Program-made: the position numbers and the translations under genes
Notes under the pieces: model-generated
What the model was told of the DNA's origin: nothing
Databases searched by the model: none
What the model saw: the letters and a program-made list of their open reading frames with translations, nothing else
In this document: positions 1 to 64,000 of the stretch, one piece after another
Layout of the letters: every line of letters begins with the position of its first letter
How positions within the stretch are numbered: position 1 is the stretch's first letter
Virus record (IMG/VR): IMGVR_UViG_3300047323_000545
Direction: 5' to 3' (one strand)
Source: a virus
Length of the DNA: 64,000 nucleotides

Positions 1-25
1 GATGGCGGTCAGAGGAGGCGGAGGC

Positions 26-865
26 TCAGGCGGCGAGCCCGGTCTTGACGGTGCAGCGGGTGGCGGGGCACTTGCGGGCCTTGGCGCCGCCGGGGCAGCA
101 GGCGACGGGCGGCGGGGTCCCGGCGTCTACGTGGGCGAGGACGGTGCGGTACTTCGCCTCCAGGCGGGCGATGTACAGGTCGTCGCGGGGGATGGTGAAC
201 TCGCGCATCACCCAGCCCTCGCTCATGGCGAGGAAGAGGATGAGCGCCTTCTGCTTGCCGGTGCAGGCCATGTACTCCTGGGCTTGGCCGTAGTACTTCG
301 GCCACTTGATCTTGAAGGCGTCGAGGTCGTTGTTGTCGATGTGCCTGATCACCGGCGGGGCGCAGGTCTTGAGGTCGAAGATGCCGTCGCCGGGCTCGCA
401 CCAGCCAGGGATGTCGAGCAGGCCGTCCATGTGGCCGCGTCGGCGGAGGCGGTCGTCGCGGACGCCCCACTCGTCGCACTTGCCGTTGCCCTTGCCGTGG
501 GGCTTGCCGCAGCACACGCAGGTGCCCTTCGGGGGGACGAGCAGGCCGAGCTTGATCATGACGGTCTGGACGACCTCGTGCATGACGGTGCCCATGAGGA
601 CGCTCATCCGGGGCCCGTAGTCGAACTCCGGCTCGTCCCACTTGTCCGGCTGGGCGAGGTAGTAGTACAGCTGGCGCTCGTCCATGGTCGGGTGGGTCGA
701 GGGGTGGAACCAGCCGTCCGGCTCGCGCTTGGCGGCGTACGAGCGCAGGCGCACGACGAAGTTGGTGGGGAAGGCGCACTGCTGGATGGCGTTCTCGATG
801 AGCGGGATGAGCACCAGGTCGCTGCCGATGGAGCCGACCCGGCGGAAGGAGGGGGTGAACGTCAC
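26..865 (-). CDS. PD-(D/E)XK exonuclease, Cas4/RecB-like phage nuclease
   Basis: HPS...GTVMHE, GHMDG, DLKT, Q..EY motifs; Cys clusters CVCC..C and CC..C..C. Confidence 0.7.
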   Translation of the reverse strand: MTFTPSFRRVGSIGSDLVLIPLIENAIQQCAFPTNFVVRLRSYAAKREPDGWFHPSTHPTMDERQLYYYLAQPDKWDEPEFDYGPRMSVLMGTVMHEVVQTVMIKLGLLVPPKGTCVCCGKPHGKGNGKCDEWGVRDDRLRRRGHMDGLLDIPGWCEPGDGIFDLKTCAPPVIRHIDNNDLDAFKIKWPKYYGQAQEYMACTGKQKALILFLAMSEGWVMREFTIPRDDLYIARLEAKYRTVLAHVDAGTPPPVACCPGGAKARKCPATRCTVKTGLAA

Positions 866-1272
866 GTGGTCGGCCCTGTCTTCGTCTTCTCCGGGTACAG
901 CTCGACTACCTTGAGGGCTTTCGTCAGCATGGAGGCGGCTTGCAGCACCGTGAGTTCGTCAGTGCCCTTCGGCAGTCGCTCTCGGGCCAGTTCCAGGGCC
1001 AGCTCCTCGCGTGTCTTGGGCTTGGTCTCGGCCTTGTCGCTGCGGATCCAGGAGATCCAGTTCCAGGTGTAGACGCCGAACTTGACGGCGGCGACGGCGA
1101 GGAAGCCCCACTGGAGGGTGGCGAGCGAGTACGCGATCCAGACGGCCTGGGTGAACATCGCCCACAGCCAGCCCTTGGCGTTCTTCTTGCCGACGGCGCG
1201 CAGGGCGACCAGGCCGACCACGTCGAGGCTGGCGAGGATGTAGTTCCAGTCGTCTGCCATGTCAAGGTGCAT
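862..1272 (-). CDS. Small membrane protein (PnuC-like half-transporter pattern)
   Basis: Three hydrophobic segments, GWLW..F.Q..WI.Y pattern; overlaps the next gene by 4 nt. Confidence 0.45.
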   Translation of the reverse strand: MHLDMADDWNYILASLDVVGLVALRAVGKKNAKGWLWAMFTQAVWIAYSLATLQWGFLAVAAVKFGVYTWNWISWIRSDKAETKPKTREELALELARERLPKGTDELTVLQAASMLTKALKVVELYPEKTKTGPTT

Positions 1273-1286
1273 GATGAGGTCTCACT

Positions 1287-1742
1287 TCACTGATCAGCGT
1301 TGATGAGGTTGCGCGCGAGTTCTACGAGGACCGGGATGCAGCGCGGGCCCTGTTCGATGAGCGCCTGCAGGATGGGCTTGGCCTTGTGCCAGTTCTCGGC
1401 GGCGTCGCGCATCTCAGCGAAGTCCAGGAGGTCACAGACGGCCAGGTCGGCGTGGACTTCCAGGGAGGCGTTGTTGTAGAAGCGGAGTGCGAGCATGGGC
1501 AGTTCGCCGCTGGCTTGCTCTCCGGCCTTCTCCCACATGGCGCGGGTGATGCTGATGGACTTGGCCAGGGTGGACTTGCCGTCGACCGCGAAGGCGAAGG
1601 TGCACGTCGTCCGGTCATGCTTGGCGTCCATCTGGTCGCGCCACTGGTTGCCGCTCCCCCGGGTCTGGCGCATGCCCAGCACCTCGGCCAGCCGTTCCTC
1701 GTGCGCGTCGCCCATGCGCTTGTTGAGGCCCTTGTCGGTCAC
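1287..1742 (-). CDS. Holliday junction resolvase-like PD-(D/E)XK nuclease
   Basis: GDAHEERLA...GSG...D...VDGKST pattern; GTG start at 1742 coupled to the upstream stop. Confidence 0.6.
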   Translation of the reverse strand: MTDKGLNKRMGDAHEERLAEVLGMRQTRGSGNQWRDQMDAKHDRTTCTFAFAVDGKSTLAKSISITRAMWEKAGEQASGELPMLALRFYNNASLEVHADLAVCDLLDFAEMRDAAENWHKAKPILQALIEQGPRCIPVLVELARNLINADQ

Positions 1743-1924
1743 GGCTTGACCCCCGCGAACCGACGGCGCAGGCGCCAGGCCGAGAAGCCGTTGACCGGCT
1801 TCCAGCGGTATCCGTCGGCGGTGCGGTAGACGCGCCTCCAGAAGGCTCCGCATCCGGCGCAGCGGGTGATGAGGGTTGCGCAGGGCTCCGGCGGGGGGAG
1901 GTGGTCGCAGGAGTGCCAGGTCAT
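1739..1924 (-). CDS. Small Cys-containing hypothetical protein (61 aa, MTWHSCDH...)
   Basis: 4-nt start/stop overlaps with both neighbours; CxxC motif. Confidence 0.5.
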   Translation of the reverse strand: MTWHSCDHLPPPEPCATLITRCAGCGAFWRRVYRTADGYRWKPVNGFSAWRLRRRFAGVKP

Positions 1925-2334
1925 TCGGCGTGGCCCTTCCGGACGCAGACGAGCTTGGCGGGCTGGGGCCAGTGCCAGACCACGGTCATGTCCGGGATCG
2001 GCTGGTTGTGGCAGGCGCAGCGGATCGGCTCGTCGCTCTCGATGTAGATCATCTTCTCCGGCGGGTTGTCCGGGTCGACGGGCAGCGCTTTGGCCGGGCC
2101 GTACCGGCGGACGAGGTGGCTGGCGGTGATGCCCATGAAGGCGCCCAGGACGATGGCGGTCAGGGCGGCCATGATGCCGAGCTTGTAGTGGATGTCCTGG
2201 GAGATCTGGTTGAGGTCGACCTGCTGGCCGACCACGTACCAGGCGTAGGCGATGACGAGGGCGCACAGGCTCATGACGGCGTAGAAGAACCAGGGCTCTC
2301 CAGCGATGGCCCATGCGCGCTTGAGGCGGTTCAT
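1921..2334 (-). CDS. Membrane protein with two TM helices and a C-terminal Cys/His motif
   Basis: Two hydrophobic stretches; translationally coupled to recA. Confidence 0.6.
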   Translation of the reverse strand: MNRLKRAWAIAGEPWFFYAVMSLCALVIAYAWYVVGQQVDLNQISQDIHYKLGIMAALTAIVLGAFMGITASHLVRRYGPAKALPVDPDNPPEKMIYIESDEPIRCACHNQPIPDMTVVWHWPQPAKLVCVRKGHAE

Positions 2335-3458
2335 GCGGCTTCCTCCAGGATCTCGCCGGTGCTGGGGTCGACTCCGTCGGGGACGTCGTCGTAGGAGACG
2401 GTGTGGTCGGCCTTGACGTCACCGGAGATGGAGACGAGGGCCTTCTCCCGGATCACCTCGACCAGTTCGGGGCGCTCAGCGATGGCGGCCTCGACGCCGG
2501 GGCGTCCGCCCTTGACGGTGCTGCCGTCGGGGAACTCGTACGAGACGGTGGACAGGCGCTTGATGGCGCCGGTGGCGATGCCGAGGGTGATGGCTTCGTC
2601 GGCGCGGTCGATGCCGACGGGGCCGTACTTGTCGGTGGCGACGTTGCGGAACCAGAAGTCGGCCACGCGGCCCTGCGGGGCGAGCTTGTTGCGTTCGACC
2701 CGGGCGCGGATCTGGCGGGCGACTTCCAGCTCGGCTGGGGCCTTGGAGACGGCGTCGGTGATGGACACCTTCTTCGTCGGTTCGCCGGTCCGGCTCATCT
2801 TGATCTTCGTGGTGGTGTTGTACTTCAGGGCGCTCGGTCCGGCGGACTTCTGGCCGCCGCGCGGGTTGCCGATGTCGGCCCGGTACTGGTTCACGAAGAT
2901 CACGGCTGCGTTGTTCGCCCGGCACAGGCCCGCGACGCGCTTGACCATGCGGGAGATGACCTGGGAGTTCTTTCCCATGGCGGAGTCCTCTGCGCGCTTT
3001 TCGAAGGCGGCCTTGGACTCCATGCCGCCGACGGAGTCGACGGCGACGAGGGAGATTTCTCCATCTCGGAGGAACATGCTGATCTGGTCGGAGACGTCCT
3101 CGGAGTGGTCCGGGTAGATGTGGACGAACCGGTCTTCGTCGAGGTCCAGGCCGAGCTTCTCGGCCCACTCGAAGTCGAAGGACTGCTCCATGTCGATGAC
3201 CGCGACGCCCCGGTCGGGGAACATCCGCTGGGCGTCGACCATGGCGAGGATGCACTGGGTCGTCTTGCCCATGCCCTCGGGTCCGACGATCTCGTGAGTG
3301 CGCTTCAGGGCGAACCCGCCGCCGAGGGCGTAGTCGAGGGTGAGGCTGCCGCTGGATATGAAGGTGGGGCGGACCATCGCGTCGCGCCGGGTGACGCGGT
3401 CGCCGTAGACCTTGGTCAGGTCCGCGCGCAGCTTGGCGAGACGGCTCTTGGGAGGCAT
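2331..3458 (-). CDS. recA: RecA-family recombinase
   Basis: SGSLTLDYALG, Walker A GPEGMGKTT, VAVDSV, IFVNQYR, ALKY, RNKLAP; AAGGAG RBS before ATG 3458. Confidence 0.9.
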   Translation of the reverse strand: MPPKSRLAKLRADLTKVYGDRVTRRDAMVRPTFISSGSLTLDYALGGGFALKRTHEIVGPEGMGKTTQCILAMVDAQRMFPDRGVAVIDMEQSFDFEWAEKLGLDLDEDRFVHIYPDHSEDVSDQISMFLRDGEISLVAVDSVGGMESKAAFEKRAEDSAMGKNSQVISRMVKRVAGLCRANNAAVIFVNQYRADIGNPRGGQKSAGPSALKYNTTTKIKMSRTGEPTKKVSITDAVSKAPAELEVARQIRARVERNKLAPQGRVADFWFRNVATDKYGPVGIDRADEAITLGIATGAIKRLSTVSYEFPDGSTVKGGRPGVEAAIAERPELVEVIREKALVSISGDVKADHTVSYDDVPDGVDPSTGEILEEAA

Positions 3459-3533
3459 GGTGCGGGGTCTCCTTGCGGGGAGTAGCTGATGGCGGTCAGC
3501 TGTGGCCAATGGCGGTTGGCTCGATTTCGCAGC

Positions 3534-4172
3534 TTACGCTGCAGGACTGACAGTGGCCTGGTTCTGGCCTTCCAGGATTTGCGCGGCCTGGCCCATCTCC
3601 CACTCAAGGGCCATCTCCAGCAGCGCCAGGCGCCTCAGGACGTACCTCTCGGACTGGTAGTCGCCAGGAGGGGCGGTGCGCGGGTCGCCGTACACGCGGC
3701 CCTCTTCGATGCGCAGGATGCTCTTGCTGGTGGACTGGATGCCGTAGCCCAGGGCTCCCCGGCTCATGCCGAAGGACATGCGGGATGCCTGGATGGCCTT
3801 GCCGAGACGGCGCCAGGCGGCCTGCGGGTAGGTGGAGCGGTCGAGGTTGGTGAGCGTCTCGTCCCGGAAGTGGGGGACGGAGGGGGGCGCGGTCGGGAAC
3901 ATGGCGGCCGTCAGAGCCTTGTCGACGTGGGCGCGGGCGGTGCCCTCCTCCCAGCCGAGGGCCTCATCGAGGCGAGAGAGGCTGAGTCGGCCGAGGCCCT
4001 CGGCGACGTCCGGCGGGATGAAGCCGCTCTCCAGGGCTGCGTACTGACGGACGGTGAGGCCGGTGTGCTGAGCGACGGAGGCCTGGGAGATCTGCAGGCC
4101 GTTGCGGGTCGCCTTGGCTGCGACACCGAGGGGGGACCAGTACGGGTGGCTGATGGAGGAGATGATCGACAT
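3534..4172 (-). CDS. Tandem XRE-type HTH protein
   Basis: Two repeats of W..LG.A....R....S...LA....G.T......LE.G...L..LE.AL.W..G. Confidence 0.6.
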   Translation of the reverse strand: MSIISSISHPYWSPLGVAAKATRNGLQISQASVAQHTGLTVRQYAALESGFIPPDVAEGLGRLSLSRLDEALGWEEGTARAHVDKALTAAMFPTAPPSVPHFRDETLTNLDRSTYPQAAWRRLGKAIQASRMSFGMSRGALGYGIQSTSKSILRIEEGRVYGDPRTAPPGDYQSERYVLRRLALLEMALEWEMGQAAQILEGQNQATVSPAA

Positions 4173-4183
4173 GGCGGTGCCTC

Positions 4184-7100
4184 TCACAGGGGCTGGTAGG
4201 TGACGAGGGACAGGCCCCGGTCGTTCTTGCGGAGTTCGGCCAGGCAGAGGGCGCCCTTGGTGAAGCGACGCTGCTCGACGGCCCAGGCGTCGCGGAACAC
4301 GGCGACGCGGAGGGTGGACAGTTCGGTCTCCAGGGTCAAAAAGCCCATGTCGCCCGTCCTGTGCGGGCGGGCCCCGGCGACGATCGCGGCGACGTAGTAG
4401 GTGCCGTTGGGTCCTGCGGCCAGCTGCTCGGCCTGGGCACGGCAGACCGCGCGGTCGTTGGGGTCCAGGTCGTCGAACGGCGTACTGGAGAGGTAGGTGC
4501 CGAGCATCTCGTGCTCGATAGTCCGGATGTCCACGGGGCTGTAGGGCTCGACCGCCTCGATCTGCAGCGGCGGCGGCGCGGTGTACTGGCGGCACGCCTT
4601 GGTGCAGCGCTTGGGCAGCGGCTTGCGCTTGAGGGTCTTGCCGGTGCGCGGGTTGACCGGGGCGGGCTCGCTGGCCCAGTTGAAACTACAGGGCAGGGCC
4701 GTCGACTCGAACAGCTCGATCTTGTGGACGCAGCGGGCGTCCTCTTTGGTCTTGGCAGCCAACAGCTTGGCCTCCAGTCCGCGCCGGTTGCTGACGAGCG
4801 TGTCGAAGGCGCCGATGCGCGCGAGAAGGGCGACGACGCCCGCGTTGGCCTTGGGGCTCTTGCGGGTCTCGAAGTCCTCCCAGGAGGCGTACGGCTGGGT
4901 CTCGACGAGGGCCTTGACGGCGACGTCGCCGACGCCCTTGACGGAGCCGAGGCCGTAGCGGACGGCGTACTGCTCGGGGTCGGCGGTGAAGCCGGGGCCG
5001 GAGGTGTTGATGTCCGGGGGGAGTACCTCGACGTCCAGGCGCCGGGCCTCCTTGACGAACTCGGGGACGCGGTCCTTGTCGACGGTGGACATGGCGGAGA
5101 CGAGGAACTCGCGGGGGTAGTTGACCTTGAGGAACGCGGTCCAGAACGCGAGGAACGCGTAGGCGTAGGCGTGGCTCTTGTTGAAGCCGTACTTGGAGAA
5201 CTCGGCCATCTGGGACCACAGGCGCTCGGCCTGCTCGCGGGGTATGTCGACGCGGGAGAGGAACTCCTGCCCGGCGTCAGCGATGGCGGAGATCTTCTTC
5301 TTGCCCAGGATCCGGCGGACGCCGTCGGCCTCGGACTCGTCGTACCCGGCGAGGAGCTGTGTGACGGCCATGACCTGCTCCTGGTAGATCATCGCGCCGT
5401 AGGTGGGGGCGAGGACCTTCTCCAGGCGGGGGTCGGGGTAGGTGACGGCCTGTTCGCCCGCGCGGCGGCGCAGGTAGAGGTCGGTCAGGCCGGAGTTCAT
5501 CGGGCCGGGCCGGACGATCGTCACCATGTCGGCCAGCTCGGCGACGTTGCGGGGGCGCATGCGCTCGCACAGGCGGGTTCCGGAGTGGGTCTCGATCTGG
5601 AAGACACCGACGGTGTGGGCGGCCTGCAGCTCCTCCCAGACCAGGGGGTCCTCGAACTCGACCTCCCACGCCTCCAGGTCGATCTCGTACCGGCGCTGCT
5701 CGCGGACCAGGTCGAGGGTCTCCTGGATGGTGTCCAGGGTGCGCAGGGTGAGGATGTCGAACTTGACCAGGCCGATCGCCTCGACGTCACCCATGGCCCA
5801 CTGGGTGACCATCTGCTCTTCGCCGTCGATGGTGCGCATCGGCAGCCAGTCGGTGAGCGGGGCGCCGGTGGAGATAACCACCCCGGCCGCGTGGCGGCCG
5901 TAGGACTTCAGGCGGCCGACCAGACGCTCGGCCATGGCGAACAGCTCGGGGTAGCGGTCGGCGAACGGCTGCAGCTGCTCGCCGTGCTGGACCCAGAGGT
6001 CCTCCCAGGACATGCCGAGCCCGGCGGTGCCCGCTTCGGCCTCGTCGATCAGGGCGGAGACCTGGCGCAGGTCGGCCGCCGCGCCCTCGGGGAGGGAGGA
6101 CGCCAGCGCGCGGACCAGCTCGTTGATGACGGCCTTGTTCTTCAGGCGCAGCTCGGAGCCGATGGAGACGACGTTGCGCTCGCCCCAGCGCTCGCGGAGG
6201 TAGCCGAGGATATGGGCCTTCTTGCTGGCGGGGAAGTCGACGTCGAAGTCGGGCAGGCCCGCACGGCCGCGCGTCAGGAAGCGCTCGAAGAGGAGGTCAT
6301 GCTTGACCGGGTCCAGCGAGGTGATGCGGGCGAGGTAGGCGACGAGGGAGCCGCCGCCGGAGCCGCGTCCGGGGCCGACCAGAATGCCGTGGTCCTTCGC
6401 CCAGCCAACATAGTCCGCGACCATCAGGTAATAGCCACAGAACCCTTTGTCGACAAGTAGCTCCATCTCCCTCGCGTACCGGTCTCGGTAGACCCGCTCG
6501 GTGTCGGAGAAGTCCTGGGCGTTGGCGGGCAGTCGGTTCCAGTTGTCCAGGCACAGCTCGCGCAGGCGCCGCTCGTCCTCGGCCGGGTCACCAGTGAAGG
6601 ACGGCGTGGTCGTCTCGCCCTCGATCCGGGCGTCGCAGCGCTCGGCCAGCGCCCGGGTGTTTGCGATGGCCTCCTCAACGACGTCCTGGCCGAGGTAGGC
6701 GAGCCCGGCGCGGACCTCGGCTTCGCCCATGACGTAGAGGTTCAGGTCCTCGGCGAAGAGGTCGCCTTCGTCCTGGACGTCCTTGTTGGTCTGGCAGGCG
6801 ATCCAGACGTCGTGGGCGTGGGCGTCGTCGGCGGTCGGGAAGTGGGAGTCGACGGTGGCCAGCAGCGGCAGGTTGAACTCGCGGGCCAGGGCGACCAGGG
6901 CCGTGTTGAGCTTGACCTGGTCGGGCATGTCGTTGGGCTGCAGCTCGACGTACAGGCGGCCGGGGAACAGGTCCATGAGCCGGGTCAGGCGCTGGAGGGC
7001 CAGGTCGGCGTCGCCGTTCTTGATGGCGACGGCCACCGGGCCGCGCAGGCAGCCGGTGGAGGCGATGACGCCCTCGCTGAACCGGCCGAGGGTGTCCCAG

Positions 7101-7861
7101 TCCATGCGGGGCCGGTAGTAGAGGCCGTCGCGGAAGGACTCGGTGCTGGCTGCCCAGATGTTGCGCAGGCCGGTGTTGTCCATGGCGAACAGGCAGACGT
7201 GCCAGTAGTCGTTGCGAAGGCTGGCCTGCATCTCCTTGTCACCCGGCTCGGCGCGGATGACGCGGTCGTCGCACAGGTACGCCTCGATGCCGAAGATCGG
7301 CTTGACCCCGGCCTTGTCGGCGGCACGCTGCAGCTCGGGGTGTCCGGCGCAGGTGCCGTGGTCGGTGATGGCGACGGCGCTCTGGCCGTGGCGGGTGACC
7401 TCACGGAGGATTTCGTCCATGCGGGACAGGCCGTCGAGGGGGCTGTACTCGCTGTGGGTGTGCAGGTGCACGAACCCGCCGGGGCGAGTGCCGGGTGGGC
7501 TGTCGAGGGCTTCGAGCTGGTCGAGGACCTCGTGGTAGGTGGGGATGCCGTCCTCGTCGTCGAAGATCGCGGAGCGGCTGTAGGCGAGGCACAGCCTGTC
7601 GCTGCCGAGGTCTTGTTCCTCGACTCGGTGTGCCGGGACGGCAGTGACACCGTCCTCCAGCGCCTCCATGACTCCGGCCGCGCCGTCGTTCAGTGCGCGG
7701 CGCCATGTCAGGTGGGTGACGATGACGGGCGCGGCAGCGGGGACGAGCAGCCAGCGGGTGCCGTCTTCCTCGTGCTCGACGAGTGCGGGAAGCTGGGCGC
7801 GAAGTTCGCCAACCTGCACATAAGGGGCGTCAGGTGCGTAGGAGCTGATGAGGCGCAGCAC
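4184..7861 (-). CDS. dnaE: DNA polymerase III alpha subunit with ~130-aa N-terminal extension
   Basis: PHP motifs HLHTHSEYS, TDHG, DSH; GPGRGSGGGSLVAY; PDFDVDF; KFDIL; YGFNKSHAYAY; C-terminal OB fold; AAGGA RBS before GTG 7861. Confidence 0.95.
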   Translation of the reverse strand: MLRLISSYAPDAPYVQVGELRAQLPALVEHEEDGTRWLLVPAAAPVIVTHLTWRRALNDGAAGVMEALEDGVTAVPAHRVEEQDLGSDRLCLAYSRSAIFDDEDGIPTYHEVLDQLEALDSPPGTRPGGFVHLHTHSEYSPLDGLSRMDEILREVTRHGQSAVAITDHGTCAGHPELQRAADKAGVKPIFGIEAYLCDDRVIRAEPGDKEMQASLRNDYWHVCLFAMDNTGLRNIWAASTESFRDGLYYRPRMDWDTLGRFSEGVIASTGCLRGPVAVAIKNGDADLALQRLTRLMDLFPGRLYVELQPNDMPDQVKLNTALVALAREFNLPLLATVDSHFPTADDAHAHDVWIACQTNKDVQDEGDLFAEDLNLYVMGEAEVRAGLAYLGQDVVEEAIANTRALAERCDARIEGETTTPSFTGDPAEDERRLRELCLDNWNRLPANAQDFSDTERVYRDRYAREMELLVDKGFCGYYLMVADYVGWAKDHGILVGPGRGSGGGSLVAYLARITSLDPVKHDLLFERFLTRGRAGLPDFDVDFPASKKAHILGYLRERWGERNVVSIGSELRLKNKAVINELVRALASSLPEGAAADLRQVSALIDEAEAGTAGLGMSWEDLWVQHGEQLQPFADRYPELFAMAERLVGRLKSYGRHAAGVVISTGAPLTDWLPMRTIDGEEQMVTQWAMGDVEAIGLVKFDILTLRTLDTIQETLDLVREQRRYEIDLEAWEVEFEDPLVWEELQAAHTVGVFQIETHSGTRLCERMRPRNVAELADMVTIVRPGPMNSGLTDLYLRRRAGEQAVTYPDPRLEKVLAPTYGAMIYQEQVMAVTQLLAGYDESEADGVRRILGKKKISAIADAGQEFLSRVDIPREQAERLWSQMAEFSKYGFNKSHAYAYAFLAFWTAFLKVNYPREFLVSAMSTVDKDRVPEFVKEARRLDVEVLPPDINTSGPGFTADPEQYAVRYGLGSVKGVGDVAVKALVETQPYASWEDFETRKSPKANAGVVALLARIGAFDTLVSNRRGLEAKLLAAKTKEDARCVHKIELFESTALPCSFNWASEPAPVNPRTGKTLKRKPLPKRCTKACRQYTAPPPLQIEAVEPYSPVDIRTIEHEMLGTYLSSTPFDDLDPNDRAVCRAQAEQLAAGPNGTYYVAAIVAGARPHRTGDMGFLTLETELSTLRVAVFRDAWAVEQRRFTKGALCLAELRKNDRGLSLVTYQPL

Positions 7862-7989
7862 GGTGGTGGTCCTTGCGCGTGGAGGGTGGTGAAGGTTGAC
7901 CGGGCCGCCCCGGGGAAGAACGCAGCGCTGAAACGCTGAGCGCCGTATCTGACGGCACCGGGGCGGACCGGTGTCTGTGTGCGCCTGGA

Positions 7990-8979
7990 TCAGGCGGCGG
8001 GAGTCTGCGGTACGCCGAGGTTCGCGATGCGGCTGCGCAGGTCGCCGGAGATGTCCGCCGGACCGCTGTCGGCGGCCGAGAGGTTCACCATGCCGCCGGT
8101 GGCCGCCGTGGCGGCGACGATGGTGCCGTCCTTCTCGACCGTCTTGGTCGGGTCGAAAAAGCGGGCGTAGTACTCGTCGGAGGCCTTGTCGGCGACGATG
8201 CCTTCCAGGCTGACCTCGCGCTCGGCGACGGCCTGGAGGTACTTCTCCCAGATGGGGGTGCCCGGCTTGATGAGGTTCTGGCCGGTCGCCGGGTCCGTGA
8301 TCGGGTCGATCGGGACGATCTTGTACTCGGTGTCGGTGCCGGTGCCGCTGCGGGTGACGCTGAAGTCCCGGTCGACGACCGTCCCGTACAGGCCGTGGAG
8401 GGCCTTGAAGTGGGCGAAGAAGCCCTTCATGGGCTGGTTGATCACCAGGATGCGGGGGTACTTCAGCTTGTTGCCGGTGGGCTTGCCGTCGGAGCCCAGC
8501 TCGTCGACCTCGTCGATCTTGTCGCGGATGCCGACGACGACACCCTGCTTGGCCGGGCCTCCGAGGGCCTCGCTGCCGTCGCCACGCACGATCTCCCGCT
8601 CGATGGCGAGGGCCCACACACGGGGGCGAGCGGTGGCGGGCTTGCCGAAGGAGTTCTTCAGCTTGCCGTCGTCGATGTAGCAGTCCTGGTAGTGGCCGCC
8701 GAACGCCTTGTCGTAGCGGCACACCGAGGTCATGTTCTTGGGCCACTTCTCGGCATCCTTGGGGCCCGGCTTGGTGGGCACAAACGAATGCTGGTTGACC
8801 CAGATCCAGTCGTCGTGGTCCGTGAGGAGGCGGACGACTGCGGAGTCGCCGTCGTCCTTGAGGCCGAAGTAGTCGGGGCCGCGACGGCCGCTGGAGGAGA
8901 CGCTTGCCTCCTTCTCGGCCTGCTCGGCGGCGGTGCCGCCTCGGCGGAAGTTGATGACGGGGCTCGTGTTGGCGGTCAC
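7990..8979 (-). CDS. Probable phage single-stranded DNA-binding protein (gp32-like)
   Basis: Position next to dnaE; LKDDGDSAVVRLL and DFSVTRSGTGTDTEYKI patterns; AGGAG RBS before GTG 8979. Confidence 0.55.
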   Translation of the reverse strand: MTANTSPVINFRRGGTAAEQAEKEASVSSSGRRGPDYFGLKDDGDSAVVRLLTDHDDWIWVNQHSFVPTKPGPKDAEKWPKNMTSVCRYDKAFGGHYQDCYIDDGKLKNSFGKPATARPRVWALAIEREIVRGDGSEALGGPAKQGVVVGIRDKIDEVDELGSDGKPTGNKLKYPRILVINQPMKGFFAHFKALHGLYGTVVDRDFSVTRSGTGTDTEYKIVPIDPITDPATGQNLIKPGTPIWEKYLQAVAEREVSLEGIVADKASDEYYARFFDPTKTVEKDGTIVAATAATGGMVNLSAADSGPADISGDLRSRIANLGVPQTPAA

Positions 8980-9017
8980 GAAGGCTCCTGATGATCTTTG
9001 ATGGCAGGTGAAGCCAG

Positions 9018-9767
9018 TTATGCGACGACGGCAGTGGCAGCTGCCGTAATCAACTCCCCGGTCACCGTGGCCTCTTCGTGGAGAAAGACGACGGGAATTC
9101 CGATGTCTCGCACCACGAGGAACGGCAGGTCGTTGGCGGCGTGGAACCCCACCGCGAAGTGGGGGCATCCACGGCCCGTCAGGGCCTGCGCGAGCCCTTC
9201 CCGCCACTGGGCCAGCCTGTCGACGTCGTCGCAGGTAGAGGCCAGAAGCAGGTAGGAGTACGGCCATGCGGCCGGGGGGTCGGATCGGGGATGGCGGTCC
9301 CTGTCTCCGTCATCATCAAAGCCTTCGGTGGAACCCGAAGCAAGAAATTGAAGGACCGGATTTCCGGTCTCCTCAGCCAGAGTTTCAATAATGTCTCTGG
9401 CGGTTCTTCCGGTGCCGAATTCGGCGTTCTCCTGGGCGGCTTGGGCGGCTGCCTTGCGGAGGATGGCCTGCACGGCCGCGCGGTCCACGAAGGTGGTGCC
9501 GGGCTGCTTGCGGTCGTAGGCGGCCCGGCGCTCGCGGTTGATGAGCACCTTGAAGATCTCGGTCAGCTCGGCGTTGTTGGGGCCGCCGAGGGCCTGGTAC
9601 GCCTCGCGGATCTCCCGCTTGGTCGCCGTCGTCGGCACACCGAGCCGGGCGTAGTAGCCGTTGACGTCGTGGACGACCGGCGCCGGGCGGGGCGCGGTGG
9701 GTACCAGGCTGCTGCCGGTGGAGATGATGATGTGCTCGGGACGGCCGTTGATGCGCAGTCCCGTCAT
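9018..9767 (-). CDS. DnaJ-like (J-domain) protein lacking the HPD motif
   Basis: GYYARLGV..TATKREIREAY...LTEIFKVL...RRAAYD; GGP where HPD is expected. Confidence 0.6.
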   Translation of the reverse strand: MTGLRINGRPEHIIISTGSSLVPTAPRPAPVVHDVNGYYARLGVPTTATKREIREAYQALGGPNNAELTEIFKVLINRERRAAYDRKQPGTTFVDRAAVQAILRKAAAQAAQENAEFGTGRTARDIIETLAEETGNPVLQFLASGSTEGFDDDGDRDRHPRSDPPAAWPYSYLLLASTCDDVDRLAQWREGLAQALTGRGCPHFAVGFHAANDLPFLVVRDIGIPVVFLHEEATVTGELITAAATAVVA

Positions 9768-9770
9768 CGC

Positions 9771-9914
9771 CTACTCCCCCTCGTTGTCCTCGCCCGTCTC
9801 CTGGACGAGCGCTTCCCACTCTGCCGGGGTCAGCGCGCGTGCGATCTTGGACGTCAGCGCGTCCTCGACCTGGTCTCCGACGGCGGTGATCTGGCCGGTG
9901 CCGAACTTGAGCAT
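9771..9914 (-). CDS. 47-aa acidic hypothetical protein (MLKFGTGQITAVGDQVEDAL...), not in the ORF track
   Basis: AGGAGG RBS, high GC3, preceded by the late-promoter-like motif. Confidence 0.55.
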   Translation of the reverse strand: MLKFGTGQITAVGDQVEDALTSKIARALTPAEWEALVQETGEDNEGE

Positions 9915-9932
9915 ACGTTCCTCCTGGGGTGG

Positions 9933-9966
9933 TCACCCCTTGGGCCGCCCGGGGCGACTCAGACAG
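9933..9966 (-). promoter_or_regulatory. Bipartite motif CTGT-N21-AAGGGGTGA (putative late promoter, copy 1 of 14)
   Basis: Exact consensus match upstream of the 47-aa ORF and J-like gene. Confidence 0.6.
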
Positions 9967-11062
9967 CGCACCGGCCGGGATGCACGACCTGGAAGCAGAG
10001 GTGGCAGTAGAGGACCTTCGGCTTCTCCCAGACCTGCCAGGGCACCGCGTACTCGTTGACGAGGACGTCGTACAGCGCATCGGACATCTCGGCGGGGTCA
10101 GCAGCGAAGGGGCTCTGCACGACCCAGTTCTGGCACCAGGCGGAGGCGCGCTGCGGGGCACCAGGGAAGAACTTGCCGTTGTAGGTGCGGCCTGCGACGG
10201 CGCGCCATCCGGCGTCGTCGTTGTCCATGAACCAGATGAGCTTCTTGCGGCCTCGCACCAGGTGCTCGATCTGCTCGTCGGTGACGACGGCGCCGAAGGT
10301 TCCCTCGATGTTGCTGTGGTGCTGGTGGCGGAGCTGACTCATGGGCGACTCGACGACGACGACCTCGTGCCGCAGGAACTCGCGGCCGAAGATCGTCTCG
10401 TCGCGAGGGAAGCCGGGGGTGCTCAGGTACTTCGGTGCGCTCGGGTCGGCAGCGGGCAGGCGGCGGGACTGCCAGCCGACGAGCTGGCCTTCCCAGTAGT
10501 GCGGGATGACGGCGCGCGGGCCGGTGCGCACCCGGGCCTCGGGCGGTCCCATGAAGCCGTCGGGGTCGAGGCAGATGCCCATCCGCTCGCAGGTCTCGAT
10601 CGGGATGCCGCGCTCGCGGGTGATGTAGTCGGGGACGCCCTGCCAGCGCTCCAGCATGCGGGGGCTGTAGACCGGCATCGGCGGCCGGGACTTCGGCGTG
10701 TAGAGGGCGTCGAAGAAGGCGAGCATGTCGGGCAGGCCGACGGCGCGGGTGAGTCCGGCTTCGCCGAGGAGCCATTCGCGGGCCTCGTCGATGGTGGTGT
10801 CGCCGCGCACCGTGGCGATGAGCCACAGGATGGTGCCGCTGGAGTCACATCCGAGACAGTGGAACAGCAGCTTCGAGGCCGACAGGGCGGCGGTGGGGTT
10901 GCGCTCCTGGTCGTTGTGGAAGGCCCCGACCGGGCACGGGATGATCAGCTCGTCGCGGACCTGTCGCTTGACCTGGATGCCGAGGGAGTCGAGGACGTCC
11001 TTGGCGATCTGGGCCTTGTGCTCGTCGGGGAGCGCGGTGAGCTGGTCGAGGTCAGTCGTCAT
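9959..11062 (-). CDS. DNA primase (zinc finger + TOPRIM)
   Basis: CP...H...HCLGC zinc finger, PKYLS, VVVES, FMDNDDAG. Confidence 0.8.
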   Translation of the reverse strand: MTTDLDQLTALPDEHKAQIAKDVLDSLGIQVKRQVRDELIIPCPVGAFHNDQERNPTAALSASKLLFHCLGCDSSGTILWLIATVRGDTTIDEAREWLLGEAGLTRAVGLPDMLAFFDALYTPKSRPPMPVYSPRMLERWQGVPDYITRERGIPIETCERMGICLDPDGFMGPPEARVRTGPRAVIPHYWEGQLVGWQSRRLPAADPSAPKYLSTPGFPRDETIFGREFLRHEVVVVESPMSQLRHQHHSNIEGTFGAVVTDEQIEHLVRGRKKLIWFMDNDDAGWRAVAGRTYNGKFFPGAPQRASAWCQNWVVQSPFAADPAEMSDALYDVLVNEYAVPWQVWEKPKVLYCHLCFQVVHPGRCAV

Positions 11063-11351
11063 AGGAGTCGACGGCCTTGATGCGGGCCAGGTCGGCCGGG
11101 GAGGCCACGCGCTCGCTCCAGACGTACCCGCAGGAGGCGCAGCCCCGGCAGAGGTGCTCTGTGGTCTCGTCGGGGACGTCCCCTGGGGTGTCGCTCATGG
11201 CGACGATGGCGTCGCGGCGCTCCTTGCACATCCCGACGACCACGGTGTCGTGGTACTCGGTGACGGGGAACTGGGTGAGGCACTTCGGGCAGCGGCTCTC
11301 CGGGTCGCCGGTGAAGGCGATGAGCCACGGCCCCAGTGCGGTGGAGGTCAT
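11052..11351 (-). CDS. Small zinc-ribbon protein
   Basis: CPKC...C..CASC; coupled to whiB and primase. Confidence 0.55.
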   Translation of the reverse strand: MTSTALGPWLIAFTGDPESRCPKCLTQFPVTEYHDTVVVGMCKERRDAIVAMSDTPGDVPDETTEHLCRGCASCGYVWSERVASPADLARIKAVDSYDD

Positions 11352-11953
11352 GCGGCGACCTTCGATTCCTTCTGGGAAGCGCGCTCGGCCGCGCGCTGGA
11401 CGCGGTGCGCCTCGCGGCAGGTGCACTCCGGGTGCGGGGCGAGCTGGAGTTCGTTCTTCTTGAAGTGCGCGCGGTAGCCGCGTTCGGTGCCGCAGATGGG
11501 CCGCAGGGGGGCCTGGAAGAGGCTGACGCGGCTGCCGGGGATCTCCTCGTACTGCTGCTGCTCCTCGGCCCGCCTGGCGGCTGCTGCGGCCTTCTCCTTG
11601 CGCTTGCGCTCCTCGGCGGCCTCCTTGTACGCCTGCTGGCGGGCGTTGTGGGCCAGGCGGCAGGGCTCGCAGTCCTCGCCCGCGTCATTGTGACGGCGGT
11701 AGGCCATCTCGCTTTCGCAGTCCGGTGGGAGAAGGTCGGCTTCGGTGATGCCGAGGGCAGCCCAGCGCTCTCCCTGGGTCTCTCCGCCCCAGATGCCCCA
11801 CTCGCGGCCCTCGCGGCCAGCACGACGGCAGGCCAGCTCCACGGGGCAAGTGCCGCAGATCCGCAGGGCCTTGCGGGCGGCCTTGGTCTCGCGTGTCTTG
11901 CCGGTGTCGAACAGCTCGGGCTGGACGGCGCAGGGGAAGGCGTAGGCGGTCAC
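11348..11953 (-). CDS. whiB: WhiB-family Fe-S transcription factor with two extra C-terminal Cys/His modules
   Basis: C...C..C.....C plus GIWGG; then CESEMAYRRH..CEPC and CGTERGYRAH..CTC. Confidence 0.85.
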   Translation of the reverse strand: MTAYAFPCAVQPELFDTGKTRETKAARKALRICGTCPVELACRRAGREGREWGIWGGETQGERWAALGITEADLLPPDCESEMAYRRHNDAGEDCEPCRLAHNARQQAYKEAAEERKRKEKAAAAARRAEEQQQYEEIPGSRVSLFQAPLRPICGTERGYRAHFKKNELQLAPHPECTCREAHRVQRAAERASQKESKVAA

Positions 11954-13254
11954 AGGGTCACCTCGCCGAGGACGTGCTGGGTGCCGTACCAGGGCTCCCA
12001 GGCGCAGCGCCAGTTGGTCAGGTCCATGCGTCGGGACGCGAGCATTTGAAGGGTGGCCATACCGGCAGCGACCTCGGTTTCTGAGCGGATGAGGCCGAAC
12101 ACCCAGGAGCTGTAGCGCTCGATCGCCGAGGAGTCGGCGATGTGCTGCATCTCCAGTCGTCCGGCCTTCTGGGCGGCGGCGACGCCCTCACGGTTGATCT
12201 GGCAGTTCAGGAGCACCGACGGCATGTAGCGGCCGGTGGTGATGAGCGTGGACAGCTCGTTCATCAGCTCGGCGATCGTTTCGTGCTTGGGCCGCCGGGG
12301 GTTGGGGTTGGGGTGCTGGATGTGGGAGAGCTGGTCGATGATGATCGACTTCGCCCCGTAGGACTGGGCCTGGCGGATGAGGGCGGCGGGGGTGCGCAGG
12401 CCGTCGTCCGGGGAGAGGACGTGCAGGCCGTCCTTCAGGTCCTGCTCGTTCTCGGCGAGCCAGGTGCGGACTCGGTCGACGTCCTCAGCGGCGGCCGTGC
12501 CCTTCTGGTACTCGCGGTAGTCGACGCAGCAGATCTGGCAGGCGAGCCGGTCGTACGTCATCTGCACGCTGTTCTCCAGCGTGTAGAGGACGGTCTCCCG
12601 GTCGCGCCGCCACTCGGTGTTGGCGACGTGGGTGGCGCTGAACGACTTGGCACCCTTGGGCGGGGCGCACCAGGCGCAGATCTCGCCCCCGTGGACGCCG
12701 AGGGTGTGATTGTCGACGGCCTCCATCCCGAGGGACATGCCGGTGACGACCTTCGGTGCGGCGGCGCGCTGGTCGTAGCGGGCGAGGGAGTCGCGCAGTC
12801 CCTGGACGCCTTCGACCTCGTTCTGCCGGTTGCGGACCGACATGGAGAGGCCGTGGAAGGCGGCGGCGGCCTGGTGGACGGCCTCGACGCGTTCGTGCGG
12901 CTCGGCGTTGGCCATCGCGACGGCGGCCTCGCGCTGCAGGCGCTGGGACTCGGCCAGGACGTACTGGCTCTGCAGGTACTCGATCGCCGCGAAGACCTCG
13001 TCGACTTCGAGGTCCTCGTCCGGCAGGACGATGTTGCACTGCTCCAGCCGGTGTCCCCACTGCTCCTGCAGGAGTTCGCGGGAGGGCGCCTTGGTGCGGC
13101 CGGAGCGGTAGAAGTAGGAGACCGTCCACTCGACGACGTCGCGCATGCCGGTCGTCGGGATGCACGCCGGGTCCAGGCCTGTGTCGGCCAGCTGCTCCAG
13201 CGCGTCTACGTCGGTGAGGCTGGCGTAGAGGACGGTCTCTGCGTGCATGGTCAT
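11950..13254 (-). CDS. DnaB-like replicative helicase
   Basis: Variant P-loop APPKGAKS, YTLEN, IIDQL, CQINR, SSAIE; located in the primase/loader cluster. Confidence 0.8.
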   Translation of the reverse strand: MTMHAETVLYASLTDVDALEQLADTGLDPACIPTTGMRDVVEWTVSYFYRSGRTKAPSRELLQEQWGHRLEQCNIVLPDEDLEVDEVFAAIEYLQSQYVLAESQRLQREAAVAMANAEPHERVEAVHQAAAAFHGLSMSVRNRQNEVEGVQGLRDSLARYDQRAAAPKVVTGMSLGMEAVDNHTLGVHGGEICAWCAPPKGAKSFSATHVANTEWRRDRETVLYTLENSVQMTYDRLACQICCVDYREYQKGTAAAEDVDRVRTWLAENEQDLKDGLHVLSPDDGLRTPAALIRQAQSYGAKSIIIDQLSHIQHPNPNPRRPKHETIAELMNELSTLITTGRYMPSVLLNCQINREGVAAAQKAGRLEMQHIADSSAIERYSSWVFGLIRSETEVAAGMATLQMLASRRMDLTNWRCAWEPWYGTQHVLGEVTL

Positions 13255-13490
13255 GCGGTCACCTGTGGGAACGCCAGGCCCTTGGCGACGGCCAGGGCGA
13301 CTGCGTGCGTGCGGTTGTCGGCGCCGAGGCAGGGGCGGATGCGGTAGCGCCAGTACTCGCGGACGGTGTGGACGCTGATCTCCAGGTCGCCAGCGATCTC
13401 GGCGTCGCTGTACCCCCCGCTCGCGAGCTGGACGATGTCCCCCTCCCTCGGCGAGAGGGGGTCCCCGAGAGTCTTGGCCGCCAGGGTCAC
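13251..13490 (-). CDS. Stand-alone LuxR-type HTH protein
   Basis: LSPREGDIVQL...GYSDAEIAGDLEISVHTV...NRTHAVALA. Confidence 0.85.
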   Translation of the reverse strand: MTLAAKTLGDPLSPREGDIVQLASGGYSDAEIAGDLEISVHTVREYWRYRIRPCLGADNRTHAVALAVAKGLAFPQVTA

Positions 13491-14110
13491 CGGGCGCCCT
13501 GCGGGAGGCTGTCGACGTCGGCGGCGACCATGCGCAGCGCCACGGCGAGCCCGGCCAGCTCCATGTTGCCCTCGGCGTGCTTCATGACCTCACCGGCCAG
13601 GTGGCGCACGGAGTCGCCCGGGGTGCGCTGGCGGATGAAGGTGACGAAGTTCGGCGTCTCGGCCTGCTGGCGGGCCCTGTTCAGCTCGGTCTCGTACCGC
13701 TCGGCCGTCTGCTTGGCTTCCTCGGTGCGCTGCTTCCACATCCGGCACTGCTTGATGAGGTTGTCGTTGCGCTTCTGCAGGTCGATCAGGGCCTGGTTCG
13801 CGGTGGCCAGCTCGGACTCGGGGCCGCGCATGGCGGCGGCGATCTCGCCGACGCGCTTCTCCAGTTCGAGGACGGCCGTCTTGGAAGTACCCAGGAGGGT
13901 GCTCAGGGTGCGGACCTTGTGGTCGACGACGCGTACCTGCTCGGCGGCCTTCTCAGCGGTCATGCCCGCCTTCGGGGTGTAGTGCCGGGTGACCTGGTTG
14001 TTGGCCGTGGCCTCCCAGGCAGCGGGCAGGCCCATGGACGCCGGAAGCGTTCCCCCTCGGGAGTTGGCCGTCCTGGGGATAGATGCGAAAAGCTCGTCGT
14101 CAAAGCTCAT
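13487..14110 (-). CDS. Coiled-coil hypothetical protein
   Basis: Heptad-rich centre; coupled to neighbours. Confidence 0.6.
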   Translation of the reverse strand: MSFDDELFASIPRTANSRGGTLPASMGLPAAWEATANNQVTRHYTPKAGMTAEKAAEQVRVVDHKVRTLSTLLGTSKTAVLELEKRVGEIAAAMRGPESELATANQALIDLQKRNDNLIKQCRMWKQRTEEAKQTAERYETELNRARQQAETPNFVTFIRQRTPGDSVRHLAGEVMKHAEGNMELAGLAVALRMVAADVDSLPQGAR

Positions 14111-14111
14111 G

Positions 14112-14960
14112 TCATACCGCCGTGATGGGTCGGGCCAGGCCGAGTTCGGCTTCCTGGCGGGAGAGTTCGCGTCGCACCGGCCGGTAGTCGGTGCCGGGGA
14201 TCTCGATGAAGTCGGCGGACTCGCTGAGCAGGCTCATCGCGTAGACGCCGTAGCCCTGCTGGATCTCCTGGGGAGATCGGTTACTGGTGATGATCGTGGG
14301 CGCGGCATCGGAGACGCGGGCGCGGATGATGCGGTCGACCATGTCCTCGACTACGTCGATCCGGCCCTTGTTCTCTTTGCCCATGTCGTCCATGGCGAGG
14401 ACGTCCACGTTGCGCACGCGGCGCGTCCAGTGCTCGCGCTCGTCCTTGTCGCGCCAGGTGGAGGTGAAGAGGTCGATGACGTCGTTGAACTGCGAGAAGT
14501 GGGCCTGAAATCCGTTGGCCATGAGGAACTTGCACAGCAGAGCGAGGAAAAGCGTCTTGCCGGTGCCGGGGTCCTTGGACCAGAGGATCAGGTTGCGTCC
14601 GGTGGCTATGTTGCGGGCCGCCTGGAGGGCGTAGCCCATGACCTGTTCAACGATGTGCTGCGGAACAGTCTTGATGTCGTCCCAGCCCAGGCGCTGGTAG
14701 TTCATTGGGATGCCCGCGTTGAGGAACCACAGGTGCATGAGCCACTGGTCGCGGCAGTCGCACTCGTAGGTGACGACCTCCTCCGTGCGGCGGTTTGCGG
14801 CGTCGTCGGCGTACCAGCGGTAGGTGTTGCTGTCCCGCTTGAGGCAGGTCAGGCAGGTGTCCTTGGGGCTGGTCCATAGGCGGGGGCGGACGGCCTTGAG
14901 CCGGTCGAAGTCCGGGTTGGACAGCGGCTGGCAGGACGGAGGAGGCGGAGGTCGTTTCAA
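14112..14960 (-). CDS. DnaC/IstB-like AAA+ ATPase (helicase loader)
   Basis: CxxC...CxC, PGTGKT, LAMDDMGKE, TIITSN, GTDYR; AAGGA RBS before TTG 14960. Confidence 0.8.
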   Translation of the reverse strand: MKRPPPPPSCQPLSNPDFDRLKAVRPRLWTSPKDTCLTCLKRDSNTYRWYADDAANRRTEEVVTYECDCRDQWLMHLWFLNAGIPMNYQRLGWDDIKTVPQHIVEQVMGYALQAARNIATGRNLILWSKDPGTGKTLFLALLCKFLMANGFQAHFSQFNDVIDLFTSTWRDKDEREHWTRRVRNVDVLAMDDMGKENKGRIDVVEDMVDRIIRARVSDAAPTIITSNRSPQEIQQGYGVYAMSLLSESADFIEIPGTDYRPVRRELSRQEAELGLARPITAV

Positions 14961-15007
14961 GGTGGCGGTCCTTGATGAAGGCCCAGTGGCGGCCGGGCGG
15001 TGGTAGA

Positions 15008-15259
15008 TCAGAAGGTCTTGCGGAGGACGCTGTCGGCGCAGGGGGTGCCCTCCAGGTCGTACGCCTGAAGGATCTTGAACCGCTGGATGTGCGTGTTGAG
15101 CAGCTCTTGCTCCCAGCGGTGCATGGCGTCGTGCCACTCCTCCACGTTCAGGAGAACGTGGCCTTCGGGGCCGCAGCAGCGTTCTGAGCCGTCCTCGATC
15201 TCCAGGCCGCCGTCGATGGGGCGGACGTAGGAGTTGGGGCAGCAGGCGGGCTCAGGCAT
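15008..15259 (-). CDS. Hypothetical protein
   Basis: High GC3; overlaps the upstream gene end. Confidence 0.5.
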   Translation of the reverse strand: MPEPACCPNSYVRPIDGGLEIEDGSERCCGPEGHVLLNVEEWHDAMHRWEQELLNTHIQRFKILQAYDLEGTPCADSVLRKTF

Positions 15260-15650
15260 CGGCCAGCCGCTCGCTGATCGGGCCCGCGAAGAAGTCGTCG
15301 TTGCCGATGGTGAAACGGGTGACGGTGACAGGCGACTGCCGCCAGTAGCCGTCCTGCTGCTCGAAGGCGAAGCGGGCGATGGGCCCGGCCTGGTTGCCCC
15401 AGCGGGCGGCGAAGCTCTTGAAGATCGAGTTGACCGTGTGGGCCTCGCGGCGCGGCTGGGGGCCGTGGCGCTCGGCGACCGAACGCATGACGTAGTCGCG
15501 CAGTTGCTCCCAGGACCAGTCCATGGGGGCGTTGAGGAGGTCGGTGGCTGCCATGGCGACAGGGCCGGGCGCGGCGGCCGGGCGGATGGTCACCGGCGGT
15601 GCAGCGGGCACGGCGGCCTTGCCGTAGGCAGGGGCGGAAAAGTCGAGCAC
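15252..15650 (-). CDS. Hypothetical protein
   Basis: GGAG RBS before GTG 15650; sigma70-like promoter upstream. Confidence 0.55.
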   Translation of the reverse strand: MLDFSAPAYGKAAVPAAPPVTIRPAAAPGPVAMAATDLLNAPMDWSWEQLRDYVMRSVAERHGPQPRREAHTVNSIFKSFAARWGNQAGPIARFAFEQQDGYWRQSPVTVTRFTIGNDDFFAGPISERLADA

Positions 15651-15734
15651 GAGGTCTCCAACCTGGCGGTGGCTGGGCACGGCAAGATGGCGGTCTGCCG
15701 TGGAAGAGGGCCTCCTGGCGGTGAAGGCGCTTTG

Positions 15735-15764
15735 ACGCTAACCGCCGGTCCAGGTCGAGAGCAA
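15735..15764 (-). promoter_or_regulatory. Housekeeping-sigma (HrdB-type) promoter TTGCTC-N18-TAGCGT
   Basis: Intergenic, upstream of the loader/helicase/primase run. Confidence 0.5.
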
Positions 15765-15773
15765 GAAACTGCT

Positions 15774-16655
15774 CTACCAGAGTTCTCCGGCCATCAATTG
15801 GCGCTCGATCTCGCGCAGCTGGTAGCGGTTCAGGAACGCCCACAGGGCCTGCCAGGCGGCGTCCGGGCCGGGGGTGACGGGCATGAACGGGCCGGGGCCG
15901 GTGGGGATCATCTCGTACGGGACGTCGCGGAGGTCGACGAGCTGGCGGTAGACCGCGATCTCGCCCTTCTCGCGGGCCTCGATGATGGCCGGGTGCTCGA
16001 CGGCGCCCAGGTCCCATCCGGCGGCCGTGAGGTGCTTGAGGGCGTAGACGTCGCCGATGCCCTTCACGCCGGGGATGCCGTCGGAGGCGTCGCCGGTCAG
16101 GGACATCACGAGGGGGCGCTGGGCGGGCGTGCAGCCGTAGCGCTCGATGACCTTGTCCTCGTCCCAGCGGTCGGTGGGGGTGTTGTAGCTGGAGATGCGG
16201 ATCTGCGTGCACGGGTGGCCGGTCGGGGTCTCGCCGACGAGCTGGAGCATGTCCTTATCGCTGGAGAGGATGACGACCGGCTCGTGGGCGTAGCGCCAGT
16301 GCGCGGCGATGAGGTCGTCGGCCTCGAACCCTGGCAGATAGGTCCAGGGGACCCGGGCGAGGGAGAGGAACTGCCGGACGAGCCTGCGGGTGACGCTGCG
16401 GTACTCGTCGGTGACCTGGGGCCGGTTGGCTTTGTACTTCGGGTAGATCTGCTTGCGCCAGTCCGGTCCGCTGTCCCAGAGCACCATGACGCGGTAGGGC
16501 TTCTCCTCGCGTATGTAGCGGGAGATGGTCTTGATGAAGACGACCAGGGCGCTGGTGTCGGTGCCGTCGTCGCTGTGCATGGCGGAGCGGCGGGTGGCCT
16601 CGACGGCGCGTATCAGGATGTTGTTGCCGTCGATGAGCAGGGTGGGGCGCATCAT
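15774..16655 (-). CDS. 5'-3' exonuclease / flap endonuclease (PolA N-domain-like)
   Basis: LLIDGNN, YPKYKANR, EADDLIA, SSDKDMLQL, GDASDGIPGVKGIG. Confidence 0.9.
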   Translation of the reverse strand: MMRPTLLIDGNNILIRAVEATRRSAMHSDDGTDTSALVVFIKTISRYIREEKPYRVMVLWDSGPDWRKQIYPKYKANRPQVTDEYRSVTRRLVRQFLSLARVPWTYLPGFEADDLIAAHWRYAHEPVVILSSDKDMLQLVGETPTGHPCTQIRISSYNTPTDRWDEDKVIERYGCTPAQRPLVMSLTGDASDGIPGVKGIGDVYALKHLTAAGWDLGAVEHPAIIEAREKGEIAVYRQLVDLRDVPYEMIPTGPGPFMPVTPGPDAAWQALWAFLNRYQLREIERQLMAGELW

Positions 16656-17146
16656 CCCTCGCGCTTCTTGGTCCGGGCCCAGTACTGGCGGGCGATGGCG
16701 AGGAGGATCTGGCACACGCGCTGAAGTTCGTGGCCGTCGATGTCGCCGCGCTCGTACAGGGCGCAGGCGAGGCGTTCGACGTCGGGCAGCGTGTACCGCT
16801 TGGGCACCGTGGCGCCCCCTCGGGTGACGCTGCGGAACTCCAGGGGCTCGCCGTTCAGGAGGAGGGGCCAGGTCTTCGTGTCGCCGGTGGCGAGCCTGTA
16901 GGGCTTGCCCTTGAGCTGGCGCTTGAGCCAGTCGAGCTGTCCGGCGAACGCGAAGCAGGCGACCTCGCCGACGCCGAAGTGCGGGACGGCCAGCGGCGGG
17001 GTGCCGGGGGCGACCGCGTACTTCGGGTCGGTCTCCACGGGAAAGTCAGTGTCGTACAGGATGTACCGGCCGCGCTTGGGATCAGAGACCCGGGCCGTGA
17101 GGTCTTCGGGCTCGACGATGATGGGCTCCATGGTCAGGGGAGGCAT
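16652..17146 (-). CDS. Putative MerR-like DNA-binding protein
   Basis: FGVGEVA...W......R.YTLPDVERLA pattern. Confidence 0.4.
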   Translation of the reverse strand: MPPLTMEPIIVEPEDLTARVSDPKRGRYILYDTDFPVETDPKYAVAPGTPPLAVPHFGVGEVACFAFAGQLDWLKRQLKGKPYRLATGDTKTWPLLLNGEPLEFRSVTRGGATVPKRYTLPDVERLACALYERGDIDGHELQRVCQILLAIARQYWARTKKREG

Positions 17147-17235
17147 ATTCGTCCTTCCACATGCCGCGAGCCTCCGCCCGGGTCAGGGGCGGAGGCGGCG
17201 GGGGCTGTAATGGTGTCGTAAAGATTGCGGGGTGC

Positions 17236-17988
17236 CTAGCGCAGGTTGATGCTCAGCGTGCCGTGCTTCACCGTGCTGATCTTGCTGACGATCTCCTGGT
17301 AGCGGGCCATCTTGTTCTTGAGGGTGAGCACGCGCTTGATCTTGTCGAGGTCGATGACGTGCTGGGTGCTGGTGATCGCGCGGAATTCGGCGCGGGTGAT
17401 CTTGCCGCTTTCCAGGAGGTCGAGCAGGGCGTCCATGCTCCACTCGACGGTATCCTTGGCCTTTTCGCGGGTGAAGTGCTTCAGGCCGTCCTTGATGTCG
17501 GCGCGCTCCGGGTTTCCGGGTGAGGCGATCAGGTAGTGGCCCTTGGCGCTCTTCGGGGTCTTTTCGGGGTCGATCTTCTTGTGCTCTTCGGCGACGACGT
17601 CGAAGTGGACCGAGACCATGGTGTGGATCTCGTTCTTGCGTGCCGTCAGCGCCTTCATCGCGGTGTCGATCTGGATCTTCTCGATGCGCAGCTTGGCCAG
17701 CTCGGTGTTGTTGAGGAGTCGGCGGCTGGCGGGGGGCTTGACCTTCCCGAAGACCTTGGGGATCTCCTCGATGGCCAGCATGAGTTCGCCGGTGACCAGC
17801 TCGACGACGGAGGCGGTCTTCACCGGCTTGTCGGGGTCGATGGGCTGGATGGTGGCCAGCCTGGCCAGGACGTCGGAGAGGTTGAGGCTGGGGTCGTTCT
17901 TCAGCTCGACGCCGAGCTTGTCGAAGTCGAACGGGAGGGAGGGAACGAGTTCGGTGCTGGTGGATTCCGTGGCGGAGGCGGAAGTCAC
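17236..17988 (-). CDS. Hypothetical protein
   Basis: AGGAG RBS, strong GC3 bias, own promoter. Confidence 0.65.
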   Translation of the reverse strand: MTSASATESTSTELVPSLPFDFDKLGVELKNDPSLNLSDVLARLATIQPIDPDKPVKTASVVELVTGELMLAIEEIPKVFGKVKPPASRRLLNNTELAKLRIEKIQIDTAMKALTARKNEIHTMVSVHFDVVAEEHKKIDPEKTPKSAKGHYLIASPGNPERADIKDGLKHFTREKAKDTVEWSMDALLDLLESGKITRAEFRAITSTQHVIDLDKIKRVLTLKNKMARYQEIVSKISTVKHGTLSINLR

Positions 17989-18042
17989 GTTATTGCTCCT
18001 GTGCGTGTGAGGTTATTCGCTCTTGGCGGAGAACGTGGTTTC

Positions 18043-18072
18043 ACCATACCCCCTGGAGGGGGTGGGTGACAA
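18043..18072 (-). promoter_or_regulatory. HrdB-type promoter TTGTCA-N18-TATGGT
   Basis: Near-consensus, intergenic, T-tract upstream. Confidence 0.6.
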
Positions 18073-18093
18073 GAAAAGCGGAAATCCGGATTC

Positions 18094-27128: not shown

Positions 27129-28451
27129 TCAGGAAGTCGGCATGGTGGGGTCGGACACCAGCGGCTGGAAGTGGATGTAGCGCCACTGCGAGGTGCCGGT
27201 GGACGGGCTGCGGAAGCCGACGCCCTTGCCGCCTGCCAGCGTGGTGACCAGGAGGAAGGTCTGGGAGACGCCGTTGACGTACACCCGGATCTGGCCGGGC
27301 CAGTTCCTCACCGCGACGTGGTCACCGGCCACGATCGGCGTGGTGAAGGTGAAGAACTTCGACAGGGTGCCGTTGATGCACGAGTACAGGCCGGTCGAGG
27401 TCATCTGGTAGTAGTTGTTTGCATCTACCTTTCGCCACACCAGGCCGCCCTCGGCCGTCGCGGTGCCCCAGCGGGTCGTCAGCACCCCGTACTGCCAGTC
27501 CACGTTGAACGAAGCCGTCGCGTTGGCGGCGAGCAGCACGCCGTCCTTGCTGGCCGTGGCGACGCCGTTGACGTTCCATGCTTCGCCGGACGCCGTCACC
27601 GTCAGTCCGTTGCTGTTTGACGGCGGGGGCTGCACGGCGGTGGGGCCCATGTCGTAGTAGAAAAAATCTCCGCTGGCGGGCTGCAGCGCGTCCCACTGGT
27701 ACAGCGCGGTGTCGGTGCCCCGGTAGTCGGCGCCCATGAAGCTGCCGGAGGCCGACATGTCGGAGAACACGGCGGTGTTGGTGGTGCCGTCGGCGTTGCG
27801 CTTGTAGGCGCGCGGCGCGCGGAACGGGAAGCCGATGCAGTTGTCGATCAGGCAGAAGACGTTCTGGCCGAAGGTGGACAGCGTGTACGAGTGGGGGTTG
27901 CCGTCCCACGGCTTGATCGCGGTGGGCAGCGTGATCGCGGCCGAGTCGGCCTTCTCGGCGTCCCATGGACCGACCGCGTTGCCGGAGCCCGGGATGGTCT
28001 GGCGGACGCCGATGGAGTTGTTGCCCTGGGTCAGCGCCACGTACGTACGAGCAGCGCTGGTGCTCTGCCAGATGGTGCCCGGGTGGCGGACCGCGAAGGC
28101 GAAGTCACGCGGCCCCCAGGTGTAGTCGGGGGCCCGGGTGCCGTCCGGGCTGGCCGTGAGGGTGCCGGTGCTCTGCGGGATGACGGAGATGCTGGCCGAG
28201 CCCCGTACGCCGCCGGTGTCCCGCAGGACTCCGTATCCGTCCGGGCTGCCCTTGAACCCGGCGAACCGCGCGAAGCGGTACTGGTCGATGAACCACAGGG
28301 GCGCGGAGACTTCCTCGCCGAGCATCTGCGAGTACGTGTAGGGCACGAGGGAGTAGTCCGGCAGCCCGAGGGTGCCGTCGCCCTTGTCGTCGCGGAGGAA
28401 GCCGTCGATGGTCCCGGCGGCGACCTGGCCGGTTACGGAGTTGGCTGCCAT
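27129..28451 (-). CDS. Minor tail / putative receptor-binding protein (beta-sandwich domains)
   Basis: Located in the fibre cluster; beta-rich, lectin-like C-terminus (IRVYVNG...GVGFR). Confidence 0.55.
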   Translation of the reverse strand: MAANSVTGQVAAGTIDGFLRDDKGDGTLGLPDYSLVPYTYSQMLGEEVSAPLWFIDQYRFARFAGFKGSPDGYGVLRDTGGVRGSASISVIPQSTGTLTASPDGTRAPDYTWGPRDFAFAVRHPGTIWQSTSAARTYVALTQGNNSIGVRQTIPGSGNAVGPWDAEKADSAAITLPTAIKPWDGNPHSYTLSTFGQNVFCLIDNCIGFPFRAPRAYKRNADGTTNTAVFSDMSASGSFMGADYRGTDTALYQWDALQPASGDFFYYDMGPTAVQPPPSNSNGLTVTASGEAWNVNGVATASKDGVLLAANATASFNVDWQYGVLTTRWGTATAEGGLVWRKVDANNYYQMTSTGLYSCINGTLSKFFTFTTPIVAGDHVAVRNWPGQIRVYVNGVSQTFLLVTTLAGGKGVGFRSPSTGTSQWRYIHFQPLVSDPTMPTS

Positions 28452-28458
28452 GTCTCCC

Positions 28459-30072
28459 TCAGGGCGTGGTGTTGTTGGTCAGCAGGCCCAGTCCGGCCAG
28501 CGCGGAGATCAGGTTGCGCAGCGCGAGGTTGCCGCCGTCGGAGCCGGTCACGGTCGGCTTGACGGTGCCCTCCGCGCCGAAGAAGCCCAGCCGACTGGTG
28601 GCGTCCGTGCCGATGTTGACCGTCGTGAGGGCGTACAGCTTGTTCACGATGACGACTGCGTTGAACGGGTAGTCGGGGTTGCCGAACGTGGTCTGCTGGG
28701 CCGCGCTGGTCTTGGAGGCGTCGCCGATGGCCGAGGAGCCGTTGTGGGTGGCGGCCACGACGGTGTTGGCGCCCAGGGCCAGCGCGGCGGGAGCCAGGGC
28801 CTGGGCGTTCTTGCCGATCGCCACGGCGTTGGTGGCGCCGGGGCCGACGTAGGCGGTGGTACCGATGGCGCTACCGGCGGAGCCGTACGCCTTGGCCTGG
28901 CGGCCGATCGCCGTGCCGTCGGTGGAGTCGACGTAAGCGTCCGCGCCGACGGCCGTCCAGCCAGTGCTGGCCAGCGACCCGGTGGCGCGCGCGCCCACGG
29001 CGACCGCGTTCTGAGAGACCGCCTTGGCAGTGGGGCCCACCGCAACGGTGTCTACGGCCGTGGCGTTCGAGCCATTACCAAAGGCCGTGGCGTTGGCGTA
29101 CCACGCCTGTGCCCAGGTGCCGACGGCGATGGAGTTCAGGCCTGAGGAGGTCGCGTTCGCACCCAGTGCTATCGACCCGGTGCCGGACCCGGAGTGGGTG
29201 TGCGCGGGGACCGTGCCGCCGTACATGATCTGCAGGCCGGTCATCCATGCCTCATGGCCGGTGCCCGCGACGAAGGTGGCCGCGCCCTTGAACTCGACGG
29301 AGACGGACTGGTAGGTGCCAGCGGCCAGCGGGTAGCGGTAGAAGCCCCACGGCCGGGTCTGGGTGATCGTCTCCAGCACGGTCTTCGTGCCGCCCTGCGT
29401 GGTGGCCGCGATGATGACGCTTTCACCGGTGGCCAGGCTCGGCCGTACCCACAGCGAGACGAAGCCCGCCTCGGCGAGGGTGAAGCCCGGCGCGAGGGCG
29501 ACGAGGTCGGCCGCGTTGCCGGTGTGCCTGGCGTGCAGGGACCGGGTGAGACCCCAGTCGGTGGGCGCCTCGGCCGGGTAGTCGCGGGTGCTGGTCGCGG
29601 CCTGCGTGAACGACCAGCCTGCCGGGTCACGGGCGAGTGCGAAGTCCTCGTGGATGACGGTGACCCTCGGCGTGACGCCGGAGTTGGCCGGGACCGGCCC
29701 CCACACGGCCTGGCCCGGGGTGTCACCGGCCAGCAGCACGTTGCCGGGCACCTGCTCGCCGACGATGAGCAGCGGGCTGTCGGTGCGGGCGGTTTCCTCC
29801 GGCGGCGGCGGCCCGTCGAGGTAGACCAGGATGTCGGAGAAGCCGTCCTTCTGGACCAGGACCGACACACGCTGCGGCTCGTCCATCCAGAAGTCGATCA
29901 CGCCGTTGGCGGTGACGAACGGATTCGTCAGCTGATCGTTGCCGGTGGGCCCCGCGTACAGCGGCTGGGCCACCTTCACCGACTGCCCGGACTCACGCAC
30001 GGTGACCTGCGCGCCGTACAGCAGGTCGCCTGTCTCGCCGGTGATCGGCCGCATCACGTGTGCTCGCGCCAC
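28459..30072 (-). CDS. Tail fibre protein with ~12 YadA-like 14-residue repeats (paralog 2)
   Basis: SIALG, SIAVG, ATAFG, TVAVG, AVAVG... periodicity; GAGGAGG RBS before GTG 30072. Confidence 0.7.
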   Translation of the reverse strand: MARAHVMRPITGETGDLLYGAQVTVRESGQSVKVAQPLYAGPTGNDQLTNPFVTANGVIDFWMDEPQRVSVLVQKDGFSDILVYLDGPPPPEETARTDSPLLIVGEQVPGNVLLAGDTPGQAVWGPVPANSGVTPRVTVIHEDFALARDPAGWSFTQAATSTRDYPAEAPTDWGLTRSLHARHTGNAADLVALAPGFTLAEAGFVSLWVRPSLATGESVIIAATTQGGTKTVLETITQTRPWGFYRYPLAAGTYQSVSVEFKGAATFVAGTGHEAWMTGLQIMYGGTVPAHTHSGSGTGSIALGANATSSGLNSIAVGTWAQAWYANATAFGNGSNATAVDTVAVGPTAKAVSQNAVAVGARATGSLASTGWTAVGADAYVDSTDGTAIGRQAKAYGSAGSAIGTTAYVGPGATNAVAIGKNAQALAPAALALGANTVVAATHNGSSAIGDASKTSAAQQTTFGNPDYPFNAVVIVNKLYALTTVNIGTDATSRLGFFGAEGTVKPTVTGSDGGNLALRNLISALAGLGLLTNNTTP

Positions 30073-30085
30073 TTCGCCTCCCTCG

Positions 30086-30119
30086 TCACCCCTTCGGTCA
30101 CCAGGGAGGCGTGGCACAG
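30086..30119 (-). promoter_or_regulatory. Putative late promoter CTGT-N21-AAGGGGTGA
   Basis: Exact consensus, upstream of a separate RBS. Confidence 0.65.
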
Positions 30120-30128
30120 CAACCGGCG

Positions 30129-30950
30129 TCAGCCTCCGCCGGGGTCACCCGGCAGCGGGTCCCCGCCATCGCCCGAGCTTTCACCCGTGCCCTCGTCCGG
30201 CTCCGGCGGCGGCACGTAGGTCGGCAGCTTCTGGGTGTACAGCAGCCCCTCGTTCGTGACGCCGAGCATGAAGGTGCTGCCGTTGGGGCTCTGCAGCGCG
30301 ATCCCGCCAGGGAAGAAGGCGGTGTCGGCCGCCGTACCGATGACGACCTGGTGGGGCCGGTCGGTCTGGGCGCCCGCTCCGATCGCGACAGAGCGGTTGA
30401 ACATCGCCCGCGCCGCGTCGCCGAGGGCCGTGGACTGGGAGCCCTGAGCCAGCGCCGACTGCCCGACGGCCACGGCCCCGGGCGCCGTGGCGTCCGACTG
30501 GGAGCCTGCGGCCAGGGCGCCGATGTCGGAGGCCGTCGCCTGCTCGCCCAGGGCCACGGTGGAGTCGGCGATGGCCTGGGTGCCCTGGCCGAGGGCGGTG
30601 GCGTGCACGCCGGTGGCGCTCGCGCCGACACCGATCTGGAGGGACTGGGCTCCGGAGCCGGGGTGGGTGGAGTCGGAGTTGACGGCGGTCACATCGACGT
30701 TGTCCCAGAACTCCTCCGGGTCCGCACCGACCTGGACGCCGATGCGCACGCGGTCCGGGGCGTCGAGGTAGAAGTCCACCTCGCCGGTCGTGACCGTCCA
30801 CGGGTTGGTGTAGGTCGTGCCGCCGGTGGCCTGGGCGTAGATGGTCTGGCCGTAGAAGGTCGTGGTGCCGGGGACCAGGAGCCGCACCGTGGCGGTGGGC
30901 ACCTGGTTGCCCTGCAGATCGAGCAGGGCGCGGTTGAAGTGCGCGCGCAC
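30129..30950 (-). CDS. Tail fibre protein with YadA-like repeats (paralog 1)
   Basis: ATALG, TVALG, AVAVG, STALG, SVAIG repeats. Confidence 0.7.
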   Translation of the reverse strand: MRAHFNRALLDLQGNQVPTATVRLLVPGTTTFYGQTIYAQATGGTTYTNPWTVTTGEVDFYLDAPDRVRIGVQVGADPEEFWDNVDVTAVNSDSTHPGSGAQSLQIGVGASATGVHATALGQGTQAIADSTVALGEQATASDIGALAAGSQSDATAPGAVAVGQSALAQGSQSTALGDAARAMFNRSVAIGAGAQTDRPHQVVIGTAADTAFFPGGIALQSPNGSTFMLGVTNEGLLYTQKLPTYVPPPEPDEGTGESSGDGGDPLPGDPGGG

Positions 30951-30959
30951 GTCGGCTCC

Positions 30960-33900
30960 TTAGCGGTTGAGGACGAAGGCGTCGGTGAGGATGTGGCGAG
31001 CCAGCGCGGGCGGAGCGCCCTCGTTGGTGCCCTCGGCCACCGCGTCGGGCAGGGTGATCGTGGGCAGCGGGTCGGTCTTCGGGGCGTTCTGCTGCATCCA
31101 CTGGCGGAACGCGAGCCACCAGTCCTCGGGGATGGGGCTGGTCCAGCCCTGGAACAGCGGGTCGGAGTCCACCGGCGGGTAGTAGTCGGCCAGGGAGCTG
31201 GCGGCCCCGGCGGCCTGCAGGGTGTCCTGGTAGGGCACCGCGCCGCTCAGCGTGGCGTACCAGGGCCGCAGGATGACCGAGGACAGCGACAGGTTGGAGG
31301 CGTAGCCGGTGGCCCTCCAGCGCAGCTGCGTGCCGCCGGAGCGGTCGGTGTTGGGCAGGTCCGGGAACTGGAAGACGCCGCGCGGGTTGTTCTTGATGTC
31401 GATCATCTCGTACCAGTTCACGCCGCCGTCGCGGGAGATCTCCCAGATGATCGGGTCGTTGAAGACCGCCAGCGAGTCGACGTGCCACACGCCGGTGCCC
31501 GCGCTGCCCTCCTGGATGACCCGGACGCGGACGTCGTGGACGTCGTCCACGTCCCAGTCCTGGGCGACGTCGCCCCACATGCCGAGGGTCTCCATCTCCG
31601 ACCACTTGCGGGTGCCATGGACCGACACGGCGTCCCAGGTGAGCGGGTTGGGCGGGCTGGTGTCGACGGTGGCACCCACGTACCACTCGCCGATCTGCGC
31701 CGAGTCGAAGCTGTGCGAGGCCGACGCGATGATCCGGCCGTCGCCGTTGACCAGCTGCAGCAGTAGCGGCGCGGCCAGCGGGCCGTCGGTGTAGACGCGT
31801 GCCGCCGCATACAGACGGCCGCGCGGCGCCGGGGTCACCGGCCGCAGCGACTCGATGCCGCCGAAGTCGGCCTCAGAGGTGGCGTTCTCGATCTCCCACC
31901 ACAGCGGCCGGTTCGGCAGCGGGTCGGAGTCCTCGATGTCACCCCAGGTCGCGAAGCGGGACTCCAGCGAGCCCCAGGAGGACGCCGAGTGGCCGCGAGC
32001 GACCCTGGCCATGCGGCCGATCGTGGAGGCGAACTCGTTCGAGGACTCCGCCGTGGCGTCGCCGACCGGCCGCCAGAAGTGCAGGCTCGGGTCGTCGAAG
32101 TCCGGGTCGGCGACCAGCTGCTGAGGCTGGGACGTCTGCGCGGCGAACTGCACCGCCAGCACGCGCCGCTTGGACACGAACGTCTTGGAGACCGTCTGCG
32201 CACCGTCGGACGGCGGCTGCTCGGTGGTGACCATCGCAGTGCCGGTGTGCTTCCAGCCACCCTGCTGGGACGCGTCGTAGCCGGACAGGTAGGCCGTGTC
32301 ATGGAACAGCTCGACGTACTGCTCGGTGTCCCGCTGCGCGACCGGGTCGGCCAGGTAGGCCAGCACCTGGCTGATCGCCACGGTGTAACCCACCTTCGTG
32401 TCCATGGCCATCTGCACCACGTGGTAGCGGTGCACGCCCGTGCTGGTGAAGCGCGGCGCCTGAGTGCCCGGCAGCGGCATGTACGGGAACCGCTGCCCGG
32501 AGCGGCGCAGCTGCTGGGCCGCGAGCGGGTCCGGCGCGTACAGGGCCTCCGTGGCCAGGTACGGGCTGCTGTTGGCCGTGGAGGACACGATCCGGTTGGC
32601 GTCCACGTACTGGTAGACCGCGCCCTGCTCGGTGGCGACCCGGGCGCCCGCCGGGGCTGCACCGGAGACCTGCGTGCCGGAGGCGACGATGCTGGAGCCC
32701 TGCCCGGTGTCGGCCGGGAACAGCCTGGTCTCCACCAGAGGGCTGGCCTGGGATGGCGTGAGCACCATCGGCTGCAGGTTGGTGAACTCCATCTTGAGGT
32801 GCCGGGCCTTGATCGGCCGGAACTTCATCAGCCCCTTGCGCAGGACGAAGTCCCCGGGGACCGGCGTCCACACCAGGTCGTCCAGGGCGACCGGCGGCCC
32901 GCCGATCAGCCCCCACGGGCACACCGAGTCCTCCCCGGCCGTGATCAGGCTGGGGTCCATGCGCAGGATCGCACTGGCGCTGGTGTGCGCGAGGGCGTCC
33001 TTCCCGTAGCCGGGGCCGAGGGCGTAGGAGGCCGGGTCGTCCCAGTACGCCTCGACGGTGTCGACGTCGGCGGCCCGGCCGAGCGCGAGGAAGAGGTTGC
33101 GCAGCCGGATCGAGCCGCCCGGACCGGACAGCGGGCCGCCGAGCCGAACCACGGTCGGGGGCGCCTGGTCAACGACGTGGGCTGCCTCCTGGATCCGGGT
33201 CAGCCACGGGGTGCGCACAGTCAAGGTCGACCCGTCGTAGGCAACTGCCAGCGGGATGCGCTCGTTGACCCCGAACGTGACTGAGTCCATCTCCACCGTG
33301 CGGTCGCCCAGGCGGACCTTGACCGACCCGGACTCGATCCAGACGGTCAGGGCCGGGGTGTCCAGGACGGTGAACTTTCCGGTGTCGCCAGAGGTGAACT
33401 GGGGGTAGACCACCATGCCCAGCAGGAAAGGCTGAGCCGGGTCGAACTGGAGCGCCCGGTTGTCCACGTCCAGGTAGGAGTTGACCGAGTCAAACAGCAC
33501 GCCCTCGCTGTCAACGGCCGGGGTGTCCGTACTTGCCCGGACAAGAGGCGAGGTCAGAGGGGTGTCGCACGGCTCGAACCGCTCGGGCACCACCGTGGCG
33601 TCGGTGTAGTACAGGTTGCACGAAACCCCGGACGTGACCGGGTCAAGGTACAGCCGGTCGATAACTTGAGCGCTGCCGTCCGAGGTCCGCAGGTCCAGGT
33701 ACAGGCTTGCCACGGCGTTCGGGACCGGCTGCGGCGCGCACCGCCACACGCCGGACGCGGGCGGCACCAGGTTGTCTGCCCGGTTGCGCCGGAGCAGGTA
33801 GTCAACCTGGGAGCCGAGCAGGTCGGTTGACCCGGCGATCGGCACCGTGTGCTCGGCATCCTGCTGCGGCAGCCACGGCAGGTCAGTCAAGCTGGAGGCA

Positions 33901-35141
33901 CGGTACGAGACAAGCGCGTCCTTGACTCCCAGCGAGTACGACACCGGCTGGTTGTCCGAGCCGCGCGGGTACGCCGACGACGGCAGGCGGGTCATGATGA
34001 TCCTGAACCGGCTCGCGGAGACCGGCTGGACGTCGACCTCCTGCGCCATCCAGTGCCCGGCTCCGAAGTGCTGCGGGTGCAGCTTGAGGTTGTCCGGGAC
34101 ACCCGCAGGGATGACTGCCGGGACCGAGTCCAGGATGCTGATCTGGACCGGGCCGCCCAGGCGCGCGTTCTGCAGCGGCTTCCACAGCCCGTCGGCGTCG
34201 CGGTACTGCACCCAGGCCCGCTGGGGGAACCGGGCCAGGGAGAACGAGATGCGGTTGACCGGCCGGGCCGTGGCCAGAGAGAACTCGAAGACGTCCCGTG
34301 TCGGGTCACCGTTATTGCGCGGCGGGCTTGACCAGAACCGCTCCGTGTTGCCTGCCGCCTGCCGCTGGGTTGACAGGCGCAGCGCGTCCTTGAGCGAGTC
34401 AAGGGGCATGCCGTCTACAGTCAAGGGAGCCAGCGCCGGGATCCCGAAGTCACCCGACGCCGACCCTGTGCCGGTCACGGGCTGGGCAACCCGGCCCTTC
34501 CATGCCGAGCCGACGGCCTTGCCCGGCACATCCAGGCCGTTGAGCGCCGTCTGGATCGCGGTCATGTAGGCGTAGAAGTCGGACGTGCGCGCCCCGCTGT
34601 CCCGCCCGACCCGGGTGAAGTCCTCGAAGAAGGACTGCCGCTGCGCCAGCGACAGCTCCATCTGCACGCCCATGAGCCGGGCGTCCTTGTTGGTGATGTT
34701 CGCCGGGTCGCTGCCGTTCAGCTCGTCGCTGCCAGGCGCAACCGTGAACCCTGCCTGCTCCAGGGCCGCCTTGATCCGCTCACCGGTCTCCGTGTCCAGG
34801 CCACCGACGAAGGTGACCGGGTCGCTTCCAGCGGCGCCGTGCCAGGAGATGACGTAGTCGGCGGCGGCCACCAGGTCCAGGGCCTGCGGCTCGTCGAAGT
34901 TCGTCGAGGTGATGTGCAGGTTGCTGTTCCCCGAGGACAGCATGCCGTCGAAGGAGTAGAACCGGCTGGCCGACCCGGCCAGGTAGTCCGCGATCTCCGT
35001 GGTACCCGGCTCGATGCCACCGCCGTGGATGGCGATGTGCGCCAGCCGGGAGCCGGGCGGCGTACGGACCAGAATGCGGTAGTCCACACCGATCTGGCGC
35101 GCGGCTGCCAGCGCGGCATAGTTGGCGTACAGATCGGCCAC
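30960..35141 (-). CDS. Large tail/baseplate protein with N-terminal poly-gamma-glutamate hydrolase (PghP-like) domain and beta-sandwich modules
   Basis: HGGGIEPGT, LHITSTNFDEP, ISWHG, NITN, GVQMELS in the first ~195 aa; LamG/CBM-like regions downstream. Confidence 0.75.
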   Translation of the reverse strand: MADLYANYAALAAARQIGVDYRILVRTPPGSRLAHIAIHGGGIEPGTTEIADYLAGSASRFYSFDGMLSSGNSNLHITSTNFDEPQALDLVAAADYVISWHGAAGSDPVTFVGGLDTETGERIKAALEQAGFTVAPGSDELNGSDPANITNKDARLMGVQMELSLAQRQSFFEDFTRVGRDSGARTSDFYAYMTAIQTALNGLDVPGKAVGSAWKGRVAQPVTGTGSASGDFGIPALAPLTVDGMPLDSLKDALRLSTQRQAAGNTERFWSSPPRNNGDPTRDVFEFSLATARPVNRISFSLARFPQRAWVQYRDADGLWKPLQNARLGGPVQISILDSVPAVIPAGVPDNLKLHPQHFGAGHWMAQEVDVQPVSASRFRIIMTRLPSSAYPRGSDNQPVSYSLGVKDALVSYRASSLTDLPWLPQQDAEHTVPIAGSTDLLGSQVDYLLRRNRADNLVPPASGVWRCAPQPVPNAVASLYLDLRTSDGSAQVIDRLYLDPVTSGVSCNLYYTDATVVPERFEPCDTPLTSPLVRASTDTPAVDSEGVLFDSVNSYLDVDNRALQFDPAQPFLLGMVVYPQFTSGDTGKFTVLDTPALTVWIESGSVKVRLGDRTVEMDSVTFGVNERIPLAVAYDGSTLTVRTPWLTRIQEAAHVVDQAPPTVVRLGGPLSGPGGSIRLRNLFLALGRAADVDTVEAYWDDPASYALGPGYGKDALAHTSASAILRMDPSLITAGEDSVCPWGLIGGPPVALDDLVWTPVPGDFVLRKGLMKFRPIKARHLKMEFTNLQPMVLTPSQASPLVETRLFPADTGQGSSIVASGTQVSGAAPAGARVATEQGAVYQYVDANRIVSSTANSSPYLATEALYAPDPLAAQQLRRSGQRFPYMPLPGTQAPRFTSTGVHRYHVVQMAMDTKVGYTVAISQVLAYLADPVAQRDTEQYVELFHDTAYLSGYDASQQGGWKHTGTAMVTTEQPPSDGAQTVSKTFVSKRRVLAVQFAAQTSQPQQLVADPDFDDPSLHFWRPVGDATAESSNEFASTIGRMARVARGHSASSWGSLESRFATWGDIEDSDPLPNRPLWWEIENATSEADFGGIESLRPVTPAPRGRLYAAARVYTDGPLAAPLLLQLVNGDGRIIASASHSFDSAQIGEWYVGATVDTSPPNPLTWDAVSVHGTRKWSEMETLGMWGDVAQDWDVDDVHDVRVRVIQEGSAGTGVWHVDSLAVFNDPIIWEISRDGGVNWYEMIDIKNNPRGVFQFPDLPNTDRSGGTQLRWRATGYASNLSLSSVILRPWYATLSGAVPYQDTLQAAGAASSLADYYPPVDSDPLFQGWTSPIPEDWWLAFRQWMQQNAPKTDPLPTITLPDAVAEGTNEGAPPALARHILTDAFVLNR

Positions 35142-35158
35142 TGGTGGTCCTCCTCAGC

Positions 35159-35193
35159 TCACCCCTTGAGGGCGGATGAGAAGGACCGGACAG
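35159..35193 (-). promoter_or_regulatory. Putative late promoter CTGT-N22-AAGGGGTGA
   Basis: Exact consensus. Confidence 0.65.
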
Positions 35194-35195
35194 GG

Positions 35196-36530
35196 TCAGT
35201 CGGTCGTCAGGACGGTGCGGCGGTCACCGGAGTACGGGTTGGCGATGAGCACACCGTCACCCCCGGCACGCGCGGCGTGGCTCAGCAACGGGTCAAGCGC
35301 ACCGAGGGAGGCACGGTAGACAGTCAAGGTGCCATCCCTCCAAACAACCGTCTGGTCATCCGAGGCAAGGTCGGCGTCCGGCACCGCTCCAGGCGCGGTG
35401 AAGTCGGCCGGGTCGTCCGGACTGACCGCGTAGGAGCGACAGGTCGGGACCTGCTGGCCGTACGACCACTCGTCCCCGAGCCGGGTGGTCAGCGGCGGCC
35501 GGGGCAGCACCCGGGCCGAACCCGGATCCACCCCGTCCTGCTGCTGGATCGCCGACAGCGGGTAGGGGTTCGTGCTGGTCGGCACCTGACTCGGGGTGAC
35601 CTGCGGGACGATCTCCCAGTTCTCACTGTCTGAGCGCACCCCGGCAATACCGCGCGCCACCAGAGCCGAAGTGCCCTGCGTATCGACCGTGAGAAGCATG
35701 TGAGCAGGCTTGATCCGCTCAAGAACACGCACCAGCGCCGACTCGTCGCTGGCCTGCTGCGCCCGGCCCTCCGGGGTCGTCGGGTAGTCGCGGTTGACCC
35801 GGACCAGGACCTCGGAACGGGTCAGGGAACCCGAGCGGCCGTAGAACGGCGTGCCCTCCAGAGCGCCCCAGATCTCACCCTCGTAGTCGCTCCAGTGACC
35901 GGCCTCCATCCAGGCCCAAGTGTGCGCGACCTCGTCCGCGTCCCCGGCGGCATCGAGCAGCGCCCAGGACTCGTAGACGTCGACCTCGACTCCGGTGATG
36001 GCCTCGGCCGCCGCCTGCAGGCCCGGCACGGTGCCGCCCGTCGCGACGGCCTTGGCCAGCGCGGTCATCCGGTCCCGGAAGGACGCGTCGGCAGCCTCGA
36101 TCGAGTCCCACTCGGCAGCCGTGGCGGTCGCCGTCTCCATCGGGTTGATCGGCAGGACCTCGGCATCGTTCCTGGTGGCGTTGAAGATCGCCCCATAGAA
36201 CCGGTCGAGATCGAAAAACCTTGCCCCCGAGACGGACAGGCTCTGCAACTGGGCCACCAGCAGCCGCTTGCGGAGCTGGCCGACACCAGAGTCCCCGAGG
36301 AGCGCCTGCATCAGGCGGACCAAGTGCGAGGTGGGCCGGAGGTCGTAGACCTCCTCAGGGAAGTGACGCAGCTGCTCGGCGACGGCCGTGTCGGCCACGA
36401 GCATGCCGGTGCCGCTGGCCAGCGCGGTGGACTGCGGCACGGTGACGTCGGCCTGCAGCGGAATCAGGCCGCCCGGGATGACGGCGGTCCCGAAAGTGCC
36501 GCTGCCCTGGTGGAGGAAGTCGTCTGCCAT
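35196..36530 (-). CDS. Baseplate wedge protein (P2 gpI-like position)
   Basis: Follows baseplate J; GGTVPGLQAAAEA and LERIKPAH motifs. Confidence 0.6.
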   Translation of the reverse strand: MADDFLHQGSGTFGTAVIPGGLIPLQADVTVPQSTALASGTGMLVADTAVAEQLRHFPEEVYDLRPTSHLVRLMQALLGDSGVGQLRKRLLVAQLQSLSVSGARFFDLDRFYGAIFNATRNDAEVLPINPMETATATAAEWDSIEAADASFRDRMTALAKAVATGGTVPGLQAAAEAITGVEVDVYESWALLDAAGDADEVAHTWAWMEAGHWSDYEGEIWGALEGTPFYGRSGSLTRSEVLVRVNRDYPTTPEGRAQQASDESALVRVLERIKPAHMLLTVDTQGTSALVARGIAGVRSDSENWEIVPQVTPSQVPTSTNPYPLSAIQQQDGVDPGSARVLPRPPLTTRLGDEWSYGQQVPTCRSYAVSPDDPADFTAPGAVPDADLASDDQTVVWRDGTLTVYRASLGALDPLLSHAARAGGDGVLIANPYSGDRRTVLTTD

Positions 36531-38380
36531 CACAGCACCCCGAAGGAGTTCCGGGCGAGGGTCTTGAAGACCACGCCGCCGAGCACGGGCAGTTCGTCGT
36601 CGCGGAAGTAGATGTCCTTGGCCCGACCGGTCGGCGCATCGACCCAAGAGGACAAAGCGGCCGAGTTCGGCGCCGAATTCGGGGCAATCTGCTGGACACC
36701 CACGATCGACGCGTTCGGATTGGCCGAGCTGTAGCCGGTCACGTCCGCGCCGTTGAGCAGGCGGCAGTTGTCCACGCCGGGCACCTGGTGGATGACCGCG
36801 AGGACGTCGCTGATCTGGACGTTGGAGTTGAAGTCCATCCGGTTCAGGTAGTCACTCAAGGCGGACCGGATGGCGTCCTGGACCGAGTCAACCGACCCGG
36901 TCGACGACACCGTGTACATCACGCCCAGCGCGAACCGCAGCCAGCGCTGCTTGGCCTGGTGGACCTTGGCGTCGATCCCGGTCAACCTCCACCGGTTCAC
37001 CGCGTCCTGCACGCTGGAGGGCACCTCGTTGTAGGTGTAGTCGCCGTTGCCACCCACGGAGACCGGCGAGCCGTCGGCAGGCAGGTAGGTGTGGTGCCAC
37101 TCCAGGCCGAACCGCGAGGTCGGCGTCCAGCCGTCCACCGTGTCCTCATGGACGACCGTGTAGGCGTACGTCACGCCGTTGGCCACCGTGCCCAGCGGGT
37201 GCGCCGTGGACGCCAGGCCGTATGTCGTCCCCGCGACCGACAGCGTGGACGGCACAGTCACGATCGGCCCGAACGGCAGCGGCACAAACACGTTGCTGGC
37301 CACCGGCCGCGTCTGATCCGACCGCAGCCACGCCCCGGTGTACAGATCCAGCGTCGAGACGGTCTGGAACACCTTGGTCTGCTTGAACACCAACGCCGTC
37401 TGCGCCGACTGCGCTCGGGTACCGCCGACGAAGAGGTCCACCCGGTTCGTGATGTTGTTCGCCGGGTCGTTCCGGCTCACCACCGGCAGATACTGGTACG
37501 ACACCGTGAGCAGCTCACCGGCCGCCGGGAAGCTCGCCGACAGCCCTGCGATCTGGGGCGGGTTCGCCGGAACCCAGGTGTAGTCGTAGTCCTTGATCAG
37601 CGGCGTGCCGTCGGACTTCGCCACCTGCACCGGCGAGGAGTAGATGTAGCGGGCGTCCGTGATCTGACAGACCGTGTTGCCGCTGACGGGCACCTGCAGG
37701 ATCTCCGACCGCGTCCGCGAGGAGCCCACGACGGACACCGCGTAGCAGTCGCCGTCGTCCAGAGCCACGCCCCGGTACATCTGCTCCGTCCCGGCCAGCG
37801 AGCGGAACACCGTCGACTTCCAGCGGGTCCGCAGCTCCGAGTCAGTCTCCCGCGACATGCCAGCGGTCAGGGCGGCCGTGTTGGTGACGGTGTTGACCCC
37901 CTGGATCGGGGAGGTGATCTGGGTAGCCATCCCGGCGCCCAGGTTGCCCTCGGGTCCGGCCGTCACGGCCTGGACCGGCACCGTGACCGAGGAGGCTCCC
38001 GGCATCAGCGTGCCGCCGACCACCGTGGTGACCACGATCGAGGAGTTCGACGAGGACGCGATCTCCGTGCCGACCGGGATGAAGACGGTCGGGGTCAGGT
38101 CGCCAGTCCGGGAGAAGGTCACCGTTCCGACCGAGCGCCGGGCCGCAATCCGCGCGATGCCGAACAGTTGGCAGAAGCTGTCGAGGTCGGCGTCGGTCTT
38201 GCTGTCGATGTCGTAGGCGTACGACAGCAGGTGGTTCTCCACGTACGCGTCCGCCAGCGACGCGGAGACCGCGTCAAGGATCTTCCGCGCCGGGGTGCCG
38301 ATGGACGTGTCCAGCTCCGGGTCGGAGACCAGCAGTGCATCCCGCATCTGCGAGACGATGTCGTCCCTGGAAACACCCAT
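36530..38380 (-). CDS. Baseplate J-like wedge protein
   Basis: DLDSFCQLFGIAR, GTVTF, IPVGT, GPEGN, ETDSELR, IHQVPGVD. Confidence 0.85.
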   Translation of the reverse strand: MGVSRDDIVSQMRDALLVSDPELDTSIGTPARKILDAVSASLADAYVENHLLSYAYDIDSKTDADLDSFCQLFGIARIAARRSVGTVTFSRTGDLTPTVFIPVGTEIASSSNSSIVVTTVVGGTLMPGASSVTVPVQAVTAGPEGNLGAGMATQITSPIQGVNTVTNTAALTAGMSRETDSELRTRWKSTVFRSLAGTEQMYRGVALDDGDCYAVSVVGSSRTRSEILQVPVSGNTVCQITDARYIYSSPVQVAKSDGTPLIKDYDYTWVPANPPQIAGLSASFPAAGELLTVSYQYLPVVSRNDPANNITNRVDLFVGGTRAQSAQTALVFKQTKVFQTVSTLDLYTGAWLRSDQTRPVASNVFVPLPFGPIVTVPSTLSVAGTTYGLASTAHPLGTVANGVTYAYTVVHEDTVDGWTPTSRFGLEWHHTYLPADGSPVSVGGNGDYTYNEVPSSVQDAVNRWRLTGIDAKVHQAKQRWLRFALGVMYTVSSTGSVDSVQDAIRSALSDYLNRMDFNSNVQISDVLAVIHQVPGVDNCRLLNGADVTGYSSANPNASIVGVQQIAPNSAPNSAALSSWVDAPTGRAKDIYFRDDELPVLGGVVFKTLARNSFGVL

Positions 38381-38398
38381 GCGGCGCCCTCCTTCTCG

Positions 38399-38433
38399 TC
38401 ACCCCTTGAGGGCGAGAGGAAGGCGCCGCACAG
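38399..38433 (-). promoter_or_regulatory. Putative late promoter CTGT-N22-AAGGGGTGA
   Basis: Exact consensus. Confidence 0.65.
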
Positions 38434-38439
38434 CAAAAG

Positions 38440-38868
38440 TCAGGTGCTCACCGTCCGCAGCACCCGGACCGTTCCGCCGGACTGCGTCTTCAGCGCGATC
38501 GTCACCTTGATCGTGTCGTACTGGATGTCCGTGCTGATGGACTGCACCGACTGCACCACGTCCTGGAAGCTGAACCGGCTCCGGGAGCCGGACAGGGCGT
38601 CGGCCGCGATCTGGGCCTGCTGGCCGTCCACGTACTGCTGCACCACCCGCACCACCTCGGCGCGCACGAGCAGCTCCAGCTCCGGCGTCAGCGGCTCACC
38701 GATGTGCGCGGCCAGCACCGACCCGAACTGCGGGTGATAGCTGTCGTGGCCGTACGGCTCGGCGAGTGCGAGTGCCAGGTCCTGTCGGATGCGGGCGGCG
38801 CCGGTGAGCGTCCGGTAGCCGCCGTCACCCAGTGCCAGGTCCCCGCCGACGAGCGCCAGCGTCTTCAT
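38440..38868 (-). CDS. gp25/W-like baseplate wedge (sheath initiator)
   Basis: GDL...IRQDL..AL.EPYG....HPQFGS.L...IG. Confidence 0.75.
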   Translation of the reverse strand: MKTLALVGGDLALGDGGYRTLTGAARIRQDLALALAEPYGHDSYHPQFGSVLAAHIGEPLTPELELLVRAEVVRVVQQYVDGQQAQIAADALSGSRSRFSFQDVVQSVQSISTDIQYDTIKVTIALKTQSGGTVRVLRTVST

Positions 38869-38984
38869 GAGCCCACCTCCTCACCCTTTCCGCTCCAAGA
38901 CAGGGCCGAAACACGGCTCCTGCGCACCCGGGCATCGCCGGTACGGCAAGATGTGGGCGACAACCCGCCTAAGAAGGGACCGGA

Positions 38985-39779
38985 GTGAAGACTTCTACGC
39001 TCCCCAGGCAGCAGCTGAAGCGGCTGCTCGCCTCGCAGGAAGAGATCCGAGCGTGGATCAGTGACAACGGCTGTCTCGTCATCGGTGTCGGCATGCTCAA
39101 GGGCGGCACCGGCAAGACCACGATGACCATCTTCGTAGCCCTCTACCTGTCCTTGATCCTCGGCCTCAAGGTTCTGGTCATCGACACGGACAACAACAGC
39201 CAGAGCATCGACAACTGGTACAAGGTCCGGGAGGCCCGCCCTGGGGGGCCGGAGAAGGTCCCGTTCGACCTGGTCACCTACGACTGCAAGAACAAGGCCG
39301 AGGACGCCCCCGACCTCGACGACGTCATCGACAGCTTCCGCGAGGCATACGACGTCATCCTCGTCGACTCCGGCGGCGCTGGTAAGGAGGAGTACTGGGA
39401 GCTGTGCCAGTCGGCGCGCATGGTGCTCCTCCCGTTCGCTCCGTCCGGCTTCGAGTGGAACCGCATCGCGCCGACGGCCAAGACTGCCGCGCGGGGAGGC
39501 AAGGCCAACGACGCCCGCCTGAAGGTCTTCGTGTGCATGGTGAAGTGCACCGGCCGGAACACGCTAGCGGCCGACGCCCGGCCGGTCGTCGAGGCCATCA
39601 TGGCGACGAAAATTGACGACGACATCCGCGAGAAGATCGACATCGCCTTCGTGGACGTGGAGTTCGAGATCAGCGATGCCCCCGAGTACCCGCGCTCCTG
39701 GGACGAGACCCCGAAGCGCAACCATCTCGAAGAGATGGGCCTCTTGTTCCGCCACGCCATGAAGGAGGTCATCAGCTGA
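38985..39779 (+). CDS. parA: ParA-family partition ATPase
   Basis: Deviant Walker A KGGTGKTT, VLVIDTD, YDVILVDSG, VLLP. Confidence 0.85.
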   Translation: MKTSTLPRQQLKRLLASQEEIRAWISDNGCLVIGVGMLKGGTGKTTMTIFVALYLSLILGLKVLVIDTDNNSQSIDNWYKVREARPGGPEKVPFDLVTYDCKNKAEDAPDLDDVIDSFREAYDVILVDSGGAGKEEYWELCQSARMVLLPFAPSGFEWNRIAPTAKTAARGGKANDARLKVFVCMVKCTGRNTLAADARPVVEAIMATKIDDDIREKIDIAFVDVEFEISDAPEYPRSWDETPKRNHLEEMGLLFRHAMKEVIS

Positions 39780-40759
39780 TGCCCCGCGTTGAAGCCCCCG
39801 CCGCCAAGAAGACGGTCGCCAAGAAGCTGACCGCGCGAGAGAGGCGCATCCAGCAGGCCACCGCAGGCGCGACGACCAGCGAGGTGGCCCCTGCCCGTCG
39901 CGGCGAGCAGGACGAACCCGAGGTCGAGCTGCAGGCGCTGGAGGAGGCTGCGACTGCCGCCGTGCCCCACCAGGCCGAAACCCCGGCCATGCCTTCCAGC
40001 ACCGTCGTTACCCCGACCGCCGATCAGGTCGTCACGGCAGCCGAGGAAGGCAACCCCTTCCAGTTCATCGTGCCGCCCGAGGATGCAGACCCCCTGGAGA
40101 AGGTGGGCATCGTCCGGCGCGGGATCGCACGGGCCAACCGGGGCCTCGCCAACGGCCTCGGGAGGATGCAGAAGGACTACGTCTCGTCGGCGGGCGAGTA
40201 CCTGTGGTGGGCCACCCAGGGCGACCGCCTGAAGGACGCGGGCATCAAGTCCATCGAGAAGTTCGCCGCCCCGCTCGACCTCGGCAAGCAGGACGTCTAC
40301 CGGCTCCGCCGAGCCGTCCCGGTCTACCGGATCATCGGAGATCTGGTAGACGAGCCGCTCAACGAGCGCACCATCCGTGAGCTGTTCTCCACCATCGTGG
40401 ACGAGAAGGGCGAGATCCCTGTCACTCCCGATGGAGAGCCGGACGTCTCTCCGGAGCGCCAGAAGAACCTCCGTGAGCAGTTCACCGAGATGAAGAGGAT
40501 GGGCCGGGTCAACTCCGGCGGCGCCGTAGCGGCCCGCAGGCTCCTCCTTCTCGGCGAGGCCACTGACGTCATCGAGCCCGAGCCCAGCACGTCGGCCCCG
40601 TCCAAGGCCGTGGACCAGCTGGCGAAGGCGCGACGGACCGGGCGCATCCTCGACCTGGAGACCCTCCGCGAGGCGAACAAGGAAGACCCCGACGAGGCCA
40701 AGAGGTACGTCGAAGACATGCGGCGCAAGTACGAGGCTGCTGCTGAGATCGTCGGATAG
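39779..40759 (+). CDS. Putative centromere-binding partner of ParA (no ParB CTPase motif)
   Basis: TGATG-coupled to parA; disordered basic N-terminus; HTH-like SIEKFAAPLDLGKQDVYRLRRA. Confidence 0.55.
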   Translation: MPRVEAPAAKKTVAKKLTARERRIQQATAGATTSEVAPARRGEQDEPEVELQALEEAATAAVPHQAETPAMPSSTVVTPTADQVVTAAEEGNPFQFIVPPEDADPLEKVGIVRRGIARANRGLANGLGRMQKDYVSSAGEYLWWATQGDRLKDAGIKSIEKFAAPLDLGKQDVYRLRRAVPVYRIIGDLVDEPLNERTIRELFSTIVDEKGEIPVTPDGEPDVSPERQKNLREQFTEMKRMGRVNSGGAVAARRLLLLGEATDVIEPEPSTSAPSKAVDQLAKARRTGRILDLETLREANKEDPDEAKRYVEDMRRKYEAAAEIVG

Positions 40760-40764
40760 TCGAA

Positions 40765-40827
40765 AGTGAGACCCACTGGGTCTCACTCTGGTACCGGGAA
40801 AAGTGAGACCCACTGGGTCTCACTTTT
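40765..40827. repeat. Two identical 23-bp palindromes AGTGAGACCCA-C-TGGGTCTCACT (40765-40787, 40802-40824); putative centromere
   Basis: Perfect 11-bp arms, second copy extends to 14-bp arms; 37-bp period; starts 5 bp after the partner stop codon. Confidence 0.85.
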
Positions 40828-40828
40828 T

Positions 40829-41065
40829 TCATGTCAGGTCGACCCAGGCGGCGAAGCTCCACACGCCGTACGTGCGGTCGACGAGCCAGGTCTGGCCGAC
40901 CATCGGCGTGATGCCGGTGCGGTGGATGGCCGTGGTGACCTCCAGTTGCTGGCCCTCGGTGTCGACACACAGGGCGAACTTCTTGTCCGTGAGGATCGAG
41001 CTGACCTTGACCTGCTTGACCGTCCAGCCGATCCCGTGGGTGGCGGCGTTCCCTGGACCCATCAT
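40829..41065 (-). CDS. Small baseplate/spike-associated protein (78 aa)
   Basis: TGATG-coupled to the hub gene; OB-like P.VGQ.WLV pattern. Confidence 0.55.
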   Translation of the reverse strand: MMGPGNAATHGIGWTVKQVKVSSILTDKKFALCVDTEGQQLEVTTAIHRTGITPMVGQTWLVDRTYGVWSFAAWVDLT

Positions 41066-43551
41066 CAGTTGCCTCCCGCCATCGGCAGACCGAGCAGCCG
41101 CTTGTCCTTGTCGCCAGTGAGCCGGGCCGGGGCCGCGAGCTGCACTGACGTCTTGAAGTAGCCGCCCTCGCCGAACTTGAAGTCGTGCTGGACCGTGGTG
41201 ACGTAGCCCTGGAAGTTGAAGGCGGGGAACTGCAGCAGCATCCCCGGCCACAGTTCCGGCATGAACGTCAGCGGGATGTTGGCCTGGTACTGGAAGGCGA
41301 ACTGCCGCATGAAGAGGAAGATCGCCGAGAACAGTGCGGCCTTCGGACCGATGAGGGCTGGCAGCTGCTGGTAGTCCGGCCGGGCACCGAACCGCTGCTT
41401 GATCCAGTCCGCGTACTCCTTCGCCTGCTTGTCTGTCTTGTCCATCCCGAACAGCGCCTTCCACACACCCGGGAAGTCGATGGTCACGATGCCGGTGGTG
41501 AAGAGAGCCGACTGGGACAGGTAGCTGTCGGAGATGGACTGCTGCACGGTCCCCGTGGCCGGGTCGAAGAGGTTCCCGCTGACCGGTGACGTCACCACGA
41601 ACTGGTGGGTGACCATGTAGTCATCCGACCAGGACACCTCGAAGTCCTGCACCTCGATGGGCTGGATGACCATCTTGGCGGCCGTGCCCCACATCCCGTA
41701 GTAGTCCGGGTACCAGGCGATCAGGTCGCCGTTCGGCGCGGAGCAAAACGACCGCATCGACGAGTTGAACAGGTTCTTCAGGTACGGCAGCAACGGCTGA
41801 TCGTTCAGCAGCGCTCGCGGCCCGGCCAGGGCCTGCGCCAGCGCGTAGTTCGGGTCGTTCTGCGCCGTCGAGATCGGCAGCCACGCGTTGTCGGCAAACA
41901 TCTTGTCGAACGGGTCCTTGGGGTTGTACCCGGGCGCGTCGGCGCCGGTGACCAGCTCGACCCCGGGGTCGCCGCTCATGTCGTTGACGCCCCCGCTGGT
42001 GCCGTCCGACCCATCGAAGATGACCGTGCCCGCGCCCGTGGTGTACGCGACGCGCGGCAGGAAGCCGCCGAAGTCCCAGTACGACGCCGCCGACGGCGGG
42101 TTGACGCCGACGTCATGCGGCTTGGCACCCGCGCGGTGCGCGCCGATCGTGCTCTTGCCGTCACCCAGGCTCATCTCCACGTGGTAGATGCCGCCCGGCG
42201 AGGAGCCCTTGAAGACCAGCGCACCAGGCGTCGCCAGGGCCTTCGCCACCGTCACCTTCTTGCACGCGCCGTACTGCGCCGCCGCCACACGGGGCAGGTC
42301 ATACAGAGACCCGAGCGCCCTCAAGTACATGGCCTGCACGAAGCTGGAGCAGTCCAGGCCGGGCGGAGGGTTCTGCGACAGCACGCCCATCTGGGTGCCG
42401 CCGTACTGCTGGGTGTACGGAATGTTCGGGTACTTCTGGCAGAAGTTCACGGAGAGCTGGGCCAGGTCGACGCCGGAGATGGTGCCCTGCGGCTTCGTCT
42501 TGGAGTCCAGCTTGCCCCCGCCCTTCTCCAGGTCCTTGACCATGGCCGTGGCGGGCTTCTCGTGCTTGGCGTACTCGTGCGGCGCGCCGGAGCGCTGGAC
42601 CGTGTCGCAGACCTTCCACAGCTCCATGTGGTCGCGGTTCGTGACCTTGAAGAGGGCGTCGTAGAACTTCCCCGCCGCGTACCGGGGGTCGGTCACCTGC
42701 TCGTGGGTGCCCCAGCCCTGGGAGGGGCGCTGCTGGAAGAGGCCCGCGCTGTCCCGGTCGCCGCCCTTGAGGTTGCGCAGGCCGGACTCCTGCATCGCCG
42801 TCATGATGGCGATGATGCAGTCACGGCTGGAGCCGCCCTTCTCCTTGCCGACGTTGTAGATGATCGCGGCGTTGGCCTTCTGGTCCGGGTTGTTGAAGCC
42901 GCCGTACGTCCCGTTCAGCGAGCTGGCGTCCGCGCCGCCCGTGCCGCCGACGGACGCGGTGCCGAGCTGATCCAGCAGGGCTCGTGCGATCTCGTCGGCG
43001 CCGGTGAGCTGGGCGTCGATCTGCTTGGCCAGGACCTCGATGACCGAGAACCAGTTGTTCGGGATGCGGGCGATGTGGGCCTTGGACTCCGGCCAGCCCA
43101 CCACCTTCTTCAGCACGGTGAGCGCGACGTTCGTCATGCCGCCGTCGGAGACACCGGTGTCCTTGTTCGCGTCCGTCAGGGCGTCGCGCACCATGGACTG
43201 CGACGCTTCGGTGTGGGAGTCCCAGTACCAGTACTGCAGCCGCTTGAGCGAGCAGGACGCGGTCAGGTGGACGACGCGCGGCCACGCCGTGACGAGCGGC
43301 ACCTTGTTCAGGTAGCCGGTGAATACCTGCACCCACTTCAGCCGCTTCATCTGCACCGAGACGCGGTCGTTCGGGGTCAGCACGCCGTCGTACTTCCGGC
43401 GGGCGTTCTGCAGGCTGAAGTTAAAGGAACTGACACCGTCCGAGCGGCGCGTCATCGAGCCCTCGACCAGGTCGTCCGAGACGTCGATGATCCCGTGCCT
43501 CTCGGTCGAGACGTAGACCTTGACGCCGGGTGCCAGGACGAAGTTCGGCAC
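41065..43551 (-). CDS. Baseplate hub protein with lysozyme-like and NlpC/P60 cell-wall hydrolase domains
   Basis: TAMQESGLRNL..GDRDSAGLFQQRPSQGWG; GLDCSSFV, LPRVAAAQY, PGALVF, HVEM; hub-like N and C termini. Confidence 0.8.
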   Translation of the reverse strand: MPNFVLAPGVKVYVSTERHGIIDVSDDLVEGSMTRRSDGVSSFNFSLQNARRKYDGVLTPNDRVSVQMKRLKWVQVFTGYLNKVPLVTAWPRVVHLTASCSLKRLQYWYWDSHTEASQSMVRDALTDANKDTGVSDGGMTNVALTVLKKVVGWPESKAHIARIPNNWFSVIEVLAKQIDAQLTGADEIARALLDQLGTASVGGTGGADASSLNGTYGGFNNPDQKANAAIIYNVGKEKGGSSRDCIIAIMTAMQESGLRNLKGGDRDSAGLFQQRPSQGWGTHEQVTDPRYAAGKFYDALFKVTNRDHMELWKVCDTVQRSGAPHEYAKHEKPATAMVKDLEKGGGKLDSKTKPQGTISGVDLAQLSVNFCQKYPNIPYTQQYGGTQMGVLSQNPPPGLDCSSFVQAMYLRALGSLYDLPRVAAAQYGACKKVTVAKALATPGALVFKGSSPGGIYHVEMSLGDGKSTIGAHRAGAKPHDVGVNPPSAASYWDFGGFLPRVAYTTGAGTVIFDGSDGTSGGVNDMSGDPGVELVTGADAPGYNPKDPFDKMFADNAWLPISTAQNDPNYALAQALAGPRALLNDQPLLPYLKNLFNSSMRSFCSAPNGDLIAWYPDYYGMWGTAAKMVIQPIEVQDFEVSWSDDYMVTHQFVVTSPVSGNLFDPATGTVQQSISDSYLSQSALFTTGIVTIDFPGVWKALFGMDKTDKQAKEYADWIKQRFGARPDYQQLPALIGPKAALFSAIFLFMRQFAFQYQANIPLTFMPELWPGMLLQFPAFNFQGYVTTVQHDFKFGEGGYFKTSVQLAAPARLTGDKDKRLLGLPMAGGN

Positions 43552-43775
43552 GAGACCACCTCCGCCCCTTGGGGCGAACCACGGACACGGCGACACGACC
43601 CCCGCTACGCTGGCCGTGCGCCTTTTGGTGTCGGCCTTTCCATCCGGCTGAGCGGCCCGCCCGTGCCGAAGTTCCTGGGGCGGGCCGCTATCCTTGTAGC
43701 AGTGGCGGTCGCCGTGGGCGGCTGCAAGTGACGCCAGGAGTCCCGGGGCAGACCGGGGGCCTGGCGTCGCGCATT

Positions 43776-44438
43776 TCAGTTCCCGTAGTCGTACCGCTCG
43801 TTCGGCGGGGTGCCCTCATTGGGCATCGGGTTGACCGGGAGGTCTTCCAGCTGGCCCGGGTCGGAGCCGCCGTCCTTGCCGGGGTCGACAGTCTGGTAGT
43901 TGCCGGACGGGACCGCGTTGCCGCCGAGCTGCGTGCCCATGGGCCAGAAGTACTTCATCTCGGGGTCCTGGGCGTTCTTGAAGCTGCTCGTGGAGAGGGC
44001 TGTGACGTCCTGGGGCTCGCGGGTGCACTCGAAGGTGATGACCGGCGTCCAGACGACAGTGCCGATGGTGTCGCCCCACTCGAAGCCGGACAGGGGCACG
44101 CCCTCGCGGTAGAAGTTCCGGTTCGGGAGCATGACCCCCATGTCGGGGAAGGAGTCACCGGCGGCCAGGCCCGGGTTCATCACGAAGTTGGCGTAGCCCT
44201 GCATCCAGTCGGCGAACGCCTTGCGCTCGCCGTACCCCTTGAGCAGCACCCGCAGGTAGAAGCGTGACGGGGTCGGCCGGTGCGGGTAGTACGCGCGGGC
44301 GTTACGGGAACTGGAGGAGTCGGCGACCATCGTCATGCCGTGCCCGAGGACGTCGGCACGGACCCGGAAGCTGGCGTTGGTCTTGCTGTCCTTGGGGTAG
44401 AACAGCAGGCAGTTCAGGCCCTTGCGGGTGTCGGCCAC
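43776..44438 (-). CDS. Tail/baseplate-associated protein
   Basis: AGGAGGAG RBS; lies between tape measure and hub. Confidence 0.55.
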   Translation of the reverse strand: MADTRKGLNCLLFYPKDSKTNASFRVRADVLGHGMTMVADSSSSRNARAYYPHRPTPSRFYLRVLLKGYGERKAFADWMQGYANFVMNPGLAAGDSFPDMGVMLPNRNFYREGVPLSGFEWGDTIGTVVWTPVITFECTREPQDVTALSTSSFKNAQDPEMKYFWPMGTQLGGNAVPSGNYQTVDPGKDGGSDPGQLEDLPVNPMPNEGTPPNERYDYGN

Positions 44439-44466
44439 AGCTCCTCCTGAAGCCTAGGATGAGGGT

Positions 44467-44676
44467 ATGGATGCAGAGATGACGCCATGGGTGATCCTTG
44501 GCGCGGTGTGGCTGGTCGGCTGGGCTGCCTCGTCGGTCCTTGCGATTCGCGCGGTGAAGGACGACGATTCATGGATGGCCTGGGATCTTGAAGACCAGCT
44601 CCCATTCATCGTGGCGGGGTTCCTTCTCCTCTGGCCCTGGTTCGCGCTGAAGATCCTCAAGCACCGAATGAAGTGA
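44467..44676 (+). CDS. Small two-TM membrane protein on the opposite strand, probably leaderless
   Basis: Two hydrophobic helices; TAGGAT at 44455-44460, 6 nt before ATG; fills the gap between minus-strand genes. Confidence 0.6.
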   Translation: MDAEMTPWVILGAVWLVGWAASSVLAIRAVKDDDSWMAWDLEDQLPFIVAGFLLLWPWFALKILKHRMK

Positions 44677-44680
44677 CGTC

Positions 44681-44899
44681 TCACTCCTCGGGGTCCGGAA
44701 TCGTCTCCTCGGTGCTCCGCAGCGGGTTGTGCGGGGCGTAGACGGGCGTGGCGAGCCGCTCGTGGTCGGCGGCCGACATGTCCGGGTAGAGGCCGTCGAG
44801 GGTCATCGCAAAGCCGTTCATGGGAACGATGGCCTCCTGGTCGGCCCGCAGCGGCTGCGGCATGGAGACGGGCACGTCGGCGCCCCACTGGTTGGCCAT
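44681..44899 (-). CDS. Hypothetical protein (72 aa, MANQWGADV...)
   Basis: TAATG coupling; high GC3. Confidence 0.5.
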   Translation of the reverse strand: MANQWGADVPVSMPQPLRADQEAIVPMNGFAMTLDGLYPDMSAADHERLATPVYAPHNPLRSTEETIPDPEE

Positions 44900-45093
44900 T
44901 ACCACCCTCGCTCTCGGGTCAGCTCGGCGACGATGAGGTCGGCAAGGTCCTCCGGGTCGGCGGCCCACAGGTTGCCCTCTCGTCCCTGCCCGCCGTCGGC
45001 CGACTGCTTGCGCCCCCAGATACGGCCGGTGGGCTCGCCCGGCGCGATGTGGCGCAGCACCTTGATGATGCACTCGCGTTCGCCTGCAGCCAC
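44899..45093 (-). CDS. Hypothetical protein (64 aa)
   Basis: Coupled on both sides. Confidence 0.5.
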   Translation of the reverse strand: MAAGERECIIKVLRHIAPGEPTGRIWGRKQSADGGQGREGNLWAADPEDLADLIVAELTRERGW

Positions 45094-45752
45094 TACTTGT
45101 CCTCCTTCTGTCCCTTGTCGCTCTTCTTGTCCTCAGTGCCGTCGCTGAGCGGGCCGTTGTACTCGGTCTGGCGCCAGCCGATGCCCTCGCTGATGCGGGC
45201 GATGTAGGAGGCGATGGCCTTCTCCTGGGCGGAGTCGACCGCGTTCTTCGAGGTGCCCGCCTTGACCAGCGAGTCGGAGCCCACCTGCACGATGAACAGC
45301 GTCAGCTTGTAGCCGTGGCTGTACTTCCCGGTGCGGTGCTCGATCGACGCCTGGCCGTCGATGTCAGAGACCTCGGTGAGGTACACGCTCCAGCGCCAGC
45401 CGTGCGGCGGATAGTTGAAGGTCGCCGGTTCGTGCATCTTGCCGGGCGTGCTGGAGTCCCGGGACTGGTGCTCCATGATGGCCCGGCAGTTCGCGATGAA
45501 CACCTCGTGCAAGCGCCAGCTGGCTCCAGCATGGTCCTTGTTGCCGTCCGGCGAGGGCCCGGCCCTGCGGTTCTCGCCGAGGTAGCCATTGATCGTGACG
45601 TCCCGCAGGGTCGCGCCGGTGATCTGCACGACCCTGCCGCCGACGGTCGGGGTGACCGAGGTGTGGATGTCGAAGCCCCAGTCGATCGAGTCGGGATTGA
45701 TGCGGAACGTGATCTGAGGGCCGCCCGTGAACCCGAGGGATGCGAGAGCCAT
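45093..45752 (-). CDS. Tail tube initiator-like protein
   Basis: Immediately after tape measure; FRINPDSI...T.GG motif. Confidence 0.5.
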   Translation of the reverse strand: MALASLGFTGGPQITFRINPDSIDWGFDIHTSVTPTVGGRVVQITGATLRDVTINGYLGENRRAGPSPDGNKDHAGASWRLHEVFIANCRAIMEHQSRDSSTPGKMHEPATFNYPPHGWRWSVYLTEVSDIDGQASIEHRTGKYSHGYKLTLFIVQVGSDSLVKAGTSKNAVDSAQEKAIASYIARISEGIGWRQTEYNGPLSDGTEDKKSDKGQKEDK

Positions 45753-45755
45753 GGC

Positions 45756-47942
45756 CTACTCCCCGCCGTAGCTGGGGTTGGACGCGTACGGGCTCAGCGG
45801 CGGCGTGGCGGTCGCGGAGGACCCGGAGACGCCGGTGGAGTCCAGGACGGTCAGCAGGCGCCGGGCCTCGGCCGTCAGGGTGATCTCCAGCTTCTCCCGG
45901 CCCTTCTTGTCCTTGGTGGTGTGCTCCTTCTCCCACTTGGCGTACGTCTCGCCGGACTTGTCGGTGGCCTTGGCTTCCTTGGAGAAGTCGCGCAGCGGGT
46001 CGACCTTGTCCTTGCCGAGGATCTCGGAGACCGTCTTGCCCGTCTGGTCGCCCTCGACGACGACGGCCTTGCCGGACGCCAGCTCGTTGCGGTGGTTCTT
46101 GATCGCGTCGGCCAGCGAGACGACCTTCTTGCCGTCCTTGGTGGTGACGGCGACCTTGGTCTTGTCGTCGCCCTTGATCTTCTGGAGGAGGTGGTAGACG
46201 ACGGGGTCTTCCTGGCCGCCCTTCTGCTCGTGCCACTTCTGGTAGGCGTTGTAGGCGTCCGAGTTGTGGCCGCCGAAGCCCAGGAAGTCGCCGGACTTCT
46301 CCTTGTCGAGGTCGCCGAGGATGGACTTGCCCGCGTTCGGGCCCCGGTCGTCCTGGGTCTGGCGCATGTTGTTGCCGACGCCGGTGGAGACCGCGTTCTC
46401 CTTGCTGGCAGTCTTCTGGGCGGCCTTCTCCTTGGCCGTCATCTTGTGCGTCGTCTCGGCGGTGCCCTTGTCGTTGTACTGCTGCACGAGCCAGAAGGCG
46501 GCCTTGACCGGATCGTTGGCCAGCGTGCTCTGCCCGGAGATGGCGGCGATGACCTGCGCCATCGCCGGGGAGTCGTTGGCGTAGAACTGCCGGATCATCT
46601 GCTCGGCGATCTGCTGGACAACGTCCTCGTGGAGGTTGCCCGCGCCACCGGCCTTGGAGATCTGGTCCTTGATCCAGTCCTCGACGCCGGGCTTGAGCAC
46701 GGCGCTTGCCGTTGCCTGGTCCAGCTTCGCGTCGGCGGCGCCCTTGGACGTGACACCAGACGTCAGGTACTGCGAGACGCTCATCCCGGACATCGAGGCT
46801 GCCATGTAGGCGTGGTTCAGCGTCAGGCGCCCGGATACGTCCACGTCCTGGTAGGACCGGCCGTAGGAGTTCTTCGTCTGCTGCTCCAGAGACGCCACAT
46901 CCGCCGAGGACGAGCCGTATCCCTGCTTGATCGCCTGGTCCATCAGCTGCGTGAACTCGGCGCGCGCCTGCTGCGAGTTGACCCCGGCCTTGCCCGCGCT
47001 GTCGGAGACCGCGTTGAGGGCGTCGTTCAGGTCGTTAAGCGACCCAAGGGCGTTCTTGGAGTTGACCTGCAGCTGCTGCAGCGACTCGTCCACGGTCTCA
47101 CCGCGACGTGTCTTGCCGTGGTAGATGAAGTTGAGCGCATCCTGGCGGCCGACGCCGCCCTCCACCTTGCTGTTGTAGCCCAGCCTGGTGACGCCCTTGA
47201 ACGCCTTGCGTGACTCGTCGGAGGAGAGCACACCGAACGTCGACCAGCGATACAGCTCCTCGGAGGCACGCTCGCCGAAGCCGTCGAAGTTCGAGCCACC
47301 CTCGATCGACTGGTAGTAGGCGTTCTTGTCGCGCTGGCTGCGGACCTCGGCCGGGATGTCCGTGGCGGCACCGATGGCGGCACCCGCCACAGCGCCCCAG
47401 GGGCCACCGACAGCCGCACCGACACGGGGCAGCATCGACTTCGTCCACGAGCCGATACCCGAGGCATGACCGCCGCTACTGCCCGGGTGAACCGGTGCGA
47501 CCAGAGGGCCGCCATAGCCCGGCATGGGCCCGGTGTACGGCATGTGCGGATGCCCGTACGGGCTCATGTACGGGTACGGGTACGGCGGCATCGGGACCGG
47601 CGGCACAGGCGCAGGAGTCGGCGGCGTAGGCCCAGGAGGAGGCGGGCTGGACCGGCGCTGGGACTGGTTGAGCACCACCTGGCTCAGGAACTGCGCAGCC
47701 GTCTGCTGCAGCCACTGCGCGTTCGGAGCCACAGGCGCCGGGACCTGTCCGCCCAACAGCGCCTGCGGATTCAGGACGTTCTGCCGCGCCTGCCGCAGGG
47801 CGTTGGCCGTGCTCGACGGCAGGTTCTGCAGCGTCTGGTTCTGGTGCAGGAACGCCTGCAGCTGCATGGCCAGCGACTGCAACGCACCGGTGATGCCGCC
47901 AGGAGGGGTGTTGCCGCCCGGGGGCGGCGTAGGGGTCGCCAT
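45756..47942 (-). CDS. Tape measure protein (short, 728 aa)
   Basis: Follows frameshifted chaperones; helical Ala/Gly/Gln-rich; GAAVGGPWGAVAGAAIG. Confidence 0.7.
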   Translation of the reverse strand: MATPTPPPGGNTPPGGITGALQSLAMQLQAFLHQNQTLQNLPSSTANALRQARQNVLNPQALLGGQVPAPVAPNAQWLQQTAAQFLSQVVLNQSQRRSSPPPPGPTPPTPAPVPPVPMPPYPYPYMSPYGHPHMPYTGPMPGYGGPLVAPVHPGSSGGHASGIGSWTKSMLPRVGAAVGGPWGAVAGAAIGAATDIPAEVRSQRDKNAYYQSIEGGSNFDGFGERASEELYRWSTFGVLSSDESRKAFKGVTRLGYNSKVEGGVGRQDALNFIYHGKTRRGETVDESLQQLQVNSKNALGSLNDLNDALNAVSDSAGKAGVNSQQARAEFTQLMDQAIKQGYGSSSADVASLEQQTKNSYGRSYQDVDVSGRLTLNHAYMAASMSGMSVSQYLTSGVTSKGAADAKLDQATASAVLKPGVEDWIKDQISKAGGAGNLHEDVVQQIAEQMIRQFYANDSPAMAQVIAAISGQSTLANDPVKAAFWLVQQYNDKGTAETTHKMTAKEKAAQKTASKENAVSTGVGNNMRQTQDDRGPNAGKSILGDLDKEKSGDFLGFGGHNSDAYNAYQKWHEQKGGQEDPVVYHLLQKIKGDDKTKVAVTTKDGKKVVSLADAIKNHRNELASGKAVVVEGDQTGKTVSEILGKDKVDPLRDFSKEAKATDKSGETYAKWEKEHTTKDKKGREKLEITLTAEARRLLTVLDSTGVSGSSATATPPLSPYASNPSYGGE

Positions 47943-48401
47943 CTACTGCCACTCCCGATCGAATCCGTCGTCCATGTCTGGCACCGGCGGTTCGTCCTCC
48001 GGCTCCGGGTCCCCAGACACCTGCACACGTGACTGAGAGAGCGCCTCCTGCATGCGATCCCAGTCGTCGGTCGAGCCCTGCTGCCAGTTGACGGCGGAGT
48101 AGTCGTAGTCGACGCCCTCGTCGTCCGGTACATCGGCGGCATCCCTCGGCCACAGCTCGGTCGCGTCCACGCCCGCAGCCACCAGCGCGAACTTCAGCTG
48201 GTCCTCGAACGCCTTCTCGTCCCGTTTGAGCTGCTCCTCGTCCCGCTCGACTTCCTTCCAGCCGTTGGCGAGGATGAGCAGCTCCAGGCCGAACTGCTGC
48301 ACCCGGGACAGGTGCCGCCCCGACAGCAGCCCCCGCCGCTCAGCGATCCGCAGATGGCGCTCCAGCCACGGGTCTATGCGGCCGGGGCGAAGGCTTTTCC
48401 C
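47943..48401 (-). CDS. Tail assembly chaperone, -1 frameshift extension (gpGT-like)
   Basis: Slippery GGGAAAA at 48395-48401; the -1 frame is open to the stop adjoining the tape measure start. Confidence 0.75.
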   Translation of the reverse strand, partial: GKSLRPGRIDPWLERHLRIAERRGLLSGRHLSRVQQFGLELLILANGWKEVERDEEQLKRDEKAFEDQLKFALVAAGVDATELWPRDAADVPDDEGVDYDYSAVNWQQGSTDDWDRMQEALSQSRVQVSGDPEPEDEPPVPDMDDGFDREWQ

Positions 48402-48889
48402 ATGGCCTCGATGACCTGCGCGACCTTGTCCTCCAGCTGCAGGTACCGCTGGAAGACCTCGTTGATCGTCGGCTGGAACCAGTTGGCCTTGACGTAGGCG
48501 AACCGCCGGTGCCCCCATTCGGCCAGCAGCTGGTCCTCACCGATCGGCGTGGGCAGCTCCTCGCCGTCGACCGTCACGATCGCCATCGCCACCACCGCCG
48601 TGACGTAGGCGAGCTGCTCACCGCCGTCCTTGTACTTGGCGGTGACCTGAGCGACAGCGAGCTGCTCATCCACACCGAGGGTGCGGATAACGAACTCGTG
48701 CCCGAGCCAGGAGAAGCTCTCCGTCAGCGAACCCAGGTAAGCGAGCCCCTGAAAGGCCTCGGAGTAGCGCTCGTCGAAGCTGGGAAGCTCCGTACCGTCC
48801 TCAGCCTTCAGGGTCGGCTTGGCCTCCGGCGTGGCGGCCTTACGGCCCGGCCGGGAGGCAGGGTCGAAGGTGCCGTAGGTGTCCGTCAT
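48374..48889 (-). CDS. Tail assembly chaperone (gpG-like)
   Basis: Between tube and tape measure; ends ATG GGA AAA GCC...TAG. Confidence 0.75.
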   Translation of the reverse strand: MTDTYGTFDPASRPGRKAATPEAKPTLKAEDGTELPSFDERYSEAFQGLAYLGSLTESFSWLGHEFVIRTLGVDEQLAVAQVTAKYKDGGEQLAYVTAVVAMAIVTVDGEELPTPIGEDQLLAEWGHRRFAYVKANWFQPTINEVFQRYLQLEDKVAQVIEAMGKAFAPAA

Positions 48890-48902
48890 CGCTCGCTCCT
48901 GG

Positions 48903-49406
48903 TCAGCGCAGTCGGGTGGAGTGCGTGTAAGCGGCGACCACAGGCTTGGCGACGTCCAGGCCGCCGACCGTCAGGGTGTCGCCGTCGGCGATGTCGACGA
49001 TCGTCACGTTGTGATAGATCTTGCCGCGCCACTTCGAGGGGGTCGCCTCGGTGCCGGGCGGCTTGATGATCGTCTGCGCCGTCACGTAGTTCGGACTTCC
49101 GGCCAGCCGGTCGAAAATCTCGACGATGTTGTTCGTGCCAGACAGCCCGGCCAGCTGCTCCCAGATCGCCTGGTTCCACAGCTCCTGGATCGTCATCTGC
49201 AGCGTGCCGCCGCCCAGGACGCGGGACGTCGCGATCTCCACCGGCGTACGCGAACCAAGGGGCTGAATAAACGCGTACGCCTGCCCCTTGTCGCTCCACG
49301 CACGCTGGCCCGAGTCCTCGACGCTGTTCAAGAACGCGATCGGCTTACCGGCGTACACGAACGTGCTGTAGCCGGAGCCGGTGACGCGGACCTTGCCTGC
49401 AGGCAT
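48903..49406 (-). CDS. Tail tube protein
   Basis: 167 aa, directly after the sheath; beta-rich. Confidence 0.7.
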   Translation of the reverse strand: MPAGKVRVTGSGYSTFVYAGKPIAFLNSVEDSGQRAWSDKGQAYAFIQPLGSRTPVEIATSRVLGGGTLQMTIQELWNQAIWEQLAGLSGTNNIVEIFDRLAGSPNYVTAQTIIKPPGTEATPSKWRGKIYHNVTIVDIADGDTLTVGGLDVAKPVVAAYTHSTRLR

Positions 49407-49467
49407 TGCTCACCACCCCATCCGTAGGTCTCACCCACTGGTGCGGGATGGGCGGCCACGGACAGCA

Positions 49468-49501
49468 GAGGACCCCCGGCGCCCTCACACCGGGGGTCCT
49501 C
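49468..49501 (-). terminator. Hairpin after the sheath gene
   Basis: 12-bp stem GAGGACCCCCGG/CCGGGGGTCCTC. Confidence 0.5.
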
Positions 49502-49546
49502 CATAAAGCGCGGCAGGGGCCCGTCACAAGCGCCTGCCGCGCGGGC

Positions 49547-51073
49547 TCAGGCGGCCTGGTCTGTCTGCGTGGACGTGTCGCCGGTCGTGAGGTCGACGGC
49601 GAACTTCACGACGACATAGTTCATCGGGATCGGCGGCTTGTAGCTGAAGGTCCCCTCGATGACCGACGGGTCCGCCGACTGCTGCCGCACCTGCGCGTTG
49701 GCGTAGGAGACGATGATCGCGTCGGAAACCGCCTGCTCCAGCAGACCGATCAGCGCCGACTTCACGTTGATCGTGGTCTCGGCCGTGATCGGCTCACCGA
49801 TGAGCCCAGCGTTGGACATGCCGACCTGGATCATCTGCAGCAGGACGTCGCCGATGCGGGTCAGCGAGATCTCCTGCGTCAGGATCGACGACATGTTCGT
49901 GGACACGCCGTGCCGGGCGACCAGCTGGTTGTTCTGGTTGATCTCCGCGACGTTCACACCGGACTTCGAGAGGTTGTTCTTGAAGGTCCGCGTCATGGCC
50001 TGCGCGATCGTCGCGGGCAGGCCCGTGAACGACGTCAGCGACTGGTTCGTCAGCCCCCGCGCGACCGCGTTCCGCGCCAGCCGTCCGGCCATCGCAGCGG
50101 CCAGGTAGAAGCCGTCGATCTCCGTGGAGGCGTTCACGGCCGAGTTGAAGGCCAGCAGCCGGTTCGGGTAGCACAGCACCAGCCGCTTGCTGTCCTGCGC
50201 CAGCGCCAGCTGGTCGTGGCCGGTCGTGTTGTCGTACGTCGTGGCCAGGCCGGTGAACGCCATCCGGCCGTAGCCGTCGTTGGCCGCCGTCTCGCAGTGG
50301 TTCTTGACGTCGGCCAGCAGGTTCGCCACGTTCGTCGGCGTGTGCGCGTTGTACGTGCCGTCCACGAACAGCGGCACCAGGATCTGCGCCCGGTAGTCCG
50401 CCTCCAGCTTGCTGTACGCCGCCTGCAGCGCCGCCCGGTAGTCCGTCGCCGCCGGGTTGGTCGCTACGCACAGCACGCTGGCCGCGCCGTTCTCCAGAGC
50501 GATCTTCGCCGCCAGAGTCAGCGCCGAGGCGACCTGAGACGCGGTCGGGCTCGTCGGCGCGGTCGACAGCATGGCCTGCCCGTACGTGGCCACGACCTGG
50601 TCGTAGTCCTCGAACTCGGTCGGCTCGTAATACGTCGCGTTGGTGAACGCGTACGTCACCCGGACCTGGTCGCCGTCCTTCAGCCCGTTCGGCGACGGCT
50701 GAGTCAGGTCGCTCTGGCTCGACGACAGACGCTTGATCGAAGTGATCGCCGTGGCGGCACCACCGGAACCGGCGGTCACCACGAAGGTGTAGTCGGTGTT
50801 GTAGACCATGACCGTGCCCGACAGGGTCGTGACCACGGGCGCCGCGATGGCAGGCGGCCCCACAACCGCCGCGATGTACGCGCCACGCTGCAACAGTGCG
50901 GTCGCCGAGCCGGAGAAGACGGTGACGACCTCACTGGTCGTCTGGTAACCCAGGGCCGGGCCGATCACCGTGACGGTCGTGGTTGACACGCCGCGCGGGG
51001 TGACCGTGGGAGTCGATTCGTCGCTGACGTAGACGCCGGGCGGCGTGTACGTCGCAGAGGAGATGTCGGGCAT
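49547..51073 (-). CDS. Contractile tail sheath protein
   Basis: YTPPGVYV N-terminus, AAAMAG, RHGVST, EIS..R..D, YKPPIPMNYVVVKF C-terminus. Confidence 0.85.
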   Translation of the reverse strand: MPDISSATYTPPGVYVSDESTPTVTPRGVSTTTVTVIGPALGYQTTSEVVTVFSGSATALLQRGAYIAAVVGPPAIAAPVVTTLSGTVMVYNTDYTFVVTAGSGGAATAITSIKRLSSSQSDLTQPSPNGLKDGDQVRVTYAFTNATYYEPTEFEDYDQVVATYGQAMLSTAPTSPTASQVASALTLAAKIALENGAASVLCVATNPAATDYRAALQAAYSKLEADYRAQILVPLFVDGTYNAHTPTNVANLLADVKNHCETAANDGYGRMAFTGLATTYDNTTGHDQLALAQDSKRLVLCYPNRLLAFNSAVNASTEIDGFYLAAAMAGRLARNAVARGLTNQSLTSFTGLPATIAQAMTRTFKNNLSKSGVNVAEINQNNQLVARHGVSTNMSSILTQEISLTRIGDVLLQMIQVGMSNAGLIGEPITAETTINVKSALIGLLEQAVSDAIIVSYANAQVRQQSADPSVIEGTFSYKPPIPMNYVVVKFAVDLTTGDTSTQTDQAA

Positions 51074-51101
51074 GCCACCCACCAGTCGCGTCGGTCAGCT
51101 G

Positions 51102-51135
51102 TCACCCCTTGGGGCGACAACCGGGCCGTGGACAG
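51102..51135 (-). promoter_or_regulatory. Putative late promoter CTGT-N21-AAGGGGTGA
   Basis: Exact consensus upstream of the sheath gene. Confidence 0.65.
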
Positions 51136-51225
51136 CAACAGGCGTGGTAGCTTCAGCGCGGGGCGGGCGACCCCATGGGACGTTCCACATCCCAACGGTG
51201 CGATGCCGATCGCCCACCTCCCGCT

Positions 51226-51858
51226 TCAGTGCCAGGAGTCGAAGCCGCTGTCGCTCAGGTCGTCGAGGGTGAGGTCTGCGGTCGGCGTGACCACGATCTT
51301 CGAGAGCGGGACGATGACGCCGGTCTCCGGGTCCGGCGTGAAGTCACCGATCAGGTCGATGGCCAGGGTCCGCTCGTAGACCACCTCGTCAGTACCCCAC
51401 GGCGTGCCCGGCTCGGCCGACTCCCCGGTCGACTCGATCTCGTCCGTCCGGACCGTCAGATCGATCAGGTCGTTGTCCGCCAGGTAAGAGCGGAACCGGC
51501 CGCGCAGCGAGTCGAACCCGGACCAGGCGATCGTCGCCACCAGCTCGTCGTAGACCCGGTCCCGCTCCACGCTCGACAGAGCGACGACGACGAACTCCCA
51601 GGAGCCTTCGAACCGGAAGCGCGTGTACGGCGCGACACGGCCGCCGTCGACCGGGTCGGTGTCCTCGACGTGCGAGACGCCCGCCTGCCGCAGAGGGCCC
51701 GTGTCGCTATAACGCACCCAGACCTCGGGGAAGCTGGACTTGTCGACCGGGTACTCCAGCGAGCAGTGCAGCCCCCGGAACTCCGCCACGGGGTACTGGT
51801 CATCGAAGGCCGCGTGCAGGGCCTCGATCGCGAGGGTCTTCACCCTGGTGACGTACAT
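51226..51858 (-). CDS. Tail terminator/completion-like protein
   Basis: Upstream of sheath; EYP....FP.V.V pattern. Confidence 0.5.
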   Translation of the reverse strand: MYVTRVKTLAIEALHAAFDDQYPVAEFRGLHCSLEYPVDKSSFPEVWVRYSDTGPLRQAGVSHVEDTDPVDGGRVAPYTRFRFEGSWEFVVVALSSVERDRVYDELVATIAWSGFDSLRGRFRSYLADNDLIDLTVRTDEIESTGESAEPGTPWGTDEVVYERTLAIDLIGDFTPDPETGVIVPLSKIVVTPTADLTLDDLSDSGFDSWH

Positions 51859-52583
51859 CAGCGGAACTCCTCGCCGTGCAGGCGGACGTTGTTTCTCCAG
51901 CCCCGGTCAGCGACGTAGACCCGCTCGGCCAGCAGGCCGTTCTTCTGCGCCGCCAAGGTCATGGACGTGTTCAAAAAACTCCGGGGCTTCAACCCCGGGT
52001 GGCGCCACCAAACACCGATGTTCCCCGGGTGGATCGCACCCGGCCTCTTCCCGGGCCGGGTCCAAGGCTGCTTGGCCTCGCGCCAGCCGATACGGCCGGG
52101 AGCGCCCGGGTAATGAGCCGGAGAATCGGAGACGAGCACCTTCAGACCGGTCTTCGGGTCCTTCTTGTAGACCTTCTTCCGCTCCCCGATCTTGGCAGCG
52201 CGCCGGAAGATCAACACCTGAATCTTGCCGGTCTCCGTGGTGCGCGTCTTCGCCTTCGGGTTGTCGCGGCGCTCCTGGCCGGTCGGGTCGTCGATCCACA
52301 TCGGGATGACCTTCCCGGCCAGCGAGCGCATGGTGAACGGCTTCGTGCCGTGGTCTTGGTACCAGACGACGTCGGTGGACCAGGAGATCCCGAAGTAGCC
52401 CTTGCCGTACAGCGGCTGCAGGCCGCGCGCGGCTGCGCCGGTGAGCTTCGGCATCCGGCGCCGGGCCTGCCGTACGGCCTCCCGGGCCGCAGCCTGGGCG
52501 CGCTTCGGGGGGAGCCCCTTCTCGACCATGATCATGCGGTCGGGGTGGGTGACGAGGTGGACCTCTGGGACCTCGACCAGCAC
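51858..52583 (-). CDS. Basic neck/tail-completion protein
   Basis: PKLTG, YQDHGTKP, HPGLKPRSFL resemble HK97 gp10-like proteins. Confidence 0.5.
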   Translation of the reverse strand: MLVEVPEVHLVTHPDRMIMVEKGLPPKRAQAAAREAVRQARRRMPKLTGAAARGLQPLYGKGYFGISWSTDVVWYQDHGTKPFTMRSLAGKVIPMWIDDPTGQERRDNPKAKTRTTETGKIQVLIFRRAAKIGERKKVYKKDPKTGLKVLVSDSPAHYPGAPGRIGWREAKQPWTRPGKRPGAIHPGNIGVWWRHPGLKPRSFLNTSMTLAAQKNGLLAERVYVADRGWRNNVRLHGEEFR

Positions 52584-52584
52584 G

Positions 52585-52974
52585 TCATTCCCCGTAGTAG
52601 TGCACGTCGGCGAAGGTGCCGTGCTTGACCGGAACGTGTGAGAGACCGGCGGCGTCAGCAGCGACGAGGCGCTGGTGACCGTCGACCACCTCGGGCGGGG
52701 ACTGCTCGTAGTCGATCCGGACGGGCTTCTGGACGCCTCTCTGACGTACGTCCTCGACGAACTCCTTCATGGCCGGATGCTCCATGTCGAAGTTCTCCTT
52801 CGCCTCGTCCCAGGAGCCTGCGTCGGCGAAGGAGAAGTTGTGCTTGATGTTGTCCAGGGACTCCTGGGTGGGGTGCTCGGTCACGGCCCCATCCTCTCCT
52901 GCATGGGAGCTGCCCAGGGCAGCCTCGACGGACCGTCTGGCCTGATCGACGATCTCACTCCACACCAACGTCAC
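52585..52974 (-). CDS. Stand-alone ParB/Srx N-terminal-domain protein
   Basis: GVQKPVRI...VVDGHQRLVAA..AG...VPV; own late-type promoter at 52989-53023. Confidence 0.7.
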   Translation of the reverse strand: MTLVWSEIVDQARRSVEAALGSSHAGEDGAVTEHPTQESLDNIKHNFSFADAGSWDEAKENFDMEHPAMKEFVEDVRQRGVQKPVRIDYEQSPPEVVDGHQRLVAADAAGLSHVPVKHGTFADVHYYGE

Positions 52975-53042
52975 AGCGCCTCCTCTGCTCACCTCTTGAG
53001 GGCGACGGAGGAGGCGCGGACAGCGCTACGGTGCGACGCGAG

Positions 53043-53528
53043 TCAGGCAGACGCAGCCCATTGTTCGCCCCGGGACTGCTGGCAAACTACGCACTGTCGC
53101 CCCCTCCCGTCGGGCCGGACGTACACGTTCTCGCCCGCCAACTTATGTCCGGCCTTGCAGTGCGTCTTCCTGGTGTTCTGGTTGGCGGCCCTCCCTCTCA
53201 GCACCTTGTCGGCCACGTTGTCGGCGTGAGTGCCAGCCAAGAGATGGTGCGGGTTCACGCACGGCGGGTGGTCGCATCTGTGTCGAACGACCAGGCCGAG
53301 AGGCACAGGTTCCCCGTTGTGCAGCTCCCAGGACACCGGGTGCGTGCGGCGAGAATGCCCGTTGAGGCGGAAGACTCCGTATCCGTTTGAGTCAGTAGCC
53401 GCACCCCAGACCCAGCAAGGTCCGTCCAGTATTCGAGGGCCGTCCCGATCCACCTTCGACCAGAAGCGGACCTCCCAGTCGCTCACCCTGCCGATGACCG
53501 TAAGGCGTCTATTGGCACCAGAACTCAC
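53043..53528 (-). CDS. HNH homing endonuclease
   Basis: RFWSKV, CWVW.....NGYG, VRHRCDHPPCVNPHHL..GT..DN, KTHCKAGH; GTGA-coupled to thyX. Confidence 0.85.
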   Translation of the reverse strand: MSSGANRRLTVIGRVSDWEVRFWSKVDRDGPRILDGPCWVWGAATDSNGYGVFRLNGHSRRTHPVSWELHNGEPVPLGLVVRHRCDHPPCVNPHHLLAGTHADNVADKVLRGRAANQNTRKTHCKAGHKLAGENVYVRPDGRGRQCVVCQQSRGEQWAASA

Positions 53529-54256
53529 GGTGCCACCCGACCGTTCTTGTTGAACGCCTCGTAGGTGATCGGCATGAGCCGGGCCCACTCTGCTTCCATC
53601 TGCTCGGCAACCATCTCGATCTCGCGCTGTGGGTAGCTCTTGACCTTGGCGTCAGGATGGGTGGTACGCAGAGACAGGAAGTGCATGAGGGCTCGGGCAT
53701 TCGTAGTCACGTACATCGACGAGAACAGGCCCACCGGCAGGACAGAGCGAGCGACCTCACGGGCGACGCCCGCCTTCAGCATGCCCTGGTAGCTGTCGTA
53801 CGCCTCCTGGTAGGCGAGGGTCATCTGCGCGTAGGTCTCGTCGGCCTGCTCGACGGTGCCCTTGACGAACTCGTATTTCCCGGGCTTCCCTTTCTGGACG
53901 AGCTTGCGGTCCGGTCCCGGCACGTAGAACACCGGCTCCAGCTCGCGGTACCTTCCGCTCTCCTCGTTGTAGCTGAACCCGACCCTGTGGCGCATGAACT
54001 CGCGGAAGACGAAGATCGGGGCCTGCACGAAGAACGTCATCGAGTTGTGCTCGAACGGCGAGCCGTGCCGGTCCCGCATCAGATAGTTGATCAGGCCCTT
54101 GGACTTCTCGGGGTCCTTGCGGATCTCCCGCAGGGACATCTCCCCGGCGGTGGAGACACGAGCGGCGAAGATGACGTCGGCGTCGTCGGCAGCGGCCTTG
54201 ACCAATCCGACGGTGACGTCATCGCGGAAGGTGAGGTCGTAGTCCTCTGTGGGCAT
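53525..54256 (-). CDS. thyX: Flavin-dependent thymidylate synthase (alternative start 54412)
   Basis: AARVS, HGSPFEH, RHR...SYNEESGRY, REVARSVLP, NARALMHFLSLR, QREI. Confidence 0.95.
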   Translation of the reverse strand: MPTEDYDLTFRDDVTVGLVKAAADDADVIFAARVSTAGEMSLREIRKDPEKSKGLINYLMRDRHGSPFEHNSMTFFVQAPIFVFREFMRHRVGFSYNEESGRYRELEPVFYVPGPDRKLVQKGKPGKYEFVKGTVEQADETYAQMTLAYQEAYDSYQGMLKAGVAREVARSVLPVGLFSSMYVTTNARALMHFLSLRTTHPDAKVKSYPQREIEMVAEQMEAEWARLMPITYEAFNKNGRVAP

Positions 54257-54466
54257 GGCGGTACCCCTTGGTGTGGTGGTTGTGGCTTCGTCTTCCGGCA
54301 GCTGGTCCGGCATGAGGTTCAGCACGTAGACCAGCCGCTTTTCCAGTTCTTCGTCGGTGAGGGGACGGAAGTCCCCACGGCCGTCTTCTTCTTGCTCAGG
54401 CGTTGGTTCCATGCACTACTGGACGACGCACCCGAGGCGCTTGTTACACCTCTCCCAGTACGTGGC

Positions 54467-55132
54467 TCAGTCTCGCTCGTACAGCGGAATCAGCGGAGCC
54501 CGAATTACTTCTATGTCGGCGAAACTGGGAGGAGTTGACCCAAACCGGGACAGGATGGCGATGAGGTCGCTGGGGTTCGGCGGGATCGTGTAGGCCACGG
54601 AGTCCTCGTCCTCGACGGCCGCCCGGGTCAGGTTGTACGCCGTCCCGTCGTCCCTCTGGTGCGGGGTCCCGAAGCCGGTGCGCAGCGTGGTGCGCTGCGG
54701 GGTCCGCAGCTGCAGGCGCTCGCCGGTGGCGCGCATGGCGTAGTCGCCGCCGTGGACGCGGAAGTCGCTGGTGGTCTCCATGTGGACCTCCTGCGGCGAG
54801 ACGACGCCCCGGGCGGTGAAGCTCTGGCCGTCGTCGGCGTCCGTGAAGATGGCCGGGCGCACGATGAGCGCGCGGTAGCCGCCCTCAAAGCGCGTACCGA
54901 AGCAGGAGGGGCACTTGTTCCGCGTCGCCTGCCCGTACGCCTTGGAGATGCGGTCGGACGCGCACACCGTGCACAGGCCGACGAGCCCGGCATCGTGGTC
55001 GCGCGCCGTCCACAGCAGGCAGAACAGGGTGTTCTCACCCATCATCCACAGCGCCTGGTCGTGCCGCTGGCGCTCCTGCTCGACGGCCCAGTTCTGCTGG
55101 GTGCGGACGTACGTCCCCCGAGTCGTCTTCAT
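54467..55132 (-). CDS. Head-tail adaptor/closure-like protein with CxxC motifs
   Basis: Neck position; CTVC...CPSCFGT.FEGGY. Confidence 0.55.
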   Translation of the reverse strand: MKTTRGTYVRTQQNWAVEQERQRHDQALWMMGENTLFCLLWTARDHDAGLVGLCTVCASDRISKAYGQATRNKCPSCFGTRFEGGYRALIVRPAIFTDADDGQSFTARGVVSPQEVHMETTSDFRVHGGDYAMRATGERLQLRTPQRTTLRTGFGTPHQRDDGTAYNLTRAAVEDEDSVAYTIPPNPSDLIAILSRFGSTPPSFADIEVIRAPLIPLYERD

Positions 55133-55305
55133 CAGCTCGCCGGGACGGGGACGACGCTCTGGGCCGAGAACACGGCCGTCCGCGTGGCCGCCGGGATCTG
55201 CCCGTACTGGGCGGCCGAGAGGATGACGACGTCGCCGCCCTGGTAACGGTTGCCGTTGGGCAGCACGACGTCGACCAGACCGGCCTTGAGGGTGACGCTG
55301 TACAC
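55132..55305 (-). CDS. 57-aa hypothetical protein (VYSVTLKAGLVDVVLPNG...), not in the ORF track
   Basis: GGAG RBS, TGATG coupling, high GC3. Confidence 0.55.
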   Translation of the reverse strand: MYSVTLKAGLVDVVLPNGNRYQGGDVVILSAAQYGQIPAATRTAVFSAQSVVPVPAS

Positions 55306-55317
55306 GGGGTTCTCCGA

Positions 55318-55494
55318 TCAGGTGGAACGGCCAGGGCAGATGTGCAGGATCCGGAACTTCTCGGCTTCGTAGAGAGAGACCACGACATGACCGTGGCCGC
55401 AGACTCGGTGCGTGCACACGACCTGGTTGACCTCGACGTTGTCCAGGTCAAACTCGACAGACGGTGCAGGACCTTCTTGGGCGCCACCGGACAT
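55318..55494 (-). CDS. 58-aa Cys/His protein (MSGGAQEG...), not in the ORF track
   Basis: Strong AAGGAGG RBS; fills the gap. Confidence 0.45.
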   Translation of the reverse strand: MSGGAQEGPAPSVEFDLDNVEVNQVVCTHRVCGHGHVVVSLYEAEKFRILHICPGRST

Positions 55495-55513
55495 GGCCCC
55501 TCCTTGTTACCGA

Positions 55514-56392
55514 TCAGTAGAAACGGGTGAGCCACCTCGGACGCGCGGCCTCGGACAGCGGCAGCCGGGTGGGCCCCCAACGTCCATAGGCCCCGCCACT
55601 CACGAGGACCCGGGCGGTGCCGAGCCCCATGTGGGCGATCTTGAAGGTGTCAAGCTGGGACTTCAGGACCTCCTGCTCGCCCTGCAGGATCACGCCCCAG
55701 CGGTCCATGTAGTCCCGCCGGTCCAGCCGCGAGACACCGGAGCCGGACTGCACCTCGGGCTGCTCGACGTACGAGCGCATCAGGTGCCGCAGGCACTCCA
55801 CATACAGCGAGGACTCCAGCAGAGAGCCCCACTTGTCCACCGGGAAGCTGGCGCCGCCGTCACCGTCGATCGTGTACGTCTGGTACGGCTGGGCGGCCGT
55901 ATTGAGGCGGCCAACGGCGATCCGCAGCAGCTGCGCGAGGCGGTTCCGGCCGAAGTTGGACTGGACGTACGTCTGCAGGTGCGGGCCTTCGGTGGCGTAG
56001 TCGAACAGGTCGCTGAACCGGTTCCATGTCTGCTCGATCACCCCCTTCATCGAGTCGGCCAGCCGGTCGTACTCCGGGGCCGCCTTGCCGACCTCCAGCC
56101 AGAACCGCCACTCCTCCTCGGACCCAGCCACGGTGTACGTCCACACCAGGACATACGGGCCTGGAGCGGCCGTCTCCTTGGACGACAGGCGCACCGTGTA
56201 CTGGCCGACGCCCGGGTGGTCGGCCGCGCGGGAGAACACCGACGTCTGGGCATCGTCGTCATGCAGGAGCGCCACCGTGACGGCAGCGTCGGCGTCGCCG
56301 GGCGCGCCGTCACGCATGACCTGCAGGCCGAAGTCCCCCGCCGCGTAGCGGGAGATATAGGCCCGGTCGGTGTACTCGTCGGCCGCCATCAC
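55514..56392 (-). CDS. Head-tail connector/neck protein
   Basis: Position in neck module; Ig-like N-half, DRRDYMDRW motif. Confidence 0.55.
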   Translation of the reverse strand: MMAADEYTDRAYISRYAAGDFGLQVMRDGAPGDADAAVTVALLHDDDAQTSVFSRAADHPGVGQYTVRLSSKETAAPGPYVLVWTYTVAGSEEEWRFWLEVGKAAPEYDRLADSMKGVIEQTWNRFSDLFDYATEGPHLQTYVQSNFGRNRLAQLLRIAVGRLNTAAQPYQTYTIDGDGGASFPVDKWGSLLESSLYVECLRHLMRSYVEQPEVQSGSGVSRLDRRDYMDRWGVILQGEQEVLKSQLDTFKIAHMGLGTARVLVSGGAYGRWGPTRLPLSEAARPRWLTRFY

Positions 56393-57048
56393 GTGTCCTG
56401 CGAGTTGACGAGCATCGCCCAGCCACGCACCGACGCCAGGCTCACCGACACCGTCGACGTGGTCGACGTCGGGGTCGTGTAGAAGTGGATGCCGAAGTTG
56501 TGACTGCCCACCCCGACCGTGCGCAGGCCGTCAGCCCCCATCATGTAGTGCCGCGACCAGCCCGCACCGGAGGTGTTCGTCTGCTGCACGCGCATGTACG
56601 ACGAGGTGCTGCCGATCTGGGAGTCACTGCCGTCGACCTGCGGACGTGCTGCGACGTTCGCCGTGTAAATGGACTGGCACTGGAACTCGACCTCCAGGTG
56701 CACCAGGAGCGCACCAGGCCGGTTCACCGTGAAGGTGGCCATCTTGTAGTAGACATGCGTGTCCTTGCCCATCGCGGCGTTGGGCTGCACGTACCCGGTC
56801 CACACCGGCGCTGCGTCGAGGAGCGCCCGCCACGCGGTACCCGTCCACACCAACTCGCGCCGGGTGTCGGTCTCGTAGATGCGCAGACCGGTCTGAGCAC
56901 CGCCCCAGGCGGGCCGGGAGCCGGACGTGCAGACATAGGTGCCCGGGTAGGCGTCGATCTTGCCGTTGTTGTCATTGAAATCTTGGCGGAGGAAGGGATC
57001 GGACTGATCCCACGTCTTCAGCCCCAGCCGTGGTGTCGTACCGGACAT
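56389..57048 (-). CDS. Virion fibre/collar protein
   Basis: TTPRLGL..W...D......FNDN..KID and IYETDT...VWTGTAW motifs. Confidence 0.55.
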   Translation of the reverse strand: MSGTTPRLGLKTWDQSDPFLRQDFNDNNGKIDAYPGTYVCTSGSRPAWGGAQTGLRIYETDTRRELVWTGTAWRALLDAAPVWTGYVQPNAAMGKDTHVYYKMATFTVNRPGALLVHLEVEFQCQSIYTANVAARPQVDGSDSQIGSTSSYMRVQQTNTSGAGWSRHYMMGADGLRTVGVGSHNFGIHFYTTPTSTTSTVSVSLASVRGWAMLVNSQDT

Positions 57049-57109
57049 CGCCGCCCTCTCCTCGTGTCGCCTTCGCCCCTTGGCGGCCGGGAGGCGGGCG
57101 TGAACAGCA

Positions 57110-57145
57110 AGCGGCCCCGTCCCGGAGTCGTGGGACGGGGCCGCT
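57110..57145 (-). terminator. Terminator hairpin after the FN3 gene
   Basis: 14-bp stem AGCGGCCCCGTCCC/GGGACGGGGCCGCT. Confidence 0.6.
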
Positions 57146-57158
57146 CAGCCAGCTGGGA

Positions 57159-58166
57159 TCAGACCACGGTGTAGTTGTTCGACGGAGTCGACGTGGCGCT
57201 CTGCAGCTGGCCGATCGCGGTGACGGTGAACGTGATGACGTTCGACACCGTCAGGCCGGGCACGTTGGCCGTCAGGACGGCCGGGCCGACGTGGACCTTC
57301 TGGCCAGTGGACGCGGTGACGTCGTAGCCGCCGGACGGCTGTCCGGTCGACGGCGCCGTCCAGGTCACGTTGGCGGTGGTCGTCGCACCGGCCGCCACGG
57401 TGGGCTTACCAGGCGCGGTCGGCGCCCCGTACGAGCCCTGCTTGATCGACCCGTCCTGGTTGTAGATCGGGTTCGCGACGTTCTTGGACGACAGCGCCAC
57501 CGGACGGACCTCGTCCTCGTTGTTCGGAGCGACGGCCGCCGCCGAGAACGGGCTGAACGCGCCGTCGCCGTTCCTGTTCACGGCCGCCACGCGGAACTTG
57601 TACGACTGGCCGCCCTTCACGTTGTCGAACCGCCAGCTGGTCACGTTGGCGGGCGCGTAGACGTGGCCGCCGGTGTCCGACTCGATGACGTACTGGGTCA
57701 CCTTGGCGTCCGCACCCGGGTTGGAGACCGGCGTCCAGGACACCGTGATGGACCGGTCCCCAGCGACGGCCGTGGGCGCGGCCGGGGCGACCGGCACAGT
57801 CGTGGTACCGGCCGGGACGGCGCCGAACGCTGCGGTGTCCTGGGTGCCGGACATCAAGAAGAGCGGGTTGATGGGCTGAGTGAGCCCGTTGCCAACCGGC
57901 GAGTCCGTCTTCGTGGTGTCCGCGTTCGCAGCCGCCGGAGGAGCCGACGGCGCCTTGTACGGCTGCTGCTTGTCGATCACCGTGGAGACCGTGGTCTCCT
58001 TGGTACCCGAGATCGCAGTCGACGTCGCCGCCCAGCCACGGGCGTCAACTGCGCCTGCACCGTTGGTTTCGGGCTGCGAGACCGGGCTGGGAGCAGCGCC
58101 CGGCTGACCCTTGGTACCGATCGAACCGTCGGTCTGGTAAGTGCTGGTCTGATCAGTCGCGGCCAT
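57159..58166 (-). CDS. Virion decoration protein with two fibronectin type III domains
   Basis: ITVSWTP...Y.I....YKFRVAAVN..G.G..S, and a second NVTWTAP...FTVTA domain. Confidence 0.75.
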   Translation of the reverse strand: MAATDQTSTYQTDGSIGTKGQPGAAPSPVSQPETNGAGAVDARGWAATSTAISGTKETTVSTVIDKQQPYKAPSAPPAAANADTTKTDSPVGNGLTQPINPLFLMSGTQDTAAFGAVPAGTTTVPVAPAAPTAVAGDRSITVSWTPVSNPGADAKVTQYVIESDTGGHVYAPANVTSWRFDNVKGGQSYKFRVAAVNRNGDGAFSPFSAAAVAPNNEDEVRPVALSSKNVANPIYNQDGSIKQGSYGAPTAPGKPTVAAGATTTANVTWTAPSTGQPSGGYDVTASTGQKVHVGPAVLTANVPGLTVSNVITFTVTAIGQLQSATSTPSNNYTVV

Positions 58167-58180
58167 CGCAGCCCGCTCCT

Positions 58181-58501
58181 TTACTTGTCAGCAGGCGCAG
58201 GCGCCTGCGCCTTCTTGGCCGGGGCACGCTTGGCGCGGGCGGCCGTGGAGGGCTTCTCCTCGACCTTGGCCTCGGCCTCGGGCTCCGTCACCGGCCCAGA
58301 GGGACCGTTTTCGGCCGCCTTCTGCTCCGGCTCGGGCTCTGTCTTGACAGGCGTCTCCTGGGGGATGTGGTCCCCCTCGAAGACCTCGGCGCCGAAGGCG
58401 ACGGCCACATGGTCGAGGTTCGCGTACGGGCTGCCGCCGACGCCGGATGTGTCGAGCGTGCCGGTGACCAGCAGCGCCCGCTCGTGATCGCTCATGCTCA
58501 T
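58181..58501 (-). CDS. Hypothetical protein with low-complexity K/A/P tail
   Basis: High GC3; tightly packed. Confidence 0.55.
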   Translation of the reverse strand: MSMSDHERALLVTGTLDTSGVGGSPYANLDHVAVAFGAEVFEGDHIPQETPVKTEPEPEQKAAENGPSGPVTEPEAEAKVEEKPSTAARAKRAPAKKAQAPAPADK

Positions 58502-58506
58502 GTGAC

Positions 58507-58890
58507 TCACGCCTTGAAGAGGGGTTCGATGACGACACGGAGGGGCTTGTCGACGGCCTTGTAGGACTCGTCGGACTCGTCCCACTCGCTGACCACACGA
58601 ATCGCGGTCAGCGGCTTCTCGTCCTGCGGCTGACGTTCCTTGACGTGGCCGAGCACTCGCAGCAGATCCGGGTCCGCCGAGATGTCGTCGTCGATGACCA
58701 GCACGCCTCGCTGCACCGCCTTCACGAACGGCGCCAGCAGGGCCGTGTCGCGGGAGACGAACTGGATGTCACCGCCAGCCTCGTCGCCCTGGCCCTCGAA
58801 GCGCAGGTACGACTTGGGCTTGTCGGGGTCCGGGGTGACGACGACGACGCCGCCCGACGGGTTGGAAACCTGGAGCTGCTGGACAGGCAT
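58507..58890 (-). CDS. Hypothetical head-associated protein
   Basis: GAGGAGG RBS before ATG 58890; late-type promoter at 58923-58957. Confidence 0.6.
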   Translation of the reverse strand: MPVQQLQVSNPSGGVVVVTPDPDKPKSYLRFEGQGDEAGGDIQFVSRDTALLAPFVKAVQRGVLVIDDDISADPDLLRVLGHVKERQPQDEKPLTAIRVVSEWDESDESYKAVDKPLRVVIEPLFKA

Positions 58891-59042
58891 GATGCCTCCT
58901 CGGTCAAGGGACGGATCCTCCGTCACCCCTTGAGCGGCCCAGCAGCACCCCAGACAGCACTCAACCCCCGGGAAGGGGGAACCCGGGGGTTGAGGCTGGC
59001 GGCCGGAGAACGGAGCCGCAGAGGGCCCACCACAAACCCTCT

Positions 59043-59077
59043 TCACCCCCTATGGATGGAGGCGGCCCGGGAGACAG
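59043..59077 (-). promoter_or_regulatory. Putative late promoter CTGT-N22-AGGGGGTGA with no credible ORF directly downstream
   Basis: Lies 120 bp upstream of a second copy at 58923-58957. Confidence 0.55.
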
Positions 59078-59309
59078 TGACTGTGGCCGAAATTCTCTCC
59101 CGATGACAGAATTACGGATGGTGGGGTTCCAACTACCGCGCGAATGTGTCAAGGTGAGAATATGTCACCCCGCCAGACGACACACCGAGCGCACGCCCGG
59201 CGGTGACCCTGGTCCCCCTTCGGGGGCCAGGGCTCACGACGGTCCCGACCGCCCGCCCACAGGTCGGAGGCCATGAGCCTATGGCGGCGCCCCCGAAGCC
59301 TGTGGGCAT

Positions 59310-59358
59310 GACGGAGGCCCCCTCTGGTCCGTCCTAGGGATCAGAGGGGGCCTTCGTC
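59310..59358. terminator. 21-bp stem hairpin
   Basis: GACGGAGGCCCCCTCTGGTCC/GGATCAGAGGGGGCCTTCGTC. Confidence 0.55.
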
Positions 59359-59360
59359 GA

Positions 59361-59456
59361 TCATGCCAGACCCAGGAGCTTCAGGAGATCCTCGCGGCTG
59401 GCCGGAGGTGGCACCAGGTCCTCCTGCTTCAGGACCACGAACGGGATGTCCTTCTC
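59361..59456 (-). pseudogene. Start-less 3' gene remnant (EKDIPFVVLKQEDLVPPPASREDLLKLLGLA*)
   Basis: 31 codons with strong GC3 bias, stop followed by a hairpin, cut off by the capsid terminator. Confidence 0.4.
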
Positions 59457-59461
59457 ACGGG

Positions 59462-59504
59462 AAAACGAAGATGGGCCCGCCGCCTTGTTGGCGACGAGCC
59501 CACC
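59462..59504 (-). terminator. Intrinsic terminator after the major capsid gene
   Basis: GGTGGGCTCGTCGCC-AACAA-GGCGGCGGGCCCATC followed by TTCGTTTT. Confidence 0.7.
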
Positions 59505-59543
59505 TATCTGCCCTGGTCAGGTGCTATACAGACACCCAGCCAC

Positions 59544-60530
59544 CTAGGACTTAACGATCTTGGCCAAACCCCTGGGGTTCAAGATCAACATGGATACCAT
59601 CTCGTCGAAGACCCAGCCCTTCCAGAAGGACTCGACTCGGTGGTTTTCCTCGACGTCCAGCGAGTACAGGACCGGGAAGACACCCAGGAACTGCGGGTCC
59701 GGCGTCAGGAAGATCGTGTTCTGGGGGATGACGATCGAGCGCTGGATCTGGAACTCGCCGAACGAGGTGATCGTCTCGCCCGCGACGACGCGGTCCTTGA
59801 ACGCCCAGCCGGTCTGGTTGATGTCCCACCGGTACATGTCCCGGTAGTCCATCGGGTTGATGAGGATGCGGCTGGACTGCAGCTCGTGCATGTCCGTCAT
59901 GGAGACGGCCGAGTACAGCGAGCCCGGGGTCAGGTAGCCGCTGGCTTCCGTGATGACGTGGTTCGGGGTGACCGTGTGGTCGGCCCGGCCCGCGTAGTCG
60001 GAGATGGCGGCCTGCAGGATGGTGACGAGGCGGCTGTCCTCCTGCTTGAGGATGGCCTGCTTGGTCTCGTCCTGGGCCTGCTCGACCGCGTTGATGCGGA
60101 GGTAGAGCAGGTCTTCCTTGCGGATGGCCGGGCGCGAGGCGATGCGGAAGAAGCGCACCTGGATGCGCTTGCCTTCGAACGGCGTGATGCGGACTTCGCC
60201 GTCCGTGCCGGACATGATGTACGCCTGTCCGAGGTCGTCCCAGACGTCGTACTCGACCGGGGTACCGGGGGTGCAGGGGTCCTCGACGAGGACGTTGCGG
60301 GTGATGCCCTGGTATCGGAGCTTCAACTGGATCGGGCCGATCATGCCCACGCCGAGGCGCTTGATCCCGTTGACGGAGTCGGAGGCGACGGCCTGGAGGC
60401 GCTGGCGCTTGGCCTCGAAGGAGAGCGGCTGGTTGCCACGAGACTCGCGACGGGCGAGGATCTCGGAGACGTAGTCGTCCGACTTCTTCGCGGTGCGAAC
60501 GTGGCCGGTGGCGGCGGGCGCTGCGGTCAT
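59544..60530 (-). CDS. Major capsid protein (Bxz1/cluster C-like, recognised from memory)
   Basis: SDDYV, RLG..MIGPIQL.LRYQGI.RNVL.ED, RITPFEGKRI, KEDL.YLR, QEDSRL; GAGAGG RBS before ATG 60530. Confidence 0.85.
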   Translation of the reverse strand: MTAAPAATGHVRTAKKSDDYVSEILARRESRGNQPLSFEAKRQRLQAVASDSVNGIKRLGVGMIGPIQLKLRYQGITRNVLVEDPCTPGTPVEYDVWDDLGQAYIMSGTDGEVRITPFEGKRIQVRFFRIASRPAIRKEDLLYLRINAVEQAQDETKQAILKQEDSRLVTILQAAISDYAGRADHTVTPNHVITEASGYLTPGSLYSAVSMTDMHELQSSRILINPMDYRDMYRWDINQTGWAFKDRVVAGETITSFGEFQIQRSIVIPQNTIFLTPDPQFLGVFPVLYSLDVEENHRVESFWKGWVFDEMVSMLILNPRGLAKIVKS

Positions 60531-60564
60531 GGTGAGTTGAGTCCTCTCGCTCGGCTCGGGCGCG

Positions 60565-61077
60565 TTAGCGCAGGCCGCCGATGGTGATCTTGGACGGGGA
60601 GTTGACCTTGAGCAGGCGGCCGACCGGCAGCGCGGAGATCGCGGTGGCGACAGCGCCGTTGGTGGCGAGCGCGAGCTTGCCTCGGCCCGTACCGGCGGTG
60701 ATCGCGTAGACGAGCTTCTCGGTGGTGCCGTTGGGCTCGGTCCAGGTCTGGGTGTCGTCGAACGCGGGTGAGAGGACCTCGAACTGAGCGTCCGAGCCCA
60801 TGACCCACACGGAGGTGGCGTTGACGCCGACGTCGAGCATCGGGTCGAAGCCGTCGCCGCCGACGTAGTCACCGGCGAGGCCGTAGGGGACGCCGGAGGC
60901 GCCGATGAGGCTGACCGTCTCGCCTGCGGTCTGCGACAGGACCATCCCGGGCCAGATCGGGATGCTGCGGTCCCACGCCGGGTCCAGGAACACGGACGCG
61001 GGGGTTGCCTGGGTCCAGGCGTAAAGCGGGCGCAGGGTGCGCTTGATGTGGGCCAGGTTTGCCCGCACGCGGATCAT
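60565..61077 (-). CDS. Capsid decoration/cement-like protein
   Basis: Between scaffold and capsid; KRTLRPLYA..QATP...FLDP.W....IWPGMV. Confidence 0.55.
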   Translation of the reverse strand: MIRVRANLAHIKRTLRPLYAWTQATPASVFLDPAWDRSIPIWPGMVLSQTAGETVSLIGASGVPYGLAGDYVGGDGFDPMLDVGVNATSVWVMGSDAQFEVLSPAFDDTQTWTEPNGTTEKLVYAITAGTGRGKLALATNGAVATAISALPVGRLLKVNSPSKITIGGLR

Positions 61078-61195
61078 GTGTTCCGCCCTCCAGTGGGTCT
61101 CGGCTGGCCGCCGAGATCCGGCAGGCCGTCTTCACCCCCTAGGCGCGGGCAATGGGGGGTGAGACAGTGCCCAACGGCAAGGAATTTCTGGGGAT

Positions 61196-61236
61196 ATACG
61201 AAAGGGCCCGGCGGAAGCCCGCCGAGCCCTTCGTAT
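61196..61236 (-). terminator. Terminator hairpin after the scaffold-like gene
   Basis: ATACGAAGGGCTCGGCGG...CCGCCGGGCCCTTTCGTAT. Confidence 0.6.
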
Positions 61237-61244
61237 TTGGGGGG

Positions 61245-62117
61245 TCAGTCGAACAGGTCGGAGACCTCGTCGGTGCCCGCGAGCGGGGCCGCAGAGGCGG
61301 TCGCGTGGGCCGCCAGGGACGGCGCTACACGCTCTGCGCTGCGGGCCGCGACCCGGGCGCCCGACGGCGCGGTCCGGGCGGAGGCGGCCTTCATGACGCG
61401 GTCCAGGACGCCGATCTCACGGTTGATCAGCTCGTCGGAGAGGCTGGCGTCGGACTCCAGGCGTGCGGACACGGTGAGGTCGTCGCCGCTGGCGATACCG
61501 GCCTGGATCTGCAGGCGGGCCAGGCGCAGGCACGCGTGCGTGCGCGACGGACCACCGCTGGCACCGGCCATCTCACCCGTAGTCACCGGGTTGGAGTTGG
61601 ACTTGTTCTCGCTCATCGTCCAGGGGAAGGCGACGTCCCACTGGGCCGGGTCGCCGACGCGTACGTCGGTTTCGATGCGGGTCTCGTCCAGCGGGACCTC
61701 ACCGGTGTTGACGCCGGAGACCGGGGAGGTGACGTCCTGCAGGTTGCCGTACGGCTCGGCAGGGAGGGTGCCTCCCGGGGTGAGCGCGGTGTCGGTCGCT
61801 GCGGCCGGGACACCGGCGGTGGAGTTGCCGGTCTGGCCCGGGGAGCGGACGTCGTCGTTGGTCTCGGGGGTCGCGGCCTGCTCGGTCGTCTCCGACGGGG
61901 CCTGCTCCGGCCCGTCCGGGATCGGCTGGGCGGGGTTGGCGATGTCGGCCGTCTTGGAGAGGGCTTCGACCTCGCCGGTGACTCCGGCCAGCCGGGCGAT
62001 CAGCGCGATCTGCTTCCCCTGGACGGCGAGCTGCTGAGACTGGGCGGCCAGCTGCTTGCGCTGGTCGTCGATGACCAGCTGCTGGGCGGTCAGCGCTGCC
62101 ATGAGCGGTCGGCTCAT
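61245..62117 (-). CDS. Scaffolding-like protein
   Basis: AAGGAG RBS; acidic disordered centre, helical C-terminus; upstream of capsid. Confidence 0.55.
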   Translation of the reverse strand: MSRPLMAALTAQQLVIDDQRKQLAAQSQQLAVQGKQIALIARLAGVTGEVEALSKTADIANPAQPIPDGPEQAPSETTEQAATPETNDDVRSPGQTGNSTAGVPAAATDTALTPGGTLPAEPYGNLQDVTSPVSGVNTGEVPLDETRIETDVRVGDPAQWDVAFPWTMSENKSNSNPVTTGEMAGASGGPSRTHACLRLARLQIQAGIASGDDLTVSARLESDASLSDELINREIGVLDRVMKAASARTAPSGARVAARSAERVAPSLAAHATASAAPLAGTDEVSDLFD

Positions 62118-62181
62118 ACTGGACACTCCTTCAAAGCCTGTGGCGCTCACGACGGCTGCCGTGGGCGGGGTCTTCACTGCT

Positions 62182-64000
62182 TCAGGTGCGCGGGAGCTGC
62201 GGGACAGCAGGCGGGGGGACAGAAGACTTGCCCTGCAGTTCTGCGGGGGTCAGCAGCTGCGCCTTGTTGCAGTTCGGGCAGACGTCCCCGGCGACGATGC
62301 CGTCGGTCGCGCCTGCCGCGTTGCCCATGTCCTGGGTCTGCGGTGCGGTCGCGTCCGCTCCGAACCCGCAGTGCAGGCAGTTCAGGTCCGGCACGCCGTC
62401 GCTGGGCTGGCCGTCCTTCGGCGTGCGCGGGGCCATCACGCTGAAGCGTCGGCGACGTGGGTCGTCCGGCTCCTCGGCCTGCTCCGGTCCCGGAGCCTCG
62501 TCGGACACGTCCCGGTTCCAGGACCAGTGCGGCGTCTCACTCTCGTCGCCGGTGTAGTCGCCGGGGTGCGCCAGGATCGGCTCCTGCGGAGACCCCATAC
62601 CGGGGCCCTGGAAGCCACTGTCGTCATCGTCTTCCTGCAGGCCGCCTTCGGGACCCTCAGGCCCCTGCATACGCGGCATGTCAGGGCCGGGGGTGAACGG
62701 GTCTCCCATGCGGTCCGTGGCGCGGCCGGGCAGCTCGCGCGGGCCTGCCTGGCCGCCCTGTTCCGGGTCGACCAACTGCGGCTGGGCGTTGACGTTGCCG
62801 TCCGGGTCGATCTCGTCCGGCTGGATCATGCCGTCGCCGTTGCGGTCGGAGACGGCCGGGCCCATCTGCTGGGTGCCGTCGAGCGCCTGGTCGCCGAACG
62901 GGGACGGCGGCAGGCCGTTCTCGTCGAGCTGGTCGGGGTCGACCATCTGCGGGTCGTCCTCGTCCAGCGGCTGCCCGTCGGGGCCCAACTGCTCCTCGCC
63001 GGGCTCCTCGCCCTGCTGCGGCATGCCGGTGCCGTCGTCGTTGACGCGCTGCAGTTCGCCGTTGTTGTCGACCAGGGAGGGGTCGACGATCTGCTTGCGC
63101 AGGTCGAGCTGCTTGGCCTTGTCCAGGTCCGGGTCGCGGAACTGCTCCGGCGGGTTGATGAACCCGCAGATCTGGCACTGGATCCCGTCGAAGGTGTCCT
63201 TGTCGCCGCAGACCGGGCAGTTCTCCTCGCGGAGCGTGTCGACGTCGGCCGGGGCCTTGATCTCCCCGTACGCCAGCGCGCTGATGGATCCATCGGCGTT
63301 GATCATGACGGCGTCAACCACCTTCGCCACGTGGGAGTTGCCCTGCTCCTTCAGCTCCGGCGCGTGCTCGCCCGCAAAGCCCTTCCAGTGGCCCTTGATG
63401 TTCTCCTCGGCCTTGTTACGCCCCGCGCCCAGGTTCTTGGCGCTGGCGTTCGCGTTGGCCTGGTCCTCGGCGGTGTTGAGGCGCTGGCGCACCAGCCAGG
63501 TCACGGCCTGCACCTGGTGTGCGGCGACCGGCTTGCCCTCCTTCTCGGAGATGGCGGCGGCGGCGTTGCGGTAGGTGTTGGCGGCGTGCTCGTAGTAGTG
63601 CCGGGCGTGCTTGCCGCTCTGGGCGCCAGGGAAGCCCTGGTGGGCGTCGTTCTCGACGTCGGTGATCCGGCGCCCGGCCGCCACGGACAGTGCGTGCCGG
63701 TCGACGACCACCCGGCCGGACAGCCGACGCTCGGCGCCGGACTTCTTCTCCTCGTCGGTCTGCGGTTCGTAGCCGCCGTGCTCGATGAGGTGCGCGAAGT
63801 CCTGGGTCTTCGGTGCCTTCAGGACCGGCTGGTGGTGCTCGCCGTCCATGATGCGCTGCGCCTTGTCGGCGTGCATGCCCATGGTGACGGTGTGCGCGGG
63901 CTTGTCCGGGTCGTCCTTGAGCGGCCGGACGGCCGCCTGCCGGTGGAAGGAGTGGGCCGCGTTGAACATGTTCATCGGCCAGTTGGTGCGCGGGCTGTAG
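62182..64000 (-). CDS. C-terminal part of a large multidomain head protein (HhH-glycosylase-like domain, two zinc ribbons, acidic linker); 5' end outside the window
   Basis: Frame open to the window end (YSPRTNWPMN); VVVDRHA and QVQAVTW; CPVC..CQIC; CLHC..CPNC. Confidence 0.6.
   Translation of the reverse strand, partial: YSPRTNWPMNMFNAAHSFHRQAAVRPLKDDPDKPAHTVTMGMHADKAQRIMDGEHHQPVLKAPKTQDFAHLIEHGGYEPQTDEEKKSGAERRLSGRVVVDRHALSVAAGRRITDVENDAHQGFPGAQSGKHARHYYEHAANTYRNAAAAISEKEGKPVAAHQVQAVTWLVRQRLNTAEDQANANASAKNLGAGRNKAEENIKGHWKGFAGEHAPELKEQGNSHVAKVVDAVMINADGSISALAYGEIKAPADVDTLREENCPVCGDKDTFDGIQCQICGFINPPEQFRDPDLDKAKQLDLRKQIVDPSLVDNNGELQRVNDDGTGMPQQGEEPGEEQLGPDGQPLDEDDPQMVDPDQLDENGLPPSPFGDQALDGTQQMGPAVSDRNGDGMIQPDEIDPDGNVNAQPQLVDPEQGGQAGPRELPGRATDRMGDPFTPGPDMPRMQGPEGPEGGLQEDDDDSGFQGPGMGSPQEPILAHPGDYTGDESETPHWSWNRDVSDEAPGPEQAEEPDDPRRRRFSVMAPRTPKDGQPSDGVPDLNCLHCGFGADATAPQTQDMGNAAGATDGIVAGDVCPNCNKAQLLTPAELQGKSSVPPPAVPQLPRT

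Follow-up and report, generated by a model that had tools for sequence, protein, structure and literature searches.

A ~155-kb Streptomyces element that joins a Bxz1-type phage backbone to a plasmid partition cassette

Introduction

How does a genome built on the plan of a lytic mycobacteriophage come to carry the partition genes of a plasmid? The question is raised by a 64,000-nucleotide stretch of viral DNA (IMG/VR record IMGVR_UViG_3300047323_000545; hereafter, the window), which a first-pass annotation had read as a Bxz1-like myovirus that appears to live as a plasmid. The window makes up some 40% of a Streptomyces element of ~155 kb (68% GC) in which virion and replication genes of a Bxz1-type phage occur together with a partition cassette and a DNA-binding gene of plasmid type. 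Circular plasmids of cultured strains are its nearest relatives. The related plasmid pRLB1-9.1 was flagged as 100% predicted prophage in a 2023 survey and labelled a prophage ‘remnant’, a label at odds with the main reading developed below. Apart from this prophage flag, the lineage is undescribed.

Results

Relatives of the element are maintained as plasmids

The window aligned colinearly, at 89–98% nucleotide identity, with the closed circular Streptomyces plasmid pRLB1-9.1 (154 kb). Stand-alone contigs of the same kind (150–158 kb) are present in at least 18 further Streptomyces isolates, and four more whole elements (151–157 kb) were also colinear. The cg35 plasmid is, like pRLB1-9.1, a closed replicon; the MH60 and NPDC021080 contigs overlap at their ends, as circular contigs typically do, and that of A0642 wraps around at the par locus. 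No integrase was common to the five full-length elements compared. Furthermore, pRLB1-9.1 is dispensable, having been lost in two-thirds of laboratory recombinants (PMC11571958). The plasmid lifestyle postulated in the first-pass annotation is thus supported via the relatives: virion genes and maintenance functions are encoded in the window itself, whereas extrachromosomal upkeep was found for relatives only. A viral contig collection contained 239 related contigs.

Between 50 and 58 of the 63 ORFs were intact in each of the related elements compared, which indicates that the genes are under selection. GC3-based gene calling placed every credible gene in the window on the minus strand except those at 21204–22448, 38985–39779 and 39779–40759, in agreement with the two plus-strand islands noted initially. 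tRNA genes numbered zero in the window and zero or one in five whole elements.

Virion and replication genes follow the Bxz1 plan

The kinship with Bxz1 proposed in the first-pass annotation held when searched. The HK97-fold major capsid protein (59547–60530, minus strand, as are all genes in this section; phrog_2522, 4e-107) is 59% identical to that of more than 200 cluster C (Bxz1-type) mycobacteriophages, and 22 of the 63 ORFs have counterparts in phage Rizal, with no break in colinearity. Identity to cluster C was lower for the tail sheath (27–33%) and, against Rizal, for the DnaE polymerase (30%). A megablast search of positions 1–25000 against 50,697 phage records returned no nucleotide match, placing the relatedness outside that of one genus or cluster.

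The contractile-tail genes form several blocks. A tape measure candidate (728 aa), overlapping tail assembly chaperone ORFs, the tail tube (48903–49406) and the sheath (49547–51082; phrog_2839, 2.5e-59) were identified with PHROGs between 45756 and 51082, in positions corresponding to Rizal gp122–127. An NlpC/P60 virion hub protein (41065–43596; Pfam; phrog_2810, 8e-103) is the equivalent of Rizal gp131, and the baseplate block (35196–38868; Pfam, PHROGs), which encodes a DUF7297 protein, baseplate J and the gp25-like baseplate W, is colinear with Rizal gp139, gp135 and gp134. The tail-fibre block (28459–35141; Pfam) encodes two YadA-head-repeat proteins and a 1393-aa fibre, the counterpart of Rizal gp140, with a poly-gamma-glutamate hydrolase domain at its N-terminus (Pfam). 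On the head side, the capsid protein is 99.7% identical to that of pRLB1-9.1 compared to 92% at the DNA level, and the window ends within a giant head protein (62182–64000; DUF7178), of which it holds the C-terminal two-thirds. In pRLB1-9.1 this protein is 1158 aa long, with a prohead-protease-like domain at its start (phrog_2774, phrog_18299). Hence, tail and capsid genes are in place as originally described, but to call the virion module complete is an overstatement, because in a near-identical relative the portal, protease N-terminus and endolysin come after the point where the window ends. Two observations run counter to the main reading: no terminase was recognised, and the minor tail genes that Rizal and Phrappuccino carry in the slot of the par cassette had no homologue in any element compared.

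The replication genes encode a RecA-like recombinase (2331–3509; Pfam RecA, 1.7e-33; 34% identical to the Rizal RecA region), a DNA polymerase III alpha subunit (DnaE, 4184–7954; Pfam PHP, DNA_pol3_alpha, finger and HHH_6 domains), a DnaG-like primase (9959–11062; weak Pfam matches to Zn_ribbon_DnaG and Toprim; Rizal primase gp197), a DnaB-like replicative helicase (11950–13254; DnaB_C, 3.5e-12; gp195) and a DnaC/IstB-like helicase loader (14112–15137; IstB_IS21, 7.6e-6; 33% identical to gp194). DnaE aligns with Rizal gp201 at 30% identity over 1192 aa; its ORF is open to 8746, and comparison with the 1256-aa gene of pRLB1-9.1 puts the true start near 7950. A 5'-3' exonuclease (FEN, 15774–16715; 5_3_exonuc_N, 1e-35), a DinG-like helicase divergent from the winged-helix gene described below (18094–20238; Helicase_C_2, 4.3e-39) and an SNF2-family helicase (22956–24518; SNF2-rel_dom, 2.3e-21; gp182) complete the set. 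The “full replisome” of the first-pass annotation is, therefore, a core on the minus strand: no clamp, clamp loader or ligase was found in the window.

A partition cassette interrupts the baseplate region

The plus-strand island at 39.0–40.8 kb had the composition initially proposed, parA followed by a partner gene and palindromes. The 264-aa ParA ATPase (38985–39779; Pfam AAA_31, MipZ, CbiA) carries a deviant Walker A motif, KGGTGKT (LKGGTGKTT in the translation), that fits the type I pattern KGGxxK[ST], and its gene overlaps by one base the gene for a 326-aa partner protein (39779–40759). The partner had no Pfam match or recognisable N-terminal ParB/Srx domain; in its structural model, the N-terminus is disordered and the predicted DNA-binding domain is helical and ParB/KorB/SopB-like. 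KorB, SopB, Spo0J and P1 ParB topped the list of structural matches, at Z scores of only 5.8–7.0, and Foldseek returned Noc with an E value of 0.5. Neither ParA nor the partner had a match in 50,697 phage records, and the partner family is confined to this lineage.

Directly after the partner gene lie two identical 23-bp palindromes, 37 bp apart (40765–40787 and 40802–40824), the second followed by a T-run. The palindrome was found at the par locus only and its sequence co-varies with the type of par cassette across six elements, making the pair a candidate parS centromere. ParA is 85% identical to that of NPDC021080 and only 42% identical to that of pRLB1-9.1, and cassettes differing to this degree (42% ParA identity) occur between elements whose flanks are 96–99% identical. 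Near-identical elements have exchanged the par cassette.

A winged-helix gene with inverted repeats forms the second island

The other plus-strand island (20.4–22.9 kb) encodes a 414-aa tandem winged-helix protein (21204–22448; Pfam HTH_20/IclR/MarR), a candidate plasmid replication or maintenance protein. Its AlphaFold model (mean pLDDT 77.5) has one winged helix at residues 120–192, a disordered linker and another winged helix at 224–296; two tandem winged helices are also the arrangement of iteron-type plasmid initiators (RepA/RepE/pi). Of the “Rep-like gene with repeats” of the first-pass annotation, the repeats are real, but no Rep family was matched in Pfam, only MarR/IclR-type winged helices, and two structural searches retrieved generic MarR-type folds and no known initiators. 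The gene had no homologue in 50,697 phage records. Fifty-one homologues were all on ~150–158 kb Streptomyces contigs; outside the lineage, the only place where homologues were found was 27 large actinomycete plasmids, as single-copy genes, and 6–7 of 10 inspected were within 7 kb of parA. Across the lineage, the gene co-occurs strictly with ParA.

A non-coding region of ~0.96 kb (20239–21203), devoid of GC3 coding signal, separates the divergent helicase and winged-helix genes and is a candidate regulatory or origin region. Its sole ORF (20357–20941) is not conserved in relatives. The island also contains four 22-bp arms arranged in two 74-bp composite sites, which include a 46-nt perfect inverted repeat, are far above chance and are kept in five of six elements. 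Site L (21786–21860), with two inverted arms around an asymmetric ~30-bp spacer, is inside the winged-helix gene and encodes the disordered linker, which is missing in the MH60 subgroup. Site R (22792–22865), which repeats site L in inverted orientation, 46 nt of it perfectly, is in a 0.5-kb non-coding stretch downstream of the gene. Set against iteron origins, the locus has four conserved 22-bp repeats near the winged-helix gene and no DnaA-box cluster or AT-rich stretch in or near the 0.96-kb region. The missing DnaA boxes and AT-rich unwinding element, like the missing match to a known initiator, count against the main reading. Both islands were missing in Rizal, in Phrappuccino and in four environmental relatives whose genomes are complete, with direct terminal repeats; in the environmental relatives, positive controls matched.

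Discussion

We propose, with a probability of roughly 80%, that the window belongs to a circular Streptomyces phage-plasmid of ~155 kb that consists of a Bxz1-type backbone and two added modules. The head, contractile tail, baseplate, fibres and DnaC-DnaB-primase-DnaE-RecA genes would come from one stock with Bxz1/cluster C and related actinobacterial myoviruses; these genes all run in one direction, the two added modules in the other. The cassette in the baseplate region, made up of ParA, its ParB-like centromere-binding partner and the tandem palindromes, would segregate a low-copy plasmid prophage, a role that is well supported by inference. The tandem winged-helix gene, with four 22-bp repeats and extensive non-coding DNA around it and also present on large Streptomyces plasmids, more likely than not starts or controls replication in plasmid mode. 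On induction, the phage helicase, primase, polymerase and virion genes would take over; Rep/Par would serve lysogeny and the DnaE replisome lysis, as the first-pass annotation suggested. Exchange of the par cassette probably sets incompatibility groups.

The role of the winged-helix protein is where a competing explanation has most to offer. The element could be a phage-plasmid whose winged-helix protein is a prophage repressor or master regulator; the 0.96-kb non-coding region would then supply an origin that is RNA-based or depends on the host, the arrangement of most parABS cluster A mycobacteriophages. The MarR/IclR-type Pfam and fold matches, the orientation of the gene against the lytic genes (as in a classical repressor) and the lack of DnaA boxes and AT-rich region are all consistent with this possibility; the four 22-bp arms could be operators, and most parABS prophages of cluster A do without a Rep protein in replication (PMC7157519). 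We nonetheless regard a repressor as unlikely, given the single-copy homologues on 27 large non-phage plasmids (6–7 of the 10 inspected beside parA), the strict co-occurrence with ParA and the presence of two tandem winged helices rather than one.

Other explanations question the phage or the plasmid half of the element. A decayed or domesticated phage-derived plasmid that replicates and partitions yet makes no infectious virions would account for the unrecognised terminase, the absence of homologues of the Rizal/Phrappuccino minor tail genes, a missing tRNA set (unlike cluster C), the ‘remnant’ label and the lack of an isolated Streptomyces phage matching the element. We consider such decay improbable, because intact structural and replication genes are kept in the same order by elements with 55–85% amino-acid identity, the capsid protein is conserved well beyond its DNA (99.7% versus 92%), a relative has the portal, protease domain and endolysin, and 239 related contigs were found in a viral collection; the Rizal annotation names no terminase either. 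Still harder to sustain is a virulent or carrier-state phage that co-purified with Streptomyces cultures and used its ParA cassette for another purpose. Cluster C relatives lack integrase and ParA, consistent with a lytic lifestyle, and complete environmental relatives with terminal repeats do exist; however, these free-phage-looking relatives are exactly the ones that lack both islands, elements of this type turned up in at least 18 independent isolate assemblies and as two closed plasmids, and laboratory crosses tracked pRLB1-9.1 as a plasmid.

A bolder version of the phage-plasmid reading, which we offer as speculation with long odds, is that a lytic-type Bxz1 backbone turned plasmid lysogen by acquiring the rep-par core found on giant linear plasmids of Streptomyces. 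The initiator gene would then carry the origin or a DNA switch within its own linker, in the form of the paired, inverted 74-bp sites; a flip between these sites would truncate the protein to 216 aa and turn plasmid-mode replication off, and incompatibility groups would be set by the exchanged par cassettes. If true, the lineage would represent a natural conversion of a lytic-type Bxz1 backbone to plasmid lysogeny.

The prototype phage-plasmid is coliphage P1, a large myovirus that persists as a circular plasmid at low copy number. P1 separates its plasmid replicon and parABS from the lytic replication functions and has parS downstream of parB. The element resembles P1 in its large myovirus type, in a candidate replicon and par system apart from lytic replication and in the palindromes after the partner gene. 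Unlike P1, with which it has no sequence relationship, it has a short ParA (264 aa), a partner without a recognisable ParB N-terminal domain, an initiator that is a candidate only and a lytic module with its own DnaE polymerase. Among Streptomyces, pZL12 and pSLE1 are described as circular plasmids and phages that carry ParA/ParB (PMC4487206, citing Zhong et al. 2010); at about 86–90 kb, they differ in size from the element, and no capsid, ParA or winged-helix similarity to them was found in plasmid and phage searches. Cluster A mycobacteriophages include parABS extrachromosomal prophages in which a partition cassette replaces the integration cassette, and where these phages have RepA, its gene runs in the opposite direction to parABS and the structural genes (PMC7157519). 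The element is likewise of actinobacterial phage type with a partition cassette in place of an integration cassette, but the cluster A phages are ~50-kb siphoviruses whose ParA and RepA showed no relationship at the level of these searches.

For the backbone, the best comparison is to Bixzunavirus/cluster C (Bxz1, Rizal; Ceeclamvirinae) and the related Gordonia and Rhodococcus myoviruses, which share the ~155-kb genome size; cluster C also shares the gene order from head, tail, baseplate and fibres to DnaC-DnaB-primase-DnaE-RecA. The differences lie in the few ORFs detectably in common with Rizal (22 of 63, at protein identities of mostly 24–35%), the Streptomyces host and 68% GC, the near-absence of tRNA genes (about 30 are annotated in Rizal) and the ParA cassette and winged-helix gene, both missing in the lytic Rizal. 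Phrappuccino, a cluster AA mycobacteriophage reported to be temperate (PMC8263002), belongs to the same capsid lineage (53.5% identity) and has its tail and replication genes in the same order. Unlike the element, it has a tyrosine integrase, lacks ParA and the winged-helix gene, and carries a minor tail gene where the element has its par cassette. Phage-plasmids are a known kind, and this lineage very probably joins them as a new group.

Plasmid Residence of Close Relatives

We judged the plasmid lifestyle of the element on the close relatives of the window. The window is colinear with pRLB1-9.1 (89-98% identity), a closed circular plasmid of 154,158 bp from Streptomyces sp. RLB1-9. This molecule was handled as a circular plasmid, and was lost by two-thirds of the host's laboratory recombinants, in a study that, like another paper naming it, never uses the words phage or prophage (PMC11571958). 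Four more whole Streptomyces elements of 151-157 kb, including one closed plasmid, are colinear across the full window, and the contigs of two of the four have the terminal overlaps typical of circular molecules. The contig of the Streptomyces element A0642 (G002:C16) wraps round exactly at the partition (par) locus and ends at tandem palindromes, which suggests a repeat-induced break in a circular molecule. Further, the winged-helix protein encoded on the plus strand (21204-22448) had 51 homologues, and those on long contigs were carried by Streptomyces contigs of 150-158 kb from at least 18 isolates. Winged-helix homologues were also present on JBEZLN010000005.1 (303,881 bp) and on a 309,833-bp contig; their size, almost exactly twice the unit length, could reflect dimerisation, co-integration of two elements or an artefact of assembly.

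An integrated prophage was ruled out, as chromosomal flanks were found in no relative and no integrase is conserved, the two tyrosine recombinases of pRLB1-9.1 not being common to all of the elements. A 2023 survey of actinobacterial prophages listed pRLB1-9.1 as a plasmid and 100% predicted prophage; it termed it a remnant and a singleton cluster and did not describe it as a phage. Although protein identity falls as low as 55-85%, 50-58 of the 63 window ORFs are intact in each relative, and the capsid is 99.7% identical to that of pRLB1-9.1 in protein but 92% in DNA, a difference that speaks against decay into a remnant. The region of pRLB1-9.1 at 65-100 kb holds variable cargo, comprising an ATP-grasp RiPP pair, the two tyrosine recombinases and XRE/DUF5753 and DUF397 regulators; the XRE regulator is kept in all five full-length elements (41-51% identity). 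Past the window end, the pRLB1-9.1 homologues of an HTH/peptidase/membrane triad gave only a weak M48 match (E 0.0015).

Gene Modules and Relationship to Bxz1-Type Phages

The window (64 kb, 68% G+C) contains two minus-strand modules, identified with Pfam and PHROGs scans, for replication/recombination (~1-24.5 kb) and for the virion (24.6-64 kb). Codon-position G+C placed all of the credible genes on the minus strand except those at 21204-22448, 38985-39779 and 39779-40759, which make up two plus-strand islands. The replication module encodes RecA, a DnaE polymerase, a DnaG-like primase, a DnaB-like helicase, a DnaC/IstB-like loader, a FEN 5'-3' exonuclease, and DinG-like and SNF2 helicases. 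Also inside it are WhiB-like (11348-11953), LuxR-type HTH (13251-13490) and J-domain (9018-9767) genes, and the LuxR-type gene occurs only in the window and pRLB1-9.1. The virion module encodes fibres with YadA-head repeats, a 1393-aa fibre (30960-35141) with an N-terminal poly-gamma-glutamate hydrolase domain (Pfam, 1.5e-59), baseplate J and W proteins, an NlpC/P60 hub protein, a tape-measure candidate with overlapping chaperone ORFs, the tube and sheath, an HK97-type major capsid protein and, cut by the window end, the C-terminal portion of a giant head protein. The hydrolase domain and the two neighbouring fibre proteins with YadA-head repeats could have depolymerase or adhesin roles in host recognition.

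This anatomy agrees with the first-pass annotation, except that "complete" for the virion module and "full" for the replisome say too much. The portal, protease domain and endolysin lie outside the window, where they were seen in the near-identical pRLB1-9.1, and no terminase was recognised; a clamp, a clamp loader and a ligase were likewise not found. Scanning the window for tRNA genes and Rfam families gave no match, and cumulative GC skew had no origin/terminus pattern. A small ParB_N-like ORF and an HNH endonuclease (52585-53588) are inserted beside thyX and missing in all five relatives, and thyX is 76% identical to its pRLB1-9.1 counterpart, versus 92-95% for the surroundings. The arrangement resembles the insertion of a homing endonuclease accompanied by co-conversion of thyX.

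Of the 229 phage records matched by the capsid protein of the window, 209 are mycobacteriophages; the protein is 59% identical to the capsids of cluster C (Bxz1-type) phages such as Rizal, with similar values for Gordonia and Rhodococcus relatives. The sheath is 27-33% identical to those of these phages. Searches with tblastn against Rizal matched 22 of the 63 window ORFs in strictly colinear order (giant head protein, capsid, sheath, tube, hub, baseplate, fibre, DnaC, DnaB, primase, DnaE and RecA), in keeping with the relationship proposed in the first-pass annotation. By sequence, the window is Bxz1-like at the family level. It is placed outside the Bxz1 genus and cluster C because megablast of positions 1-25000 against phages found no nucleotide match, protein identities to Rizal are mostly 24-35%, the host is Streptomyces and the tRNA set is absent (~30 genes in Rizal versus 0-1 in A0642, cg35, MH60, NPDC021080 and pRLB1-9.1, and 0 in the window).

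Partition Island

The first gene of the par cassette (38985-39779) encodes a ParA with the deviant Walker A motif KGGTGKT and overlaps by one base the gene for a partner protein (39779-40759) that is confined to this lineage and had no Pfam match. The partner was modelled with a disordered N-terminus followed by a helical domain, the best structural matches of which, although modest (Z 5.8-7.0), were the DNA-binding domains of KorB, SopB, Spo0J and P1 ParB. Two identical 23-bp palindromes, 37 bp apart, follow the partner stop codon and are essentially restricted to the par locus. Three cassette types are present among six elements: the window ParA is 85% identical to that of NPDC021080 and only 42% identical to that of pRLB1-9.1, while the flanking genes in the latter comparison are 96-99% identical. 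The sequence of the palindromes differs by cassette type, but their place and doubling are constant in the six elements. This co-variation is what would be predicted of a centromere, for which the palindromes are candidates, and the exchange of cassettes fits selection for new incompatibility groups. In Rizal and in Phrappuccino, a temperate cluster AA mycobacteriophage, minor tail genes that have a homologue in none of the Streptomyces elements occupy the par slot, which separates the hub gene from the baseplate genes.

Winged-Helix Island

On its two sides, the winged-helix gene has 0.96 kb and 0.5 kb that show no coding signal. Its product, modelled as a helical N-domain, a first winged helix (WH1), a disordered linker and a second winged helix (WH2), matched only MarR/IclR-type winged helices in Pfam. 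Foldseek and a wide structural search returned generic MarR-type regulators only and no initiator, the N-terminal half matched only unnamed or winged-helix clusters in an atlas, and neither DnaA boxes nor AT-rich stretches were found near the gene. A repressor role is the main rival to one in plasmid replication or maintenance. The best evidence for the latter role, which we infer from gene distribution, is that homologues (28-34% identity) occur singly on 27 large Streptomyces, Kitasatospora and Rhodococcus plasmids, within 7 kb of parA in 6-7 of 10 inspected; a phage homologue was not found. On four large linear Streptomyces plasmids (L136, L139, L140 and L150), an arrangement of parA, small ORFs, an ~850-aa ORF and an ~445-aa winged-helix gene recurs; giant linear plasmids may thus share a replication-partition core that has gone unrecognised. 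The winged-helix family may be an unrecognised replication gene of these molecules.

Two inverted composite sites of 74 bp (21786-21860 and 22792-22865), with a 46-nt perfect match, are built from four 22-bp arms. The left site is in frame within the winged-helix gene and encodes the disordered linker; one subgroup lacks both linker and site, and this suggests that the site functions as DNA. A strict scan for the site pattern recovered three viral contigs only. The segment between the sites has one orientation in 6/6 elements, and inverting it in silico cuts the ORF short at 216 aa; an invertible switch is a possible reading that these sequences do not support.

Lifestyles on a Shared Chassis

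Both islands were present in all eight Streptomyces-resident elements examined (the window, pRLB1-9.1, A0642, cg35, MH60, NPDC021080 and two further viral-collection records). Both were absent in Rizal, which encodes neither an integrase nor ParA, in Phrappuccino, which has a tyrosine integrase instead, and in four complete environmental relatives that carry direct terminal repeats and capsids ~80% identical to the window's and in which positive controls matched. One chassis thus shows three lifestyles, with the two islands co-occurring with plasmid residence, and the plasmid elements, integrase-bearing Phrappuccino and Rizal offer a lifestyle comparison on that shared chassis.

A literature search found no paper describing the lineage of the window and pRLB1-9.1. 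The lineage is common, occurring in at least 18 isolates and in many contigs from soil, and, therefore, some of the 150-kb Streptomyces "plasmids" are very probably phages, a point of relevance to strain engineering and to studies of gene flow. Low-copy vectors and compatibility groups for Streptomyces could also be derived from the rep-par pieces. Phage-plasmids as such are already well known: the Streptomyces pair pZL12/pSLE1 (86-90 kb) is unrelated to this lineage, and cluster A mycobacteriophages form parABS prophages. Bxz1-type phages are a large and well-studied group, and the Streptomyces branch shows their backbone in plasmid life.

What the first reader, a model, noticed from the sequence alone, without database searches (positions are those of the whole stretch)
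34540..35141. Poly-gamma-glutamate hydrolase domain fused to the N-terminus of the largest tail protein
Seen: HGGGIEPGT, HITSTNFDEP, ISWHG and GVQMELS in the first ~195 aa of the 1393-aa virion protein. Knowledge: these match the Zn-binding His/Glu/His and catalytic Glu pattern of PghP, the stand-alone gamma-PGA hydrolase of Bacillus phages. Inference: a virion-mounted polyamide depolymerase, implying the actinomycete host presents a gamma-PGA-like barrier or receptor.
Basis: partly seen in the sequence, partly recalled or inferred. Interest (0 to 1): 0.7.

Follow-up and report, generated by a model that had tools for sequence, protein, structure and literature searches.

The report
Phage tail protein carrying polyglutamate-cutting enzyme
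A large Streptomyces virus that also lives as a plasmid has an intact zinc enzyme of the kind that cuts poly-gamma-glutamate slime attached to the front of a big tail protein, and many Streptomyces turn out to carry the genes to make that polymer, so the virus probably cuts through a host coat that has not been described for these bacteria.

Summary
Residues 1-203 of the 1393-aa minus-strand ORF (30960-35141) are a complete PghP/M86 poly-gamma-glutamate hydrolase domain. Pfam PF05908 matches at E=1.5e-59. The model superposes on PghP, PghL and the phage PM1 enzyme at TM 0.91-0.94 and RMSD 1.2-1.4 A. All zinc, catalytic and nearly all gamma-PGA-contact residues are present. A disordered linker (204-227) joins the domain to a conserved body of about 1165 aa built from lectin-like beta-sandwiches. 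The gene lies between baseplate genes and fibre genes of a ~155-kb Streptomyces myovirus-like phage-plasmid. More distant orthologs start exactly at residue 228 and lack the domain, so it is an N-terminal graft. The same graft occurs on unrelated tail proteins in other Streptomyces and Priestia elements.

New here: pgsB/pgsC/capA loci occur in 111 of 401 sampled Streptomyces species. PghP-type genes are enriched in those genomes (12/15 against 99/386, p=3e-5). About a third of the orthologs have lost essential catalytic residues.

RefSeq already names the protein by family. The scan has seen spike-tip PghP fusions in Staphylococcus phages and a fibre-cassette PghP gene in a Natrialba virus. 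Enzyme activity, virion location and gamma-PGA production by Streptomyces remain untested. I rate it a new variant of a known kind.

The parts
30960..35141 (-). Whole gene: 1393-aa PghP-domain tail protein (stop codon at 30960-30962)
   Evidence: ORF list and translation. Orthologs of 1392-1433 aa at 40-89% identity lie on 150-158-kb contigs.
35149..35155 (-). Shine-Dalgarno GAGGAGG, 7 nt upstream of the GTG start at 35141
   Evidence: Read directly from the sequence. No comparable site exists at the domain/body junction.
34533..35141 (-). N-terminal M86/PF05908 poly-gamma-glutamate hydrolase domain, residues 1-203. Zinc ligands are H39, E44 and H101; catalytic residues are E162, H76 and T78; gamma-PGA contacts are N72, S73, S79, N148 and R168.
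   Evidence: Pfam E=1.5e-59. PDB sequence hits. Residue mapping. AF2 model pLDDT 92. Foldseek TM 0.91-0.94 and RMSD 1.2-1.4 A to 21dc, 3a9l and 5onj.
34461..34532 (-). Flexible linker, residues 204-227 (Gly/Ser/Thr/Pro/Val-rich, poorly conserved)
   Evidence: pLDDT is below 60 from about residue 204, and below 50 for 208-221. Linker identity falls to 8-40% in the most distant domain-bearing orthologs.
30963..34460 (-). Conserved tail-protein body, residues 228-1393: a chain of lectin-like beta-sandwich modules
   Evidence: phrog_2840 minor tail protein, E=1e-27. 24-28% identity to 'minor tail proteins' of Mycobacterium, Gordonia and Rhodococcus myoviruses. Domain-less orthologs start at residue ~228. 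AF2 model and Foldseek hits: mycobacteriophage Douge central fibre, laminin-G/ConA-like and CBM32-like folds, all with low TM.
35196..36647 (-). Upstream neighbour: DUF7297 virion structural protein
   Evidence: PF23970 E=1.8e-33; phrog_2813.
36530..38380 (-). Baseplate J (gp6/gp47-like) wedge protein
   Evidence: PF04865 E=9e-25; phrog_6 E=8e-47.
38440..38868 (-). Small baseplate wedge protein (gp25/W-like)
   Evidence: phrog_2669 E=2e-20; phrog_43.
41065..43596 (-). 843-aa virion protein with lysozyme-like and NlpC/P60 domains, the phage's dedicated cell-wall hydrolase
   Evidence: PF00877. phrog_2810, phrog_10030 and phrog_29272.
28459..30950 (-). Two downstream genes (30129-30950 and 28459-30117) with YadA-head repeats, probably fibres
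   Evidence: PF05658, E=5e-11 and 3e-14.

Best explanation
The gene encodes a peripheral baseplate or tail protein whose first ~203 residues are a catalytically competent PghP-type (MEROPS M86) zinc gamma-glutamyl endopeptidase. A ~24-residue flexible linker tethers it to a conserved ~1165-residue body of lectin-like beta-sandwich modules. Shown: family membership, fold, an intact active site and gamma-PGA-binding groove, one continuous conserved ORF, its position in the baseplate/fibre operon, its graft-like origin, and the presence of gamma-PGA synthesis loci in the host genus. Inferred: when the virion lands on a Streptomyces hypha or spore coated with poly-gamma-glutamate made by CapA/PgsB/PgsC, the tethered enzyme cuts gamma-glutamyl bonds. 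The proposed chemistry is zinc held by H39/E44/H101, with E162 as the catalytic carboxylate and R168, N72, S73, H76, T78, S79 and N148 gripping the alpha-carboxylates. This would locally clear or grip the polymer so that the fibres and lectin-like modules can reach the wall receptor. It is the virion-mounted counterpart of the soluble, burst-released PghP of Bacillus phages. In lineages whose hosts lack gamma-PGA the catalytic site appears to decay.
For: Family and active site. The essential residues come from the literature: PghP H40, E45, H78, T80, H103 and E165, and the PghL gamma-PGA contacts (PMC6506827).

Tail setting; start site.

Graft origin: domain-less orthologs begin at residue 228. 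All 12 viral loci with body identity >=53% are fused, and all 24 with <=40% have no PghP within 6 kb.

Independent grafts on other tail proteins: a 594-aa minor tail protein directly after the tape measure and Dit genes of a siphovirus-type prophage in the same host genome. Also P0045 (minor tail, E=2e-142), P0051, P0058, P0067, P0118 (tail fibre) and Priestia P0065 (tail spike).

Host substrate: PgsB (TIGR04012 equivalog, 364-392 bits against a cut-off of 222.7) in 111/401 Streptomyces species. The locus capA-sensor-pgsB-pgsC-NlpC/P60 is present in a phage-carrying host and syntenic in a second.

Association: PghP-type genes occur in 15/401 genomes, of which 12 are PgsB-positive, against 99/386 of the rest. 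Fisher p=2.6e-5, or 2.2e-4 without the two known carriers. The genes are never adjacent to pgsB.

Selection: the domain diverges more slowly than the body in intact orthologs, with a divergence ratio of 0.6-0.9 in the more distant ones. In the four reachable hosts, intact sites go with pgsB-positive genomes and substituted sites with genomes where pgsB was not found.

The phage already has a separate lysozyme/NlpC-P60 wall hydrolase.
Against: No activity, proteomic or structural data exist for this protein. No paper in the searchable library reports gamma-PGA from Streptomyces. Two of the four reachable host genomes have no pgsB hit. About 10 of 31 orthologs carry substitutions at essential residues, so catalysis is not universally required. 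The association test is not corrected for phylogeny, and the intact/pgsB match rests on only four genomes. The window's own host genome is not held. Placing an enzyme at the N-terminus of a tail protein is unusual; classical tailspikes anchor by the N-terminus.
Confidence: 0.66

Rival explanations
1. The domain mainly binds rather than cuts. It would act as a lectin-like gamma-PGA (or other polyanion) receptor-binding module, with catalysis incidental or dispensable.
For: About a third of the orthologs keep a full-length domain, 65-80% identical to this one, but have lost residues whose mutation kills PghP. T78 is replaced by G, A, D, E or M; E162 by H or Q; H76 by Y, S or R; and zinc ligands are lost in P0017 and P0018 (PMC6506827). 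These changes arose several times independently, without truncation of the domain. The body is built of lectin-like modules.
Against: The window's own protein keeps every invariant family residue. In intact orthologs the domain is more conserved than the body, as expected for an enzyme under purifying selection. Most substituted orthologs diverge faster, which fits relaxed constraint rather than a new function. The two substituted copies with a reachable host sit in genomes with no pgsB hit.
Confidence: 0.12
2. The domain is a virion-associated peptidoglycan hydrolase that cuts the gamma-D-glutamyl-LL-diaminopimelate bond of the Streptomyces wall peptide, not a capsule-type polymer.
For: The peptidoglycan stem peptide contains a gamma-glutamyl bond. 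Phage tails often carry wall hydrolases. The fold is distantly related to zinc carboxypeptidases and amidases (PMC6506827).
Against: The residues that grip successive alpha-carboxylates of gamma-PGA in the PghL complex are conserved here: N72, S73, H76, T78, S79, N148 and R168. The model matches the three gamma-PGA hydrolases at TM 0.91-0.94 but peptidoglycan amidases only at TM 0.32-0.51. The phage already carries a lysozyme-like plus NlpC/P60 protein at 41065-43596, and NlpC/P60 is the usual gamma-D-Glu-DAP endopeptidase family. Peptidoglycan is universal, so this reading does not predict the enrichment in pgsB-positive genomes.
Confidence: 0.07
3. The enzyme is not displayed on the virion. 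Either the large protein is non-structural, or the N-terminal domain is cleaved off (or separately made) and acts as a soluble enzyme released at lysis, like PghP.
For: The prototype PghP is soluble and non-structural (PMC6966330; PMC6316719). A disordered linker could be a processing site. Virion membership rests only on synteny, distant homology and fold resemblance.
Against: The fusion is kept as one frame of constant length in about 30 orthologs and 12 viral loci. There is no ribosome-binding site at the junction. The same domain is fused to at least five unrelated tail-protein families, which is hard to explain unless tethering to the tail is the point. The gene sits inside the baseplate/fibre operon.
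Confidence: 0.1

Closest known systems
PghP of Bacillus phage phiNIT1 (PDB 3a9l; MEROPS M86.001) and the phage PM1 hydrolase (PDB 21dc)
   Same: Same Pfam family. 39-46% identity over the whole ~200-residue domain. Same zinc triad, catalytic Glu and essential His and Thr. The predicted fold superposes at RMSD 1.2-1.3 A.
   Different: PghP is a stand-alone protein of about 208 aa that is not part of the virion and is released at lysis (PMC6966330). Here the domain is the N-terminus of a 1393-aa tail protein, and the host is an actinomycete, not a Bacillus. No actinophage in the 50,697-record phage collection has this domain.
PghL/YndL (PDB 5onj, gamma-PGA complex) and PghZ/YoqZ of B. subtilis prophages
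   Same: Same family and fold. Seven of the eight side chains that contact gamma-PGA in the PghL complex are conserved, including R171 (R168 here), which is implicated in stereospecificity.
   Different: PghL T168 is L165 here. PghL is a soluble prophage-encoded enzyme with no tail-protein body.
Tail or spike proteins of Twort-like Staphylococcus phages that end in a PghP-like domain (for example the 1132-aa 'glycerophosphoryl diester phosphodiesterase' of phage S2G3, PV037055.1)
   Same: A PghP-type domain fused to a large protein encoded in the tail/baseplate module, which implies a virion-mounted enzyme. The hosts (coagulase-negative staphylococci) are known gamma-PGA producers, from general knowledge (phrog_4175 profile; earlier scan notes).
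   Different: There the domain is at the extreme C-terminus of a central-spike-type protein. Here it is at the extreme N-terminus of an unrelated peripheral tail protein, in another phylum, and part of a wider set of N-terminal grafts.
Classical virion-associated depolymerases (tailspikes such as K1F endosialidase and Klebsiella capsule depolymerases)
   Same: The proposed logic is the same: an enzyme on the tail degrades or grips a surface polymer to reach the cell wall.
   Different: Those are trimeric beta-helix or beta-propeller glycanases with an N-terminal anchor. This is a monomer-type alpha/beta zinc peptidase fold at the N-terminus, and its target is a polyamide rather than a polysaccharide.

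Membership tests
PF05908 / MEROPS M86 poly-gamma-glutamate hydrolase (PghP family) | Full-length profile match above the curated threshold | tested here: met
   PF05908: 201 bits against a cut-off of 22, E=1.5e-59, profile positions 1-190 of 191. phrog_4175 E=4e-37.
PF05908 / MEROPS M86 poly-gamma-glutamate hydrolase (PghP family) | Zinc ligands His-x4-Glu plus a distal His (PghP H40, E45, H103) | tested here: met
   H39, E44 and H101 align to them and are invariant in 44 family members. Definition from PMC6506827.
PF05908 / MEROPS M86 poly-gamma-glutamate hydrolase (PghP family) | Catalytic Glu (PghP E165) and the essential His78 and Thr80 | tested here: met
   E162, H76 and T78 are present. 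About 10 of 31 orthologs lack one or more of these, but the window's protein does not.
PF05908 / MEROPS M86 poly-gamma-glutamate hydrolase (PghP family) | Side chains that contact gamma-PGA in the PghL complex (N73, S74, H77, T79, S80, N151, T168, R171) | tested here: met
   N72, S73, H76, T78, S79, N148 and R168 are conserved. T168 is L165, a position that also varies among orthologs.
PF05908 / MEROPS M86 poly-gamma-glutamate hydrolase (PghP family) | Open alpha/beta fold of PghP and PghL | tested here: met
   AF2 model pLDDT 92. Foldseek TM 0.91-0.94 normalised to target and RMSD 1.2-1.4 A to 21dc, 3a9l and 5onj; the next fold scores TM 0.40-0.46. This rests on a predicted model, not an experimental structure.
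PF05908 / MEROPS M86 poly-gamma-glutamate hydrolase (PghP family) | Zinc-dependent endo-hydrolysis of gamma-PGA | not testable with these tools
   Needs expression and an enzyme assay.
Soluble, burst-released phage PghP (deployment type of the prototype) | Stand-alone protein of about 200 aa, not a virion component | tested here: not met
   The domain is the N-terminus of a 1393-aa ORF in the baseplate/fibre operon, and the fusion is conserved in about 30 orthologs. Prototype properties from PMC6966330.
Virion-associated depolymerase / receptor-binding tail protein | Physical component of the tail | tested here: inconclusive
   Supported by synteny (gp25-like, baseplate J, DUF7297 and fibre genes), by phrog_2840 minor tail and homology to myovirus minor tail proteins, and by the fold hit to the Douge baseplate fibre (low TM). 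No proteomics or structure.
Virion-associated depolymerase / receptor-binding tail protein | Classical tailspike build: N-terminal anchor with a central trimeric beta-helix catalytic domain | tested here: not met
   The catalytic domain is N-terminal and has an alpha/beta peptidase fold. The body is a chain of beta-sandwich modules with no beta-helix.
Host gamma-PGA synthesis system (pgsBCA/capBCA) | PgsB ligase, PgsC and CapA encoded together in the host | tested here: met
   G002 locus L011: PgsB TIGR04012 at 375 bits (cut-off 222.7), CapC PF14102 at 120 bits, PGA_cap PF09587 at 219 bits, and an NlpC/P60 protein in the PgdS position. The locus is syntenic in G003. PgsC is below the NCBIfam equivalog cut-off (72.8 against 96.45). 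No pgsB hit in hosts G004 and G005. Polymer production itself is untested.

The most novel reading that the evidence does not exclude
Poly-gamma-glutamate may be a widespread but unrecognised surface or matrix polymer of Streptomyces; about a quarter of species carry capA-pgsB-pgsC-pgdS-like loci. It would act as a phage barrier or receptor. Phages of Actinomycetota and Bacillota would have repeatedly answered it by grafting an M86 zinc peptidase onto the N-terminus of diverse tail proteins, creating a general class of tail-tethered polyamide depolymerases. Catalytically dead copies would be either gamma-PGA lectins or fossils of host switches.
Probability: 0.4. Interest if true: 0.75.

Novelty: new variant of a known kind. 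Interest (0 to 1): 0.6.

Why it matters
Phage depolymerases are almost always thought of as glycanases on tailspikes. The one well-studied polyamide depolymerase, PghP, is textbook-soluble. This locus, together with the independent grafts found here, shows that the same enzyme is also deployed tethered to tails, and in a phylum where it has not been reported.

The finding also points at the host. Complete gamma-PGA synthesis loci are present in roughly a quarter of Streptomyces species and co-occur with phage-borne PghP genes. That makes 'do Streptomyces make a gamma-PGA coat, and does it gate phage infection?' directly testable with existing strains, for example Streptomyces sp. RLB1-9 and its 154-kb element. 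This bears on phage host range in antibiotic-producing actinomycetes and on soil biofilm chemistry. It also offers a natural series of active and inactive enzyme variants.

Tried and rejected
- Megablast of the gene against the phage collection found nothing.
- The window's own assembly is not held. Only an identical IMG/VR fragment (G001) was available.
- phmmer of the body against PDB sequences found nothing.
- Pfam finds no domain in the body or in domain-less orthologs.
- I considered that the ~1500-aa orthologs carry a different N-terminal enzyme. Rejected: their extra length is a C-terminal extension, and long upstream open frames are read-through of the neighbouring gene.
- I considered that PghP genes are simply part of the host pgs operon. 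Rejected: they are on other contigs or megabases away.
- All PF05908 hits together show no association with pgsB (p=0.46). Only the full-length PghP-type subset does, and a lower-scoring ~300-aa Streptomyces subfamily is if anything depleted in pgsB-positive genomes.
- The link between an intact site and a pgsB-positive host rests on four genomes and is not significant on its own.
- Fold hits of the body to binding domains of clostridial neurotoxins, laminin and neurexin reflect the generic ConA-like jelly roll and were not pursued.
- Nine literature searches found no description of tail-fused PghP or of gamma-PGA from Streptomyces. The library lacks most subscription journals, so this is weak evidence of absence.
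Full report
**What is there.**
The minus strand carries an ORF from 35141 (GTG) to 30960, 1393 aa long. A GAGGAGG Shine-Dalgarno lies 7 nt upstream of the start, and the upstream gene ends 54 nt away.

**Family membership of the N-terminal domain.**
- Pfam PF05908 (Gamma_PGA_hydro) matches residues 5-194 over the entire profile at E=1.5e-59. PHROGs gives phrog_4175.
- Against PDB sequences the domain hits the phage PM1 hydrolase (21dc, 2e-44), PghP (3a9l, 5e-34) and PghL/YndL (5e-30), end to end.
- The PghL structure paper (PMC6506827) gives the defining residues. PghP H40/E45/H103 bind zinc. Mutation of H78, T80 or E165 abolishes activity. PghL N73, S74, H77, T79, S80, N151, T168 and R171 contact the gamma-PGA hexapeptide.
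- In the window's protein these are H39, E44, H101, H76, T78, E162, N72, S73, S79, N148 and R168. Only T168 differs (L165).
- In an alignment of 44 diverse family members these same positions are the invariant or near-invariant columns.
- An AlphaFold model has pLDDT 92 for residues 1-203, followed by a disordered stretch to about 227. It superposes on 21dc, 3a9l and 5onj at TM 0.91-0.94 (normalised to target) and RMSD 1.2-1.4 A. The next fold, N-formylglutamate amidohydrolase, scores TM 0.40-0.46, and peptidoglycan amidases score TM 0.32-0.51.
- Membership in the PghP/M86 family is therefore met on every feature that can be tested in silico.

**The rest of the protein and its setting.**
- Residues 255-524 match phrog_2840, 'minor tail protein'. 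By tblastn the body is 24-28% identical to annotated minor tail proteins of large Mycobacterium, Gordonia and Rhodococcus myoviruses.
- A model of residues 228-1393 has mean pLDDT 66, with several confident domains. It is a chain of beta-sandwich modules. Its best Foldseek hit is the baseplate central fibre of mycobacteriophage Douge, followed by laminin-G/ConA-like and CBM32-like lectin folds, all with low TM-scores.
- Upstream on the same strand lie, in order: an 843-aa protein with lysozyme-like and NlpC/P60 domains, a gp25-like wedge protein, baseplate J and a DUF7297 structural protein. Downstream are two proteins with YadA-head repeats and a minor-tail-like protein.
- The only larger ORF in the window is a DNA polymerase.
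- That the protein is a tail component is thus well supported by context, but not shown directly.

**Which element this is.**
- A 96.5% identical copy of the gene lies on the 154,158-bp circular 'plasmid' pRLB1-9.1 of Streptomyces sp. RLB1-9, where RefSeq already names it 'poly-gamma-glutamate hydrolase family protein'. The papers on that strain treat the replicon simply as a plasmid.
- Orthologs at 61-89% identity sit on 150-158-kb contigs of many Streptomyces assemblies.
- A ParA cassette interrupts the baseplate operon.
- Earlier scan notes also read this genome as a Streptomyces phage-plasmid.

**The domain is a graft.**
- More distant orthologs of about 1200 aa start exactly at residue ~228, and orthologs of about 1500 aa differ only by a C-terminal extension.
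- Among 36 IMG/VR loci, all 12 with body identity of at least 53% have the domain fused in frame. All 24 with 40% identity or less have no PghP sequence within 6 kb.

**The same domain is grafted elsewhere.**
- An exhaustive search of 1.84 billion representatives found 1838 homologs. Many of the closest are proteins of 350-3000 aa with the domain at residues 1-200.
- Their bodies are minor tail, tail, tail-fibre or tail-spike families, in Streptomyces and Priestia elements.
- In the chromosome of one host that also carries this phage-plasmid, a siphovirus-type prophage has the domain at the N-terminus of the 594-aa minor tail protein that follows the tape measure and Dit genes, with an intact active site.
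- In Twort-like Staphylococcus phages the domain is at the C-terminus of a tail-module protein of about 1130 aa. The scan has noted those before, and also a fibre-cassette PghP gene in a Natrialba virus.
- In contrast, none of the 50,697 phage records from actinomycete hosts has the domain; all 227 hits are Bacillus, Staphylococcus or Listeria phages.
- The reviews and family survey I could read describe PghP only as soluble and non-structural.

**Does the host make the substrate?**
- Of the four species-representative Streptomyces genomes that carry the element, two encode PgsB above the NCBIfam equivalog cut-off.
- In one of them the locus reads capA, a Cache/HAMP sensor, pgsB, pgsC (CapC) and an NlpC/P60 protein in the position of B. 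subtilis PgdS. It is syntenic in the other host, which also has a second copy.
- Across 401 sampled Streptomyces species, 111 have PgsB above cut-off.
- PghP-type domains (E<=1e-40) occur in 15 of those genomes, and 12 of the 15 are PgsB-positive, against 99 of the other 386. Fisher p=2.6e-5, or 2.2e-4 without the two known carriers. The genes are never linked to pgsB.
- This is not corrected for phylogeny. A lower-scoring PF05908 subfamily shows no such enrichment.
- I found no paper on gamma-PGA from Streptomyces.

**Active-site decay in relatives.**
- Of 31 domain-bearing orthologs, about 10 carry substitutions at residues essential in PghP. T78 is replaced by G, A, D, E or M; E162 by H or Q; H76 by Y, S or R; and in P0017 and P0018 zinc ligands are lost. 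These arose several times independently, with the domain otherwise full length.
- In intact orthologs the domain diverges more slowly than the body (divergence ratio 0.6-0.9 in the more distant ones). In seven of the ten substituted ones it diverges faster (about 1.1-1.6), and in three it does not (0.83-0.95).
- In the four reachable hosts, the two intact copies sit in pgsB-positive genomes, and the two substituted copies sit in genomes with no pgsB hit. This is suggestive only.

**Conclusion.**
The best-supported reading (about 0.66) is a tail-tethered, active gamma-PGA hydrolase that lets the virion cut or grip a host gamma-PGA layer. The rivals are:
- a binding-only module (0.12);
- an enzyme that is not displayed on the virion (0.10);
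- a peptidoglycan gamma-D-Glu-DAP peptidase (0.07). Against this last one stand the conserved polyanion groove, the separate lysozyme/NlpC-P60 protein and the pgsB association.

The family call is already in databases. The tethered N-terminal deployment in an actinophage lineage, the host pgs loci and the active-site decay are, as far as I could find, undescribed. I therefore class it as a new variant of a known kind.

Noticed in passing
L011 (G002:C1:2138000-2156000), L012 and L013 (G003): Streptomyces chromosomes carry complete capA - Cache/HAMP sensor - pgsB - pgsC - NlpC/P60 (PgdS-position) loci. PgsB is above the equivalog cut-off in 111 of 401 sampled species. I found no literature on gamma-PGA production by Streptomyces.
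   Followed up: partly
orthologs P0003, P0006, P0008, P0009, P0015-P0018, P0020, P0029: About a third of the orthologs of this tail protein have lost residues essential for PghP catalysis (T78, E162, H76, zinc ligands), in several independent events, while keeping a full-length domain. This is either relaxed selection after a host switch or conversion to a binding module.
   Followed up: partly
window 38985-40759 (+); NZ_CP041653.1 (L030); L002: The element is deposited as a circular 154-kb 'plasmid' (pRLB1-9.1) and as separate 150-158-kb contigs in many Streptomyces assemblies. A ParA cassette on the opposite strand interrupts the baseplate operon. This fits a myovirus-type phage-plasmid that published work on the strain treats only as a plasmid.
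   Followed up: partly
L015 (G002:C1:7608000-7627900), 14463-16247 (+): A siphovirus-type prophage in the same host genome has the PghP domain at the N-terminus of the 594-aa minor tail protein that follows the tape measure (7755-13514) and Dit (13514-14461) genes. This is an independent graft onto an unrelated tail protein.
   Followed up: yes
P0046 (1178 aa, Streptomyces sp. NPDC000927): A Streptomyces protein with four matched stretches of the PF05908 domain, apparently a tandem multi-domain architecture.
   Followed up: no
Streptomyces genomes (for example G007, G010, G014): A second, lower-scoring PF05908 subfamily has open frames of about 300 aa and matches profile positions ~25-190. It is common in Streptomyces chromosomes and is depleted in pgsB-positive genomes (5/36 against 55/165, p=0.026). 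Its function is unknown.
   Followed up: no
window 41065-43596 (-): An 843-aa virion protein combines a lysozyme/endolysin-like region (residues ~216-357) with an NlpC/P60 domain (398-481) and a large phrog_2810 structural region. It is probably the tail-associated wall hydrolase or hub.
   Followed up: partly
window 28459-30950 (-): Two consecutive genes directly downstream of the PghP tail protein carry YadA-head repeats (the trimeric autotransporter adhesin motif), suggesting trimeric fibres.
   Followed up: no
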